From: an uncultured Verrucomicrobiae bacterium
GTDB taxonomy: Bacteria > Verrucomicrobiota > Verrucomicrobiia > Limisphaerales > Palsa-1400
Assembly (NCBI GenBank): GCA_963702845.1
Contig: OY969763.1
Coordinates: 3,104,001-3,168,000 of the forward strand
Length of the DNA: 64,000 bases
Direction of reading: 5' to 3'
Positions 1 to 64,000 of the stretch are shown here, piece by piece. Numbering within the stretch: the stretch's first letter is position 1; every line of letters begins with the position of its first letter. Under the pieces are notes generated by a model. That model saw only the letters and a program-made list of their open reading frames with translations, was not told the DNA's origin and made no database searches. The translations under genes and the position numbers were made by a program.

Positions 1-2115
1 CACATCCTACCCAAACTCACACCAAAGGGTCAGGGTGAAAACATCCTGCGCATCCCTCTCATTTCAGACGCTGAAATGAAGCGCCGAAAAGCTCGCGAAG
101 AAAAAATCACCAAGCTCGACTCCCAAATCGAAAAACTCATCGACACCGAACTAAAATCCCAAAGCGACAAACTTCTGCCGCGCATCGCCGGATATCTCAA
201 TTCCGTACCGCAGGTTTCCAAACCGGCAAACTCCCCAAACACAGTTGATACACGGATATTACAACTTTGGCGCTCCTATCTCGGCCTCGCCGATCTCCAT
301 CTCCTATCCAAATTCGTCCCCAACATCACCGACAAACCCGGCCTGCATGCCATACGCAACGTCGCCAACGCCGACACACCATCCGCTGTCGCCAACACCA
401 CCGACCAAGAAGTCTCATTCATCACCATAAAAATGCCACCCCACTCCGTCGCCGTTCATCCACCGCCGAGTGGCGCGGTCGCCGTCGCATGGAAATGTCC
501 GACCTCCGGCAAATTCACCATCAACGGTCACGTCACCGACGCCGACCCAAACTGCGGCGACGGCATCGCCTGGAAACTGTCCATCCGCAACAAATCCGAA
601 CCACTGGAATCCGGAATGATTTCCAACGGCGGCGAACAACCGATCCACGAACTAACTGACGTCGTAATCAACGCCGGCGAATTGCTCGAACTCCAAGTCC
701 TTCCCAAAGGCGAATACTCCTGCGACACCACGCTGATTCAATTCGAAATCAGTGACGCCAACCATACGTGGAAACTCCAATCCGACGTCCTCAACGACTT
801 CGCCTCCAACCCACACTCCGACAATTACGGCAACAACAGCGTCTGGCATTTCTACGACCTCTCCACCCAACTCGCCGATCCTGTCGCCGCCGGCTCACTC
901 TTGGCCAAATGGCGATTCTCAACCAACGACACGGAGAAAACAAATCTCGCCAACGAAATCCAACAAGCGCTGCTTACCAAGACTAATGTCGCAATCACCA
1001 ACCTCCTCGCCGACCTAACAAATTCCCACTCCGCGTTCTGGAACCCGGCGCGCTCGGACGAATCCGCTTTCTCAAAATCCGCTCGTGATCAACTCGTCTC
1101 TCTGCGCACCGAAGCGGATTCCATCCGCAAAGTTTCTCTGCCCCCGATTCAAATGGCCAACGGCCTCCAGGAAGGCGGCGTTCCCGAAAGCCCGCACGCT
1201 GGAGTTCACGACGTCAAACTCCACATCCGTGGCCGCTACGATCGCCTTGGCGATTTAGTCCCACGCGGTTTCCCGAAAATCCTCAGCGAAGGCGAACCAC
1301 CCGCGATCACCAACGGCAGCGGTCGCCTCGAACTCGCGCGCTGGGTAGCCAGTGACAAAAACCCGCTCACCGCGCGCGTCATGGTCAACCGCATCTGGCA
1401 ACACCATTTCGGCGAAGGCATCGTGCGCACCCCAAACAACTTTGGAAAACTCGGCACGCCACCGAACCATCCCGAACTCCTCGACTACCTTGCCACCGAA
1501 TTCATCAAGAGCGGCTGGTCCATCAAAGCCATGCATCGTGCCGTCATGCTCAGCGCCACCTATCAACAATCCAGCATTCCCGATCCTGCAACGCAAAAAG
1601 CCGATCCCGACAATTTGCTAGTAGGCCACATGAACCGCCAACGTCTGGAATCCGAGTCCATCCGTGACAGCCTCTTGAGCGCCAGTGGCGAACTCGACCT
1701 AGCCATGTTCGGCCCGAGCATCCGCGACCTCAACACCAAACGCCGCACCGTCTACGTCACCACCATCCGCAGCGACCGCGCAACCTATCAAAGTCTGTTC
1801 GACTGCGCCGACCCGACCGCTGTCGTCGAAAAACGCATCACCTCCACCGTCGCGCCGCAAAGTCTGTTTCTACTCAACAATGATTTCGTCATGACCCGCG
1901 CCGCCCAACTCGCCAAACGCGCGATACATGACGTTCCAAAATCAGACAGACAACGTATCACTTGGCTCTACGACCTCCTCTACAGCCGCCCCGCAACAGA
2001 TCGCGAAATCAAACTCGCCCTAAATTCTTTCGATAAAACCCAACCCGCCGACGTCCAATGGCAGCAATATTGCCAAGTGCTCCTTTGCGCGAATGAGTTT
2101 ATTTATATAGATTAA
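1..2115 (+). CDS. DUF1553 (PSD1) domain protein, 5'-truncated by window edge
   Basis: Frame open from base 1. Motifs GSGRLELARW, NPLTARVMVNRIWQHHFGEGIV, HPELLDYLA, RLESESIRD and PQSLFLLN are typical of DUF1553. A DUF1501 gene lies downstream. Confidence 0.9.
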   Translation, partial: HILPKLTPKGQGENILRIPLISDAEMKRRKAREEKITKLDSQIEKLIDTELKSQSDKLLPRIAGYLNSVPQVSKPANSPNTVDTRILQLWRSYLGLADLHLLSKFVPNITDKPGLHAIRNVANADTPSAVANTTDQEVSFITIKMPPHSVAVHPPPSGAVAVAWKCPTSGKFTINGHVTDADPNCGDGIAWKLSIRNKSEPLESGMISNGGEQPIHELTDVVINAGELLELQVLPKGEYSCDTTLIQFEISDANHTWKLQSDVLNDFASNPHSDNYGNNSVWHFYDLSTQLADPVAAGSLLAKWRFSTNDTEKTNLANEIQQALLTKTNVAITNLLADLTNSHSAFWNPARSDESAFSKSARDQLVSLRTEADSIRKVSLPPIQMANGLQEGGVPESPHAGVHDVKLHIRGRYDRLGDLVPRGFPKILSEGEPPAITNGSGRLELARWVASDKNPLTARVMVNRIWQHHFGEGIVRTPNNFGKLGTPPNHPELLDYLATEFIKSGWSIKAMHRAVMLSATYQQSSIPDPATQKADPDNLLVGHMNRQRLESESIRDSLLSASGELDLAMFGPSIRDLNTKRRTVYVTTIRSDRATYQSLFDCADPTAVVEKRITSTVAPQSLFLLNNDFVMTRAAQLAKRAIHDVPKSDRQRITWLYDLLYSRPATDREIKLALNSFDKTQPADVQWQQYCQVLLCANEFIYID

Positions 2116-2128
2116 TCAACGCATCGAT

Positions 2129-2512
2129 ATGTTTGACTGGTTCAACAAAAAATCTACGCCTGTGCAAGGACCTGACTTTTCTGGCATAAACACAAAAGAC
2201 AAAGCAGAGGCGGGGTGCCAAAGCGGTGAACTGGAAAAGTTGTTCCTTCTTCCAGCTGAATTTGGCGGTTCTGAAGATTCACGAAACGTCGTCTACGTGC
2301 CGCGGGGCTTCGTGGCAATTAAAGTCGATATCGACAACAACATCATTAAACCGCTCGTCGCGAAAGGAAAGGTGGCGCGCTATGAGGCTGTCCCGGAATA
2401 TGCCGGAAAAAGCTTCGTCCCAATAGCGATCAAAATCGTCGCATCCAATCCAAGTTCCTTCACAAGCGATATTAATATTTGGGGCAAGGCTTTAGGGAGG
2501 ACGCCTAGCTGA
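2129..2512 (+). CDS. hypothetical protein (127 aa)
   Basis: Clean ORF filling the gap between the DUF1553 and DUF1501 genes; no recognised motif. Confidence 0.7.
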   Translation: MFDWFNKKSTPVQGPDFSGINTKDKAEAGCQSGELEKLFLLPAEFGGSEDSRNVVYVPRGFVAIKVDIDNNIIKPLVAKGKVARYEAVPEYAGKSFVPIAIKIVASNPSSFTSDINIWGKALGRTPS

Positions 2513-2518
2513 TCAATC

Positions 2519-3934
2519 ATGTACCCTTTGCCAATAACCCGCCGCCAGGCTCTCCGCCGTTTCGCCAACGGCTTCGGCATGCTCGGCCTCGCTGGATTAT
2601 TCGCCAACGATTTTATTTCGAGCGCATTTGCGGCTGACAACCCGCTCGTCGTCAAACCGCCGCAATTTCCGGCGAAAGCAAAGCGTATCATTTTCCTGTT
2701 CATGTCCGGCGGCCCATCGCACGTCGACACTTTCGATCCAAAACCGCGTTTAGCAAAGGACAACGGCAAACCGCTCCCGTTTGAAAAACCAAAGCTCGAA
2801 CGCACGAAAACCGGCAACCTTCTCGCCTCGCCCTGGTCATTCCAAAAACACGGCCAGTGCGGGACGGAAGTCAGCGAACTTTTGCCGCACCTTTCCACCT
2901 GCGTCGACGACATGTGCGTCATCCGCTGCATGGTCGCCGACAACATCAATCACAACGGCGCTTGCCTGCAGATGAATACCGGCGAGCAGGCCTTCTCGCG
3001 ACCAAGCATGGGCTCGTGGCTTAACTACGGGCTCGGCAGCGAAAACCAGGACCTGCCCGGCTTCATCGTCATCAGCCCCGCGCAACCGGCCCAGGGCGCG
3101 CCGCTCTGGAGCTCCAGTTTTCTCCCTGCGGCTTATCAAGGGACGCTCGTCTCCGATTTAAAGAACCCGATCAACAATCTCAAAAACCCGACCTTCACCG
3201 TCGCGCAACAACGCCATCAACTCGATCTCCTAAAAGACCTCAACAAACTCCACGCCGCCGCGCGCGAGGAAGACAGCCGTTTGAGCGCGCGCATCGAATC
3301 CTTCGAACTCGCCTTCCGCATGCAAGCCAAAGCGCCCGAAGCCTTCGACATTTCGAGCGAATCGCCCGAAACTAAAAAACTTTACGGCCTCGACGAAAAA
3401 ATCACCGAGACGTTCGGCAAACAATGTCTGATGGCCCGCCGCCTCGCCGAACGCGGCGTCCGCATGGTTCAGGTCTATCACACGCAGACGACTTATCGCT
3501 CCAGTTGCCAACTTTGGGATCAACACGGCGAACTCCGCAAAGAACTGCCGAACAACTGCGCGGCCGTCGACAAGCCCATCGCCGGCCTGTTGAAAGATCT
3601 GAAAGCCCGCGGCCTGCTCGAAGATACTCTCGTCATCTGGGGCGGCGAATTCGGCCGCACGCCCACCGCCGAAGGCACCAATGGCCGCGAACATCATCCC
3701 TTCGGTTTCACCATGTGGCTCGCCGGCGGCGGCGTCAAAGGCGGCATGACCTACGGCGCGACCGACGAATTCGGCTGGCACGCCGTGGAAAACAAAGTCC
3801 ACGTCCACGATCTCCACGCCACCATCCTGCACCTGATGGGCATCAACCACGAAAAGCTGACCTACCGCTACAGCGGCCGCGACTACCGCCTGACCGATGT
3901 CAGCGGGAATGTCGTAAAAGACATCCTCGGCTGA
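2519..3934 (+). CDS. DUF1501 domain protein (Tat-exported, sulfatase-like)
   Basis: TRRQAL twin-arginine leader; AKRIIFLFMSGGPSHVDTFDPKP, WGGEFGRTP and VHDLHATILHLMG motifs. Confidence 0.92.
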   Translation: MYPLPITRRQALRRFANGFGMLGLAGLFANDFISSAFAADNPLVVKPPQFPAKAKRIIFLFMSGGPSHVDTFDPKPRLAKDNGKPLPFEKPKLERTKTGNLLASPWSFQKHGQCGTEVSELLPHLSTCVDDMCVIRCMVADNINHNGACLQMNTGEQAFSRPSMGSWLNYGLGSENQDLPGFIVISPAQPAQGAPLWSSSFLPAAYQGTLVSDLKNPINNLKNPTFTVAQQRHQLDLLKDLNKLHAAAREEDSRLSARIESFELAFRMQAKAPEAFDISSESPETKKLYGLDEKITETFGKQCLMARRLAERGVRMVQVYHTQTTYRSSCQLWDQHGELRKELPNNCAAVDKPIAGLLKDLKARGLLEDTLVIWGGEFGRTPTAEGTNGREHHPFGFTMWLAGGGVKGGMTYGATDEFGWHAVENKVHVHDLHATILHLMGINHEKLTYRYSGRDYRLTDVSGNVVKDILG

Positions 3935-4008
3935 TTCGTCGGCCATCAGATTTCTATTAAATATCAAAGAACAACGGACGGGCGATAACGCCGGCCCGGA
4001 AAATTGAT

Positions 4009-4497
4009 TCAGGGTTCGCTTTGCGATTTAAAACGAGCGGTGTACGCGCTGAGCTTTTTAGCTTCAATCTCAAGGCGATCGCGAGAGAGGGCGGTTGCTT
4101 CGCGCTGAGTATGGATGCGAACCAGTTTGAAAAAGCCATCGGCGGTGTCGAGCTTCAGGTTCGCAGGATCGAATGCGGCAACAGTGTCGGCGATTTGCAT
4201 CGCCACCAGATTCTCGTTAAAGCGACCAACGTGCGCTTCGTCCTCGGCAGTCATGGTGCGCACTTGATTGAGGGCGGCTTCAGTCCGTGTGAGGAGCCAC
4301 TGGCCGTAACCCGAGCGACGCCAGCGGGTGAGGTTAAATTTGTTGAGGCCGGGGTAGCCCTTGTCCGCCAAATGTTGAATGATCGTTTTATATTCCACGC
4401 CATCGTGGATGGATTGGTTAACGTATTCGATGAGAGCAGAGGGCAATTGAGACACTTTGCCGGTCGGCTTTCGTGAGAGATGAAGTTTAATTTCCAT
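4009..4497 (-). CDS. hypothetical protein with DUF3486/phage Mu gp27-like N-terminus
   Basis: N-terminal GKVSQLP...VNQSIHDG...IIQHL...NLTRWR..GY..WL resembles the HTH-like DUF3486 pattern. The ATG at 4497 is preferred over the ORF start at 4530. Confidence 0.5.
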   Translation of the reverse strand: MEIKLHLSRKPTGKVSQLPSALIEYVNQSIHDGVEYKTIIQHLADKGYPGLNKFNLTRWRRSGYGQWLLTRTEAALNQVRTMTAEDEAHVGRFNENLVAMQIADTVAAFDPANLKLDTADGFFKLVRIHTQREATALSRDRLEIEAKKLSAYTARFKSQSEP

Positions 4498-4525
4498 ATA
4501 GTAAGGGGGGGGTGGTGTGTTTAAC

Positions 4526-4622
4526 CGCAACTAGGCGCAACTCTCCGCAATTCACCTCGGAAGGCTAAGTTGGCGAAATCCGTAACATTCCGCAAGATTC
4601 CGTAACTCTCCGCATATTTCCG
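4526..4622. repeat. 10-bp-period degenerate tandem repeats
   Basis: CGCAA at 4526/4536/4546 and TCCG at 4579/4589/4599/4609/4619. Confidence 0.75.
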
Positions 4623-4776
4623 TGTCATTGTATTCATATTCGTTGTTCCTGTGGCATGATCCGGTCGCCTTGACCAATTCACTGCATTCCGATGCAAATG
4701 GTCACATGCCACGTAAGTAGTGTCTACATAACGCAGCTTTCTTTGTCAACAATGTAAATTGTCGAAGGGCGCTTGA

Positions 4777-4875
4777 AAGTGGACAGTCACAGCGGAACCG
4801 TTCGCAGTAAAAGGCCCCGGTGGCAAACTAACCAACAAAGACATCGATCACCTTCTTTATGGTCGGACGTCGTGA
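4777..4875 (+). pseudogene. antitoxin C-terminal remnant
   Basis: Frame without a start codon, AEPFAVKGPGGKLTNKDIDHLLYGRTS*, overlapping the PIN start. The ...D..LYG ending is typical of antitoxins upstream of PIN toxins. Confidence 0.5.
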
Positions 4876-5173
4876 CGTATTTCTCGACACCTCGGGCCTT
4901 TTTTCTGCGCTGGTAGACAAAAACGACGGCTGGCACGACAAAGCCGCCCACTTGGTCCGCCAAATCCTCCAAAGCCACCGGAAGCTCGTTACCACTGATC
5001 AAATTATCAGTGAGACCGTCAACCTTGCCATCGCCCGCAAAAGCCATTTCGTTGGCAAACGTGTTCTCGACCTCGTGGAACAAAGCGCCGGCATTTCGGT
5101 CGAATGGATCGACTCCTTGACGTCAGACGTTGTTTTTGTCGCAAATTTTAGTTTGTTACTGAATACTCGATAA
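4859..5173 (+). pseudogene. truncated PIN-domain (VapC-like) toxin
   Basis: VFLDTSG...D.WH..A...LVTTD.IISET motif present. The C-terminal acidic motifs (S.TD, D.HF) are absent after VEWID. Confidence 0.7.
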
Positions 5174-5195
5174 ACCCAGCCGGTCATTTCCTATC

Positions 5196-6974
5196 ATGAC
5201 AAAATTTACGCGCCGCAACTTTTTTGAGAAAACGGCGATGGCGATGGGTGCTGCGGTGGCTGCCGCGCCGGGAATGGGTTTGGCAAAGATGGCTGGTTCG
5301 GAGGGACCGACTTTTTCCCGACCGGGTTTTTCTTTTCTGCACACATATGAAGGCAGCGGACGCTATTGGCGCGGCCTGGAAAAGGCTGGTTTGCTGCGAC
5401 GCACCACGGGCGTGCGATTGGTCAATTCGCCCTGGGCCGACGACGCGTTGCGTTTTAATTCTGTCGCCCGGGCAGACGGTGAATTGCATCGCATTATCCA
5501 GAAACGAAAGTGCCCCTTTGTCATCGATCGAGTGACCGGCGGCGCGCACTATCGACCCTACAATTACGACCAATCACTGATCGAGAGCTACGCCAGGTTG
5601 CTCGGCAACAAATTCCTGGGCGGGCAAGTGCATGAAACCGTCTGTAACACGCATAACGATTGGGATCGTTTTGTCAGTGCGAACAAAAAGTTCACTACTG
5701 AACCAATCAATCCGGACGAATTGCGAAGTTATTTTACCTGCAAAAACGCCCCACGCTGCCTGGAATACGGAACAGTGGACGATTACGCCGGACGAATGCA
5801 TCCCAGGGATAACAATGATTTCTGGCGGGAAATTGAGTCGAACTTCCGTCGTGAGAGCAAACGTTTCGGCTCGCATACCAGCTACTGCGAAGGCAGTGCG
5901 TGGGGAGACCTGACGTGGCACGCTTTTTATAAATCTGGCGCAAACTTCTGTCTGGCTGAACTCGGTGCTTGGGCTTCGTCGAAATCGCAATTTGCCATTG
6001 CCAGCCTGCGCGGCGCGGCGCGGGCAGCGGGCAAGCCGTGGGGCATTTTCTATGCGCCATGGGGTCCAGAAGGATGCACCGCGATGGTTCCGGAAAAGGA
6101 TTGGTCCTGGCAATGCCCCATCACATTTTTCGAAGGAACCGGCTGGCCAATGGGACCAGACCGCGGTCCATCCACCGCATTACAACAGCGGCTGTTTTTT
6201 CATGCTTACCTGTCCGGGGCCTGGACGCTTCACGAGGAATGGGGTGCCGAATGTAATTTGCTCGATTGGGAAACAGCACAGCTTTCCTGTTGCGGCCATA
6301 TCACGCAGGCACTGCTGGACTTTCAGGAGAAACATCCTGACGTCGGCGAGCCATACACGCCACTTGCTCTCGTTCTGGACGCGCGGATTCCCACGTCTGA
6401 CGCGCCGCTGTGGGAAGAAATCAAAACGGCTCTTTTTCAAAATAGCCCCAAAGACAAGGCCTGCGCTACCCGCAAGAATTCTGGCATTGCCGAAGCGGAT
6501 TGCTACGCACCGTGTGTTGTCCCGGAAATATTCAACATCGTGCCCGCGGATGCACCCGCTTCTGTTTGGAACCAATACAAAGAAACGATCCTGGTCGGAA
6601 CTGGAGCACCTCCTCCGGGCGCTAAAGTTTTCCCACCCGAAAAGCAGGCCGGAGAAATCATCCGAAGTGCGCAGAAGCTATCTCCGTTCGAACGAAGCAC
6701 ACACCTGCCTATGCAAATCAATTACCGTAAGCATGACGGAGCGTGGATCGTTGGCCTGCATAATCCGTGGGGTGCTCGTCGTGGTGATGTTAGGAACCTT
6801 GGCAGCATTCTGAACGAGAGCTGCGCGCAACGAGAAGTCTTTCAGCCAAAATTTTCCATGAAATCAGCGAAAGTAATCCACGCGTGGCCCGCCAGTTCGC
6901 GCCTGTCACGCCACGGCGATACGCTTGAAGCGATTGTAGGCGCAGGCGGCACTCTGATCGTTGAAGTCAGATAG
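5196..6974 (+). CDS. Tat-exported hypothetical protein, possibly carbohydrate-active
   Basis: TRRNFF twin-arginine leader; 592-aa ORF; family not recognised. Confidence 0.7.
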   Translation: MTKFTRRNFFEKTAMAMGAAVAAAPGMGLAKMAGSEGPTFSRPGFSFLHTYEGSGRYWRGLEKAGLLRRTTGVRLVNSPWADDALRFNSVARADGELHRIIQKRKCPFVIDRVTGGAHYRPYNYDQSLIESYARLLGNKFLGGQVHETVCNTHNDWDRFVSANKKFTTEPINPDELRSYFTCKNAPRCLEYGTVDDYAGRMHPRDNNDFWREIESNFRRESKRFGSHTSYCEGSAWGDLTWHAFYKSGANFCLAELGAWASSKSQFAIASLRGAARAAGKPWGIFYAPWGPEGCTAMVPEKDWSWQCPITFFEGTGWPMGPDRGPSTALQQRLFFHAYLSGAWTLHEEWGAECNLLDWETAQLSCCGHITQALLDFQEKHPDVGEPYTPLALVLDARIPTSDAPLWEEIKTALFQNSPKDKACATRKNSGIAEADCYAPCVVPEIFNIVPADAPASVWNQYKETILVGTGAPPPGAKVFPPEKQAGEIIRSAQKLSPFERSTHLPMQINYRKHDGAWIVGLHNPWGARRGDVRNLGSILNESCAQREVFQPKFSMKSAKVIHAWPASSRLSRHGDTLEAIVGAGGTLIVEVR

Positions 6975-6993
6975 CTCTGACTACCATCGATCT

Positions 6994-7413
6994 TCAATGC
7001 TCGACGCTTACCATCCAACCAACACCGAACTTATCGGTGAGCATACCGAACTTGGATGTCCAAAATGTTTTTGTCAGAGGCATGCGCACTTGTCCGCCGG
7101 CAACAAGAGCGTTAAAGAGTTTTTCAGCTTCGGCATCGTTCGCTGCGGAAACACCCAGGGAAAAACCTTCGAATTTCGCGGTGGCTTCGCAGCCATCGGA
7201 GGCCATCAGCACTGAACTGCCAATTCGGAAGCTTGAATGCATGATTTTGTTTTCCCACCCCGCAGGAACCATCCCCGGCGGGTGCGGCTCAGGACTTTCG
7301 TTGTAACGCATGATGAAGTCCACTTGCGCACCGAGTGCGGATTTATAGAAATCGAGCGCTTCCTGGCAACGACCACCGAAGAACAAATACGGCTGGACTG
7401 ATTTGTCTTTCAT
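6994..7413 (-). CDS. VOC family (PhnB-like) protein
   Basis: PYLFFGGRCQEALDFY, KIMHSS and TFWTSKFGMLTDKFGVGWM motifs. Confidence 0.92.
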   Translation of the reverse strand: MKDKSVQPYLFFGGRCQEALDFYKSALGAQVDFIMRYNESPEPHPPGMVPAGWENKIMHSSFRIGSSVLMASDGCEATAKFEGFSLGVSAANDAEAEKLFNALVAGGQVRMPLTKTFWTSKFGMLTDKFGVGWMVSVEH

Positions 7414-7458
7414 TTGACTAAGCTAACCCGAGACCGATGTCGCACAAGGGGAAATGGT

Positions 7459-7734
7459 CTACCGAAAGAAAATCGCCCAGAGGCCGCTGATGACGATTAG
7501 TAAAATAATCGCGATCACCCACCAAAATCGGCTGATGCCGTGTGGAACGGCTTTCTTTTTGCCGAACTCGCGGTCGACGAATTCGTCGTAATCGAAGTTT
7601 TCCTCCGGCAAGTCCAAGCCATCAACGTGCGTTTCGTCAGACCAACCCGTCGATTCGTCTGACCCGCATTCGGGACAGGATTTAGCGTTGCGCGGGACGT
7701 CGGCGCCGCAGTTGGGGCAGACTTCGGGAGTCAT
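7459..7734 (-). CDS. zinc-ribbon membrane protein
   Basis: CPNCG...CPECG, acidic linker and C-terminal TM helix. Confidence 0.8.
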   Translation of the reverse strand: MTPEVCPNCGADVPRNAKSCPECGSDESTGWSDETHVDGLDLPEENFDYDEFVDREFGKKKAVPHGISRFWWVIAIILLIVISGLWAIFFR

Positions 7735-7785
7735 GAAGCAAGGCTAAAGGCTAAAAGCTGAAGGCTAAAGTGAAAAAGAAACGGC

Positions 7786-8559
7786 TCAATGCGGCCAGGC
7801 TTGGGTGAACTCACCGACGATGCCGTGCGCGTTCCAGGCGGAATCGGGAACGGTAGTTGGATCGATACTCCAGCGCGAAGCCAATTGGTTCACCTTTTCA
7901 CAATTGAGCGTAAGGCCATCCTTGGCGCTAAAGAGACTGGCGCTCACACCGTATTCATAACAGGTCATTTCGAGTTCTTTTTCTGCGGCGGTGAGCGGAC
8001 CCTGGTTCCAAAGCGTTTCGCCACCCCATGCGTAGGCGCGAAACACCTCGCCTTTGTCGATCAAGGCCCACGCGTGGTAATTCAGAACACGATTCGTATC
8101 AAAAAATTGGACGTGCCCGAGCTTGCGGCTGAGGTCGGCGAGGAAGTGATAGGTAATATCCACGTCTTCGGCCGGATCTGGAAGTCCCGAACCGACCACC
8201 AGAATCCAACCGGAAATTACGGGTGAGACGAATAGCTTATCGTCGTGCGCTTCAACCAAACCTTCTTCCCACGAACAGGGGGTGGTGTGGTGAAGGTGGA
8301 GCGCTTCCTGAACTGCCCGGGCGTTGTTGCTTTTGACGGCAAGCCAGCGAGTGGGCTGGTCGAACGAAAACGGACGATAGCTGCTGACGCCAGTATTAAA
8401 AACGGGTGTGTTAAACTGGGCTTCCAAAGCCGCCTCGTGCCGGCGAGCCTGGGCTCGTCTTAACGCACAGGCGATGAAGAATATCCCCGTCCCTAAAACG
8501 ATGCCGAAAGGAATCAACATCAGCAGCCACGCAACTTCCTTAATCTCTGAAGGGCTCAC
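7786..8559 (-). CDS. hypothetical membrane-anchored protein
   Basis: N-terminal hydrophobic helix; 257-aa ORF. Confidence 0.7.
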   Translation of the reverse strand: MSPSEIKEVAWLLMLIPFGIVLGTGIFFIACALRRAQARRHEAALEAQFNTPVFNTGVSSYRPFSFDQPTRWLAVKSNNARAVQEALHLHHTTPCSWEEGLVEAHDDKLFVSPVISGWILVVGSGLPDPAEDVDITYHFLADLSRKLGHVQFFDTNRVLNYHAWALIDKGEVFRAYAWGGETLWNQGPLTAAEKELEMTCYEYGVSASLFSAKDGLTLNCEKVNQLASRWSIDPTTVPDSAWNAHGIVGEFTQAWPH

Positions 8560-8736
8560 CTTGTTGTTAATCTAGTCTCCCAATTTGGTTGTTCAACAGG
8601 GAAAAGCTTTATTTCTCACCCCATGGAAAACATTCGCGGCGCGTGCGTTGCACCGGAAAACTTACAAAAAAACTGGCGCGCGGGGCTTGCGAAATGTTCA
8701 ATGGACGGCAACGAACCATCGTCCAAAACCCTGATC

Positions 8737-11700
8737 ATGCGCAAAACTTTTGTCCTACTATTCCTGATCTGTCTGCGTGCCCTCGCCTTTGCGGAGAATT
8801 CTACAAAGGACGACGCAGCGCGATCGTCCCTACCTGCGAAGGTCGGGGGCCGGTTTGAAATTTCGGAAAACGACCGCGTTGCGCTGGTCGGCGACACATT
8901 CATTGAACGCGAACAGGAATATGGCTGGTTCGAAACGGTCCTCTACTCGCGCTTTGCCGACCGGCATTTCACGGTGCGCAATTTGGGCTGGAGCGCGGAC
9001 ACGCCGATGGGCGAATCGCGCGCGAGCTTTGATTTTACCGACGCAAACAAAGGGTTCGAGCGGTTGATGGCGAACATCGCCGACGTCAAACCTACGGTGG
9101 TTTTTCTAGGGTACGGCATGGCGTCGTCGTTCGACGGAGACGCTGGCCTGCCGAAGTTTAAGAGCGATCTCGAACATTTGATGCAGGCCATCCAGGACCA
9201 TTCGAGTAACAGCGTTCGTTTTGTTTTATTGAGTCCGATTCGACATTTCAAATTACCCGCTCCCCTGCCCGATCCGACGGCGCACAACAAACAACTGCTC
9301 GCCTACACAAAAGCCATCCGCGAAATCGCTGGAAAACGCGTTCTGCCGTTTGTTGATTTGTTCGATTGGTCACCGTCCGCATCCGCGCGCGAAATTTCTG
9401 ACGACGGAATCCACCTCACTTCGACCGGCTACCAACTCGTATCCAGCGAGATCGCGCGTCAACTGAAATTTCCTTCCACTGCATTCAAAGTGGTGAAGCC
9501 ATACGAACAGCGGCTGCGCGATACGATCGTTCGCAAGAACCATCTTTATTTCGATCGCTGGCGTCCGCAAAACGAAACGTATCTACTCGGCTTCCGAAAA
9601 CACGAACAAGGGCAGAATGCGAAAGAAATTCCGTTGTTCGATCCGCTCGTTCAGGATGAAGAGCGCAATATCTTCCACGTGCAGGATTTGATCTCTCACA
9701 AGTTAAACGAACCCGAACCGCGCCCAACCGCCACCATTCCGAATCTGATTAAGCCGGACACAAACGCGCCACCACAATGGCAGCCGCAGTTCGATGTCGC
9801 GCCTGGATTTGAGATTTCGTTGTGGGCTGAAAATCCGCTCCTCGCCAAACCGATTCAGATGAACTTCGATCCGCAAGGACGGTTGTGGGTAGCGAGTTCG
9901 TCGCTCTACCCGCAAATCATGCCGGGGCAAAAACCCGACGACAAAATCATCGTGCTCGAAGACACGACCGGTTCTGGCAAAGCCAACAAAGGTTCAGTTT
10001 TTGCAGACGGTCTTTTCCTACCGACGGGCATCGAACCCGGCGATGGCGGGTGTTACGTCGCAGAGAGCACGCAACTGCTGCATTTGTCTGACGAACATCA
10101 CAGCGGAAAGGCCGACACGCGCCGCGTCGTTCTCTCCGCCTTCGGGACCGAAGACACCCACCACATCCTCCACACGTTGCGTTGGGGGCACGATGGCATG
10201 CTCTATTTCGACCAGTCGATTTACATTCACAGCCACATCGAAACACCAAACGGCGTCGTTCGACTAAACAGCGGTGGCATCTTTGAATTCCGTCCACCCA
10301 CGATAGAACTCGAAGTTTTTCTGCGCGGCTTCTGCAATCCGTGGGGACATCAGTTTGATAAGTTCGGGCAATCGTTCGTCACGGACGGCGCAGGATATCA
10401 GGGCATTACCTACGGGGTGCCCGGTGCGACATATTTCACTTACGCGAGCATGCGGCGCGAACTGCAGAGCATCAGTCCCGGGAGTTATCCGAAATTCTGC
10501 GGCCTCGAAATCGTCGGCAGCCAACAATTTCCTGCTGATTGCCAAGGGCAAATGATCACGGCGGATTTTCGCGCCCATCGCATTGCCCGATTCAGCGTCG
10601 CGGAAGAAGGTGCCGGTTATGTTACCAAAGAACTTTCGGATCTTGTGCGCACGACCAATGTCACGTTCCGGCCGATCGACATGAAGTTCGGCCCGGACGG
10701 CGCGCTTTATATCGCTGATTGGTCGAACCCCATCATCAACCACGGCGAAGTCGATTTCCGCGATGGACGTCGCGATCACGAGCATGGAAGAATTTGGCGG
10801 ATCGCTGCCAAGGACCGTCCGCTGCTGCCGCGCGTCAACTTCACAAAACTTTCGGATGAAGAACTTCTTCGCGAACTCGTTTCTCCGAATTCCTACAACG
10901 CTTCCCAAGCGCGGCGCGTATTAACGGAACACGGCAAGCGCGTTGTGCCCGCTCTGCGAAAGTGGATGACTCTTCAAAACACCGATACCGGGTTGCTTCA
11001 AGCGTTGTGGATGTTCCAATCGCTCGACATCGTCGAAACAAATGTTCTCAGCAAAATTTTGCAATCGAACGATGGTCACATTCGCACGGCTGGCTACCGT
11101 GTCTTAAGCGAATGGCACAAGCGCGTGCCGCAAGCGACTGCGTGGCTGGCGCGCGGCTCGCAGGATTCTTTCCTTCGTGTTCGAGTTGAAGCTGTTCGTG
11201 GTCTCGGAAAAATTCCAACCGCAAAATCCGCCGAACTCGTCCTGAACGCATTGGGCACCAAAGACACGTTCGTCGACTATGCAATTTGGCTGAGCATCAA
11301 CGAACTCGCCAAACCCTGGCTGGCTGCGGTGAAGTCCGGCGAATGGAAAGTCGAAGGCCACGAAGACCAGCTTGAGTTCGGTCTCACCTCAATCGAATCC
11401 GACCTCGCCGTTCCGGCGCTTGCCAGTTATGTCAAAGACCACCCGCTGACACGCGATGGCCAAGGTCGCTGGATTGAGCTCATCGGCCGCGCCGGGACCG
11501 CCAACGAGTTGCAGCTTCTCTACGATCACGTCCTCCAAAACGAATTCGATTCCGCTGCTTCGTTACGCGCACTGACTGCATTGCGCGAAGCAGCGAAAAA
11601 CCGAAGCATCAAGCCGGCGTCGCGTCTGGATGAAATCAGCGGTGTGATAAAGAGCAGCACTGCCAAAAACCAACTTGAAGCCGTGCGACTGGCCGGCGAA

Positions 11701-13071
11701 TGGAAGATCAACTCCAGCGTTTCAGAACTCGCCACGCTAGTCAAAACGGCAAAAACTGGCGAACTGCGCGATTCTGCGTTCGAGTCCCTGCGCAAAATCG
11801 GTGGCGACAAAGCGCTCGCCGCAGTGCGACAACTAGCCTCAAAAGATCAGCCGATGGAAATTCAACGCGCTGCGATTACATCAATGGTGGCGCTCGATCT
11901 TTCCAATGCCGTTCCTGCTGCCATTTCGCTGTTGCGCGATTCCACCAACAGTGACCAGGCCATCGCAATTTGGAAGTCCCTCTTGGAAACCAAAGGTGCC
12001 ACGCCCCTGCTCGCTCGCGCGTTACCTCAAAAAGGATTTCCGCAACTTGCTGGCAAAGCCGGTCTGCGAGCCGCCCGCGAAACAGGTCACAATGACGTAG
12101 AATTCATCGTCGCACTGACCCGCGCTGCCGGGTTGCAAGACGCTGAAACAAAACTTACCGAAACCGAAACGAAGGAACTCATCAAGGCGATTAACGAATC
12201 CGGCGACGCCGTTCGCGGAGAGAAAATATTCCGCCGTGCGCAGGTTTCGTGCGCTTCTTGTCATGCTATAGGTGGTGTCGGCGGAAAAGTCGGCCCCGAC
12301 CTCACCTCTATCGGTGCCAGTTCACCACTCGATTATCTCATCGAATCTGTGTTCTATCCGAACGCAAAAATTAAAGACGGCTATCACTCTTATCTGATTG
12401 AGACCGACGACGACACGGAAGCCTCCGGAATCCTAGTTCGCGAAAACAACGACGAACTTGTCCTTCGCAACGCGAGCAACAACGAGGTTTCAATTCCAAA
12501 AAATAAAATCAAAAAGAAAACCCAGGGTGGTTCGCTCATGCCTTCCGGCTTGCTCGATGCTCTTAATCATCAAGAGAAACTTGACCTGTTCCGCTTCCTT
12601 GCCGAACTCGGGAAACCCGGCGCCTTTGACGCCTCACATCCGAACGTTGCTCGTTTGTGGAAAGTTACCGTCTCATCGATACACTCTGAACAATTTGGCG
12701 ACGATAACGTAGTGAAGGCCGATTGGTCCGGTGAACAATGGCACACCGCGCCGACTTACGTTGACGGCCGTTTGTATCGCGCTGATCTGAAACACGCCGC
12801 AGTAGCCGAACGCGGCAGCATCGCGGTGTCTGTTTTTTGTGCGACGGAGTTTCGTGTTTCGCAAAATGGTCTGGTGCCTTTGGACCTGACCCTCGACGGC
12901 AAAGCCCAAGGCGTCGCCGCATGGTTGGACGGAAAGCCAATCGAATGCCGCAAACAAGTAACGACCGAACTGAAGTCCGGCGTCCATCGTCTCGTCCTGA
13001 AATTTGATCCAAAAAACCTGCCTGATTCCTTGCGGGTTGCGTCTCCGGAAGCCGCCTTTAGCGCCAATTAA
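8737..13071 (+). CDS. PVC-type heme-binding CxxCH protein with N-terminal SGNH/GDSL domain, beta-propeller and HEAT repeats
   Basis: Signal peptide from ATG 8737; GDTF...RNLGWS...DGIH SGNH-like domain; KPIQMNFDPQGRLWV propeller; CASCH...VGPDLT cytochrome c domain. Confidence 0.88.
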   Translation: MRKTFVLLFLICLRALAFAENSTKDDAARSSLPAKVGGRFEISENDRVALVGDTFIEREQEYGWFETVLYSRFADRHFTVRNLGWSADTPMGESRASFDFTDANKGFERLMANIADVKPTVVFLGYGMASSFDGDAGLPKFKSDLEHLMQAIQDHSSNSVRFVLLSPIRHFKLPAPLPDPTAHNKQLLAYTKAIREIAGKRVLPFVDLFDWSPSASAREISDDGIHLTSTGYQLVSSEIARQLKFPSTAFKVVKPYEQRLRDTIVRKNHLYFDRWRPQNETYLLGFRKHEQGQNAKEIPLFDPLVQDEERNIFHVQDLISHKLNEPEPRPTATIPNLIKPDTNAPPQWQPQFDVAPGFEISLWAENPLLAKPIQMNFDPQGRLWVASSSLYPQIMPGQKPDDKIIVLEDTTGSGKANKGSVFADGLFLPTGIEPGDGGCYVAESTQLLHLSDEHHSGKADTRRVVLSAFGTEDTHHILHTLRWGHDGMLYFDQSIYIHSHIETPNGVVRLNSGGIFEFRPPTIELEVFLRGFCNPWGHQFDKFGQSFVTDGAGYQGITYGVPGATYFTYASMRRELQSISPGSYPKFCGLEIVGSQQFPADCQGQMITADFRAHRIARFSVAEEGAGYVTKELSDLVRTTNVTFRPIDMKFGPDGALYIADWSNPIINHGEVDFRDGRRDHEHGRIWRIAAKDRPLLPRVNFTKLSDEELLRELVSPNSYNASQARRVLTEHGKRVVPALRKWMTLQNTDTGLLQALWMFQSLDIVETNVLSKILQSNDGHIRTAGYRVLSEWHKRVPQATAWLARGSQDSFLRVRVEAVRGLGKIPTAKSAELVLNALGTKDTFVDYAIWLSINELAKPWLAAVKSGEWKVEGHEDQLEFGLTSIESDLAVPALASYVKDHPLTRDGQGRWIELIGRAGTANELQLLYDHVLQNEFDSAASLRALTALREAAKNRSIKPASRLDEISGVIKSSTAKNQLEAVRLAGEWKINSSVSELATLVKTAKTGELRDSAFESLRKIGGDKALAAVRQLASKDQPMEIQRAAITSMVALDLSNAVPAAISLLRDSTNSDQAIAIWKSLLETKGATPLLARALPQKGFPQLAGKAGLRAARETGHNDVEFIVALTRAAGLQDAETKLTETETKELIKAINESGDAVRGEKIFRRAQVSCASCHAIGGVGGKVGPDLTSIGASSPLDYLIESVFYPNAKIKDGYHSYLIETDDDTEASGILVRENNDELVLRNASNNEVSIPKNKIKKKTQGGSLMPSGLLDALNHQEKLDLFRFLAELGKPGAFDASHPNVARLWKVTVSSIHSEQFGDDNVVKADWSGEQWHTAPTYVDGRLYRADLKHAAVAERGSIAVSVFCATEFRVSQNGLVPLDLTLDGKAQGVAAWLDGKPIECRKQVTTELKSGVHRLVLKFDPKNLPDSLRVASPEAAFSAN

Positions 13072-13168
13072 AAGTTCCTTGTAAATTCGGCGTTTTGTGG
13101 GCAAGGTCTGCCCTCGTAAGGCGGTAGAGCCGCTTGCGCAAATCACGTTTTTAATCAGAGTAGAAACG

Positions 13169-13384
13169 GTGACAAAAGAAGAACCAATTGAACTTACCGG
13201 CACGGTGACCCAAGTGCTGCCCGGAACAATGTTTCGGGTTGCGCTTCCCAACGGTCACGAAGTGCTTGCCCATATCTCGGGCAAAATGCGCAAACACTTC
13301 ATCCGCATCAGCGTTGGCGACAGGGTGAACGTCGAGATGTCTCCTTACGATTTGGGCAAAGGCCGCATTTCTTTCCGCCAATAA
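13169..13384 (+). CDS. infA: translation initiation factor IF-1
   Basis: GTG start; [11 protein letters not shown]...[32 protein letters not shown]. Confidence 0.97.
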
Positions 13385-13393
13385 GTCTGCCGT

Positions 13394-13810
13394 CTATTCC
13401 GGCACGACCATTTTAAAGCGCGGAATTCTCGTGAGCAGCCGCCGCCCCTCATCATCCACTCCGAGATAACTTCCTTCAGCGACCGCCGTTTTTGTGTCGA
13501 GCAGGTGAAATGAGTTATAGCTGAATTTTGATCCAGGATTGATCAGCGGATATTGGCCGACAACACCGTTGCCTTCGTAAGCGCAAACTTCCCCACGATC
13601 GTTTGTCACTACCCATTTGCGTAACTTGATCGTCACCGGAACATCCGTGTCATTGTGAATGCTGATGAAATAGACAAAACAATGCGGCCGATCCTCCGGC
13701 GCCTCGAAGCTGGGGTTATACACCACCCGATCGACCGTCACTCGCAATCCCTCGGGTTCCAAAAATTCCTGCGGCAAACTCACGTCCCAAGCTAACTTCC
13801 CGTCAACCAC
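13394..13810 (-). CDS. apaG: ApaG domain protein
   Basis: FVYFISIHN...RKWVVT...EGNGVVGQYPLINPGSKFSYNS...GSY...IPRF. Confidence 0.85.
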   Translation of the reverse strand: MVDGKLAWDVSLPQEFLEPEGLRVTVDRVVYNPSFEAPEDRPHCFVYFISIHNDTDVPVTIKLRKWVVTNDRGEVCAYEGNGVVGQYPLINPGSKFSYNSFHLLDTKTAVAEGSYLGVDDEGRRLLTRIPRFKMVVPE

Positions 13811-13870
13811 TCGCCAAGCGGCGATTTCTCCAACTCTCGACTTTTTACTCAGCGCTCCTATCCTGATTCA

Positions 13871-14755
13871 ATGCAGTGGGAAAAAATCAGCATCATCGGC
13901 GCAGGCCTTTTAGGAGGCTCGCTTGGATTGGCGATTCGGCAACGCAACGTCGCCTCGTCCGTCTACGCCTATGTGCGCCGGCCTGAATCCATTGCAGAAT
14001 GCGAGCAAGCCCAAGCCGTCACCAAAGCGACATTGGATCTTGGCGAAGCGGTGAAAGATTCGTCGCTCGTTATTTTCTGCACCCCGCTCGGGCAGATGCG
14101 TGAACTCGCCCAAAAAATGCGTCCGCACCTCAAATCCGGCACCGTCGTGACCGATGTCGGCAGTGTGAAAGAAAGTGTCGTGCGCGAGCTCGAACCTGTT
14201 TTCGCCAGCATCGGTTGCCATTTCATTGGCAGCCATCCGATGGCGGGCTCCGAGAAGACCGGTGTCAAAGCCGCACGCGGCGATCTTTTTGAAAATGCCG
14301 TCTGCCTTGTCACCCCCACGCAACGTTCCGACGCAGATGCTGTTTGCACAGTGCAGAATTTTTGGAAAGAAGTCGGCGCACAAACCATTCGATTGAGCCC
14401 GGAACTGCACGACGACCTCGTCAGCCGCTCGAGCCATTTACCGCACGTCGTTGCCGCCGAATTGGCCAATTACGTCCTGAGCCCCGTTCATCCGAAAGAA
14501 CAATCGCTCGTGTGCGCATCTGGTTTCCGCGACACGACCCGCATTGCCGCGAGTTCGCCCGAAATGTGGCGCGATATTTCCCTGGCAAACCGCAAGAACC
14601 TGATGCGCGTGCTGGGCGTTTTTATCGAAGACCTTCAGGAATTTCAGCACGCCCTGGAACGCCAGGACAAAAGCGCGATCGAAGAGTTTTTTGCCAACGC
14701 AAAGACCCGCCGCGAACAATGGCACAATCGCGGCGCCAGCGCTTCGCCGGAATAA
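13871..14755 (+). CDS. tyrA: prephenate/arogenate dehydrogenase
   Basis: GAGLLGGS Rossmann motif; TDVGSVK, HPMAGSEK, HD...SHLPH and GFRDTTRIA.S.PEMW.DI motifs. Confidence 0.93.
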   Translation: MQWEKISIIGAGLLGGSLGLAIRQRNVASSVYAYVRRPESIAECEQAQAVTKATLDLGEAVKDSSLVIFCTPLGQMRELAQKMRPHLKSGTVVTDVGSVKESVVRELEPVFASIGCHFIGSHPMAGSEKTGVKAARGDLFENAVCLVTPTQRSDADAVCTVQNFWKEVGAQTIRLSPELHDDLVSRSSHLPHVVAAELANYVLSPVHPKEQSLVCASGFRDTTRIAASSPEMWRDISLANRKNLMRVLGVFIEDLQEFQHALERQDKSAIEEFFANAKTRREQWHNRGASASPE

Positions 14756-14760
14756 CCGCT

Positions 14761-17213
14761 TCAATGCCTGCGCAAGATCAGCCGGTGATCGACGCGTTTT
14801 GTCTGTGAATACTCCAACGGTGGCAAGTCCGTGATCGTTGGTGATTCCGTCTCCTTCACAATTGCAGTCGCTATTGCCTGCAGCGTCTTCCAACGCGGCC
14901 ATTCCAAATCCGCCGCGTGACTGATCTGTCGCAACGTGCTGCGCCATTCGATAATGATACGATCGATGTCTCCCGCGCCGAGCAACTCCGTCACCCACGC
15001 GTGTTTCGTGAGTGGATTCTTGTGAACTCCCGCGACAACTTGCTCCGCACCAAAACCGTATTTCGGCGGGACACCATTCTCTAAATAACCGGGGATGGTC
15101 TGATTCCCGTAAAGTTTGTGGCACGCCGTGGCGAGCCGCCCCCCCAACGATTGTCCTCGCCGCAAAACCGATAACTCGCGTCCAGGTCCGCGAGATCATA
15201 AACGAGTTCATCGATCGGGTACGATTCATCATCAAGCGCGGCAGCAATCGCCAGCCCATCGCCTTGTGAAAAAAAGCTGCAAACTTTACCGCGCAATGTC
15301 GGCGCGCCACCTGCATCAACCAGACCAAGCCGACGCCAGAGCAGCGCGACGCCAGTTGAGGCGGGCAATTCGCGACAGACCGGAACGAGCGGACAAATAG
15401 CGCAATCGGGAGGCAAGACGTCGCGTTCGATCGGTCGCCAAAGCGCCACGCCGTGTGCGTCTACCGGAACACGCACCGTCTGTTCGGCTAAACTTAAATG
15501 TGCAACGACGCGTTCGTGCCGATCGATGTATTGGACCACCGGCGTTTTCTGGTGAGCCAACTTTTCGGACAACAGCGGGATGATCTGCTCTTCCCAAACT
15601 TTTATAGGAACCTGGCGGCCATTCCAATTCGTCAGCCGGCGCACCCACTTGGCAATCAATACTCGCTCTGTGTTCAATCGATCGGCAACTGTTACCTCTC
15701 GTCCGTAAGTTTTCTCGATCTCCGTTTCGCTAATGATGCAAAGGCTCCCCTGCCCGACCTTCTCCAATGCTGCAGCGCTGGTGACCGCCGGCCGCAAATT
15801 CTCGAACTTCGCATCCGAAACTCCTGTTTGCACCAACACATCACGCAACGGCACTTCAGTCGACGTCGGATAATCCTGCCATTCACCACGGCTGTTCAGT
15901 AGTTGGCGAACGCGCTTGCGAACGTGGCGCGCTCGCTCGGCGTCCGTCATTAAGCCGCAGGGCACGTCTGGATTCTTCATCGATTCCTCAACTCCCAAAG
16001 CAATTCGCTTGGTCGTGAACAACCGATCCTGCACCCGCACAGCTTCGCGGAACGGATCGCGTTCCTGCTCTGCTGCCGCCCACATCAGCCCGAGCAACGC
16101 GTTCCAATCGACCAGGGCCGAGCGCGAGAGATGGCAAGGCCGTCCATCTAATAACCGAAGTTGATTAGCCGTAATCAGAACGAAGCCCGTTTCATCCAAA
16201 CCGCGTCGGCCGGCGCGACCAAACATCTGCAGAATTTCATCCGAGCGCAGCGGCTGTTCAATCCCGTCGCGCTTGTATGAATCTGCCGCCAGCGCGACGC
16301 TTCGAAGCGAAAAATTGATTCCTGCGGCAAGCCCCATCGTGGCCACGACCACGCGAAGCTGACCCGCCTTTGCCAACGGCTCGACCACGCCTGCTCGTGC
16401 CGCGTAGCTCAGTCCGCTGTGATGATAGGTGATGCGGCTCTTCAGCATGCGCGCCATGTTTTCGCCCACCAGCGCTCGTTGTTCCACCGTCAGGTTGAGT
16501 GGATTGGGATTTGGTAAAACGCGCGCCAGTTCAGCGGCCAGGGACTCCGTTGCTTGTCGTCGCGGTGAAAATACCAGAATCGGACCGAGATCCTCCGCCA
16601 GCGCTTTAGCAATAAAACGAGGCCAATAGCCGCGAATTTCCGAAGGCACATTGTAGTTGAGATTATTGGCGTGAACTTCTTCCAGCGGCACAGGGCGCAG
16701 TTCATGTCGAACCAGCACCGGCTTTCGGCCAAGGCGCTGAAGCCATTGCACAACCTGATGAGGATTACCGACACTGCCGCTCAGCAAAAGTAATTGCGTT
16801 TGCGGCGGAGCGAGGGCCAGCGCCAATTCGTAATTCAGCCCGCGATCCGCATCGCCGATCATTTGATACTCATCGACCACCAGCAAAGTCGGACCATCGC
16901 CGCGAATCAGCCGGTTCTTCTGTGTCTCCAGTGTCGCGACAATCACCGGCGCAGAAAGATTCTCCGACAAATCGCCCGTGGCAATGCCGACATCCCAACC
17001 CTGCGCGCGCCATTCCGCCAATTTATCGTTGGCCAGAGCCCGCGTCGGCACCGTGTAAATCGCCTGCCCGCGATTCTTCCCGTGTCGGGACCACAATTCG
17101 AAAATGAGCGTTTTGCCGGCGCCGGTCGGCGCATGAACAACAACGTCATGACCTTCGCGCAACGCACCGACAGCCTGTTGCTGCCACAGGTCGGGAATGG
17201 TAATTCCACCCAT
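14761..17213 (-). CDS. Ski2-like DEAD/DEAH-box helicase, one frameshift
   Basis: APTGAGKT, PTRALANDK, DEYQ and QMFGRAGRRG motifs. The frame changes in a G7 run at ~15139-15145 and continues in ORF 14761..15165. Confidence 0.85.
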
Positions 17214-17329
17214 GCTGGACAGGCTGCCTTCCAATGTTTGGGCGAACGCCATTACTGTAAGATAAAGCTAAAGCGCAAAACCCAAAACATAAATGCTTGA
17301 GGTCCACAAACAAACTTTCCCTGGGAAAC

Positions 17330-17362
17330 AAAAAGCCCCTCTTCTCACTCGAGAAGAGGGGC
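17330..17362 (-). terminator. intrinsic terminator
   Basis: GCCCCTCTTCTC-loop-GAGAAGAGGGGC perfect 12-bp stem, followed by a T-run on the minus strand, 22 nt after the stop at 17385. Confidence 0.85.
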
Positions 17363-17384
17363 CAAATGAATTAGAATCCGACTC

Positions 17385-20300
17385 TTAATGCTTTAAACGG
17401 AAGAAACCAGGTGTCGCTCCGAATGGAACCGTCACGGTGTAGTTCGTCCCGGAAACACTAACACCACCCACTGCGTTCCATGACGCGGCGTTTACAGTGC
17501 CGGCGTTTTGCAGGACGTAAGCGCTGTTGTTATTGGTCGGCCAGGAAATCTGAATCGCGCTGGCCGAGCGCGCGGCTGTCAAACTCGGCGCAACTGTTGT
17601 CACATCAGAGAAGGACGTGCTGACCACGATGTTGTCGATTATCTGGGAACCAGCAGCTGTCGGAGCCGATGGAGTTCCCGACTCGCGGATACCAATCCCA
17701 GTTACGTCGAACGGCGTCAATGGGTCCGTAGCGGTAGCGCCCACGTCGTTAGGCGAGGTCGGATTCACCCAAATGGTCGAAGACCCGACGCTGACTTTAT
17801 ATCGAACAACGACGTTGTAGGTCGTATTCAGACTCAGGTCCAATGGGAATTGCACATTCGGCGGATTATTGGCGCGATTGGACAGACCAAGACGGAACTT
17901 GCCGCTTCCAGCACTGCCGATCGAAGCAAAGACTTTGGCAACAAAGTTTGTTCCCGCAGCGTCACGCAAGTGAATGAAGTAGTCACCATTTGCACCTGGC
18001 AATACTGTTTGTTTAAGCGTGAAGCCAATGTAGAGAACGTCTCCAGAAGTCGCGGTAAACGGCCCACTCGGAAACGTCGCGTAAAGATCTTCTGAGTTCG
18101 TCAAATACAGACTGACCTGGGCGGAAAAGTTGCTCACAATCAATTCGTAATTCGTGCCGCTGCTATGGAACCATGGGCTGTTATTTGCGAAGGACAACGA
18201 TGTGCCATCGGGATATTCATCGAAGTTTTCGCTGAACAAAATTCCGAGCTGAGGACCACTACCGACAAACAAATCGAAGCTGCTGGTCGCGGTCATGTTG
18301 TCAGTATCTGTCACAGTGACAGTCACCAGAGCCGTTCCAGTTTGGCCGGAAACGGGGTTCAACGTAATATTTCGCACGATTCCGCTTCCGCCCAATGTAA
18401 TTTGATTATTGGGAAGGAGTGTTGGGTTCGACGACGAAGCAGTAACAATTAGATTTGCCGGAGCCGTTTCAGCATCGCCGACGTTGAACGAAATCGGGCC
18501 GACGGGAACGCTTGAATCGATCGATTGATTTGCGATAGCGGATATCGTCGGCGGCGTTTGCGCGGAGCAAATGTTCTGCGGCGAAGCGCTGTTGTGCGGA
18601 TTCGGCGCTGCTGTAACGAAATCCAGGGCGTTGTTGTCGTTATCGATGCAGCCCCAAGTCCCGTTGGCGACATCGCTGGCACTTCCACGGAAATCCGCAG
18701 TGGTATTGGAAGGAGCTGGAGCCGGGCCAGTTCCTTCGGCTGGAGTTGAGCCGGAACCGAAAGCGACGAGGTCAACCACGCGCGCATCGGGCAAAACTAC
18801 CGTTCCAAGCGCATTCGTGGTATTTGCCAACGCAACTTTGCCGCCGGTTGCGCTAACCGCAATATTAGTATTGCCTGCGTCCGGCGTTGGAAGCGCGGCT
18901 GCTCCTGTATTAGCGCCCGGCGCGAGCTGAACGAGGAAGTAGCTGTACGGGGCGATGTTAACGGAGGGCAGATTGACACAGAAATTCGTGGTCGTTGTAA
19001 ACGCCGCAGCACTGCCTGCATACTGAAGTGACCATCCAGCAAGACTCACGTTGGTGCTTGTGCGGTTAAACAACTCGACGAAGTCGTTAGCGTATTGTCC
19101 GCCGGAATTGCCGCCACCGCCGTAGACCTGGCTGATCACGACAGCGGCGCGAACAGGTTGAACAACGTTCAACACCCCAGAGTCCGTCGCAGTCAACGCA
19201 CCCGAGCTAGCGCGAACCGTTGCAGTTCCGGTGCCGTTAGCGGTAAAAACTGCACTTTTTGAATCAACTGCTGGAACAAGGTCACCTGCAACAACTGAGC
19301 CGGTTATAGTAGGCAACGACCAAGCGGACGCTGCGACGTTATCAACAAAGTTGGCATACGCATCACGACGGATCGCATAAACCGTGATCGAGCGTCCGGC
19401 TATGAGAGTTTGCGCAGGAACGACTGTGCCGCCGCCGTTGGCTGCAGTTTCCACACGCACCTGCGCAGGACTTCCAGCAACAACAGTGATAATGCCGGAA
19501 TCGATATTAATCAAACTGCCGGAGACCGCGCGAACTGTTGCCGTTCCGGCAACATGCCCGGTGATTACAGCGCTTTTCTTGTCGCCTGATGGGACTAGGT
19601 CACCAGCAACAACACCACCAGTTGACCCACTTAATGTCCATGAGTCTGCGGCCACATTCGCGACGAAATTATTCGCGGCATCACGTTGGATTGCATAGAC
19701 GGTGATGGAATTTCCAGCAGTAAGATTTTGGGCCGCGACAACTGTTCCACTACCATTGGGCTGGGTTTCCACGCGAACCATAGGACTGCCACCACCTCCG
19801 CCAGTGCCCGTTACTACGATATTATCCAGTGAAATTTTTGGGCGAGAGCCAGTGGTTCCACCATCGCCGTTGTATTCGTAAAAGCGAATTCTCGCATTGG
19901 GATTACTGTTAAAGGCGGCTGGAAGCGTGATCGAGGAGCGGGTTCCCGAGGCAGGTACATTGTTATTGCACGATACTGAAGCAGCCGTCAGTTCTGTAAA
20001 GGTCGTCCCATCAGTGCTGGTATAAACCTTAAGTGTGGCCGCTCTGTCTCCAGTGACCGTTATTTACTTCGGCCCAATCAAAGCTCAAAGTTCCGGCAGT
20101 GATGCCGGTAAAATCGAGAAAGAGATCGCGCCAATTGCCGCTGAATGATCCGTGCTACCGGTGGTCAAGAACAGCATGGCTCCGGTTCCCTTCTGAATAC
20201 CAGTGCTTTGGCTGACGGCAGCGGGCCAGCCGGCAGTAGCAGTAGCATTGGTCGTGATTTTCACGCCATCGGGAACTGTTCCGGATGTGTTGATAGGCGC

Positions 20301-20507
20301 GGCGGACCAGCGGCTCGCACCAATTCCGCTGGAAAAGTTAGCGCCCCAGTTAGCAATGTCATCGAAACCTTCGGAGTAATTGCCGGACGACATCGGGTAA
20401 GGCGTTGCAGCGACTGCACTCCAAGAGCACATTAGTGCGACCGCGAACAATGCGGCCCGAACTATTAGGGAAACTTTAGATACTGATCCTACAGGGGTTG
20501 CTTTCAT
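17385..20507 (-). CDS. large secreted protein with Ig-like repeats and lamin-tail domain (two frameshifts near 20058 and 20125)
   Basis: Signal peptide at 20507; two VRVET..NG.GTVV repeats; LTD motif VVISQVYGGGGNSG...DFVELFN; C-terminal ...GFFRLKH domain. The intervening frames join after two indels. Confidence 0.8.
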
Positions 20508-20683
20508 AAAATTGCGCGAGATACGGATTTGCCGGGCGTTCGAAGCTTGTGCTGGTTAAGCAGCTTTGATTTACCTTTCTTTAGAGTAGTAGATTATGGA
20601 TTTTTGACGGGCTCATAGCAAATCAAAAACAGGGTAAGAATCATCATTTTTGCGTGGGCCATAACAACCAAGATTTGGAATCG

Positions 20684-21283
20684 TTTACCGTTTCTTGACC
20701 GTTTCTTTACCGAATTTGACCGGCCACATAAAATTACGGATTTCGGATTGCGAATTGCGGAATGGTTCAAGACAAACCTTCTGCGATGGGCGCAATGCAC
20801 GCGACATCAGGTAGAAATGGTGCAGTTTTGCGTACGGTTGACGATGGGTGGCGCATTAGGATTACCTCAGATGACCAGACGTGACCAAAGATGACCAAAC
20901 GTGACTGAACGTTGCCGCTGGTGGATTTTGTACTGCCTCGATTTGGGAAATGATGCAGAAATGATGCAGAAATAGTGCAGTTTTCTTCGGTCGCGGATTT
21001 CGAACCACCGAACGACCGTCGGGGCTCGCTTTGCTCGTTGGCGGATTTGCGGCATAGTGAGATTACCTCCGATTACTTCTGATTACCTCCCGTTGCCTTT
21101 TTCATTTTTTTCCAGACGTGGACCCGAAAACTGAACTTTTCTGTACATTTACCTGTACGTTTTTTCGTTTTGACCGTGTTCATTTTACGAAAGGCGGCAA
21201 AAGTTTACCTTTTCTTTACCGAAGTTTTACCTCTGCCGGAATCGCGACTGGTAAAGTTTACCGTTTCTTTACCGAATTTGACC
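20684..21283. repeat. cluster of 10/11-bp-period short tandem repeats
   Basis: Blocks at 20684-20721, 20871-20910, 20947-20980, 21061-21090, 21204-21231 and 21257-21283; a 23-bp exact duplicate at 20699/21261. Confidence 0.8.
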
Positions 21284-21481
21284 ACTTGCGGAGTTTTAGC
21301 CACTGACCGCAACGTCCGGCGCGCGAACACGGATTGAACACAGATTCTTCCTGTGAATTTGGAACTCAGGCCAGTTTCCTGATCTTTCATAAGACGGACA
21401 CCTTTCCAGCCGGGACAAACGCCGGCACGTTAAGTCAGCGAACGACAACAGTTCACTGACGGATTCTTAGGATTCAGATAT

Positions 21482-21618
21482 GAGTTATATAGCGGCGCGT
21501 TTTCACGCATCGCATAAACCCTCTCTCACCGAGAAAGGCCCGAATGGCGGGGGCGCTGCATTCCACCGGAATGAGTTGGCCGGTCGCACGAACCCTGCAC
21601 CGCAGGGTTGATTGACAG
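21482..21618 (-). repeat. structured dispersed element, copy A (full length)
   Basis: Near-identical to 24193-24330; three CGGTG-loop hairpins plus a GCGT-GAAA-ACGC hairpin. Confidence 0.9.
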
Positions 21619-21806
21619 AGGCATTTTTGGGTTTTCAAAAGAAATTTGCAAGAGATAAAACTGCGGTTGGAATTGGAAGTTGCTCCGGGCTTGGTACCGG
21701 GTCGGAGTATGATCAAGCCAAAACCGGCGATCATGGTGGCGGTTATGGGAGAGTGAAATTCTCTGTCGGCGAAGCTGGCGCCAGCTAAAGGTCAGATATC
21801 ACTGAT

Positions 21807-21932
21807 ATGACAATACCATTAACTTTTTCGCCAGAATTGCACGCGACCTCAGCCACAATTGATCGGACCAAATCTCCTGAAGGCAGATACCCGTCCGACC
21901 ATTATGCAGGCACAGCAATACTGCGGTGGTAA
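21807..21932 (+). pseudogene. C-terminal fragment of an endonuclease/exonuclease/phosphatase (EEP) family gene
   Basis: Translates ...ATSATIDRTKSPEGRYPSDHYAGTAILRW*; PSDH is the terminal EEP catalytic motif. Confidence 0.6.
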
Positions 21933-21968
21933 TCGGGCACGAGCCAATTCCGATCAATTCAATCTCTA

Positions 21969-23678
21969 TTACTGATGCACGCTGATGCTGTAAAAACCGG
22001 CGGTGATGTGGCTCAGGATATTTGTCCAGGAATTCTCCGGGGGCGTGGCAATGAGGTTGGCTGCGCCGGGTAGCGCTGCGAAAGCAGCTGCGCCCGAGGT
22101 TAGGTTCGTCGCACAAAGGACGTCATAAAGTCGGTTGGACACACTCGACCAGTGCAGAACGAATTGCGTGCCCGAAATGACCTGCTTGCTCGTAATTTTA
22201 AAAACTGAATTGGCGTTGGTCGGATTAGTTCCCGCAACATACTCCTGCCGGTTGTTCATCCCATCGCCGTCCGAATCCAGATTGTCGGCGCTGCCATCGG
22301 TCGGCAGGCCGTAAGACGCCAACCAAGTGTGAAACGCCTCGGTTTGCGTCTGAAACGTGAAGCGCGCAACCGTCGAGGTGGCAGACAACCCGTATCCCCA
22401 AATCGCACCCGTGTAATTTTCCGTCGAGGTCGTGCCAATGCCCGATTGGACCCGCACGTCCACCGTTCCCGAGCCTGCAGGCGCAACCGCGGTCACATGG
22501 CCATCGTCGCTAGCGCTCGCCGGCACCTGATTGGTTCCGAACCAGACGGTTAAGCGGCCTGCCGCTCCCGAGAAATTCTGGCCGGTGATTGAGACCGATG
22601 TTCCTGCCACACCTTGCATCGGGCTCACGGACGTCACGGCGGGGCTGAGATCCACCATCTCAAAATTTGTAAACCAAAGGCTTTTTAGCCCATGGACGGT
22701 ATCCTGGATGTCGTTATCGTTCCAGGTAAGGGCGAATCCGTTGGTCGCATTGACCGAATAACTGGCGCCGTTGATGTAGAAAGCCGACCCATTATCGGCA
22801 ACGATTAGTCCGTAATCTTTTAAAGCCTGGGCAACGATCCGGGCTTGCGGATTGAGTGAGGAGATGTCCACGTTGGCTTTCAAGCGGAACCGTGCGCCCA
22901 TCGGCGGTTGAATGGCGCAGTTAGTGCCAGAGTTCGCGACGTGTGAGCCTGGATAAACAAATTGATCCAGGATGATTGAGTTTGGGAGCGTGAACCGAAG
23001 CGCATGATAAATGCCGCCCTGCCCTCCCTGCGCCACTGGCAACGCCTCGTCGGGCCGCGCCAGTCCGGCAAGGATCGAAAGTCCAGCCGCATCCGCTGAG
23101 GTCAATTCCAACGGACGGAAGTAATTGTTTGTCATGTTCCAAAACGTCTCACTATCCGCATGCCACTTGCCATCCGCGTTTTCCGACGGGCGCGACGCGC
23201 GATAAAATTCGTAGGCCACATTGTTGTCTTCGTCCCAGAGCAGCAGATGTGAATCGCCCCGAGTGTCGACGCCGACCGTCGGCGCAGTCTGCATATCGCC
23301 TTCAATTACGGCGTTGGCAGGAATGGGGGCATCGAGCAAATCGCTGTCGCCGGCGTACGCATCGATTACAACGTGAACCTTCGGGGTAGCGTTGCCGTGA
23401 ACGACGTTGTAAGGAATGCCATACAAATCAGTGTTGGCGAGCCTTTGGTCCTGCCCGAAATCGGGGTGGAGATGACCGTTTCCGTATCTGTTAACGATGT
23501 TGCTTATGATTACGTCCGAATTGGTCGCGGCAGGCGCCTGGGAAAGCTTTTGGTTCCACGGATAATCGGCGGGAAAAAGATTCGACCCCAGCAGCGCACC
23601 ACAAGCCGGTATGATCGGCGCGGCCAGCACGCAGACACAGAGAAAACTAAGAAGAAGGACTCGGCTTGGCCGGTGCAT
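21969..23678 (-). CDS. secreted protein with IPT/TIG domain, TSP3-like DSDGDG motif and C-terminal domain
   Basis: Signal peptide from ATG 23678; PAVTSVSP..G..GT.V.ITGQNF (IPT); DSDGDGMNN.QEYVAGTNP; ends GFYSISVHQ. Confidence 0.8.
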   Translation of the reverse strand: MHRPSRVLLLSFLCVCVLAAPIIPACGALLGSNLFPADYPWNQKLSQAPAATNSDVIISNIVNRYGNGHLHPDFGQDQRLANTDLYGIPYNVVHGNATPKVHVVIDAYAGDSDLLDAPIPANAVIEGDMQTAPTVGVDTRGDSHLLLWDEDNNVAYEFYRASRPSENADGKWHADSETFWNMTNNYFRPLELTSADAAGLSILAGLARPDEALPVAQGGQGGIYHALRFTLPNSIILDQFVYPGSHVANSGTNCAIQPPMGARFRLKANVDISSLNPQARIVAQALKDYGLIVADNGSAFYINGASYSVNATNGFALTWNDNDIQDTVHGLKSLWFTNFEMVDLSPAVTSVSPMQGVAGTSVSITGQNFSGAAGRLTVWFGTNQVPASASDDGHVTAVAPAGSGTVDVRVQSGIGTTSTENYTGAIWGYGLSATSTVARFTFQTQTEAFHTWLASYGLPTDGSADNLDSDGDGMNNRQEYVAGTNPTNANSVFKITSKQVISGTQFVLHWSSVSNRLYDVLCATNLTSGAAAFAALPGAANLIATPPENSWTNILSHITAGFYSISVHQ

Positions 23679-24013
23679 CTCGTGAGTATAACCAAAAAAC
23701 GATGGAGCAAAAGCACCCACCCTGCCGAAGCCAGCACCCTTAATGCCATTATCACTGCAATTCTTCTTTAGCATTCCCGCCTAGAACCTTAACTGAAAGG
23801 AAATTGCTTTTGACGCTGGCGCGGTTAATTCGCTCGGTAAGCGAATCAGCCCAGTGCACTCACCACCGTTACGCGACTTTGTATGCATTGTATCGCGCGA
23901 AATGGAAGGCGTCGGGCGTCGGATCAAGTAATGGGGTGGAAATGTCATCCAGAGACTCAAACGAAAGGAGGATTCCAAGTTCGCGGCAGTATTCTTAGGA
24001 TTTTTTGAGTTTC

Positions 24014-24191
24014 AGAGCGTATAAAAAAATGCTGTGTCCATTCGGCTGAGCAGAGGGGAGAGCGGTCTTTTTGAATTTTGACTTCGTTTCGACTCAGTCA
24101 CAGACCGCTGCGGGTATGCTCCTTCGTTAAAGCCTCGCCAAAATCCAAAAATCCTCGCTCCGAACGGCTACAGAATTTTTTTATACGCTCT
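24014..24191. mobile_element. MITE with 22-bp terminal inverted repeats
   Basis: AGAGCGTATAAAAAAATGCTGT ... ACAGAATTTTTTTATACGCTCT (1 mismatch); 178 bp; no ORF. Confidence 0.8.
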
Positions 24192-24192
24192 A

Positions 24193-24330
24193 GAGTTATA
24201 TAGCGGCGCGTTTTCACGCATCGCTTAAACCCTCTCTCACCGAGAAAGGCCCGAATGGCGGGGGCGCTGCATTCCACCGGAATGAGTTGGCCGGTTCGAT
24301 CGAACCCTGCACCGCAGAGCTGATTGACAG
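24193..24330 (-). repeat. structured dispersed element, copy B (full length)
   Basis: Near-identical to copy A; abuts the MITE. Confidence 0.9.
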
Positions 24331-24796
24331 GAGAAAAATATAATATGGGTAAGAAAATGCAAGACTGTGCCGCGCGAATTCCCAGAAATAGTGGAGGGGT
24401 AGTGGGCGAGTAGTGAGTGAAAGGAACAGGAGCAAACGGAGGGAACGGAGGTGCTGGCGTGCAGCCAGGGTGGCATGAGATGCATTACTGGAACGACCGG
24501 GGCTGAATGAAGATGCGAAAAACCCGCGGCGCGGGCAGAAAGTGCAGCGAACCATTCGCCGGCCAAGGGAGTCCTATGTCAAAAACCGGGTTATTTTGCC
24601 CGAACAACAACCGGCGTCGCTGGGTAGGCTGGACTGAGGAGTGGTTTCACTCAGTCTGGATGAACACTAAGGAACCAAAGCATCTGCTGGTTGATATCAT
24701 TAACACTGGTGAGCGCGCACCTCATCCGCCACTCAGCCTCGTTAACCCAGCACCGGTAGTCGCGCTTTCGAACCGTGCCGAACACCCTGTGCCGGT

Positions 24797-25084
24797 TCAG
24801 CCTGCGCTCAAATCTTCCATCGCACCATAGAACGATATCTCCGGTTTGCCGACGACACCAGCCCCCGCCATCGCCTTCCGCAGCTCTGCGGATTTGATGA
24901 ATTTTTTCAATCGCGCGGTGGTATCCCACTCGCACCAGACCAGTAGGTCGTTTGGACTCTTGCTGCCGCGGCAAACATAAAAACTTTTCTCCCCGGACGC
25001 CTTGCGAACGGCAGCGAAGGTTTTGACCTCCCGTTTCCACTTCGCGTAATTGGCGACCTTGTGCTGAATCATGACGTATGGCAT
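24797..25084 (-). CDS. small dimeric alpha-beta barrel protein (ABM/cyclase-like)
   Basis: IQHKVANYAKWK...SAELRKAMAGAGVVGKPEI pattern. Confidence 0.75.
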   Translation of the reverse strand: MPYVMIQHKVANYAKWKREVKTFAAVRKASGEKSFYVCRGSKSPNDLLVWCEWDTTARLKKFIKSAELRKAMAGAGVVGKPEISFYGAMEDLSAG

Positions 25085-25598
25085 GTCGTACCTTTCGGTT
25101 AATGTGTTGTGCTACCAAGTGCGGCTAAACGGCAAACGCGCCGTCCCCCCGGGTGAACATGTGCGAGCTCCTTCCGTCTGTCCAATCAAACTTGGTCTGG
25201 ACTCGCTCGAGAGCTTCAGCTTACTAGCATGAATCCTGCACGGCCAAAATATTCAGCCTAAGGAACCATCGAACTTGAAATCCCCAATGGGGCCGCTGTT
25301 TCAATTCCGGACTGGCGGCTCAGAACTGCAATGATTTATTTCCAATGGTTAGAGGACCAGTTCGCTCCAGGCTGTATCAAACCCTCTACCGCGCAAGAGG
25401 ACAAAAAGCAAAATCCTGCTATGAGGGACGGCAACTTGTTTCTTTGATGTTGTTTAGTTTTCTTGCGACATGAGTTAGAGGGTGAAGTTCAATTTGGCAG
25501 ATGGAATGGAACGGAGGAGGCCGGGCAACCGTGGGTCCCGGTTCCGAATCGGGATCATCATCAAGTCACCGTGCGAGGGCGCGTGATGCTGGCTTGTT

Positions 25599-25676
25599 GC
25601 TTAAACCCTCTCTCACCGAGAAAGGCCCGAATGGCGGGGGCGCTGCATTCCACCGGAATGAGTTGGGCGGTCAACC
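25599..25676 (-). repeat. structured dispersed element, copy C (partial)
   Basis: Matches the central two hairpins of copies A/B; 80 nt after the RND pump stop. Confidence 0.88.
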
Positions 25677-25756
25677 CAAACCGAGCCGATCCGAAGGACT
25701 TGTTACTTTCGCTTTAGCTCGTTTGCATGCTGAACAGTAGAAAAAAGTTCGTGTTC

Positions 25757-28700
25757 TCATTTGTTTTCAGTCCCACGCGTTGAATCACTACTCCGTTCGA
25801 AAATCAGGTAGAGGACCGGCAGCACAATGAGCGTGAGGAGCGTGGCTGAAACCAAGCCGCCTATAATGACAACGGCTAACGGCCGTTGTGTTTCGGAGCC
25901 AATCCCGTGCGAGAGCGCCATCGGCAACAGCCCAAGCATCGCCAATAATGCCGTCATCAGCACCGTTCGCAGCCGTGTCGCGGCGCCTTCCATGATTGCC
26001 TCATAGAGGGAGACACCTTCATCCCGAAGCTGGTTGAAATAACTGACCATGACCACGCCGTTGAGGACGGCCTGGCCGAAAAGCGCAATAAAACCGATCG
26101 CCGCCGAAACGCTTAACGGGATGCCGGTGAGCAGCAAGGCAAGTACTCCACCGATCAAACCAAGCGGCACGTTTACCAAAATCAGCAGCGCACTTTTGAC
26201 GGATTTGAACGCATCAAATAGCAGCACAAAAATCAGGAACGTGCTAATCGGAACAATGAGAGCGAGGCGTTTCATCGCCCGTTGCTGGTTTTCAAATTCC
26301 CCACTCCAACTCACAAACCAGCCCCGCGGAAGCGACGTTTTTTGCAAACGAGCCTGCATATCGGCCACGACGCTGCCCATGTCGCGTCCTTTGATGAAGA
26401 TGCTGATAGCCGAGAGCCGCGTCCCGTTTTCGCGGCTGATGTTCATGCTGCCGCCGGTTTCCTTGAACACAGCCACTTGTTCGAGCGGGATGTGGAGACC
26501 ATCTGGCGTGTCCACGAGGATTTTTTTCAAGTTGGCCAGGCTGCGCTCAGCCTCGGGCAGTCGCACAACGATACTGAAGTGCTGTTCCCCTTCCCACAAC
26601 TCAGTGGCGGCTTTTCCGGCAAGGCCGATTTCGATCACGTCCTCGATATCGCCGACATTGAGCCCATACCGAGAAGCACTCTCACGATCAATTTCAATGA
26701 GCGCCTGGGGCACTTCCCCGGCGCGATCGACAACCGCCGTTTCAACGCCAGGAATATCGGCAATAGCCTTCACCATCTCTTGCGCTTTACGGCGCAAGGC
26801 AGCGGAATCATCGCCGAACACTTTGATCACGACCTGCCCGTCAATCTGCGAAATGCTCTCCAGCACATTGTCGCGGATAGGTTGTGAAAAACTGATTTCA
26901 ACTCCCGGCAAACTTTCAAGATTCCGCCCCATCTCCTGGATGACCGCTTCCTTGCTGAGCCCGCGTTTCCATTCGCCGGGCGGCTTTAAATCCACAAAAG
27001 TCTCCGCCATATTAATCGACTTCGGATCAGTCCCGTCTTCCGGCCGTCCTGCTTTGGAAATGACCGTGCCGACTTCGGGCGTCTTGCGAATGAGCTCGCG
27101 CATCTTCGGCAATACACCCGCGCCTGCTCGACCGAAATACCCGGGGGCAGATTGGCGTTAACCCAAATCTTTCCTTCGTTCAGCTCGGGCAAAAATTCCG
27201 TGCCGAGCCTGGTAGCCATCACCAGGCTGGCGACAAACACCCCCAACGCGGCAATGAGGACAAACTTTGGATGGGCCATCGCACGCCGGAGGACAGCCAA
27301 ATACGGCTTCTTAATGGACCGCACGAGCGCGTTTTCCGTGTGCGGAATATTTTTCCGCAGCAAAAACATGCAGAGCAAGGGCACCAACGTGAGCGAAAAC
27401 AGCAGCGACCCGGCCAACGCACTGGTCACAGTCCATGCCATGGGGGCAAAAATCCGGCCTTCATGACGTTGCAATGTGAAAATCGGGATATGCGCGGCGA
27501 TAATGATGAGCATGGAAAAGAACGTTGGCCGGCCAACCTCAATCGTCGCCTGTTCAATCGCCTCGCGGAAAGTTCTTTTGTCACCGCTTTGCTTCAATTC
27601 ACCAAGACGCCGGAAGACATTCTCAACAACGATCACTGCACCATCCACAATAATGCCAAAGTCCATCGCTCCCAGAGAAAGCAAATTAGCCGGTATCCCT
27701 CGCCAACTCAGCCCAATGAAAGTGGCCAACAAAGACAGCGGGATCATAAGTGCAACGATGGCGGCAGCGCGGAAGTTGCCCAGAAACAGCAGCAAAACGA
27801 ATGTCACGAGAATCGCGCCCTCCGCCAGATTCTTGAAAACGGTATGAAGCGTTGTGTCAATCAACCACGTGCGGTCGTAATAAGGAACAATTGTGACACC
27901 TTTCGGGAGGATAGACGTATTGAGCAGCTCAATCTTCGCCTTCAGCGCCTAAGCACATCCGAAGGATTTTCGCCTTTGCGCATGAGGACGATTCCCGAGA
28001 CAATATCATCTGTGTCGTCCTGCCCGATAATCCCTTCCATCGGCAAATGGCCCAATCGTAATGTCCGCAATGTCCCTTGATCAAAATCGGTGTCGCCGCC
28101 CCGGCTGGTGATGACGATGTTGCTTATATCATCAGGAGAGCGAAGAAGACCGACACCACGAATGATATACTGCTGTGAACCCTGCGTCACTTTGCTTCCG
28201 CCCACATTGGCATTGCCGCGGCCCAACGCGGTAATAGGGTTGCTGCAGCGTAATACCATAGTACGCGCATCCGACCGAGGCTGGGGTTGACTTCATACGT
28301 TTTACCAAGCCCGCCAAGAGTCACGACATCGGCAACACCTGGCACGCCGCGCAGGTTTCGCTCCACAACCCAATCTTCAAGCGTGCGCAAATCCCGCGTT
28401 GTATAACCTCGGGGCCATTCAGGGTGTAGCGGTAGATTTCGCCGATCGCGGTAGAGAGCGGCGCCAGTTGCGGTTGGACGCCTTGAGGCAAATCAGCTGT
28501 CGTAAGCCGTTCGAGCACTTGCTGGCGCGCCTGCCTATCAGTCGTTCGGTCATCAAAAGTCAGCATGATGAACGAGAGACCAAACTGCGTGTGTGAAAAC
28601 ATCCGCACCATGTGCGGCAGACCATTCAATACTGTTTCAAGCGGCATCGTGACCTGCTTCTCCACTTCTTCCGGAGCGCGGCCCGTATAAAGCGTGATGA

Positions 28701-28845
28701 CGTTGACCTGAATATCCGATACGTCAGGAAACGCCTCGATCGGCAAGCTGTGAAATGCCGCGAGACCACCACCGATAAAAAGAACCGCCATCAGCACGAT
28801 GAACAGCGGCTGATGCAGGGCAAAACTGACGACGCGTTTAATCAT
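25757..28845 (-). pseudogene. CzcA/CusA-family heavy-metal RND efflux pump, multiply frameshifted
   Basis: LPIEAFPDVSD, LSLGAMDFGIIVDGAV, EFLPELNEG and RLRTVLMTALLA motifs spread over six or more ORF fragments. Confidence 0.85.
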
Positions 28846-28876
28846 TTGAGTGAAGGGCTGGGAGGAACCGTCATGA

Positions 28877-30010
28877 CTATTCCAGCATCTGTTGAAGCAA
28901 GACGCAGCCGTCGGTGACGACTTGCTGACCCGGTTGCAGACCGCTTACAATACGAACAAGTCCGTCCTGCTCGGTGCCAATCGCGACCTGCTGCCGTTTG
29001 AATTGGGTGTGAGCTTCTTCGACAAAGACGTAGTGCTTTTCACCTTTCAGGAAAACCGCCTTTGACGGTACAGTTAAGACAGACACTCCACTCCCTGGCA
29101 GGTTTACGGTGACGAACATCTCCGCTTTGAGCGACCCGCCGTCATTGTTCACCGTGCCTCGGACTTTGATCGTGCGTGTGCCGGGGTCGATGAATTGCGA
29201 AACATGGTCCACACGTCCCGTAAAGGTCTGGTTTGGGAACGCCCGGCTGATGAATGTAAACTCCCGGCCCCGCTCTAATCGCGACAGATCAACTTCCGTT
29301 GCATCGATTTGAATCCACAATTTCGACGGATTACTTACGACAAACAGCGGCGAAAAAAATTGCGGCGCGTTCGCCAGCATTTGGTCAGGACGGATTTCCT
29401 GTCCGGGATTGATATTCTTTTCGACGATCGTTCCGGCAATGGGGCTTTTCAGGACGAAAACTCCATCAACCGAATCCGCATTCGCGCCATAAGCGACCAA
29501 TTTGGATAGCGTTCGTGCGCGTTCCGATTGCGCGCGAGCTTCATCCGCCTCGCTGGCTTCGACGTCCTTTTGCGGAGCAGCGCCGTGTGCAAACAATTCA
29601 CGCACACGCTTCATGTTGCGCTCCGCTAATTGCAGATCACTTTCAGCTTTGCGCGCCTCCGCCTGCGCCTGGCCGAAATCCGGCGACTCGACTTCTGCCA
29701 GTGGTGCACCTTTCTCGACTGTCTCTCCCGGATGAGCGAAAATTTTACGCACACGCCCAGCGAACGGTGTGAAAATGTGCACCGTCACCTCGTCATTCCA
29801 AACGAGCCGGCCAAAAAGCGCGGTGCTTGTGGGAGGACGCGAATCAACGGGTTTAACCTCCAAGGAAGTCAGTTGCGGCGACTCCGCCGGAAAAGTGATG
29901 CTCTCGTCGGCAACCTTGGGCTCGGCTGCTTGCTCTTCTTTCATCTCGCGATGGCAACCTGCAACCAGGCTTGCCAGCAGCAATGAACTCATCAAATGGA
30001 TCGTTTTCAT
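28877..30010 (-). CDS. RND efflux membrane fusion protein (CzcB-like lipoprotein)
   Basis: LVAGC lipobox; GETVEKGAPLA, IDPGTRTIKVR and GLQPGQQVVTDG motifs. Confidence 0.9.
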   Translation of the reverse strand: MKTIHLMSSLLLASLVAGCHREMKEEQAAEPKVADESITFPAESPQLTSLEVKPVDSRPPTSTALFGRLVWNDEVTVHIFTPFAGRVRKIFAHPGETVEKGAPLAEVESPDFGQAQAEARKAESDLQLAERNMKRVRELFAHGAAPQKDVEASEADEARAQSERARTLSKLVAYGANADSVDGVFVLKSPIAGTIVEKNINPGQEIRPDQMLANAPQFFSPLFVVSNPSKLWIQIDATEVDLSRLERGREFTFISRAFPNQTFTGRVDHVSQFIDPGTRTIKVRGTVNNDGGSLKAEMFVTVNLPGSGVSVLTVPSKAVFLKGEKHYVFVEEAHTQFKRQQVAIGTEQDGLVRIVSGLQPGQQVVTDGCVLLQQMLE

Positions 30011-31329
30011 TTTGTTCGTGTGGCTATCACCTCTGTCGCGGCTTTGAATGCGGCGGCGGCGGTGGCGGCGTCATTTGCAGCCTGAATCGCTGCCAGGCGG
30101 ACGGTGTTGTCGTCTCGTTCCGCTGAGAGCAAATCGAGCAATGAAGCGCCGCCTTTTTCATAAGCAAAGACAACCGTCTTGCGAATTTGGCCGGATTTGG
30201 GACGAAGCTGGTCGCGGTAGCTTTGCCAGCGCGTGAAAGCGCTTTCGTAAGTATGCCGCGTGGTCGCGATCTCCGCGGCGATCTGCGCTGCTACTTTCTC
30301 CATCTGTGTTTGGGCCTGTTCGCGCGCGGCTTCAGCAGCCTTTATCGCGCCGCGATTCCGGTTCCACAACGGCAAAGGAAAACTCAGACCAAACCCGATC
30401 GTGTTCGGCATCGACGGTGGCTGGTGCTCGTATTGAGCAAACAAAGTTGGATCGGGAATGCGTTGCGCTTTTTGCAGGTGCAAATCCGCCTCCGATTTCT
30501 TCAATGCCTGTGCCGCCGCGATCAGATCTGCGCGATTTCCCACAGCCTCCGTTCCGCCGGTCGCAACCACGGCGCTGGCGAGATCCTCCAGATCGTCAGT
30601 CAGCGTAGCTTTTCCCGCTGCCTTCGAAACGCCGAGGAGCAATTCGAGGTTGATCAGCGCTATCTTCGCCGTCGTTTCAGCTGACCGCGCGTCCAACTCA
30701 AATTGTTGCGCAGTGATTTCGATGCGGCTTTTATCCGCCGTGGAAATATCCCCGGCCGTCAATCGAGCAGCAGCAATATCCGCTTCACGACGCAGGCTCG
30801 CGGCCGATTCCCGGAAGACCAGAACGTTTGCGTTCGCCTGGTCGGCCGCCGAGTAAGCGTTGGCCACCGCGAGATCGAGTTTACGTCGGGCATCGGCAAG
30901 ACGAGCCCGCGCACTTTCGATCCCTGCCTGCGCTGAAAGTTGGCGACTCTTCCGTTTGCCGCCGATCTCAAAAAGCTGATTAATGGCCGCGACCGAATCG
31001 TAATCGCGCGACCAGAACGAGCCGCCTTGATTGGGATACTTTCCGTCGACGCTGACCTGTGTCACGGATACGCTCAACGAAGGATTGGGAAATTCCCTGG
31101 AAATTATTTTTTGCGCAGTGGCAATGCCCACATCACTTTTCGCGGCCAGCAGGTCCCAATTGCGCTCAAACGCAATCCTTTGCGCATCGGCGAGGGAAAG
31201 CCGCTCCAACGCGCCTGAGCCGACAGCATCCATGGCGGTTGTCTGTTGATCTCCTTGCGAGGCGAACGCACATAACAACAATAATACGGCGACGACTCCT
31301 GGTTGAATCCGATCCGGAAAAAACTTCAT
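30007..31329 (-). CDS. TolC/CzcC-family outer membrane efflux protein
   Basis: QLFEIGGKR, SFPLPLWNRNRG and AYEKGGASLLDLL motifs; overlaps the MFP start by 4 nt. Confidence 0.9.
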   Translation of the reverse strand: MKFFPDRIQPGVVAVLLLLCAFASQGDQQTTAMDAVGSGALERLSLADAQRIAFERNWDLLAAKSDVGIATAQKIISREFPNPSLSVSVTQVSVDGKYPNQGGSFWSRDYDSVAAINQLFEIGGKRKSRQLSAQAGIESARARLADARRKLDLAVANAYSAADQANANVLVFRESAASLRREADIAAARLTAGDISTADKSRIEITAQQFELDARSAETTAKIALINLELLLGVSKAAGKATLTDDLEDLASAVVATGGTEAVGNRADLIAAAQALKKSEADLHLQKAQRIPDPTLFAQYEHQPPSMPNTIGFGLSFPLPLWNRNRGAIKAAEAAREQAQTQMEKVAAQIAAEIATTRHTYESAFTRWQSYRDQLRPKSGQIRKTVVFAYEKGGASLLDLLSAERDDNTVRLAAIQAANDAATAAAAFKAATEVIATRTK

Positions 31330-31424
31330 CTAGCCCTGTCAGGGTAGCGAAGATCCATCGGGTGTCTGTTAGGCGGGGTCTAATTATTTTGTACGGCGAG
31401 GTACTACACGCCAACAGGCACTGA

Positions 31425-32099
31425 TCACCGCGGATGTTTGGCTTCATTCCAGCGAATGGCTTCGCGGAGCAGTTCCGTTGCGCTTTTAAGATTCAGCTTC
31501 TCTTTCACTCGCGCGCAGTATGCCTGGACCGTTTTCATGCTGACGTTCAACGCCTCCGATACCTGCCGTGTTCCAAGCCCTTTTCCGAGCAGATCAAATA
31601 CAGCCATCTCCCGGTCGCTCAGCAGTTCCACCGGCGAAGCGCTTGAGGCGGACTTCCCTTCAATCAGCCGCGCTGTCATGACTTCGCTGACCCTGGGGCT
31701 GATGTAGAGTTTCCCATCCAAAACTTTGCGAATCCCTTCAATTATTTTTTTGGTCGCTTCCCGTTTCATCACGTAGCCCTTTGCACCGGCGCGGATCGCG
31801 CGTTCGGCATAATGCAATTCATCGTGCATCGAAAGGACCAAAACGGCGATTTCCGGATGTGAATTCTTCAAATCCTTGATCAGTTCAATACCCGAAGAGT
31901 TATCCAATGAAATATCCACAATCGCTACCTCAGGTTTACAAACGCTCATCGCCTGCAAGGCTGGAGGAGCACTTTCCGTTTCTCCGCAAACCACGAGATC
32001 GGATTGCTGATTAATGAGATTAGTCAACCATTCCCGCACCAGCGGATGGTCATCCACCAAAAAGACTTTCCTCTTCTTTTTGTTCGTTGCGGTCGTCAT
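31425..32099 (-). CDS. NarL/LuxR-family response regulator
   Basis: VDDHPLVR receiver domain; LSDRE..V..L.GKG HTH. Confidence 0.93.
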   Translation of the reverse strand: MTTATNKKKRKVFLVDDHPLVREWLTNLINQQSDLVVCGETESAPPALQAMSVCKPEVAIVDISLDNSSGIELIKDLKNSHPEIAVLVLSMHDELHYAERAIRAGAKGYVMKREATKKIIEGIRKVLDGKLYISPRVSEVMTARLIEGKSASSASPVELLSDREMAVFDLLGKGLGTRQVSEALNVSMKTVQAYCARVKEKLNLKSATELLREAIRWNEAKHPR

Positions 32100-33169
32100 G
32101 CAGGCTTAGTTTGCTTCGGCTTGTGGACTTCAATCGATGGCGAAAGCGAACACTTTACGAAAGTGCCACCAGTCGGGTTAGGCTCGATGGAAAAAGACGC
32201 ACCAATCATCGCCGCTCGATGCGCCATAATTCGCGTGCCAAGCCCCTGATTTTCCTGCCACGTTTCCGGCAAGCCCGTTCCGTCGTCTTCCACCGTCAGA
32301 ACGATCGCGCCACCCAGGTGGACAAGGCTGATCAAGATGTTCTTCGGCTTGCCGTGCCGAATCGCATTGCTCACGGCTTCCTGTGCGATGCGGTAAAGGT
32401 TTGTCGCAGTCACAGCATCGTCAATCAACACTCGCGAATCACAATCGAACGTACACGTTAACTTCGACATCCTCGTAATATTCGCTGCAAGTTCCTGGAA
32501 GGCCATCATCAGACCTTCGGCCTCCATCTCCACCGGAGAAATTCCGCGGGCCAGATTGCGCGTCAGAGCGATGCCATCCTCCACCAACTCCACGATCTTG
32601 TTCGCATCCGCGGCTTCCGCCAGGGACTTGCTCGCCAGCTTCTCCTCGAGCACCTGCCCGGCGACGGCCGTCGCAGTCAAGTGTTGGCAAAGACTGTCGT
32701 GCAAATCGTGGCCGATCCGGCGCTGCTCGCTTTCGCTGACCTCCAAGATTTCCTTTTCGAGCCGCTCACGCTCCGCCATTTCTTTTGTCAGGGCCACCGT
32801 CCGCTGCCGCACCCGATCTTCCAATTCAGCATGAAAGTCATGTAATCGCGCCAACAACCAAACCACGATGAAATAAAAAACCAGCAGAATCGTAGCGTTC
32901 CAGATCGGAATGAAAGAACTCGAAAAACGCGCACCTGCCGCCAAGTCACCCACTATCCAGGTTCCTACGCTCATAACCGACATGAACAATCCAAACCCTC
33001 GCCCAACGAACCAGGTTGCAAAACCAACCCCCAACAAATAAAAAACCGAAAATACGATTTCGAATCCGGCCAAATAATCAATGACGCCAACCAACCCGAG
33101 GATCCCAAAACACGTCAGTATCAGAATCGGTCGGGAACGGCGCTCAATATTTTGGACAATTCCGGTCAT
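32096..33169 (-). CDS. membrane sensor histidine kinase (HisKA_3 type)
   Basis: N-terminal TM helices; EQRRIGHDLHDSLCQ, QEAVSNAIRHG, DDGTG and GLG motifs. Confidence 0.92.
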   Translation of the reverse strand: MTGIVQNIERRSRPILILTCFGILGLVGVIDYLAGFEIVFSVFYLLGVGFATWFVGRGFGLFMSVMSVGTWIVGDLAAGARFSSSFIPIWNATILLVFYFIVVWLLARLHDFHAELEDRVRQRTVALTKEMAERERLEKEILEVSESEQRRIGHDLHDSLCQHLTATAVAGQVLEEKLASKSLAEAADANKIVELVEDGIALTRNLARGISPVEMEAEGLMMAFQELAANITRMSKLTCTFDCDSRVLIDDAVTATNLYRIAQEAVSNAIRHGKPKNILISLVHLGGAIVLTVEDDGTGLPETWQENQGLGTRIMAHRAAMIGASFSIEPNPTGGTFVKCSLSPSIEVHKPKQTKPA

Positions 33170-33425
33170 ACATCTAACTCATGTGCGAACGAAGACATCT
33201 GCAACAGAGCGCACCGAGCAACGTTAGCAAAAACGCTGCTTTCCCATGTTCGCCCAAAAGCATCCTTTTATGCAATGATTTCGCATTCCCGGGGCAACTG
33301 AATGTTGCGACTGATGGTTTAGCGCCGGCAAAATCCGGCGTAGACTATACGCTTTTCGGAACACTGTTGTTTGACTGAGTTTGCAGCAACCGGACCTTTG
33401 AACAGCCAGATCAGTGGCGCGGGTT

Positions 33426-33590
33426 TCATCTTACAACTTGAATAGGGGGTAACTGACAAAATGGAGTGCCGACGTGATGGCTCTCGGCCTCAGGCAACAG
33501 GGCAGCAAGGCGCTGTCGGTGAAAGGCAAACGCCTTTTCGACTCGATCGTGAATCATCGCCTCAGAGACAAAGTTGACGTGCTCTTGCAT
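33426..33590 (-). pseudogene. N-terminal fragment of a GrpB (UPF0157)-like gene
   Basis: MQEHVNF...AF..HRQRLAALLPEAESHHVG, then divergence; resembles GrpB ...LLP.A.I.HVGST. Confidence 0.5.
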
Positions 33591-33731
33591 GGAGTTGGTA
33601 ATCGTTGAACGCGCATTAGCGGCTTAACACTTGTGCTGCGGATTTTGATGATTTTCCGGGTACCAATAGTGCACTGTGAAACACTGTCCCACGGAGAAAA
33701 AGCAAATTCCTATCATTCCCGGTTGGTCGGT

Positions 33732-33759
33732 TGCCCTTTTCCCTTCTGTTTTGCGCATT
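33732..33759 (+). promoter_or_regulatory. putative ECF promoter TGCCC-N17-CGCATT
   Basis: One of four copies with identical spacing; 23 nt before the kinase ATG. Confidence 0.7.
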
Positions 33760-33782
33760 ACCTGTTAGTAGATGCATAACCC

Positions 33783-35750
33783 ATGAAGGAGCCGATCAAT
33801 CCCGAAGTGGCCATCTTTAATGGCGCCCTCGAACTTGCCGGAGCTGAGCGCGCCGCATATCTGGACCAGGCATGCGCGGGCAACATGGCGCTGCGCGAAA
33901 AAGTTGAAGCGCTGTTGAAGGCAAGTGAACAGGCAGAAAATTTTTTGGAAGTTCCGCCCACCGGTTTGCCGCGTACCATAACAGTGCGGATTCCGCTCAC
34001 TGAAAAACCCGGCGATAAAATAGGACGTTATAAACTCCTTCAACAAATCGGTGAGGGTGGTTGCGGTGTGGTTTACATGGCTGAACAGGAAGAACCGGTG
34101 CGTCGGCGAGTCGCGCTGAAGGTCATCAAATTAGGGATGGATACAAAGGAGGTCATCGCCCGGTTTGAAGCTGAACGTCAGGCGCTGGCGATGATGGATC
34201 ATCCAAACATTGCAAAAGTGCTCGATGCGGGGGCGACAGATACTGGACGTCCGTATTTCGTGATGGAGCTGGTGCGCGGAATCAAAATCACCGAGTACTG
34301 CGACGAGAATAAGGTGCCCACCGAGGAACGGCTCAAACTTTTTGTTCAGGTTTGCCAGGCGATTCAGCATGCGCATCAAAAGGGAATCATTCATCGCGAC
34401 ATCAAACCGTCGAACATTTTGGTCACGATCAATGACGGCGTGCCGGTGCCCAAGGTCATCGACTTCGGCATAGCGAAAGCAACGCAGGGACGGCTGACCG
34501 ATTCGACGCTATTTACGGCCTTCGAGCAATTCCTCGGCACGCCGGCCTACATGAGCCCGGAACAGACGGCGATGACCAGCGTGGATATTGATACGCGCAG
34601 CGACATCTACAGTTTGGGCGTGTTGCTTTACGAACTTCTCACCGGCAAAACTCCCTTCGACGCAAGCGAACTGCTCCAATCTGGCCTGGACGCGATGCGT
34701 CGCACCATCCGGGAAAAGGAACCGCCCAAGCCTTCCACTAGATTGAGCACAATGCTCAATGCGGATCGAACGGTTACCGCCTCTCATCGCCAGACTGATC
34801 CGCCCAAACTGATTCATCTCGTGCGCGGCGACCTTGACTGGATCGTGATGAAGTCGCTGGAGAAAGACCGCGCGCGCCGGTACGAGACGGCCAATGGATT
34901 CGCAGCAGACATCCAAAAACATTTGAACGACGAACCGGTCAGCGCGAGCCCGCCCGGCGGGTTTTACCGCTTGCAAAAAGCGATGCGGAGAAACAAGCGG
35001 ACGTATGCGGCGATGGCGGCCATAATGTGCGCACTAACTGTTGGGCTCGGTGTTTCGACGTGGGTATCCAATTTATCTCAGTCGATACGGCGACGTGGCG
35101 CTGTCGAGTGCCTCGGTTTGACACTCATCAATCCAACGGAAAGTTTGCTGAAACGCCATCAACTCCCCACTGGGATTGAATATCGCGGCCCTATCGTTAC
35201 ACAAGTTCAAGACGGTCATTCGGCATTTCGCATTCCGCCGAAGCCTGATTGCATGTTTTGGATCGTGGAACATCCAATGTCGATAAATTGCGAGTGGAGT
35301 CGCAAGGGAGAATTTCCCAGTTACAGGCCCAAGACGGTTCGACAGATGATCCAGGCGATTTTGTCGTCGGCCTGTACTCCACAACAGTTCCAACGTTTAT
35401 GGGCTCAAGCGCTCCGGGAAATGGCTGACAAGTTCCCTGGACAGCGGCAGCTAAATCTTCGGGTTGCGGATGCTCTGGACGCGATCCTATCGTCATCTAA
35501 CAATGCCGTCCAATCCCAGACTCGATGGACCGAAGCAATCCGGGCCATGGCTGATGAGACACCTTCTCGGCGGGAGGACATTCTTAAGTATGCCTTTAGC
35601 GAACCATTCGGGGATGAGACTGCCAAATACATTTGTCGTGTGGTTTATCATTATCCGACGAACGCCGGCACGATGACGACGCACCTGTCCCTGACCGAAA
35701 AAGACGTTGATACTCTTCGTGAGCTTCTCAAGAGATTACCCCCTGACTGA
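33783..35750 (+). CDS. Ser/Thr protein kinase, TM helix, unrecognised C-terminal domain
   Basis: GEGGCGVV, VALK, HRDIKPSN, DFG and YMSPEQ motifs; ERAAYLDQAC leader. Confidence 0.92.
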   Translation: MKEPINPEVAIFNGALELAGAERAAYLDQACAGNMALREKVEALLKASEQAENFLEVPPTGLPRTITVRIPLTEKPGDKIGRYKLLQQIGEGGCGVVYMAEQEEPVRRRVALKVIKLGMDTKEVIARFEAERQALAMMDHPNIAKVLDAGATDTGRPYFVMELVRGIKITEYCDENKVPTEERLKLFVQVCQAIQHAHQKGIIHRDIKPSNILVTINDGVPVPKVIDFGIAKATQGRLTDSTLFTAFEQFLGTPAYMSPEQTAMTSVDIDTRSDIYSLGVLLYELLTGKTPFDASELLQSGLDAMRRTIREKEPPKPSTRLSTMLNADRTVTASHRQTDPPKLIHLVRGDLDWIVMKSLEKDRARRYETANGFAADIQKHLNDEPVSASPPGGFYRLQKAMRRNKRTYAAMAAIMCALTVGLGVSTWVSNLSQSIRRRGAVECLGLTLINPTESLLKRHQLPTGIEYRGPIVTQVQDGHSAFRIPPKPDCMFWIVEHPMSINCEWSRKGEFPSYRPKTVRQMIQAILSSACTPQQFQRLWAQALREMADKFPGQRQLNLRVADALDAILSSSNNAVQSQTRWTEAIRAMADETPSRREDILKYAFSEPFGDETAKYICRVVYHYPTNAGTMTTHLSLTEKDVDTLRELLKRLPPD

Positions 35751-35804
35751 ACGGCGAAGTCACAGGCTGTCGCGCTTTCTTTTTTTTCGGTAGGCGGACG
35801 TTCT

Positions 35805-35837
35805 GCGATGTGTGAAACTGGCGCCGCTATATATCTC
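35805..35837 (+). repeat. inverted 33-bp fragment of the structured element's terminal part
   Basis: GCGATGTGTGAAACTGGCGCCGCTATATATCTC versus the reverse complement of the A/B end, GCGATGCGTGAAAACGCGCCGCTATATAACTC. Confidence 0.7.
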
Positions 35838-35985
35838 AAAGAATTCTAAGAATTCATCAGCGAACTGTCATCGTTTGCCAATATTCGGGTGTTGCTAACG
35901 TCATCACAGGCATTCACGGATTGTCCGAAACAAGCGGCTACTCGTTCGCGTCGCAAACGAGATGAACCGCGGGAAGGAACTTGTT

Positions 35986-36013
35986 TGCCCTTTTCCCTTC
36001 TGTTTCACGCATT
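35986..36013 (+). promoter_or_regulatory. putative ECF promoter TGCCC-N17-CGCATT
   Basis: Duplicate of the 33732 leader. Confidence 0.7.
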
Positions 36014-36036
36014 ACCTGTTAGTAGATGCATAATCC

Positions 36037-38727
36037 ATGAAGGCGCAGATCAATCCTGAAGTCGCCATTTTTAATGACGCGCTCGAACTGGCTCCGACGG
36101 AGCGGAGCGCGTATCTGGACCGGGCCTGTGCGGGCAACATTCCGTTACGCGAAAAAGTTGAAGCCTTGTTGAAGGCCAATGAACAGGCGGAGAACTTTTT
36201 GGAAGTTCCACCCACCGGCTTGCCACTGACCAGAACAGTGCGGATTCCGATCACTGAAAAACCCGGGGATAAGATCGACCGCTACAAACTGCTTCAGCAA
36301 ATCGGCGAAGGCGGTTGCGGCGTGGTCTACATGGCTGAGCAGGAAGAGCCGGTGCGCCGTCGAGTGGCGCTGAAGGTCATTAAACTGGGAATGGATACAA
36401 AGGAGGTCATCGCTCGGTTCGAAGCCGAACGTCAGGCGCTGGCGATGATGGATCATCCCAACATCGCGAAGGTACTCGATGCGGGAGCGACTGATACTGG
36501 ACGTCCGTATTTCGTGATGGAGTTGGTGCGCGGAATCAAAATCACCGAGTTCTGCGATGAGAATAAGGTGCCCACCGAGGAACGGCTCAAACTTTTCATT
36601 CAGGTTTGCCAAGCGATCCAGCATGCGCATCAAAAGGGCATCATTCATCGCGACATCAAACCATCGAACATTTTGGTCACGATCAATGACGGCGTGCCGG
36701 TGCCTAAGGTCATTGACTTCGGCATCGCCAAGGCGACGCAGGGACGGCTGACGGACAAAACGCTATTCACTGCGTTCGAGCAATTCATCGGCACGCCGGC
36801 CTACATGAGCCCGGAGCAGGCGCTGATGACGAGTCTCGATATTGATACACGGAGCGACATTTATAGTCTCGGCGTTTTACTTTACGAACTGTTGACCGGC
36901 GAAACGCCCTTTGACGCCACTGAACTTCTGCAATCTGGCTTTGACGCGATGCGACAAATGATCCGAGAGAAGGAACCGCAGCGTCCATCAGCGCGTTTGA
37001 GCACGATGACGGCTGATGCGCTTACGACTACAGCCTCGCAACGTCACACCCATCCTCCCAAATTGTTGCATATGATCAGCGGCGATTTGGATTGGATCGT
37101 CATGACGTGCCTAGAGAAGGATCGTTCGCGTCGTTACGAAACGGCCAACGGTTTGGCAGCGGACATCCAGCGCCATCTGAACACAGAACCCATTGTTGCT
37201 CACCCTCCCAACGGCTTGTATCGCCTCCAAAAGGCAGTTCGTCGCCATAAATCCGTATTCGCCGCAGTAGCAGCCATCGCGGCGGCACTGGTAATAGGCA
37301 TTGTGGTGAGCACGCTGGAAGCAATTCGAGCGACGCGCGCAGAGCGGGAGCAAACCCGCCTTAGGACCGTTGCCGAAACAAAAGAAAAGAAAAGTGAACA
37401 AGTCGCTCAGTTCCTCAAGGACATGTTGAAAGGAGTCAGTCCCCATGTGGCGCTGGGTCGCGATACAACCATGCTGCGTGAGATCGTGGATAAGACGGCC
37501 GAACGAATAGGGACGGATCTCAAAGATCAACCCGAGGTGAGAATCGAACTTAGCCTCGTGCTGGCGCGCGTGTATGGGGATTTGTCGCTCTTTGAAAAAG
37601 AAGAGCAAATTGCTAGGGAGACTCTTCAATTGGCCCGCGCGCATTACGGCGAGAATAACCTGGCGGTAGCAGATGCGCTCAGCATCCTCGGACGCGCCCT
37701 CAATTTTGTTCGGAAATTACCGGAAGGCGAAACCGTTACCCGCGAGGCGATAGCACTGGATAGAAAACTACGCGGCATTAATAGCCTGGAAGAAGCTTCT
37801 GCGTTGCTGACTCTTTGTGACTTGCTACGCAACCAGTGGGATGGTTACGAACATAGCAAGCTCGATGAAGCTGAAACCGCAATTCGCCGATCACTCGCGA
37901 TCAGAAAGAAACTTCTTGGCAATGATGCGGTTGAGATAGCGCAGTCCCTCGATACTCTGAGTCTCCTGCTGCGGGTTGAAAACAAGCTGGCAGAGGCTGA
38001 AATCGCATCTCGCGAGAGCCTCGCGATTCGCAAAAAACTATATGGTGAAGATAATCCGACGATAGCCTCTTCCTTAACGTGGCTGGGCGGGGTGCTGTCC
38101 GCCCAGGGAAAACTGAAAGAAGCCGAAGAGTCTCTGCGGCTAGCACTGGCAATTGATGTAAGAGAGAAGAGCACGAATATTTGGCATCACGCGATCCGAC
38201 TTTCGTATCTTGAAAGTGTCCTCGAAAAAGAAGGCAACCTGGCTGAAGCGGAAACTTGCCTGCGAGAGGCGGCGGAAGTCGTACGCTTGCGGAAAAACAC
38301 AGAGGACATGGAGCGATACGAATTTATCCGACGACTGGCCGTTGTCCTTTTAAAAAACGGCAAACGTGACGACGCTCTGGCAGCCTACCGAGAAGTGGTC
38401 CAGGGCTATCGGGGTGTGGCGGGTAGGAAGGATGTAAATGTATTAAACAGCATTGCTTGGCTTTTAGCCACCTGCCCCTTGCAGGAGATCCGCGACGGAC
38501 ATGACGCTGTAAAATATGGCGAACAAAATGTTGATGCCACACACCGTCAAAATCCTTTTTTCCTGGATACACTGGCGGCTGGTTATGCCGAATGTGGCGA
38601 ATTTGCGAAAGCAATCGAGACCGAAAAAGAGGCGATGGCCCTTCGGGCCAATGAAGCTTTCAAGAAAGACTTCTCCTCCCGATTGAAGCTCTATGAAGTG
38701 AATAATCCCTATCGGGACCGGTATTAA
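36037..38727 (+). CDS. Ser/Thr protein kinase with TM helix and TPR repeats
   Basis: Kinase domain near-identical to 33783..35750; kinesin-light-chain-like TPRs (EAE...R.SLAIRKKL.G). Confidence 0.93.
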   Translation: MKAQINPEVAIFNDALELAPTERSAYLDRACAGNIPLREKVEALLKANEQAENFLEVPPTGLPLTRTVRIPITEKPGDKIDRYKLLQQIGEGGCGVVYMAEQEEPVRRRVALKVIKLGMDTKEVIARFEAERQALAMMDHPNIAKVLDAGATDTGRPYFVMELVRGIKITEFCDENKVPTEERLKLFIQVCQAIQHAHQKGIIHRDIKPSNILVTINDGVPVPKVIDFGIAKATQGRLTDKTLFTAFEQFIGTPAYMSPEQALMTSLDIDTRSDIYSLGVLLYELLTGETPFDATELLQSGFDAMRQMIREKEPQRPSARLSTMTADALTTTASQRHTHPPKLLHMISGDLDWIVMTCLEKDRSRRYETANGLAADIQRHLNTEPIVAHPPNGLYRLQKAVRRHKSVFAAVAAIAAALVIGIVVSTLEAIRATRAEREQTRLRTVAETKEKKSEQVAQFLKDMLKGVSPHVALGRDTTMLREIVDKTAERIGTDLKDQPEVRIELSLVLARVYGDLSLFEKEEQIARETLQLARAHYGENNLAVADALSILGRALNFVRKLPEGETVTREAIALDRKLRGINSLEEASALLTLCDLLRNQWDGYEHSKLDEAETAIRRSLAIRKKLLGNDAVEIAQSLDTLSLLLRVENKLAEAEIASRESLAIRKKLYGEDNPTIASSLTWLGGVLSAQGKLKEAEESLRLALAIDVREKSTNIWHHAIRLSYLESVLEKEGNLAEAETCLREAAEVVRLRKNTEDMERYEFIRRLAVVLLKNGKRDDALAAYREVVQGYRGVAGRKDVNVLNSIAWLLATCPLQEIRDGHDAVKYGEQNVDATHRQNPFFLDTLAAGYAECGEFAKAIETEKEAMALRANEAFKKDFSSRLKLYEVNNPYRDRY

Positions 38728-38832
38728 AAAGCCTCCGTGTTCGCCAAAGCGGTGCTCAACGGGAAATGCACGTGCCTTCCAAGTGTGAATCAGCACTGGT
38801 TTTTCTTTTCGGTAGTTAAATCGAAAATTGTT

Positions 38833-38860
38833 TGCCCTTTTTGATCCACAATTCCGCATT
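38833..38860 (+). promoter_or_regulatory. putative ECF promoter TGCCC-N17-CGCATT
   Basis: TGCCCTTTTT...CGCATTGCTAG upstream of ATG 38899. Confidence 0.7.
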
Positions 38861-38898
38861 GCTAGCTGAAACGTGATCTTAAAAAGCGGAAAACCATT

Positions 38899-40341
38899 AT
38901 GAAATCTTTGCAACACATCGGACTTGTTTATGTCGCACTTCTTGCCATGACCCTTCACCTTCGGGCCACCCAACCCGGGGAGGTGGACTTGACCTTTAAT
39001 TCCTCAAACACGCTGGACGGAACGGTTTCTTCAGCCGCCTTGCAGACGAACGGCCAAATCATTGTCGTCGGAGCATTCACATCGGCTGGCGGCGTTCCTC
39101 GAAATCAGATTGCGAGGCTCAACACCGATGGAAATCTTGATACCAGTTTTCAAAGCAACATGACCGGAGTGGTTGAATATCTCGGAACGAGAGCAGTGTT
39201 GGCACAACCAGATGGCAAGGTGCTTATTTCTGGCAGCTTTACGATGGTCAACGGGCAGTCGCGACGCTCGGTCGCGCGGCTGAATGCTGACGGCAGCCTG
39301 GATGACGGTTTCCAAGCCCCGACTTCGGTGGGACCGATGGTTGCTTCCATGGCGCTCCAACCCGATGGCAAAATTATTATTGGCGGAAGTTTTCAAGTGA
39401 TTGGACCCGAGCCTCGCTATGACATCGCCCGCCTCAACGCTGATGGCAGCATCGACGCCGGTTTCCAACACGGAATGATTGGCGATCACGACCAAGGTTA
39501 TCCCGATATCTATGTGGTTGCCCTTCAGCCAGACGGAAAAGTGCTCGTTGGCGGCGATTTCGGACTTATGAACGGCAAGGTGCGCCACGGCATCGCCCGG
39601 CTTAACACCGATGGCAGTCTGGACACGGGCTTTCTGGATGAAACTTCCAGGAGTGGCGGTGGAGTCGTTGCAATTGCCGTGCAACCCGACGGCAAGGTGC
39701 TCATTGGCGGTAATTTTATATCAACGAGCAATGGCACAATTCGCAACAGCCTGTTCCGGCTCAATGCCAATGGCACGATGGACACAAATTTTCTCACTGG
39801 ATCAGGAATGAATGGAGCCGGCAACCCGAGTGGCTCCTTTTGCGACGGATATGATGTAAGCACAATCGTTGTGCAAACCGACGGGAAAATTCTTATCGGA
39901 GGCACTTTCGGTAACGTCAATGGAGTGGCACGCCGCAAAATTGCCCGGCTTAATTCGGATGGTTCTCTGGATGTTAATCTTTTTGAAAGAAACATTGATG
40001 GGAACTGCGGTAGCGGTTTTGGAATAAATTCCATCATTCCGCTAGCCGATGGAAAAATCCTGGCGGGAGGAACATTCACCTCGATCAATGACATCGCCAT
40101 TAATGGCATCGCGCGACTTTTCGGGACCGTCCCTTCCCTAAGCGAGGCCGGCATCGTCGCGGACAAGTTCGGGTTCAATATAAACGGTTACTCCAACCAG
40201 ACCCTGGTCGTGGAAGGGTCAACGAATCTCCTGGATTGGATTCCACTCCAGACCAATACACTGGGAAGTTTGCCGGTGACATTCAGCGATTCGGGCTCGG
40301 GGCTTTTTACGAAGCGCTTTTATCGGGCTCGATTGCAATAG
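38899..40341 (+). CDS. secreted delta-60 repeat beta-propeller protein
   Basis: Signal peptide; repeated QPDGK.L.GG.F...IARLN.DGSLD..F; ends RFYRARLQ. Confidence 0.9.
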   Translation: MKSLQHIGLVYVALLAMTLHLRATQPGEVDLTFNSSNTLDGTVSSAALQTNGQIIVVGAFTSAGGVPRNQIARLNTDGNLDTSFQSNMTGVVEYLGTRAVLAQPDGKVLISGSFTMVNGQSRRSVARLNADGSLDDGFQAPTSVGPMVASMALQPDGKIIIGGSFQVIGPEPRYDIARLNADGSIDAGFQHGMIGDHDQGYPDIYVVALQPDGKVLVGGDFGLMNGKVRHGIARLNTDGSLDTGFLDETSRSGGGVVAIAVQPDGKVLIGGNFISTSNGTIRNSLFRLNANGTMDTNFLTGSGMNGAGNPSGSFCDGYDVSTIVVQTDGKILIGGTFGNVNGVARRKIARLNSDGSLDVNLFERNIDGNCGSGFGINSIIPLADGKILAGGTFTSINDIAINGIARLFGTVPSLSEAGIVADKFGFNINGYSNQTLVVEGSTNLLDWIPLQTNTLGSLPVTFSDSGSGLFTKRFYRARLQ

Positions 40342-40434
40342 AGAGGAATGAATTTCTTCCCAGGTGGGAAGACTGCAGGTCGGGGTGCAAAACGTGTGTG
40401 CGTTCCGACCGCAGACTCTTGCCAAAAATTTCAT

Positions 40435-40462
40435 TGCCCTTTTTCCACCGGAACTTCGCATT
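40435..40462 (+). promoter_or_regulatory. putative ECF promoter TGCCC-N17-CGCATT
   Basis: TGCCCTTTTT...CGCATTGCTAG upstream of ATG 40555. Confidence 0.7.
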
Positions 40463-40554
40463 GCTAGATGGACGATCAGGGATAAATGGAAATCTGATCA
40501 CAACAAACAAACATAGACCCGGGCGAAATTCGCCTGAAAATCGAAGGAAACAAA

Positions 40555-41226
40555 ATGAAATTCATGACACCACAAACCAGTAATTTGATCGGGCCGATTT
40601 GGGCTAGATTAAAAACCAAATGCCTGACCGCAACACTCGCTGCCGGACTCGCTATGCTCGCTACCACCCTGTCAGCCAGCGCCGGTTCCGGCAACGTGCT
40701 CTCGCCCTCGGAGGAAACGCACGGATACTCCCTGGACGACATGGCGGCCGCCGTTGCCAATTTCAGTATCAGCGGGAATGACCTGTCTTTTTATCCAACC
40801 ACGCCGTTCCAGATCATCTACAACCGACCTGGCAGAACTTTCACGGTCAAGCCTGGCACCACGTTGTATTTGAAGTTCTTCTTCATTGACGATTCCGCTC
40901 CGGTCGTCGGCAACTGGCCGGCGGACAAAGCCGAAGCCGGGAATTACGTCTTTGGCGCGGATCAACTCGGCGGGCACGATCTTCAGGTCGTGGTGGATGG
41001 CCAGGTGTCTTCGCTGGATGATCCCGGTTACATCGGTGGGCCGGTCGCGACGCCGACCTCACCCGACGGCAGCGAGCACATGATCCAGATCGGCGCGTTC
41101 GTCACGCCCCTGACCAAGGGAACGCACACCATCACCATTCGAGGTGTATTTGATGGCACGGCACTGGTGGACGCGTTCGGTGGACCTCTTGAAGCTGAAA
41201 TCACCTACACGGTAATTGTGAAGTAA
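40555..41226 (+). CDS. secreted hypothetical protein
   Basis: Signal peptide ending SASA; PLTKGTHTITIRG...ITYTVIVK beta-rich C-terminus. Confidence 0.78.
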   Translation: MKFMTPQTSNLIGPIWARLKTKCLTATLAAGLAMLATTLSASAGSGNVLSPSEETHGYSLDDMAAAVANFSISGNDLSFYPTTPFQIIYNRPGRTFTVKPGTTLYLKFFFIDDSAPVVGNWPADKAEAGNYVFGADQLGGHDLQVVVDGQVSSLDDPGYIGGPVATPTSPDGSEHMIQIGAFVTPLTKGTHTITIRGVFDGTALVDAFGGPLEAEITYTVIVK

Positions 41227-41245
41227 TTTTTTTGCACCAGCGATT

Positions 41246-41284
41246 CGGGCAGCGCAGGCCGTGATGGCCGGCGCTGCCCGTTTT
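41246..41284 (+). terminator. intrinsic terminator
   Basis: CGGGCAGCGC...GCGCTGCCCG stem followed by TTTT. Confidence 0.75.
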
Positions 41285-41372
41285 GCGTTTCTCTCTTAGA
41301 ATGATCCAGAAAGAGTTGGATTCTCCAACTGTTTCAAGTTGTCGCTTCCCGGTTCTCCGCTACTCTGGCCGC

Positions 41373-41930
41373 GTGAGCGATGTTACCCGGATTCTCCAAG
41401 CGGCCCGGAAAGGTGATCCTCAGGCTGCGAACGAGTTGTTGCCGCTCGTTTACGAGGAACTTCGACGGCTCGCCGCTCACAGAATGTCTAATGAAGCGGC
41501 TGGCCAAACATTACAAGCGACCGCTTTAGTTCACGAAGCGTGGCTGCGATTGGTCGGCACCGAAGACAAAAAATGGGATGGGCGCGCCCATTTCTTTGCC
41601 GCTGCTGCAGAAGCGATGCGCCGAATTCTAATTGATCGCGCGCGTCGCAAGAATGCGATCCGTCATGGGGGCGACCACCAGCGCGTGGAGCTTCAGGACT
41701 CAGACTTGCTTGCTGCAGCAACGGACGATCGTTTGATCGCCGTCAGCGAGGCGCTGGACAAACTCGCAATCGAACACAAGGCCGAGGCGGAGTTGGTAAA
41801 GTTGCGTTACTTCGTCGGAATGACCAACGACGAGGCTGCAGAAGCTCTTGGCATTTCGCCGCGCACAGCAAAGTATTATTGGACTCACGCCCGAGCGTGG
41901 CTTTATGCGGAGATCAATCGCACGAGCTAA
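41373..41930 (+). CDS. ECF sigma factor, TIGR02999/Sigma70_ECF type (kinase-associated)
   Basis: GTG start; LLPLVYEELRRLAA, TLQATALVHEAWLRL, HFFAAAAEAMRRILID and W..ARAWL motifs. Confidence 0.92.
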   Translation: MSDVTRILQAARKGDPQAANELLPLVYEELRRLAAHRMSNEAAGQTLQATALVHEAWLRLVGTEDKKWDGRAHFFAAAAEAMRRILIDRARRKNAIRHGGDHQRVELQDSDLLAAATDDRLIAVSEALDKLAIEHKAEAELVKLRYFVGMTNDEAAEALGISPRTAKYYWTHARAWLYAEINRTS

Positions 41931-42045
41931 CGATTGTCAGCGACTGTTGTCTCTCCCACCTGGACAAAATACCCGTCGTGCTAAGGCTTTTTCTTTTGAG
42001 GTTCGCGGAAGCTAACTGCATTTGTTGTTGAGCGACTGAGATGTT

Positions 42046-42197
42046 TCTCACCGAGAAAGGCCCGAATGGCGGGGGCGCTGCATTCCACCGGAATGAGTTG
42101 GCCGGTCAACCGAACCCTGCACCGCAGAGCTGATTGACAGGGAGAGATTCGAATATTTCGGATAAAATTTCAAGACGTAGCTGCACAATTTCCGCGG
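42046..42197 (-). repeat. structured dispersed element, copy D (with 57-bp extension shared with E)
   Basis: 42081-42197 is identical to 48128-48244. Confidence 0.9.
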
Positions 42198-42253
42198 ATA
42201 AACCCACAATGCTGCGCGCGTTCGCGCAGATATCCTGACCGCACACGTTAACA

Positions 42254-44233
42254 TCATCTTCGACATAAAATACGCGCGGCCTGGGTCCCCTGTTCCAGTC
42301 GTTCCGGCGTAAAGTTCAAACCGTAGTTGTGACAAATCCGTGTCATGTCTCGGCCCATCGCCAAATTCAGCAGCGCCGCCGTGAGTTCGTCCTCCGTATA
42401 GCCCTGCCTTTCCAATTGGCGAACAACCGCTTGTTCATTTGCCGACATGAAATGCAAGAAGTTCATGCCGCCTTGGGCGTAGCAGTAGAGGTAGAGGCCG
42501 ACGTTGTGATATTTACGGTATGGTGTCTCGTCGCGCGGAATACCGTTCATGCGATCCATAAACATCCATTTTGCCGGCTGCTCGGTGATCTGGTCAGCTC
42601 CGGCACAACGTGAGGTTTCGACGACCGTTTCGTGGAGGCCGCCGTGATGAAAACCAAAGTTATGTCCGAGTTCGTGAACGATGCCATGCTCGGACATTGG
42701 CGCATCGGAGAAGAATAACCTCGTACTGATGGTGATCCGAGTTCCGTTATGAACGCCAGACGCACCCCGGCGAGACGGATCAATGATGACCGCGGTAGAT
42801 TCCACGCGACGTCTTTTGCCAGCGGAGTAGTTCATGGCGGCAGCGAGCATTTCGGTCTGGGAGAGTAGATTTTGTGCATCTCGCGCAATGACAGCCGGCA
42901 CGGCCATTTTGAACGTTGGGGTCATCACGGTAACGCGCTGGCCTGTGGTGAATCGCGTCTGGCTCAAAAGACCGCGCGGTGATGTGATTTCCCAGACTGC
43001 GCCTGCGTTGGAACGAATTGAACCGGCGCTGGCCGAGAACAACATTTGTCCCGCTTTATCAGTTTCTGTTTCTTCCTCTTCTTCGCCCGCGCTCAGAGTC
43101 TCGACGGAGCGCAAGACGGGACGAGCCTTGATACGCTGTCCGTTCAAAGTGACGTAGACTTCCAAACTGATGGGGTTGTGCTGGTCATCAGATAATTCGT
43201 GCAGAATATGGCCATTGCCATCCACCAGATACAATTGGCCGATGAGTTTGGCTTCTCCCTTTTTGTTTGGTTCAGAAAGGATTTGATCGAGCCCCCCAGT
43301 GAGTGGCGAGTCCATGTTAAGGACAAAGGATTGGCCTGCATGAAGGTCGTATAATTGGCCGACAAAGTTTCCTCTCAATCCGGTTGCCACCGGGCCGGTG
43401 TATCCCACTGAAAACATTCCAGCAGTCAGCAAGACGGTCGCGTTGTCGCAAAGGCGCAGTTGCCCTTCCAAACCGAAGCTTTGCCGCCGAGCCCAGCGGA
43501 ATGTCACCTGGCCTTTTCCGCCTTTGCATTGCACGACGGCGGTTTTCTCCGGCGACGAGATTTTGCCGTCCGCTATTTGGCTGTTCGGGCTTCCCCAGCT
43601 CATTGCAAATCCAGGATGGTCGGCGGTTGCATCGCCTTCGGCCCACAACTGGAAATTGCCAGGCGGGATTTCCATTTGGACCGACTCTGTGGCCGCAGCC
43701 ATGCTGGCGCTGATCCAAATTGGAAAACCTTGCGGCTTGAGAAAGAGACGCTTTGGCGTGAGGACGGTATTGGCCGAACATAACGTCCAATGTTTCGTCG
43801 CCGTTGGAGCTAAACGAACGATTTCGCCAGCGGGCCTTTCGCGAAAGTCCGACCATCCGGCGGAGACGGTTCCATTTGTCTGCGCCAACGCAAAAAAGCC
43901 CCACTTACCCGGAGGCACTTTCGCTTTGACCATGCCGTCCACGCCTGTTTTTCCAAGGAACGACTCATCCCAAAGGATATCATTGCGGTTTTTTACCAGA
44001 CGATCCTGGCGCGGCCATATGAGATTCAGCTCACGGCAAAAACCGTAGATTGAAGCGCCTGAAATTGGTTTGCCGTCCGTGCTGGTGAATTTGAGGCTTA
44101 TGTCGCGATAGGCGAACTCGGGTAAGATCTCGGCGGCAAATGCGATTTGAACAGTTGCCGACCAGAAAAACGCCAGAGCGAGCACTAACGAGCGGTTGTA
44201 TTTGCACATGGAATAAATGTGGAATTCGGACAA
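42254..44233 (-). CDS. secreted putative zinc metallopeptidase
   Basis: Signal peptide; HELGHNFGFHH matches HExxHxxGxxH. Confidence 0.7.
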   Translation of the reverse strand: MSEFHIYSMCKYNRSLVLALAFFWSATVQIAFAAEILPEFAYRDISLKFTSTDGKPISGASIYGFCRELNLIWPRQDRLVKNRNDILWDESFLGKTGVDGMVKAKVPPGKWGFFALAQTNGTVSAGWSDFRERPAGEIVRLAPTATKHWTLCSANTVLTPKRLFLKPQGFPIWISASMAAATESVQMEIPPGNFQLWAEGDATADHPGFAMSWGSPNSQIADGKISSPEKTAVVQCKGGKGQVTFRWARRQSFGLEGQLRLCDNATVLLTAGMFSVGYTGPVATGLRGNFVGQLYDLHAGQSFVLNMDSPLTGGLDQILSEPNKKGEAKLIGQLYLVDGNGHILHELSDDQHNPISLEVYVTLNGQRIKARPVLRSVETLSAGEEEEETETDKAGQMLFSASAGSIRSNAGAVWEITSPRGLLSQTRFTTGQRVTVMTPTFKMAVPAVIARDAQNLLSQTEMLAAAMNYSAGKRRRVESTAVIIDPSRRGASGVHNGTRITISTRLFFSDAPMSEHGIVHELGHNFGFHHGGLHETVVETSRCAGADQITEQPAKWMFMDRMNGIPRDETPYRKYHNVGLYLYCYAQGGMNFLHFMSANEQAVVRQLERQGYTEDELTAALLNLAMGRDMTRICHNYGLNFTPERLEQGTQAARILCRR

Positions 44234-44243
44234 TCATCCGCGA

Positions 44244-44696
44244 CTACTTCAGTTCCTTCCACTCCACCAAATTCTTCCAGTCCGGTGAGCCTTTCGCATA
44301 GCCAGCCGCCAGTTTCGTTGCCTCATCAACTGAGAAAGTTTCCTTTTTCGAAACGAACACAACCTTTCCATCCGGTGAATGTTGAAATGAGAAATGACCA
44401 TCCTGTTCTGCAACGACCCGAATAAAATCCGCCGTTCCATCTGTTTTAATCACCAGCACCGGCCCAAAGTCGTCCTTGTGTGATGCCAATGCCGGACGAA
44501 TATCGGTTTCGATGGGGTTATGTATGATTTTATCGTTATCCTGGAATTCCAACGCGTAGGTCATAGAGTTGGTTCGTGTTGAGGTCATTGATGTTGTGTT
44601 TGTCTGTGCATTGCCATTGGTAACTCCTGAAAAGAACAACGCGCATGTGGTCAGTGTGAGTAATAGTGCTTTGATAATCGTCAGGAAAACTGTCAT
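44244..44696 (-). CDS. secreted hypothetical protein
   Basis: N-terminal signal peptide and Thr/Ser-rich linker. Confidence 0.72.
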   Translation of the reverse strand: MTVFLTIIKALLLTLTTCALFFSGVTNGNAQTNTTSMTSTRTNSMTYALEFQDNDKIIHNPIETDIRPALASHKDDFGPVLVIKTDGTADFIRVVAEQDGHFSFQHSPDGKVVFVSKKETFSVDEATKLAAGYAKGSPDWKNLVEWKELK

Positions 44697-44705
44697 TCGA
44701 ATATC

Positions 44706-44733
44706 TATAAAGAAAAGAGTGTGAAAGGTTACA
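44706..44733 (-). promoter_or_regulatory. putative ECF promoter TGTAACC-N15-TTTATA
   Basis: One of three copies with identical spacing; 9 nt before ATG 44696. Confidence 0.7.
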
Positions 44734-44750
44734 AACCGGGGATGAGAGCT

Positions 44751-46613
44751 TCACTGCGCGCAATACATTTGGATTTCGGCAGCGGTCAATGCCCGGTTGT
44801 AGATCGCGATTTCATCCAGCAATCCGGCGAAATACGTGTTGTAAGTGTAACTGTTTGTCGCTTCGCTGGGACGGTAACTGATCCAAATGTCGCCTTTCGT
44901 CTTTGGCGCAAAACTTTTCCAGGTTGATTCAGCGATGACCCGGCCATTCAAATACAGCGTGCCGGTGCCGGTCCCGCGATCGTAAGTAACGGCGACGTGC
45001 TGGAAAACATCCTTGATCACCACGCCTTGTGCCGACTTAAGCGTGTGATAATGACCCTCCATATCCACGATGATGGCTGTCAATTCACCTTGCGATTCCT
45101 TGCTTCGTGCCAACCGCAACTGCACGCCGATGGTGTGCCGTGCTGCGGATGGGGAATGCCATTCAAGAATTGGATGGAAACCATCTACATCCAGGGGTTT
45201 GATCCACATAGAGATCGTGAGGCCCGGTTGATTCTCCATATCCAACGAGGGGTTGCCGGGAATTCTCGCGTAGGAACTGGTTCCGTTCAGGGCAAAGGCC
45301 TGGCCGGTGTTGCCTTTCGCAAAAGTCACGTCTGTCAGCTCGGCGATATTCGTTCCCGCAGAATCAATCCCGTTCCCTTCACCGGACCACAACGCCACCA
45401 AACCATCGCGCGGGAGCGTGGCATTGGAGCTCAATTCGCGCACTGTTTTGAGTTGGGAAATAGGAACATTGACGTGCCGAGTTTCCGCCGGCTGGCTTAG
45501 TATTTTAATGGCGATGCTGATAAGAACAACTAGGCCGATCAGCACCGTCACTCCGGCGACCAGGCTAAAGGTAGAGATTTTCCTACCTTCGATTTTTGGA
45601 CTGGCCTGCGGTGGTGTTGCGGGATTGGCAGGAGACGTTTTCTTATTCGTTGATGGAGTCTCTTTCGGTGGCGTTGCCGCAATATTTTCCACTGCCGTTT
45701 TTATTTCGCTGACTTGTTGGTAACGGAGTTCCGGTTCCTTTTCGAGAGCGTGGAGAATCACTTCGTCCACGCGCGAATCGGTTTTCACCTTTTGTGACGG
45801 GAGTTGGAATTTCCCCAGCGGCAGCTCGCCCGTCAGCATTTCGTAAAACACGACACCGACTGAGTAGATATCCGCCCGGCAATCCACCGTCAGCGGTTTT
45901 TCCAATTGCTCGGGGGCCATGTAGTGCGGCGTGCCGACCACCTGATTGACACCAGTCAGCGACAGATCTTTCGGATCGGGATCCAAAATTTTTGCGAGCC
46001 CGAAGTCAGCAATCTTCACCCGGCCATCTTGATCCAGCAGGATGTTCTCCGGCTTGATGTCGCGATGGACGATGCCCCGCTCATGCGCGTATTGGAGTGC
46101 ATCGCAGATCTGCGGAATGATCGCCAGGGCTTCGGCGGGCGAAAATTGACCACTGCGGTAGAGCTGCCGCAGATTGAGACCATCCACAAATTCCATCAGC
46201 AGGTAATAATGCTCTCCTGCCTCGCCGAAATCGTAGACCGTTACGATGTGCGGATGTGTCAAAGCTGCAAGCGCACGGGCTTCGCGCTCGAAACGTTCGG
46301 CGAACTGCGGGTCATCTTGACGTTCCCGAGCAAGAATTTTCAATGCCACGAAGCGATCCAGGCGCAACTGTCGAGCTTTGTAGACCGCACCCATTCCGCC
46401 CTGGCCAAGCAGCGCGAGGATCTCAAGCTGCGGAAAGAGCCTGGCCAGCTCTTCCACTGCAGGCGGCACGAAAACCGACCCGCCGCGTGCCGGCTCGTTT
46501 CCAGCCCGACTCTCAAACCCGGTTTTGATGAGGCACTCCGGACACAGTCCCTGCGGCGCATCCGGGACGGATGGCTTCATGCAAACCGGACAGGTTGGTG
46601 TCGGATCAATCAC
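44751..46613 (-). CDS. Ser/Thr protein kinase with N-terminal CxxC..CxxC, TM helix and LamG/ConA-like domain
   Basis: CPVC...CPEC; GQGGMGAVYKA, HRDIKPEN and DFGLAK; QHVAVTYD...LYLNG...GLLDEIAIYNRALT. Confidence 0.93.
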   Translation of the reverse strand: MIDPTPTCPVCMKPSVPDAPQGLCPECLIKTGFESRAGNEPARGGSVFVPPAVEELARLFPQLEILALLGQGGMGAVYKARQLRLDRFVALKILARERQDDPQFAERFEREARALAALTHPHIVTVYDFGEAGEHYYLLMEFVDGLNLRQLYRSGQFSPAEALAIIPQICDALQYAHERGIVHRDIKPENILLDQDGRVKIADFGLAKILDPDPKDLSLTGVNQVVGTPHYMAPEQLEKPLTVDCRADIYSVGVVFYEMLTGELPLGKFQLPSQKVKTDSRVDEVILHALEKEPELRYQQVSEIKTAVENIAATPPKETPSTNKKTSPANPATPPQASPKIEGRKISTFSLVAGVTVLIGLVVLISIAIKILSQPAETRHVNVPISQLKTVRELSSNATLPRDGLVALWSGEGNGIDSAGTNIAELTDVTFAKGNTGQAFALNGTSSYARIPGNPSLDMENQPGLTISMWIKPLDVDGFHPILEWHSPSAARHTIGVQLRLARSKESQGELTAIIVDMEGHYHTLKSAQGVVIKDVFQHVAVTYDRGTGTGTLYLNGRVIAESTWKSFAPKTKGDIWISYRPSEATNSYTYNTYFAGLLDEIAIYNRALTAAEIQMYCAQ

Positions 46614-46648
46614 AGAGAGGCTCTAAATGTATCGTCGTTCTACGATGA

Positions 46649-46676
46649 TATAAAAGGAATCCGTCGAAAGGTTACA
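46649..46676 (-). promoter_or_regulatory. putative ECF promoter TGTAACC-N15-TTTATA
   Basis: Lies between the ECF gene and the kinase start. Confidence 0.7.
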
Positions 46677-46703
46677 CAATTCACACTGCTCATATGCGAA
46701 CGG

Positions 46704-47450
46704 TCACCGCGCAAGGATGGTGAACAAGTAGCGCAGTTCCTCATCCACATCGGCCGGACTGTTGACAGTGTCGGCGATTTCAGCCCGCAACAGCGCGCGA
46801 TAATTTTGACGCAATCGATGCACCGCCACTTTGATCGAACCCTCCGTCATATTCAATGTTGCGGCGAGAGTTTTGTACGGTTGCGCGTCGCGTTCTCCCA
46901 ATAGGCATGGTTTCAAAGCATTGAACAATTCACCCTTGCCCTGCGCTTGGTAATCGGCGGCGAGTCGATTCAGCACTTTGTCCAGCAAGGTCAATGCCCA
47001 GCGCCATTCGAAACTCTGTTCCGGCGTCGTTCTATCCGGCGGCAACCAACTATCTCCGCCGTCGGCAGCAGTGAACCGAACGGTAAAGACCTGGCCGCCA
47101 CCGCGTTTTTGGGTTCGGCTTTTGTCCCATTCGTTTGCGAGAAACGCGCTGGCTGATGTGAGCAGGAAAGACCGGAACCGCCCACGTTGCTGGTCGGCGC
47201 GCGCGATCCAATTGCGCTCAATCACCCAGGTGAAAAACGCCTGGGTCAGATCTTTGGCGTCGGCTTCGTTGTGTCCTCTACGTCGGATGTAAATATAAAG
47301 TGGTCGCCAATAACTCTGGCAAAGTTGCTCCAGGCTCGCGAGCCCGCGCTCAGAATCGTTCTGGCCAGCAGACAGCACTACCGACCAGCGAGTGGTGGCA
47401 AATATCGAGAGAGGCACCGCCTCTCCAGGGGCAACGTGATTCGTCGTCAC
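46704..47450 (-). CDS. PVC-type ECF sigma factor (FxTTRWS family, kinase-associated)
   Basis: FATTRWSVV, LCQSYWRPLY, DLTQAFF, RGRFRSFLL and KVAVHRLR motifs; GTG start at 47450 preferred. Confidence 0.9.
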   Translation of the reverse strand: MTTNHVAPGEAVPLSIFATTRWSVVLSAGQNDSERGLASLEQLCQSYWRPLYIYIRRRGHNEADAKDLTQAFFTWVIERNWIARADQQRGRFRSFLLTSASAFLANEWDKSRTQKRGGGQVFTVRFTAADGGDSWLPPDRTTPEQSFEWRWALTLLDKVLNRLAADYQAQGKGELFNALKPCLLGERDAQPYKTLAATLNMTEGSIKVAVHRLRQNYRALLRAEIADTVNSPADVDEELRYLFTILAR

Positions 47451-47595
47451 AATCGGGTATTGGCTCGCGCTCGAAAGACGATAATGCAAAGCATTCCGTT
47501 TTTGAATCAGAAACGAAAACCGTAGATCGCCCAAAGCCGTTTCCATAAGTGTTGTGCCAATCATCGTCAGGCATCTCCTGGCCGATTCTGTCTCG

Positions 47596-47623
47596 TGTAA
47601 CCTTTTACCGGCGTTGCTTTATA
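47596..47623 (+). promoter_or_regulatory. putative ECF promoter TGTAACC-N15-TTTATA
   Basis: 10 nt before ATG 47634. Confidence 0.7.
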
Positions 47624-47633
47624 TGGAAGGTGA

Positions 47634-48024
47634 ATGAATACACATTTGATCATTGCATCAGTCGGGGCGTTGGCAGGAATTGTCCCAGTTCTGCTTTTCA
47701 TCGCTATTTGGTTTATCCTCATTATCGGGGTGTGGAAGGTGTTCGCAAAGGGTGGGCAGCCGGGATGGGCGTGCCTTATTCCGATATACAACTTGGTACT
47801 GTCTGATCAAAATCGCGGGCAAGGAATGGTGGTGGCTACTCCTGCTCCTGGTTCCGCTGGTCAACATTGCCGTGGCCATCATGCTGGCCATCGCCATCTC
47901 ACGGAATTTTGGCAAGGGCGGCGGATTTGCGGCGGGACTAATCTTCTTGCCGTGGATTTTTTACCCAATCCTGGGATTCGGTTCAGCCCAGCACCAAAGA
48001 ATGTTGGACCCTGTGACGGCATAA
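47634..48024 (+). CDS. DUF5684-like membrane protein, frameshift near 47800
   Basis: WKVFAKGGQPGWACLIPIYN joins KIAGKEWWWLLLLLVP...FGKGGGFAAGLIFLP.IFYPILGFG in the next frame. Confidence 0.8.
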
Positions 48025-48127
48025 CGGCCATACGAACTGCTTGTTTGGTGTTTCCAGCAAGTTCGACGACGCCGAGGGTCTTTACAAAAAGTGCCCTGAA
48101 ATTGACCCGCGGAACCAAAATGTTCTA

Positions 48128-48244
48128 CATTCCACCGGAATGAGTTGGCCGGTCAACCGAACCCTGCACCGCAGAGCTGATTGACAGGGAGAGATTCGAA
48201 TATTTCGGATAAAATTTCAAGACGTAGCTGCACAATTTCCGCGG
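48128..48244 (-). repeat. structured dispersed element, copy E
   Basis: 117 bp identical to 42081-42197. Confidence 0.9.
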
Positions 48245-48371
48245 GTGCGCCCAGAATTCTGTCACTGCTCGCTCAGCGCTAAACTTAACTCGTGAAGGCC
48301 AGTTTGATCTACTGGTGTCGAGGTTGGGTTTGAAAGCTTGTTTGCGACTTGTTCCCGCAAACTTGAAAGTT

Positions 48372-48436
48372 AGAGCGATTGCCAAAATCAATTTCCGGAA
48401 TGGCAGGAGGGTTTTTGGTTTTTTGGCGATCGCTCT
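48372..48436. mobile_element. 65-bp mini-MITE
   Basis: AGAGCGATTGCCAAAA ... TTTTGGCGATCGCTCT 16-bp TIR (1 mismatch); related to 60386-60443. Confidence 0.65.
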
Positions 48437-48592
48437 CGTTTGGCAGATGGAATGGAACGATGGGAGCCGGGCAGTTGGCCCAAATCGAACAGGTGGGTGA
48501 TTCTGGAGAAGCAGGTAATCTTTCCACGCATGGCCGGACGAGAACGCCTGCGCTATCTTCAAAAGGTTCTGCCATAGTGCCAGAACGAATGG

Positions 48593-50344
48593 ATGATCAT
48601 GAAGGCACACGGTTTTTTCTCGCCTCCGGTATTTCCAGACGAGGACCTGACGCGACGGGTAAGGGTGCTTCATATCTTCCTTTTAGCATCAGCACTGGCA
48701 GTCACTGTGGTGGAGGTAGCGAATATTTTCCTCCTGCCACAAAACGCTTTCCGATGGGTGGCACTCATAGTGTGTTTTAATGCGTGTAGTTTTGTTCTTC
48801 TAAAATTGAACCAGCGTGGACGCACGCGTTTAGTCAGTTTCCTGCTGGTGGCCGAGTGCTGGCTGATCATAACGCTGCTGCTTGTAAATGGCGGAGGCGT
48901 TCATTCTCCAGCAACACAGGTGTATTTGTTAATCGTTTTCGGAGCGGGTCTTTTTTTTGGACTCAGGGCCGGAATTCTGGTGGGAATCCTTTCCTGTGGC
49001 ACAACATTGGTTTTTGTGATTCTTGAAAACAGGGGGCTGTTTCCTGAGGCTGTTGTGCATGACACTACCTGGTCTTTATGGGGGGAGCAGATTCTCTACA
49101 CGACGTTGATGATCTGCCTCCAGTTCCTCGCTACCAGCGCCATCGAAAGGGCACTGGAGCGCGCGCGACGTGAACTGGCTGAACGCGAGCGAGCGGAAAA
49201 ATCGCTGTTTGAGAGTGAAAAGGTGTATCGCCTCGTGGTTGAGCAAAGCGGGCAGATTGTCTATGACTACGACGTTGCCACCGACGCTATCATGTGGCGC
49301 GGTGCTATCGTGCATCTTACGGGTTATACGGTGGAGGAGTTTCGCCACATCGATATCCACAGGTGGGCAGGCCTTATCCATCCGGAAGATCGTCCCCGCA
49401 CGATAGCTTTGTTTGAGGAAGCGATGCGACGAGCCGGCACTTTTCAGGCGGAGTATCGTTTTCGCACCAAAAACGGCACTTATATTTATATAGAAGACAA
49501 CGGCATTTTTCTCACCGATGCTTCGGGGAAGCCAACGCGGATGTTGGGCACGAAGGCTGACATTACCGCCCGCAAAGTAGCCGAAGCCAGGAATCGAGAG
49601 CTCACGCGCGGTCTCGAAAAGCGGGTGCGGGATCGAACCGCGGAACTGGAGACAGCAAATAAGGATCTCGAAGCCTTCTCATATTCCGTTTCTCACGATT
49701 TGCGAGCGCCTTTGCGAGCCATTGAAGGTTATTCCAACATCGTGCTTGAGGATTATCGCGAAGGTATTCCCGTTGAAGCTGGTCGACTGCTGGAATCAAT
49801 TCGCTCTAATACGGGGCGGATGAATCGGCTGATTACCGATTTGTTAACCTTCTTCCGACTTAATCGACAGGCGTTAAACAAAACGATGGTGGATATGCAA
49901 GCGATGGCATCAGATATTGCAGAGGAATTGCGCAGCGAAGCCAAAGACCGTCAGATCGAAATCAAAACTACCTCGCTGCCAAAAGCTTTCGGCGATCCTG
50001 CGCTGCTCACGCAAGTCTTTGTCAATCTGCTTGGCAACGCCGTGAAATTTACGCGGGGGCGGACCGTAGCCGAGATCCTGGTATCCAGCATGGAGCAAGA
50101 TCACGACATAATCTATTTTGTCCGCGATAACGGGAATGGCTTCGATATGGAGCACGCAAACAAATTATTTCTTCCGTTTGAGCGCCTGCACAGTGAAAAA
50201 GAATTTGAAGGCACCGGCATCGGGTTGTCTATTGTGCAACGCATCATTCAACACCACGGGGGCCGCGTCTGGGCGGAAGGCATGATAGGAAAAGGAGCCA
50301 CGTTTTATTTTTCGCTGCCGAATCAGCCGCCATCGCCATCATAG
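48593..50344 (+). CDS. membrane PAS-domain sensor histidine kinase
   Basis: Multiple TM helices; PAS_3 (IHPEDR, EYRFR); FSYSVSHDLRAPLR, NLLGNAVKF and GTGIGL motifs. Confidence 0.93.
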   Translation: MIMKAHGFFSPPVFPDEDLTRRVRVLHIFLLASALAVTVVEVANIFLLPQNAFRWVALIVCFNACSFVLLKLNQRGRTRLVSFLLVAECWLIITLLLVNGGGVHSPATQVYLLIVFGAGLFFGLRAGILVGILSCGTTLVFVILENRGLFPEAVVHDTTWSLWGEQILYTTLMICLQFLATSAIERALERARRELAERERAEKSLFESEKVYRLVVEQSGQIVYDYDVATDAIMWRGAIVHLTGYTVEEFRHIDIHRWAGLIHPEDRPRTIALFEEAMRRAGTFQAEYRFRTKNGTYIYIEDNGIFLTDASGKPTRMLGTKADITARKVAEARNRELTRGLEKRVRDRTAELETANKDLEAFSYSVSHDLRAPLRAIEGYSNIVLEDYREGIPVEAGRLLESIRSNTGRMNRLITDLLTFFRLNRQALNKTMVDMQAMASDIAEELRSEAKDRQIEIKTTSLPKAFGDPALLTQVFVNLLGNAVKFTRGRTVAEILVSSMEQDHDIIYFVRDNGNGFDMEHANKLFLPFERLHSEKEFEGTGIGLSIVQRIIQHHGGRVWAEGMIGKGATFYFSLPNQPPSPS

Positions 50345-50500
50345 GGCGATAAAAAATGACGTCGGGAAACCGGTGACCTTGCTTGCAAGGTGCCTGATAT
50401 CGGTGCGGGAAAGAGAGACGCGGCATACTCCCATCCCCAATTTGCTCCTTTCAGTCATAAGTCTGGATGGGAGCTTTTTGTTGTCTCCAAGGGCAAAGTT

Positions 50501-50715
50501 TGTCGGCATAATTTACAGAGATATATTTGACGCGTAAGTAGCTTTTAATGAGTGAATTGGATTTTTCTGCGACTTTCAGGTGTCGGAATACTTTTCATTT
50601 CACCAAGCGTCCGAAGGCAAGTTTCCATTCGCAATATTATAAACTAATCAATTGTTGTGTAAGCACTTAGGTATTAGTCGTAATATTCGATCGGGTGATG
50701 GGCACGGCTCCTGCT
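50501..50715 (+). promoter_or_regulatory. putative sigma54 promoter with upstream enhancer sites
   Basis: GGCACGGCTCCTGCT (GG-N10-GC) at 50701-50715; TGT-N11-ACA at 50501-50517 and the related TGTCGGAATACTTTTCA at 50581-50597. Confidence 0.65.
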
Positions 50716-50807
50716 AATAGTTTCTTGGAATAGGTCCTCAGGTATCGCGGAGAGAACGCGCTAATCGCGGGATACGACATTAATTGTAATCCAATACAAA
50801 AGATTAT

Positions 50808-51404
50808 ATGAAAAGAATACTAACTCTTGCAGTGATAGTCGGGGCTGGGTTGATAGCGATCAAAGCATCGGCGATTCCCTCTCTTACCCTAACAGTTGAC
50901 GGCAATTTGCCGCCTGGCACTACCGCCTATGTGCTGGGTGCCATAGATCCAGACCACCCGGCAAACCCTGCCTCTGAGGTTGATGCCATCACCTACTTGC
51001 TCACTTTGGGCCTTGGTGGCAGCGGTGCGCACGGTGGCAACATCGTCTATCGGTCTCAAAACAATTTCGGCTCGTTGCCTGCTCCAACGACTGTCAACAT
51101 GAATGGAACAGGCACCTCGACCTCGTTTATCGATACGGGATATACCTACCTGGTAGCGAAATACGACGGGCCAAACGGAGTAACTGAAGTGTGGGACTTG
51201 GCCGGCGTTGCGGCTGGCACGATGATCAACATCCCGGCGAACGCCTTCGGCACCGATAACGATCAGTACGGACTGTCGGGCTGGAACTTCTTCAACCAAA
51301 TCACGACCAACATAACGACTGTGCCGGACGGCGGCTCGACGGTCGCGTTGCTGGGTCTTGCGCTCGCCGGTGCTGGAGTTTTGCGCCGGAAGATACAAAA
51401 GTAA
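50808..51404 (+). CDS. VPDSG-CTERM (PEP-CTERM-like) exosortase-sorted protein
   Basis: Signal peptide; C-terminal VPDGGSTVALLGLALAGAGVLRRK. Confidence 0.9.
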   Translation: MKRILTLAVIVGAGLIAIKASAIPSLTLTVDGNLPPGTTAYVLGAIDPDHPANPASEVDAITYLLTLGLGGSGAHGGNIVYRSQNNFGSLPAPTTVNMNGTGTSTSFIDTGYTYLVAKYDGPNGVTEVWDLAGVAAGTMINIPANAFGTDNDQYGLSGWNFFNQITTNITTVPDGGSTVALLGLALAGAGVLRRKIQK

Positions 51405-51421
51405 TACCGGTTTCCTTCTTT

Positions 51422-51455
51422 AAAAAGGCGCAGGCTTTATAGCTCTGCGCCTTTT
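51422..51455 (+). terminator. intrinsic (bidirectional-type) terminator
   Basis: AAAAGGCGCAG...CTGCGCCTTTT. Confidence 0.8.
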
Positions 51456-51880
51456 GTCTTTTTCACGTCCTTCGTGCAAGGCAGAACTTCGCAAAAATGT
51501 CTGACTCACGCACATCCAATTACCCCAATTAAAAAGGCGCTGCTAATTCTGTTGTAGCAGAATCTGCCCGTATTGGTCAGTGCCTTGAAAGTAGCTGACG
51601 CCGAAATGGTAGCCTTGGGAAGCCGCGCTCTTGATCGCGGTGGTATTGTTCGCGTTGGCCGGATTCTTGAAAGGGAACGTAGAAGAGCCTTTGAGAATTG
51701 TCGAGGTAGGAAACTGTTCGACAGTGCCCTGGTTAGGGTTGACCGGTTGATGGCCAACGGGTGAATGAATAAGCCGGTGGTTGGCCGGTTACACGAACCC
51801 TACACTCTTTCCATATAGCTATGCTGAAGCGTTCAACTTTCTTGCGGCGACTAAACCTAACCGTTATAAAGCTAAAACAC

Positions 51881-53032
51881 ATGATCCCACGGGCGCTTTT
51901 CATTGCGACAATTCTTCTCCATACTGGCGCTGTATTTGCCGCGAGCTTTGACCACAAGTGTGGTTTATGTGGCAAAGCTATCTCAGGCGACGGCCCGCGA
52001 TACACTGTTTTCTCTAAATCGGAGATTGTAATTGGATACGTTAAAAGTGGCGCCATTTCTCCTTCACAAGCGCATACCAAATTCCTGAACGATATCGATT
52101 CTGGCGTCTATGTGCATCTCTGTGATACCTGCAACAACCTTTACAAGTTCTGTTCGGTTTGTGGCTTGCCAGTACCCGACGATACCATGCGCACTGGCGA
52201 CGGTCGCTTAATATGCGCGCGCGAAGCATCCGATGTTTTGATGGACGCAGTCACCGCCGACAAAATTTTTCAATCCGCGCAAAGAGAAGCGGTCAATCTG
52301 ATTAATAATTCCTTCGGCCTCAACCAGTCCGACGTCACGGTGCGGGTTGCTGATAATCTTAGCACCACTCGATTTATTTTTTCCGGCGACACGCACGTCC
52401 TCGCAATCAGCGAAACCCAAACGTCACGCAAAGGTGTCACTCACCGCGTTTTCGTGCGCACTGGCCAGACGAAGCAGCAAGCCTTCTACTCCTGCATTCA
52501 CGAATACACCCACCTTTGGATCAATGAGAACGTTGGTAACCACGACATCGAACCAAACACTATCGAAGGCATTTGCGAACTGATCGCTTACAAAGTTGCT
52601 GAACGGCGCAGCGATTCTGTCGCGCAAAAAATTATGCTCCACAACACCTACACGCATGGCCGCCTGCAGGACCTGATTCAATACAACACACGTGAAATGC
52701 TCTCCAAAGTTTTGGATTGGGTAAGGGATGGCACAACATATAAGCTGCCTAAACCGGACGTTCCGCTGGACATTCAGATCGCCCTCGCTCAAGCCGCTAC
52801 TCGTCCTCAGAAGCAAGTTGAAACGTTGAGCGTCAATGGGACGATCCACACCGCAAAAGGCACCCTCGTCCTTCTCACCAGCGGTTTGATTTTGGGCAAA
52901 GGAGAATCAGGCATGATTAAGATCAACGGCCAGAGCTCGAAAATTCGCTGCCTCGACATCAAATCCGACACCGCAGTGCTGCAATTCGAAAACTCCACGA
53001 ACCTGATCAATCTCACGCTGCAACGCCATTAA
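51881..53032 (+). CDS. secreted DA1-like zinc peptidase with LIM-like Cys motifs
   Basis: Signal peptide; CGLC, CDTC and CSVC motifs; HEYTH followed by EGICEL. Confidence 0.7.
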   Translation: MIPRALFIATILLHTGAVFAASFDHKCGLCGKAISGDGPRYTVFSKSEIVIGYVKSGAISPSQAHTKFLNDIDSGVYVHLCDTCNNLYKFCSVCGLPVPDDTMRTGDGRLICAREASDVLMDAVTADKIFQSAQREAVNLINNSFGLNQSDVTVRVADNLSTTRFIFSGDTHVLAISETQTSRKGVTHRVFVRTGQTKQQAFYSCIHEYTHLWINENVGNHDIEPNTIEGICELIAYKVAERRSDSVAQKIMLHNTYTHGRLQDLIQYNTREMLSKVLDWVRDGTTYKLPKPDVPLDIQIALAQAATRPQKQVETLSVNGTIHTAKGTLVLLTSGLILGKGESGMIKINGQSSKIRCLDIKSDTAVLQFENSTNLINLTLQRH

Positions 53033-53092
53033 TGGCGTTTTCTTAACTGTTTCGTATTGCCAGATTCCCCCTGTCAATTAACCTGCGCCGCG

Positions 53093-54466
53093 ATGAGTTC
53101 GGCAGCCATCGAGCACACCTATCGCTATCCGTTCGCGTCGGAGTTTATCGAAAAAGGCAAACGCGAACGTCTCCAACTCGCCACCTCTGGCGGCGCCGCG
53201 CAATATCCCTATTTTTTCCAGGGCCAACTCAAACATCCGCGCCTCACTGCGCAACTTCTTCGCACCCTTTCCAAAGTCGTCACCACCCGTTTCCATGTTC
53301 CGGCCGCAATGCTCCGCAAAATTATCCTGCTGAGCGATCCGGTCGTCACCAGCGGCGGCGGTATGATTCGTTTCGAGGGATTTTCGTCCTGCTGCTGTGC
53401 CTATGCCCGCGTTGATCTTAATCCCGACGCTTACGATGGCGTCGTCGTGGGGCAAGGGACGACCAACGTCGACTTCAACACCGGTATGCGCGCCGCTCTT
53501 GCGCAAATTCGAGACAACGAACGCGTCAGCCTCGCCGTCGGCACGGATGAAGTCGCACTTCTTCGCGGCGCGGAACAAGTGATCGAACGCAAAGTACCGC
53601 TGCCCATGCGTTGGCTTAAAGGGTTCGTAGAGATCCAATCCTACCAATCGCGCATGGAGTCGCGCGTCCGCCTTAATAAAATCGAAACGCTCCGTTTTCT
53701 TCGCTCCATCCCGCGTTCGACAATCGCCAAAACCGTCTACTGGATCGTGCCCACCGCCACCGCTCTGCGCCTCAGCCAGCGCGAAGCCCCGAATAGCCTG
53801 CGTGTCGCCGGAATCGAACGCCTCCGCCTCCTCGACGATCTCGCCCCACTCGCCGACGGTCTCACCGTTTTCGCCGATGCCCGCGGCGAAGCCACCGAAT
53901 GGCAGCTTCATTTCGGTCCGCTCACATTTCACCTCGCTCTCAGCGCCGAAGTCTGGCGCGGCTTTTCCGGCGAAGGTCAGGCCCTCAACGACCTCGCCTC
54001 AAAAGATCGCGACCGCCTTCTCAATCTCGTCAAGGGCCTGTTGAAGTGGCAGGCCGAAATTCGTCCCACCGAATTCGCCTTGAATTGGAAGACCAGCCCC
54101 GACGAACTTCGCCAGGCATTCGCGCTCCTTGGATCCCGTGGACTCGTCGGCTACGATCTTGGCCGCAACGCCTACTTTCATCGCGAACTTCCCTTCGACC
54201 TCAGCCTGATCGAAGCAATGCATCCGCGCCTAAAAAATGCGCGCAAACTTATTGACGCTGGCGGCATTCGCATCCTGAAGCAAACCGCGAAACTCATCGA
54301 AGCCGAGGTTCCAGGCAGCGATGTCACCCATCGCGTTCGTCTATCCGACGCCGGCGATCGTTGCACCTGTCCATGGCACGCAAAACACCAGGGCGCGCGC
54401 GGCCCCTGCAAACACATGCTTGCCGTTAAGATTTTCACTGGGCTGAATTCTGCCGATGGAAAGTGA
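53093..54466 (+). CDS. SWIM zinc-finger protein
   Basis: DPVVTS....RFEGFSSCC..YARVD, GTTNVDFN, WLKGF and C-terminal CTCPW...RGPCKHMLA. Confidence 0.88.
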   Translation: MSSAAIEHTYRYPFASEFIEKGKRERLQLATSGGAAQYPYFFQGQLKHPRLTAQLLRTLSKVVTTRFHVPAAMLRKIILLSDPVVTSGGGMIRFEGFSSCCCAYARVDLNPDAYDGVVVGQGTTNVDFNTGMRAALAQIRDNERVSLAVGTDEVALLRGAEQVIERKVPLPMRWLKGFVEIQSYQSRMESRVRLNKIETLRFLRSIPRSTIAKTVYWIVPTATALRLSQREAPNSLRVAGIERLRLLDDLAPLADGLTVFADARGEATEWQLHFGPLTFHLALSAEVWRGFSGEGQALNDLASKDRDRLLNLVKGLLKWQAEIRPTEFALNWKTSPDELRQAFALLGSRGLVGYDLGRNAYFHRELPFDLSLIEAMHPRLKNARKLIDAGGIRILKQTAKLIEAEVPGSDVTHRVRLSDAGDRCTCPWHAKHQGARGPCKHMLAVKIFTGLNSADGK

Positions 54467-54472
54467 GATCGC

Positions 54473-57264
54473 ATGCCTCTGGATATCGAAAAGCTCAAAA
54501 CAATTCTTCGCAAAGACGACGTCGATGCCGTCGTGAAATTCTTTGCCGGTGCGAGTGAATCAGATCGCCGCGCCGTCGCCCCGCGCGCTGTTGAATGGTG
54601 CCGTTTCCTCGAAGCGCATTGGCACGCGCGGTTCAACAAAAAAGTCGCGGCCGAAGTCGAGGCAAAGGGGTCGATCGCCGATTGGCACGAACTCGCGCCA
54701 ACCGCTTTTGCGGCAGCGCTGGCCTGTGGTGACATCAATGCGATCAAGGCGGTCGCGGACGGCTATGGACTTATGTACTTGGAAGCAGAGCCGCTGCAAT
54801 CAATCCTTTCCGATCGTCGTCCGCCATGGGTCGGCAAGTTCGTGGAACAATTGTGCGAACACGACCTCCGTCGATGGGGCGGGAATTGGAGACGAATTCG
54901 CTCCCTCGTTCGCCCCGGCCTTTGTCGGCCGCCTCTGCACGACAACTACATCCTGGCAGCGTTGAACGGCATTTGGCCGCGCTGGGAACAAGGAAAGCCG
55001 CGTCCAAAACTTACTGATCTTCTTCTCCAAGAACGCGACTGGCTGGAAAACGATTTCTGGCGCCTCTTCGAAATCGACGGCAACGGAGAAGTCAGCCTTG
55101 CCAACCACGACAAATACTGCAAAGAAGAGATGGGTTGGGCGCAAGCCCTCGTGGAACTTTCGCGCCGTGGCATTCTGTCTCGCGACCGCCTTCTTGACGC
55201 GAGCCTCTCAGCGCTTTCGCGCGACTTCATTCAATTTCGTTCCAGTTGGTTTTCGCGTTTCCACGAACTCCTCGAGCCCACCGCCACCGAACGTGCCGCG
55301 CGCCTCGATGCCTACCTTCGCCTCATCGGCAGCAGCATTCCGCCGACTGTCGCTTTCGCTGACAGCGCCCTCGTCATCATCGACAAAAACAATCCGATTC
55401 CGGCCAAAAAGTTGATCGATCATTTGCAACCTGCTCTGCATGCTCGCGGAAAAGCCGTCGTCAAGGACGCCCTCAAACTCCTCGACGCCGCCGCCAAACG
55501 CGAGCCTGCCGCGCGCAATAAAATTTCCCTCGCCGCGCTTCCTGCGCTCCTCAACGAAGCCACCGATGTTCAAAAAGCTGCGCTCGACCTTCTCGTTGCC
55601 CACGCCGACAAGAACGACCCAACACTTCGTTCGAAAATCGAAGAACATAGCGCTGCCATAGCTGCCAGCCTCAGGCCGAGGCTCGCTCAATGGCTCGGCA
55701 AGGCCGTTGCAAAATCCGCCACATCCATTCCTGAAACGGCGAAGATACACAAACAACTCAGCAGAATCGATCCGTCGCGCGCCATCGAGCCCGTCACCAA
55801 TCTCGACGACCTCATTCATCTTGCTTCCGCCGTTCTCGAAGACCCCGCCAATCCAATCGACATCGAACGCCTCCTCGATGCTGTTAGCCGCCTCTGCGAT
55901 CAACGTCCGAATGATTTCCTTGCTCGCACCGGGCCGTTGCGCAAACGCGCTCTGCAAAAGCGCGGCGACGAGGGACCTTCGTCATGGCTTGGCGATAAGC
56001 CGCTCGAGCGAATGCTCGCCATGTTCATTCAAACCTGGATTGACGGCGCCGATCGCTTCAATGAAATCGCTGAAGCATTAGGCCGCATCGGCAACGAACA
56101 AGGATTCATCTTTCGCTGCTTCACAATTATCGGCCGTCGCGTCGCCAGCGGTCGCACCATGCCTTTGCTTTCCGCGCCAACTCATCTTGGCGGTTGGATC
56201 GAACCGCGCGTTCTTGTCGAACGCTGGCTCGTCTGGCAAAAAGCCGGACTCGATCCTGACCCGCACGAGCAAATTCTCGCTCTCCTCCGCATCGCCCCCG
56301 AAGCTCGCGACAAGGCGTTGTCTGCCGCAAAAAAACTATCTGGTGAATCCGGCGACGCCGTACGCTTTGCCTTAGGCCAAAAACAAAACACCGGCAAAAA
56401 TGCCGGGCTCTGGCTCGCCGCCTGGCGCAGCCGCCAACCCTATGGCGACCTTCCGGAATTCGAGGCGAAGCATCCGCGCCTTGGTCCCGACGCTGGTGTC
56501 GCTGCGCAATACACCTGGACCGCCGGTTCCGAACACAAAAGCGCGGGCAACTACAAATGGATCACCCTCGAATTCGAACTCCGAATGACCATTCCACTTC
56601 CCCCAAAAGTGGACGAAGCTCTCCTCCCGATTTTATTCCACCAACCTGGCGACTTTAGCGACAACGGTGCCAGGAATCTCATCCGCTACGCCGCTCATCT
56701 CGGCTGGCGAATCGCGAATCCTTCTTCGCTCGCGCCTGCAAACAACTCAAAATCGCCGCCCAGTGGGCTGATGTTGATGACCGCGACTACGCCGCCTACG
56801 TTGAACCGCTCGGCGATTCTCACACCGAACTCCACCCCATCGCCTGCCTCACATTCGCTCTCAGCCTCGCCGCCGAAGACAGCGCCCTTCGCAGCCTCGC
56901 CCAGGACTCGCTCATTGCCGCAATCTCAGAATCGCGCCTGAATCCCGCCGACCTCGGCCAAACTATGTCGCGCCTGCTCGAAAGCGGCTTCAACAAATTC
57001 GCCCGCTGGTCCAAATCCCTTCGCGAGGCCTCCCGCATGTCTCCCCAACACGCCCGCGAATGCGCCCAACTTCTCATCCACACTTTGAAGGGCGACCCAA
57101 CCAAGGCCCCGCGGGACACCAGCGCCCTTCTCGAACTTCTCAACGAACTCCTCAACGAAACCAATTCCAAACTCGCCGATCCCGTTACGCGCCAATTCAT
57201 CTCTCAACTTCCCGCCGGTGGCAAAACCGCCAAGCTCGCCAAACAACTCCTGACTTCGCCGTGA
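54473..57264 (+). CDS. DUF6493-like large helical protein, frameshift near 56700
   Basis: WRLFEIDG, RDRLLDASL.AL.RDF...WF, ERLLD...R and LLSAPTH.GGWIEP..LVER motifs; the frame continues into ORF 56965..57264. Usual partner of this SWIM family. Confidence 0.75.
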
Positions 57265-57537
57265 CTTGGGTCTCATCAATGGGACAGTTTCTGATGTCGC
57301 CAGGAAATTCGTTTCCGCGATAGGGACGCCGTTTCAATTGTTCTGGAAAATTGAGCGGTGATTAATACCGGGAAGAGGTTAGTCAATTTCAATGGTCGTT
57401 CCCAGCGTAGCGCGGACTACGATCATCGCGTTCAATTGACAGACGAAGAACTTTTCCAGAAACTGCGTTATATCCGACCCGAACTGGGGCTTGAAATCCG
57501 TTGACGCGTCGCCGAGCGAGGTCTAAATCACTGGGCT

Positions 57538-60066
57538 GTGGGTTTGAATGAAAACCAGTTCTTCTCGGGCGCGACAGCGTACAAAAAGAAAGTTCCTATC
57601 AGTAGTTTGTCGCAATGGCTGATGTTGATGACCATGGTTCTGATGGCCGGGGCGGTTATGGGCGGCGGCAAAGTCAGCGATCCGATCAGCGTGGTCTTGC
57701 GGGAACCGCTTCCGCCGGAGCAGTTGAGTCTTTCCTCCAATTCCGCCGAATGGATCATTACCGGGCCGACGTTCACTTATCGCGTCCGGAAAAGTAACGG
57801 CGCAATCAGCGCGCTGCGCGTGTTGAACAACGGGCAGGAAGTCATAGGAACTACCAATCCCGTGGATGTTCAAATCGACGGCAATTATCGCCTGGCTTCC
57901 GACCTGACGACCGGCGAAATGGCGGTTGTCACCCAAGGCAAAGATAAGATTGTGATCCGTGGCCAAGGGGTTTTGCGTGACCAGGCCAAGGCCGGGCCGG
58001 AGGTGGATTATACGCTACTGCATACGTTCTTCGATGATGGCGTTGTGGTTTCAACCGTCAAATTAAAGCCGCGCCAGGATCTCGCGGTGCGGGAGGATGT
58101 CGCTTTTCAGGTTGAGACAAAAGGGGAGTTCAGCCATTACCTGCACAAACGACGCGACGAAAACGGAGGAGAAGCCGTTCGCGGAAGTCTCCCCGAAACC
58201 GGCCGAGCTGTCCACTTTTCGACGCTGACTTCCTGTCTGCAGGTTTTCAGCACGAGCGCCACGCTGGCGATATTCACCGATTGCGGCGCAACGCATGTGA
58301 GCAGACGCGACCTTGATACAGCCACGGTGGACGTGTTGAGCCGGGAACAGAAACACGTCGGACTTCGCTTGAGCCAGTATTTGATTCACGTTGCGCACGG
58401 GGACAAACCGTATCTGCTCAAGGCAGGTGAAGAGTTCAGTTTCCGTGTGGGGATCAGTGTTTCCCCAAACCGCATCGCGCATCGCCGGCAGCATGATCTG
58501 CGGATGTTCGCCTGGATCGGCGATGCGCAATATCCTTACGCCACCGACCAGGAAATCGAGTCCGTGGCCCGGGCCGGTTATACCTTGTTTCAAATGCATC
58601 GTTTGGGCACGCCGGGCGAACCCCGTCCGCCGTCCGGCGAACTCGAACGAGTGATCAAGAAAGTGCATGAGATGGGGATGCTCTTCCTTTGGACGGAGAA
58701 CGCCGACTTGATGTATGACAACGCGCCCGGCGTGCGGGAATTAAAAGCCAAGGGCCAGTGGCCGCTCTGGCAGGGCTTCAACATTGACGGCAATTACAAA
58801 GCGACGATGGACCCGTTTTGCAACCTGGCCTGCACTTGCATGGCTTCGCCCAACGGCCTGGCCGAATACCGATTGGCCACAATCAACCGGATGATGAAAC
58901 GATTCGATGTCGATGGCATTTATCTCGATGACAACATGGCTTACCCGACCTGCCGTCTCTGGCAGGAACACGGTCATCCCCAAAAAGTATATGACTGCCT
59001 GATTGAACTCCACGAGATGAACTGGCGGCGGCGGGAGTTATTGCGCCAGAAAAATCCTCACCAGGTATTGGTCAGCCATAACACGCGCGGGATTATCCAG
59101 CCGGTCATCTGTGATTTCGACGCGATTCTGTATGGCGAAGGCTATTCCTTCGGTTCGCTGGAGGACTACCGGGATTATTACCGGCCGGTTGACGGCATCC
59201 CGGCGCAAGGCATGATCTGGCCCGGCGGCCAGGACGCGGCCCGTTGCGCGGCCTCGGTGGCCTACAACTACGACCTGCTGACCGGCGGCGGGCAGTATTG
59301 CCACATAGACTGGCGGATGTTTCCGAAAAAATTTCCTTACGGCGCCGGCGTAACCGATACCGAGCAGACCTACGTTCGAACTTATAACCTGGCCCAATAC
59401 TATTTCGGACTATACGAGTCGAAACCGTTTTATTTCGCGGAAGCTTCCGAACTCTTCAGCACTAGCGCCCCTCAGACCTACGCGACCCTCTACCACAATC
59501 AAGTATGGAACGACTGGCTCATTCCCGTGGCCAATATGAGCACGGAATCTCGCAAAACTTCGCTGGAGATCCGCGCGCCGCAGACCCTGGGCATCGACCC
59601 GCAAGCCCATTATATTTTATTCAACATTCATCAACGAACGGTGAAGCGCCTGAACGGAGATCGCATCAATGAAGCCTTGAGCGAGATTGCGATTCCCGCT
59701 CAAAGTCTCCAGCTCTTGGGTTTGCGATCACTGCCGGCAGAAGGGCCATGCCATTTGTGGGGCGGCAAACGGCTTTCCGAAACATGGGACAGCCGGAAAC
59801 GCAAACTGACCCTGACCATTCAGGGACCGGCCGGTTTGCAGGATACGATTTTTATCGCGTGCGAAAACCAAGCCATCGATCAGATCAAAGTGAATGGAAA
59901 ATCCGCGTCGTTCTTCTTCGATCCGGCGCAACGGATGGCCCACGGGCCGGTGACCTTCACCTCCCGGCCCCTCAAAATGGAAGTCACCTGTTCATCGGAT
60001 GACGATAACAAGCTTCCCGCCCACCCGGCCGCGCCCGATCCATTGGGATACCTATTTGACCATTGA
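57538..60066 (+). CDS. secreted glycoside-hydrolase-like protein (TIM-barrel, DUF6067-like)
   Basis: Hydrophobic leader; VIKKVHEMGM and FDVDGIYLDD motifs; start codon uncertain. Confidence 0.6.
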   Translation: MGLNENQFFSGATAYKKKVPISSLSQWLMLMTMVLMAGAVMGGGKVSDPISVVLREPLPPEQLSLSSNSAEWIITGPTFTYRVRKSNGAISALRVLNNGQEVIGTTNPVDVQIDGNYRLASDLTTGEMAVVTQGKDKIVIRGQGVLRDQAKAGPEVDYTLLHTFFDDGVVVSTVKLKPRQDLAVREDVAFQVETKGEFSHYLHKRRDENGGEAVRGSLPETGRAVHFSTLTSCLQVFSTSATLAIFTDCGATHVSRRDLDTATVDVLSREQKHVGLRLSQYLIHVAHGDKPYLLKAGEEFSFRVGISVSPNRIAHRRQHDLRMFAWIGDAQYPYATDQEIESVARAGYTLFQMHRLGTPGEPRPPSGELERVIKKVHEMGMLFLWTENADLMYDNAPGVRELKAKGQWPLWQGFNIDGNYKATMDPFCNLACTCMASPNGLAEYRLATINRMMKRFDVDGIYLDDNMAYPTCRLWQEHGHPQKVYDCLIELHEMNWRRRELLRQKNPHQVLVSHNTRGIIQPVICDFDAILYGEGYSFGSLEDYRDYYRPVDGIPAQGMIWPGGQDAARCAASVAYNYDLLTGGGQYCHIDWRMFPKKFPYGAGVTDTEQTYVRTYNLAQYYFGLYESKPFYFAEASELFSTSAPQTYATLYHNQVWNDWLIPVANMSTESRKTSLEIRAPQTLGIDPQAHYILFNIHQRTVKRLNGDRINEALSEIAIPAQSLQLLGLRSLPAEGPCHLWGGKRLSETWDSRKRKLTLTIQGPAGLQDTIFIACENQAIDQIKVNGKSASFFFDPAQRMAHGPVTFTSRPLKMEVTCSSDDDNKLPAHPAAPDPLGYLFDH

Positions 60067-60385
60067 TAGCTTGCCCCCAGGGACACAGCGTTCAGGCAGA
60101 AATGTGTAATTATTTTGCCAATTGCTTCGACTCCCGATCGAAGGATGCCGGGGATTAGCCAACAGAATTTTCATCACGACCTCCTTAACATGCGGACGCT
60201 GACAACTCTGAAGGAGTTGCACCCCTCAGACCAGGGTTGGTTAGGGCAAAAGGGACCTACCATGGGTCAAAAACCAAAAACGAAGCTTCACGAAAGCGCG
60301 ACGAAGGAGTTAAACACCTTTCCACCTCAACGTCCGTTAATAAATGACGTGCCGGAGTCCGACCAAAAGCTCACGAAACCGGGCC

Positions 60386-60443
60386 TCGCCAAAAACCAAA
60401 ATCCCTCCCGCCATTCCGGAAAGTAATTTTGGCATCGCTCTAA
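60386..60443. mobile_element. MITE end fragment
   Basis: Reverse complement closely matches 48370-48429; shares the CCTCGCCAAAA.CCAAAA block with the 24014 MITE. Confidence 0.6.
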
Positions 60444-60640
60444 GCGACAAAAAATATCGTTTGCGAATGCTCGCCGAGTTTAACCCAGCAGGCCCTTTCA
60501 AATTTTTTGTAATGACTAAATGGTTGTCGATACTAAGAATCGACCCCTTTTCGCCATTTGCCGAACACGTTCACACTTTCGCGCCCGTATCGTTACGGAT
60601 AAGAAGGAAAAGCTAGATAGCGCACACGCGCCTCGTTATT

Positions 60641-63600
60641 TTGTTTCTCATGATCTCTATTGGCGGACGCAGCATTTGCGGCACTCACCGGCAGCATAAA
60701 GAGAATCGAAACAGGCTCAATGTGATGTTTTGCAGCGTGCTGGTTTTGATGACGGGAATGTTGTCATCTTTTTGCAGCGAAAGTTTTCCCAAGCCCTACG
60801 ACTCGGAAACGAATGGCGCGCCCATGTCCGCATACCTCGCCGCGCAATCTTTTAAAATGCCGCCCGGTTTCAAGGTCACGGTTTTCGCCAGCGAACCGGA
60901 TGTCCGTCAACCGATAGCAATGACGTTCGATGCGCGCGGGCGATTGTGGGTCGCCGAAAATTACACCTATGCCGAAGCGAAAATAAAATACGACACCAAC
61001 CTTTCTGATCGTGTTCTGATTTTCGAAGATACCAATCACGACGGCCAGTTTGATAAAAGGACGGTTTTTTATGATCGCGCCAAAGTGCTCACTAGCGTCG
61101 AAGTCGGAATGGGCGGTGTGTTTCTGCTTTGCCCGCCGCGTCTCTTATTCATTCCAGATCGTAATCACGACGGTATTCCCGATGGTGAACCCGAAGTGTT
61201 GCTCGACGGCTTTGATGTGACTGGCGGAAATCATCACACGTTTGCGAACGGTCTTCGCTGGGGACCCGATGGCTGGCTCTGGGGACGGTTGGGAATTTCG
61301 AATACTCCGCGCCTCGGCCGGCCCGGCACACCGGAAGCCGAACGCGTTCACATGAATGGCGGAATCTGGCGGTATCATCCGACCCGTCACGTCGTTGAAG
61401 CCGTTTGCCAAGGCACCACGAATCCCTGGGGTCTCGATTGGAATCCCGTGGGAGAACCTTTTTTCATCAACACCGTCATCGGCCATCTTTGGCACGCAAT
61501 TCCCGGGGCGCACTTCAAACTCATGTATGGCGACGACACGAATCCGCATATCTACGGATTGATTGACCAACATGCGGACCATTACCACTTCGACACCGGC
61601 CAGAGTTGGACGAATTCGCGCGCGGCAATGGACGGCAGTTCTTTTGCCTCAAGCAGCGATTCGCTCGGCGGCGGCCACGCGCACACTGGCTTGATGATTT
61701 ATCAAGGCGACAATTGGCCAGAGGAATATCGCGGAAAACTTTTCACGATCAATTTTCACGGGCGACGCATCAATGTGGACCAGCTTAAACGCACAGGGTC
61801 TGGCTACGTCGGCCAGCACGGCCACAACTTGTTGACCATAGGCGATCCATGGTTTCGCGGCATCGACTTAATCGAAGGACCAGATGGCGGGGTTTTTATT
61901 TCGGACTGGTCGGACACCGGTGAATGTCATGATAACACTGGCGTGCATCGCAGTTCCGGTCGCATCTACAAAGTGACTTACGGCGAGCCGAGCTTGCCAA
62001 AGTTCGGCGATTTGACCCGCCTTTCCGATAAAGAATTACTGCCGGCGCTTTTTGCCTCCGACGAATGGACTGCTCGTCACGCGCGAAGAGAATTGACCGA
62101 CCGCGTTTTTGAAACGGGAAAAATTCCAGCCATCACGCGCCAACTTGAAAGCGCTTTTGCCAAAGAAAATACAGCGCCTCAAAAATTGCGCGCGCTTTGG
62201 GCGCTCGACGCCATCGCTGCAACCAGCAACGAATGGTTGCTGAAACAAACGCATCACGCGGATGAATCCATTCGAAGCTGGGCGGTGCGACTTCTCGCCG
62301 ACCGCATCGCCACCGTGGCGACGGTTTCCAGTTCCAAAGATCAGAAAATTCTAAAATCAATTCCGGCCCGGTTTGTTGAACTTGCCCGAAACGATTCTTC
62401 CGCGCTCGTTCGTCTTTACCTCGCATCTGCGTTGCAAAAACTGCCACTCGAATCGCGGCGCGAATTGGCGCTTGCGCTGGTCCATCATCCTGAAGATGTG
62501 GGCGACCACAACCTTGGTTTGATGATCTGGTTTGGTATCGAGCCTCTCGTCGGCGCGCAACCTGAGTCCAGCATCGAGTTGGCGCTCACCAGCCAACATC
62601 GCATCGTGCGGCAATACATTGCGCGACGTTTGGCCGAAGATATCGAAACGAAACCGCTCGGGTTGGAACACCTGCTGGCCGCGGCTCAACAAGAAACTGC
62701 CGAGAAAGCATTCGCCAAAAATTTCGAGGACATTCTGCACGGCATGAAGGAAGCGTTGCAGGGCTGGCACAAAGCGAAACCTCCCGCCAATTGGGAATCG
62801 TTCGCCAGGCGCGCGTCGGCGATTCAAGATCGCGAAATCCAGAACAACGTGCAGGAATTCCGCGTGCTTTTCGGAGATCGTCACGCGCTGGAGGTGGTTC
62901 GCCAGAATCTCATCGACACGAAGGCCGAACCCACCACACGCCGCCAGGCGTTGCGCACATTGCTCGACCATAACGCGGAAAATCTTGCGGTTTCACTTAA
63001 ACAGTTGGTGCACGAAAAATCGCTGGGCATCGACGCAATCATCGCCTTGATCGAACTCAACGATTCGGAAGGCGCCGATCTTGCCGTGAAACAGTATCAA
63101 ACCGCGAATGACAAAAACCGGCTGCGCCTGCTCGCTACACTCGTGACACGTCCGGCGGCTGCGACCATTTTGCTCAATGCAATTGGCGAAGGACTGATTG
63201 CGCGCTCTGACCTCACCCCGTTTTATGCCCGTCAAATCACGAGCTTCAATAACGTCGCGCTCACCCGGCGCCTTGGCGAGGTCTGGGGTGCGGTTCATTC
63301 CACCGATGCGCAGAAACGCGCCAGCATCGACCGCTTGCGTGGGGAGCTTTCTGAGGCTCGCCTGAAATCCGCTGACTTGAGTCAGGGTCGCCAGATTTTC
63401 AATAAGACCTGCGCCGTCTGTCACAAACTCTACGGCGAAGGCGGCAACGTTGGGCCTGACCTCACCGGATCCGGCCGCGCCAATTTGGATTACCTTCTCG
63501 AAAATGTCATCGATCCCAGCGCGGTGGTGCCCGCCGATTACCGAATGACCGTCGTCACCTTGAAAGATGATCGCGTGCTCAACGGCGTCCTCCGCAACCA

Positions 63601-63790
63601 AACAGAACGCACGATCTCGATCCAAAGCCAGACCGGCTTGGTCACAGTTGAGCGAAGTGAAATTGAATCGTTGCAAAACTCCGTGTTGTCCGTGATGCCC
63701 GAAGGATTGCTTGAAGCTTTAAAGCCGGACGATCGTCGCGATCTCATTGGCTTCCTCATGCAGCCGCAACAAGTTTCGAAGTCGAAGTAA
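60641..63790 (+). CDS. PVC-type heme-binding CxxCH protein
   Basis: QPIAMTFDARGRLWVAE propeller; HEAT-like repeats; CAVCH...VGPDLTGS; start probably further downstream (~60725). Confidence 0.9.
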   Translation: MFLMISIGGRSICGTHRQHKENRNRLNVMFCSVLVLMTGMLSSFCSESFPKPYDSETNGAPMSAYLAAQSFKMPPGFKVTVFASEPDVRQPIAMTFDARGRLWVAENYTYAEAKIKYDTNLSDRVLIFEDTNHDGQFDKRTVFYDRAKVLTSVEVGMGGVFLLCPPRLLFIPDRNHDGIPDGEPEVLLDGFDVTGGNHHTFANGLRWGPDGWLWGRLGISNTPRLGRPGTPEAERVHMNGGIWRYHPTRHVVEAVCQGTTNPWGLDWNPVGEPFFINTVIGHLWHAIPGAHFKLMYGDDTNPHIYGLIDQHADHYHFDTGQSWTNSRAAMDGSSFASSSDSLGGGHAHTGLMIYQGDNWPEEYRGKLFTINFHGRRINVDQLKRTGSGYVGQHGHNLLTIGDPWFRGIDLIEGPDGGVFISDWSDTGECHDNTGVHRSSGRIYKVTYGEPSLPKFGDLTRLSDKELLPALFASDEWTARHARRELTDRVFETGKIPAITRQLESAFAKENTAPQKLRALWALDAIAATSNEWLLKQTHHADESIRSWAVRLLADRIATVATVSSSKDQKILKSIPARFVELARNDSSALVRLYLASALQKLPLESRRELALALVHHPEDVGDHNLGLMIWFGIEPLVGAQPESSIELALTSQHRIVRQYIARRLAEDIETKPLGLEHLLAAAQQETAEKAFAKNFEDILHGMKEALQGWHKAKPPANWESFARRASAIQDREIQNNVQEFRVLFGDRHALEVVRQNLIDTKAEPTTRRQALRTLLDHNAENLAVSLKQLVHEKSLGIDAIIALIELNDSEGADLAVKQYQTANDKNRLRLLATLVTRPAAATILLNAIGEGLIARSDLTPFYARQITSFNNVALTRRLGEVWGAVHSTDAQKRASIDRLRGELSEARLKSADLSQGRQIFNKTCAVCHKLYGEGGNVGPDLTGSGRANLDYLLENVIDPSAVVPADYRMTVVTLKDDRVLNGVLRNQTERTISIQSQTGLVTVERSEIESLQNSVLSVMPEGLLEALKPDDRRDLIGFLMQPQQVSKSK

Positions 63791-64000
63791 TTTCGAAACC
63801 TGGCGGTGTTAAAGTGTGCCCCTTGCGTCCCCACGCCGTGAACACGCGCAAACTGAAACTAAACTACTGATAAATGCGGGAACGCTTCTTAGTGGAAATG
63901 GCTTTTTATTAGATCAGCGGGAAAAGACCGCGGTATACGCCGAGTGCGCGGAAAGGTTTACAGAAGGGAACGAAGTGTTGTCTTTCCCGTGTTCAGTTAT

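Follow-up and report, generated by a model that had tools for sequence, protein, structure and literature searches.

The window, a 64,000-nt stretch of the genome of an uncultured Verrucomicrobiae bacterium, contains six occurrences of a repeated element with a mutual identity of 79-99%, five in the same orientation (copies A-E) and one inverted (fragment F), at the positions and on the strands given in a preliminary description of this DNA. The CGGTG-loop hairpins, the G-U pairs on the minus strand and the same-sense gene upstream of five of the six occurrences were likewise as reported there. However, the proposed length of ~140 nt was too short, because the repeat is the 5' part of a structured RNA of 210-350 nt.

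Copy A is a gene-less derivative consisting of the RNA and repeat arrays, its HTH gene being reduced to a stub. A -35-like hexamer (TTGCAA, 21646..21651; minus strand, as for all features below unless stated) lies 35 nt ahead of the RNA start, with a degenerate -10 box; this is the position seen in 29 of 34 family loci, and a consensus scan omits the hexamer. The full-length leader, a short-P3 variant (21391..21616; CM R1, 42.6 bits, E 1.5e-7), matches a coding copy at genome position 2,550,917 at 88% over 263 nt. It contains the SD GGAAAGG (21407-21401) and runs into the first six codons of the HTH gene (MKDQET, 21373..21390), the remainder of which is absent. Seven phased direct-repeat sets, each triple and with a period of 10-11 bp, lie beyond (20687..21274; cores GGTAAAG in three sets, GTACAG, GGTAATC, TGCATC and GGTCA). 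Copy A thus extends past its original limit by two hairpins, the SD, the stub and the arrays, to ~20,687.

Copy B comprises a -35-like TTGCAT and RNA positions 1-140 (24192..24362; 39.9 bits), followed by an insert of 178 bp whose ends form 16-bp inverted repeats (24014..24191); the genome copy at 3,255,112 carries the same insert at the same place. The leader resumes briefly 3' of the insert before being lost (23992..24013), which moves the end of this copy. Weak phased CTAC repeats with an 11-bp period stand upstream (24388..24413) and also 5' of genome copy 2,550,913, but this pattern was no better than a reversed-genome control (5 vs 22). Between A and B lies a cargo gene with TIG/TSP3 domains that is no part of the element (21969..23774). 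Copy C is an internal fragment truncated at both ends (25599..25682; 25.7 bits). Copy D retains RNA positions 1-98 behind a promoter region of a type that also occurs in copy E and in three genome copies between 3.22 and 3.26 Mb (42044..42214; 33.1 bits), and copy E retains a long shared upstream region, a promoter and RNA positions 1-66 (48125..48429; 19.5 bits), after which comes a 66-bp scrap that is 89% like genome 3,239,260-325. Fragment F, on the plus strand, is a 3' part of the leader (35801..35878) whose end moves outward to 35,878.

Of B-F only eroded pieces are left, and their breakpoints bear no relation to one another. The idea that copies begin at the foot of a hairpin applies to D and E only, other breaks across the genome falling at unrelated positions and several within stems. 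The 5' flank does vary among copies, as had been noticed, and is explained as the region of a promoter; A, B, D and E all have TTG at -34/-35. A BLAST search of the genome with copy B returned 18 rows, of which 17 are copies or fragments of the element (an 18-bp match at 1,795,013 was left out); 13 of the 17 are clustered within 136 kb, at 3.125-3.261 Mb. The same query gave zero matches in the reversed genome.

Evidence for a structured RNA came from 34 homologous sequences outside this genome. The proposed helices are 97.3% paired in this alignment, compared with 87.6±0.4% after shuffling and 40-49% in slid controls, and double changes occur at 32 of 56 pairs against 16.7±2.0 in shuffled controls, which ignore kinship. 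Model R1, built without this genome, recovers all five window copies A-E. The folding of individual copies exceeds that of their shuffles by a modest margin only (z -1.5 and -2.3); the structural evidence is this covariation across the family. The GTCAA/GTTGAC helix, doubted earlier as intact only in D and E, proved to be a genuine family helix (99.5% paired). Three to four identical loops each cap an independent covarying stem; they are C-GG(U/G/A)-G triloops, mostly other than GGA, and the family also keeps invariant unpaired and junction bases. From the promoter position the RNA is predicted to start 35 nt past a sigma70 -35 box; its 3' end lies at the ribosome-binding site of the HTH gene, which encodes 136 aa. 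TTG is found at -34 to -36 from helix 1 in 29 of the 34 loci (control 6%), with a perfect TTGACA in 22 and TAnnnT in 26. The repeat is thus very probably the front part of the RNA leader of a small two-gene unit. In this respect the suggestion of a stand-alone ncRNA was half correct: the RNA is structured, but it leads a two-gene unit and its gene-less derivatives.

No Rfam family reached its gathering cut-off in the 64-kb window, nor did a search at E<=10 of 5 + 13 loci give a significant row overlapping the RNA, so the match to a catalogued family that might have explained the element was not found. This includes HEARO, to which the preliminary description had likened the element. A descent from such an omega-RNA, recruited by a non-nuclease partner, would account for a mobile unit in which a structured RNA stands directly 5' of an ORF and ends at the SD of that ORF, and for the 5' helix GTCAA/GTTG(A/G)C with CC(A/G)GC after it, which we take to resemble the first helix of HEARO. 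However, RF02033 found no match in 18 loci at E<=10 or in the whole genome at E<=1, no IscB or TnpA accompanies the unit and none of the former lies downstream; PF14239 was absent from this genome, with the control silent too. IscB omega-RNAs take a 5' guide from outside the element (10.1101/2023.03.14.532601). With the -35 box of the unit's own promoter 34-36 nt before helix 1 in 29/34 loci there is no room for such a guide, and we consider this origin highly improbable.

A single-strand recombination site of the attC/REP/terIS type, on which a recombinase or HUH enzyme would act in trans, had been the other suggestion. Like integron attC and REP/RAYT elements, the repeat forms strand-specific hairpins between accessory genes, and the genome holds seven Y1 HUH and 11 tyrosine-recombinase matches, with one Y1 gene between the two arms of the copy cluster. 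Against this, the eleven distinct break positions show that no junction is fixed, and the core pair that attC sites carry in one long hairpin (RYYYAAC...GTTRRRY) is absent from both strands of A, B and D. The element has its own promoter and SD, and in the congener G002 the cargo gene of the A-B interval adjoins a tRNA-Arg with the element on neither side. Searches of the genome for IntI, Y2 and RT found none, two of three controls being silent too; the best TIGR02249 score was 85.9 bits against a cut-off of 265, which no control genome reached (the genome is 89.8% complete), and PF04986 (IS91/ISCR type) had no match in the genome or in its control. Taken together, these results leave the recombination-site proposal unsupported, and we give it very little credence. 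The three Y1 loci inspected, of seven, bear other palindromes of their own, and a connection with the Y1 gene at 3,188,824 was considered but abandoned.

Intact units begin with the sigma70 promoter and the RNA; the HTH/coiled-coil gene of 136 aa follows, then triple repeats phased at 11 bp and finally a second gene, ORF2. A motif search over 81 loci, kin included, placed the RNA 5' of the HTH gene in 51 (10 of the misses have <300 nt upstream), and the gene 3' of the RNA in other genomes is the 136-aa HTH at 15 of 23 loci, the others having a stub or repeats. Among the 45 metagenome loci with room, ORF2 is present in 41 and the phased repeats in 42. Both genes are under purifying selection (dN/dS 0.10-0.21; one of five comparisons, L048, was left out as out of register). 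No third gene is conserved in 86 loci; neither an integrase, a replication gene nor an att-bounded island recurs in these loci, many of them short, or occurs in the units of this genome.

ORF2 combines an Arg-rich arm, found at the N-terminus of 25/25 aligned proteins, with the C-terminal half of TerS, the small terminase, and lacks the TerS HTH. Its profile matches four resident TerS proteins (E 1e-6 to 3e-4), which are of the phrog_6299 type and adjoin TerL, and HHalign of the C-terminal half against the TerS of lineage prophages gave 97.2% probability (E 3e-11, 78 columns). Moreover, two loci (L038 and L167) have a complete TerS where ORF2 normally stands. The unit therefore carries, as phage satellites do, a terminase-derived packaging gene. 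Comparison of the HTH protein with TerS gave a generic 27-column HTH match only (81.8%). Its fold model (pLDDT 80) matched nothing in PDB or BFVD at E<=0.001, terminase small subunits appearing in weak rows alone, while the best match to the ORF2 fold was to generic helices (Z 7.1). ORF2 has no Pfam or PHROG family and no Atlas match, and a predicted HTH-ORF2 complex, with a score of 0.08, is given no weight either way. The phased repeats adjoin just one of nine resident phrog_6299-type terS genes, leaving a pac-like status of the repeats unsupported.

The RNA itself is probably a translational switch. Long-type RNAs contain two conserved, mutually exclusive helices, one of them over the SD: the 5' arm of P5 pairs with the SD in 29 of 38 full-length folds, and the local P5 hairpin shows double changes at 4/8 pairs. 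Native anti-SD/SD duplexes are more stable than permuted ones (-15.6 vs -14.5±0.3 kcal/mol; 4 in 10,000). In the five RNAs of the type found in this genome, copy A among them, SD pairing is not clear and the local hairpin is favoured (0.86). P5 would thus alternate between a local hairpin with a C-GGN-G loop, leaving the SD free, and pairing with the SD, the off state; a loop-binding protein, either the Arg-rich arm of ORF2 or a phage protein, would set its state. Translational-attenuation leaders and protein-responsive switches include plasmid rep leaders and CsrA-bound GGA loops. The element shares with them an alternative helix over the SD and repeated GG-containing hairpin loops, and differs in its C-GG(U/G/A)-G triloops, its terminase-derived genes and the lack of an Rfam match. 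Should the switch alone hold, the RNA would still be a new protein-responsive leader, one in which GG triloops recur.

The unit is scattered through soil and freshwater Verrucomicrobia, and its spread is patchy, multi-copy and without a recombinase of its own. The HTH gene is present in 44 of 401 genomes of the order (29/166 genera) and the RNA in 10 of 151; many HTH/ORF2 units have other leaders, so that the RNA is not obligatory. A class-wide RNA search, with 20 candidates scored per genome, found only this genome among 151. Gene-less derivatives of RNA plus repeats, of which copy A is one, also arose in other families; they have multiplied here (G000), in G412/G546 and in G259. A 17.3-kb island missing from G001 opens with a full unit. 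Empty and filled sites in G001/G002 and genus g206 showed neither clean ends nor target duplication. In viral contigs, seven RNA-pattern and four repeat-pattern matches were all chance on inspection, and a second RNA pattern and the HTH alignment gave zero; packaged host DNA lies outside such a search. Our literature search, which covered main texts and few subscription journals, found no paper describing the RNA or the unit. Public reads comprised seven runs, each with a share below 0.1, four of which were compared as contigs, the sole RNA run not spanning the RNA copies.

The explanation that we favour, at a probability of roughly 0.45, is an RNA-controlled, recombinase-free module that would engage the packaging machinery of a helper phage. 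The unit may tap into, or block, phage packaging, and we tentatively propose redirection. The HTH protein would bind the phased repeats and ORF2 would supply the terminase-assembly half, together making up a rebuilt TerS. This would recruit TerL from a phage, whether resident or infecting, packaging would start at the unit, and the unit with neighbouring accessory DNA would reach relatives, entering by host recombination partly via homology with older copies. Within the window, A would then be a cis derivative without genes, and B-F eroded remnants.

SaPI TerS/Ppi and E. coli PICI Rpp are packaging modules of phage satellites. So are the PLE genes Gpi, GpsA and GpsB (Boyd and Seed, 10.1101/2024.04.22.590561). 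In such modules, as in our unit, small genes are derived from or act on terminase and there is no own TerL; helper-phage dependence and cis repeats as candidate packaging signal, proposed for the unit, would also be common to both. The unit differs in having no integrase, replication or excision genes, in being 2 kb, dispersed and accompanied by gene-less derivatives, and in having a structured RNA at its head, behind which TerS is apparently divided between two proteins, one with the HTH and the other Arg-rich with the C-half.

That ORF2 retains the C-terminal TerS half without an HTH would also suit an anti-phage inhibitor, in which the RNA silences the genes until a phage signal, ORF2 poisons the TerS ring or titrates TerL, the phased repeats act as operators or decoys and spread is by ordinary gene transfer. 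The location of units in accessory islands, the purifying selection and the precedent of Gpi as a TerL inhibitor (10.1101/2024.04.22.590561) are consistent with this. However, PADLOC has no match for HTH136 or ORF2, and the multiplied gene-less derivatives are more readily explained by a passenger acting in cis than by a defence gene, making an inhibitor unlikely.

The RNA could also have a structural part to play. The phi29 pRNA is a model for an RNA-organised packaging ring, and by analogy the C-GGN-G loops might hold several ORF2 arms in an RNA-protein terminase ring. The identical loops on independent stems, the Arg-rich arm in all 25 ORF2 proteins, the invariant unpaired and junction bases and the retention of the entire RNA, as far as the start codon, in gene-less derivatives speak for such a partner, yet many ORF2-bearing units have no RNA, no releasing terminator or processing site was seen and the 3' end of the RNA is the SD; we regard this role as improbable. 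A slim chance also attaches to an RNA-organised two-part TerS, in which the RNA would bind the Arg-rich arms, switch on translation and scaffold a complex that includes the HTH protein and sits on the phased chromosomal repeats, from which helper TerL would package host DNA. If true, the unit would amount to a packaging parasite of 2 kb, recombinase-free and accompanied by non-coding, MITE-like derivatives, and would drive accessory-gene transfer in Verrucomicrobia.

The RNA is a well-supported motif new to Rfam 15, and the protein family to which it is tied, so far without a name, can now be derived from small terminases. A unit that redirects or blocks packaging would, to our knowledge, be the smallest satellite-like module to do so and the first under RNA control; it would also provide a testable route for the heavy traffic in accessory genes, and for the many orphan terminase genes, of soil Verrucomicrobia.

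Part of the cassette idea survives. As a recombination site the element is not supported, but in a weaker form, with fragments at synteny breaks and flanks exchanged between copies, the idea recalls the PeSL cassettes of T4-type phages (Arbiol et al. 2010, PMC2839356), in which a sigma70 promoter and a stem-loop are likewise repeated together within a variable region and flanks are exchanged. Host recombination between copies might likewise shuffle accessory genes here, the terminase ancestry being a relic. The element is nevertheless chromosomal, its 250-nt multi-domain RNA leads into a fixed gene and is far more elaborate than the PeSL stem-loop, a terminator; both genes are under purifying selection, and exchanged genes are not delimited by it, as the unflanked cargo gene in G002 shows. 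As the whole explanation such shuffling is therefore improbable, and it is compatible with the packaging module as a secondary effect. Signs of it are that copy B and the copy at 3,255,112 combine the same insert with different promoters, that 13 of the 17 copies share one accessory zone, that fragments lie at synteny breaks relative to G002 (L004, L006 and L030), and that the RNA at 2,104,508 heads a different HTH paralogue, the orthologous site in G002 having another leader.

The hairpin repeat in the window proved to be the front part of a longer element. All six of its occurrences, copies A to E on the minus strand (21482-21618, 24193-24330, 25599-25676, 42046-42197 and 48128-48244) and the inverted fragment F (35805-35837), were confirmed. 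When copy B was used as a BLAST query against the source genome (G000; 6.03 Mb, single contig, with the window at 3,104,001-3,168,000), 18 rows were returned and 17 retained, and the reversed genome gave no matches. Thirteen of the 17 copies sit within 3.125-3.261 Mb, oriented outward from ~3.18 Mb with fragment F as the exception. The arms of this cluster (3.125-3.152 Mb and 3.21-3.26 Mb) are approximate mirror images, each with a full-length copy outermost and promoter types shared between the arms further in. The size of ~140 nt in the preliminary description was too short: five genomic copies extend ~100 nt further, through two extra hairpins, to a ribosome-binding site (SD) and a start codon. 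At genome positions 2,551,163 and 3,260,533 the extended leader runs into a gene for a 136-aa HTH protein (HTH136), behind which lie a GGTAAAG triple repeat and ORF2 (275 aa). In copy A and the copy at 319,067 the HTH gene breaks off after a few codons and gives way to multiple sets of triple repeats phased at 10-11 bp. Five repeat cores were more frequent than in the reversed genome (30 vs 4, 22 vs 0, 11 vs 0, 13 vs 3 and 5 vs 1) and mostly clustered at leader-bearing units; a sixth showed no enrichment. The leader at 2,104,811 precedes a 123-aa HTH paralogue that is present, with phased arrays, in five copies (812,791; 877,386; 1,163,814; 1,556,891; 2,104,811). Four of the five are 97-98% identical and the leader differs in four; this is a sister element in recent spread.

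HTH136 has 546 homologues, almost all 136 aa long. An alignment of 31 HTH sequences recovered 183 metagenome loci, the best 80 of which were used. A motif search placed the RNA ahead of the HTH gene in 51 of 81 loci (78 of the best 80 plus L036-L038, near-duplicates kept in), and two more loci carry an RNA that the pattern missed. From 34 hand-picked outside sequences we derived an RNA core of 150 nt and eight helices, in which 97.3% of paired cells were complementary (87.6±0.4% when shuffled) and both sides had changed at 32 of 56 pairs (16.7±2.0 in shuffles); sliding the partners lowered pairing to 40-49%. Covariation support for the predicted fold is strong but does not amount to a formal test, as the structure was derived from the sequences tested and kinship was left uncorrected. 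The model built from the 34 sequences scored copies A, B, D, C and E at 42.6, 39.9, 33.1, 25.7 and 19.5 bits, the next-best matches in the window reaching 13.8 and 13.3 bits. In the window form, and likewise at at least nine outside loci, the P3 domain is shortened. Six further HTH units (L095, L102, L105, L110, L112 and L116) have leaders that are rich in GAATCC repeats or otherwise folded, possibly additional RNA or repeat families.

In 29 of the 34 outside sequences a -35 box beginning with TTG is found 34-36 nt 5′ of helix 1 (6% in the control); it is perfect in 22, and TAnnnT is present in 26. The window copies retain TTG at -34/-35 and have poor -10 boxes. The position of the box makes the flank a promoter and the hairpins the leader of its transcript. 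This flank is the one noticed as variable 5′ of the repeat, and the suggested stand-alone ncRNA is a structured RNA that does not stand alone. Descent from an omega-RNA, judged on the features described in 10.1101/2023.03.14.532601, is very improbable; HEARO had no match in G000 (completeness 89.8%), and the window matched no Rfam family at all.

The leader may act as a switch between a local P5 hairpin and a helix covering the SD. Among 38 full-length folds, 29 had the P5 5′ arm paired to the SD and five retained the local hairpin; enforcing this hairpin cost a median of 5.5 kcal/mol, and it shows double changes at four of eight pairs. Pairing of each anti-SD with its own SD averaged -15.6, compared with -14.5±0.3 for others, a difference reached in 4 of 10,000 permutations (n=32, kin not being independent). 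Counting against a switch, SD pairing is not clear in the five G000-type leaders, copy A among them. A scaffold role for the RNA is improbable.

Of 86 clustered loci, 57 contain ORF2, and no third conserved gene was found among the 86. Where metagenome loci had 900 nt of room, 41 of 45 contained ORF2 and 42 of 45 the phased repeat. ORF2 matched nothing in Pfam, PHROG, PADLOC or the Atlas and has 261 relatives among 50%-clusters. Its profile matches four resident G000 genes (E 1e-6 to 3e-4), all phrog_6299 small terminases (TerS) adjoining the large subunit (TerL), and profile comparison with these, covering the 78 C-terminal columns, gave 97.2% (E 3e-11). This establishes TerS ancestry for ORF2, whose N-terminus is rich in arginine; at two loci an entire TerS occupies the place of ORF2. 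The HTH protein is predicted to combine an HTH with a pair of long helices and a tail, a layout resembling that of TerS. Its Atlas neighbours are labelled HTH_23, Terminase_5 and Phage_terminase, its match to resident TerS is limited to 27 columns, and a fold search found nothing significant. dN/dS was 0.10-0.15 for HTH and 0.19-0.21 for ORF2 (four of five comparisons usable). The genome holds at least nine phrog_6299-type terS genes (L184-L192), seven adjoining terL and two without it, a GGTAATC phased array after terL at 2,814 kb, and a remnant of the ORF2 C-terminus at 3,858 kb. An orphan small gene in the window (4012-4530, minus strand), presumably Mu gp27-like, matched nothing in Pfam and PHROG scans; one of its ~12 G000 relatives lies upstream of a gene resembling a terminase large subunit.

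The unit, its fold and the promoter position are established. Taken as a whole, an RNA-controlled, terminase-derived module engaging helper-phage packaging is a tentative reading, with a probability of roughly 0.45: the unit would be expressed and switched by its RNA leader, would bind DNA and recruit helper-phage TerL, and would be transferred via helper-phage packaging. A module of the same ancestry that inhibits packaging ranks behind it and is unlikely. The RNA has no entry in Rfam 15, and our literature search found no published description of it or of the unit. We rate the motif as new and liken the module to satellite-type packaging modules, for which there are precedents (10.1101/2024.04.22.590561).

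The HTH is present in 44 of 401 genomes of the order (29 of 166 genera), and the RNA in 10 of 151 order and 1 of 151 class genomes. In other genomes, mostly picked for the HTH, 15 of 23 RNA loci lead into it; the remaining eight have a stub or phased arrays at the end, as copy A does (G412, G546, G259, G297). A 17.3-kb island of G000 starts with a full unit, and its two flanking genes are directly joined in a relative (G001). Its ORF2 is directly followed by a 106-bp scrap with 87% similarity to a gene located 21 kb downstream of the other coding unit; this hints, but does not prove, that DNA on the downstream side travels along with the unit. In the congener G002, synteny breaks coincide with three repeat fragments. 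A MITE-like insert of 178 bp, bounded by terminal inverted repeats of 16 bp, has two G000 copies (window 24014-24191; genome 3,255,255-431), and one rhizosphere run holds many similar contigs. Copy B and the copy at 3,255,112 have this insert in common and different promoters, which indicates recombination inside the RNA. A shuffling repeat like PeSL (promoter-stem-loop cassettes; PMC2839356) is an improbable account of the element.

The proposed single-strand recombination site did not hold up and is now highly unlikely. Truncations are scattered (3′ side at positions 32, 48, 51, 60, 66, 98 and 110; 5′ side at ~27, 66, 92 and 109), with no fixed crossover, and the element lacks an attC core pair. 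The gene between A and B (window 21969-23774) has a G002 homologue (C488/C629) that adjoins tRNA-Arg with the element on neither side; that site is empty in G000. At 89.8% completeness, G000 gave no IntI above cut-off (the control was also below it), no RT, and no Y2 or PLMP, but both controls for the latter two were silent. RAYT-like Y1 genes at 845 kb, 3,189 kb and 3,500 kb have their own long palindromes on their flanks. Elsewhere in the window, an AcrB-type efflux gene lies in three pieces immediately upstream of copy C (25757-28845, minus strand), and behind a SWIM-finger gene come a DUF6493/DUF7824 gene and a detached DUF7825 piece, perhaps parts of a split gene (53057-57264). In the ORF abutting copy E (47634-48143), the 3′ part is a scrap with 89% similarity to an internal stretch of the gene at genome 3,239,168-893.
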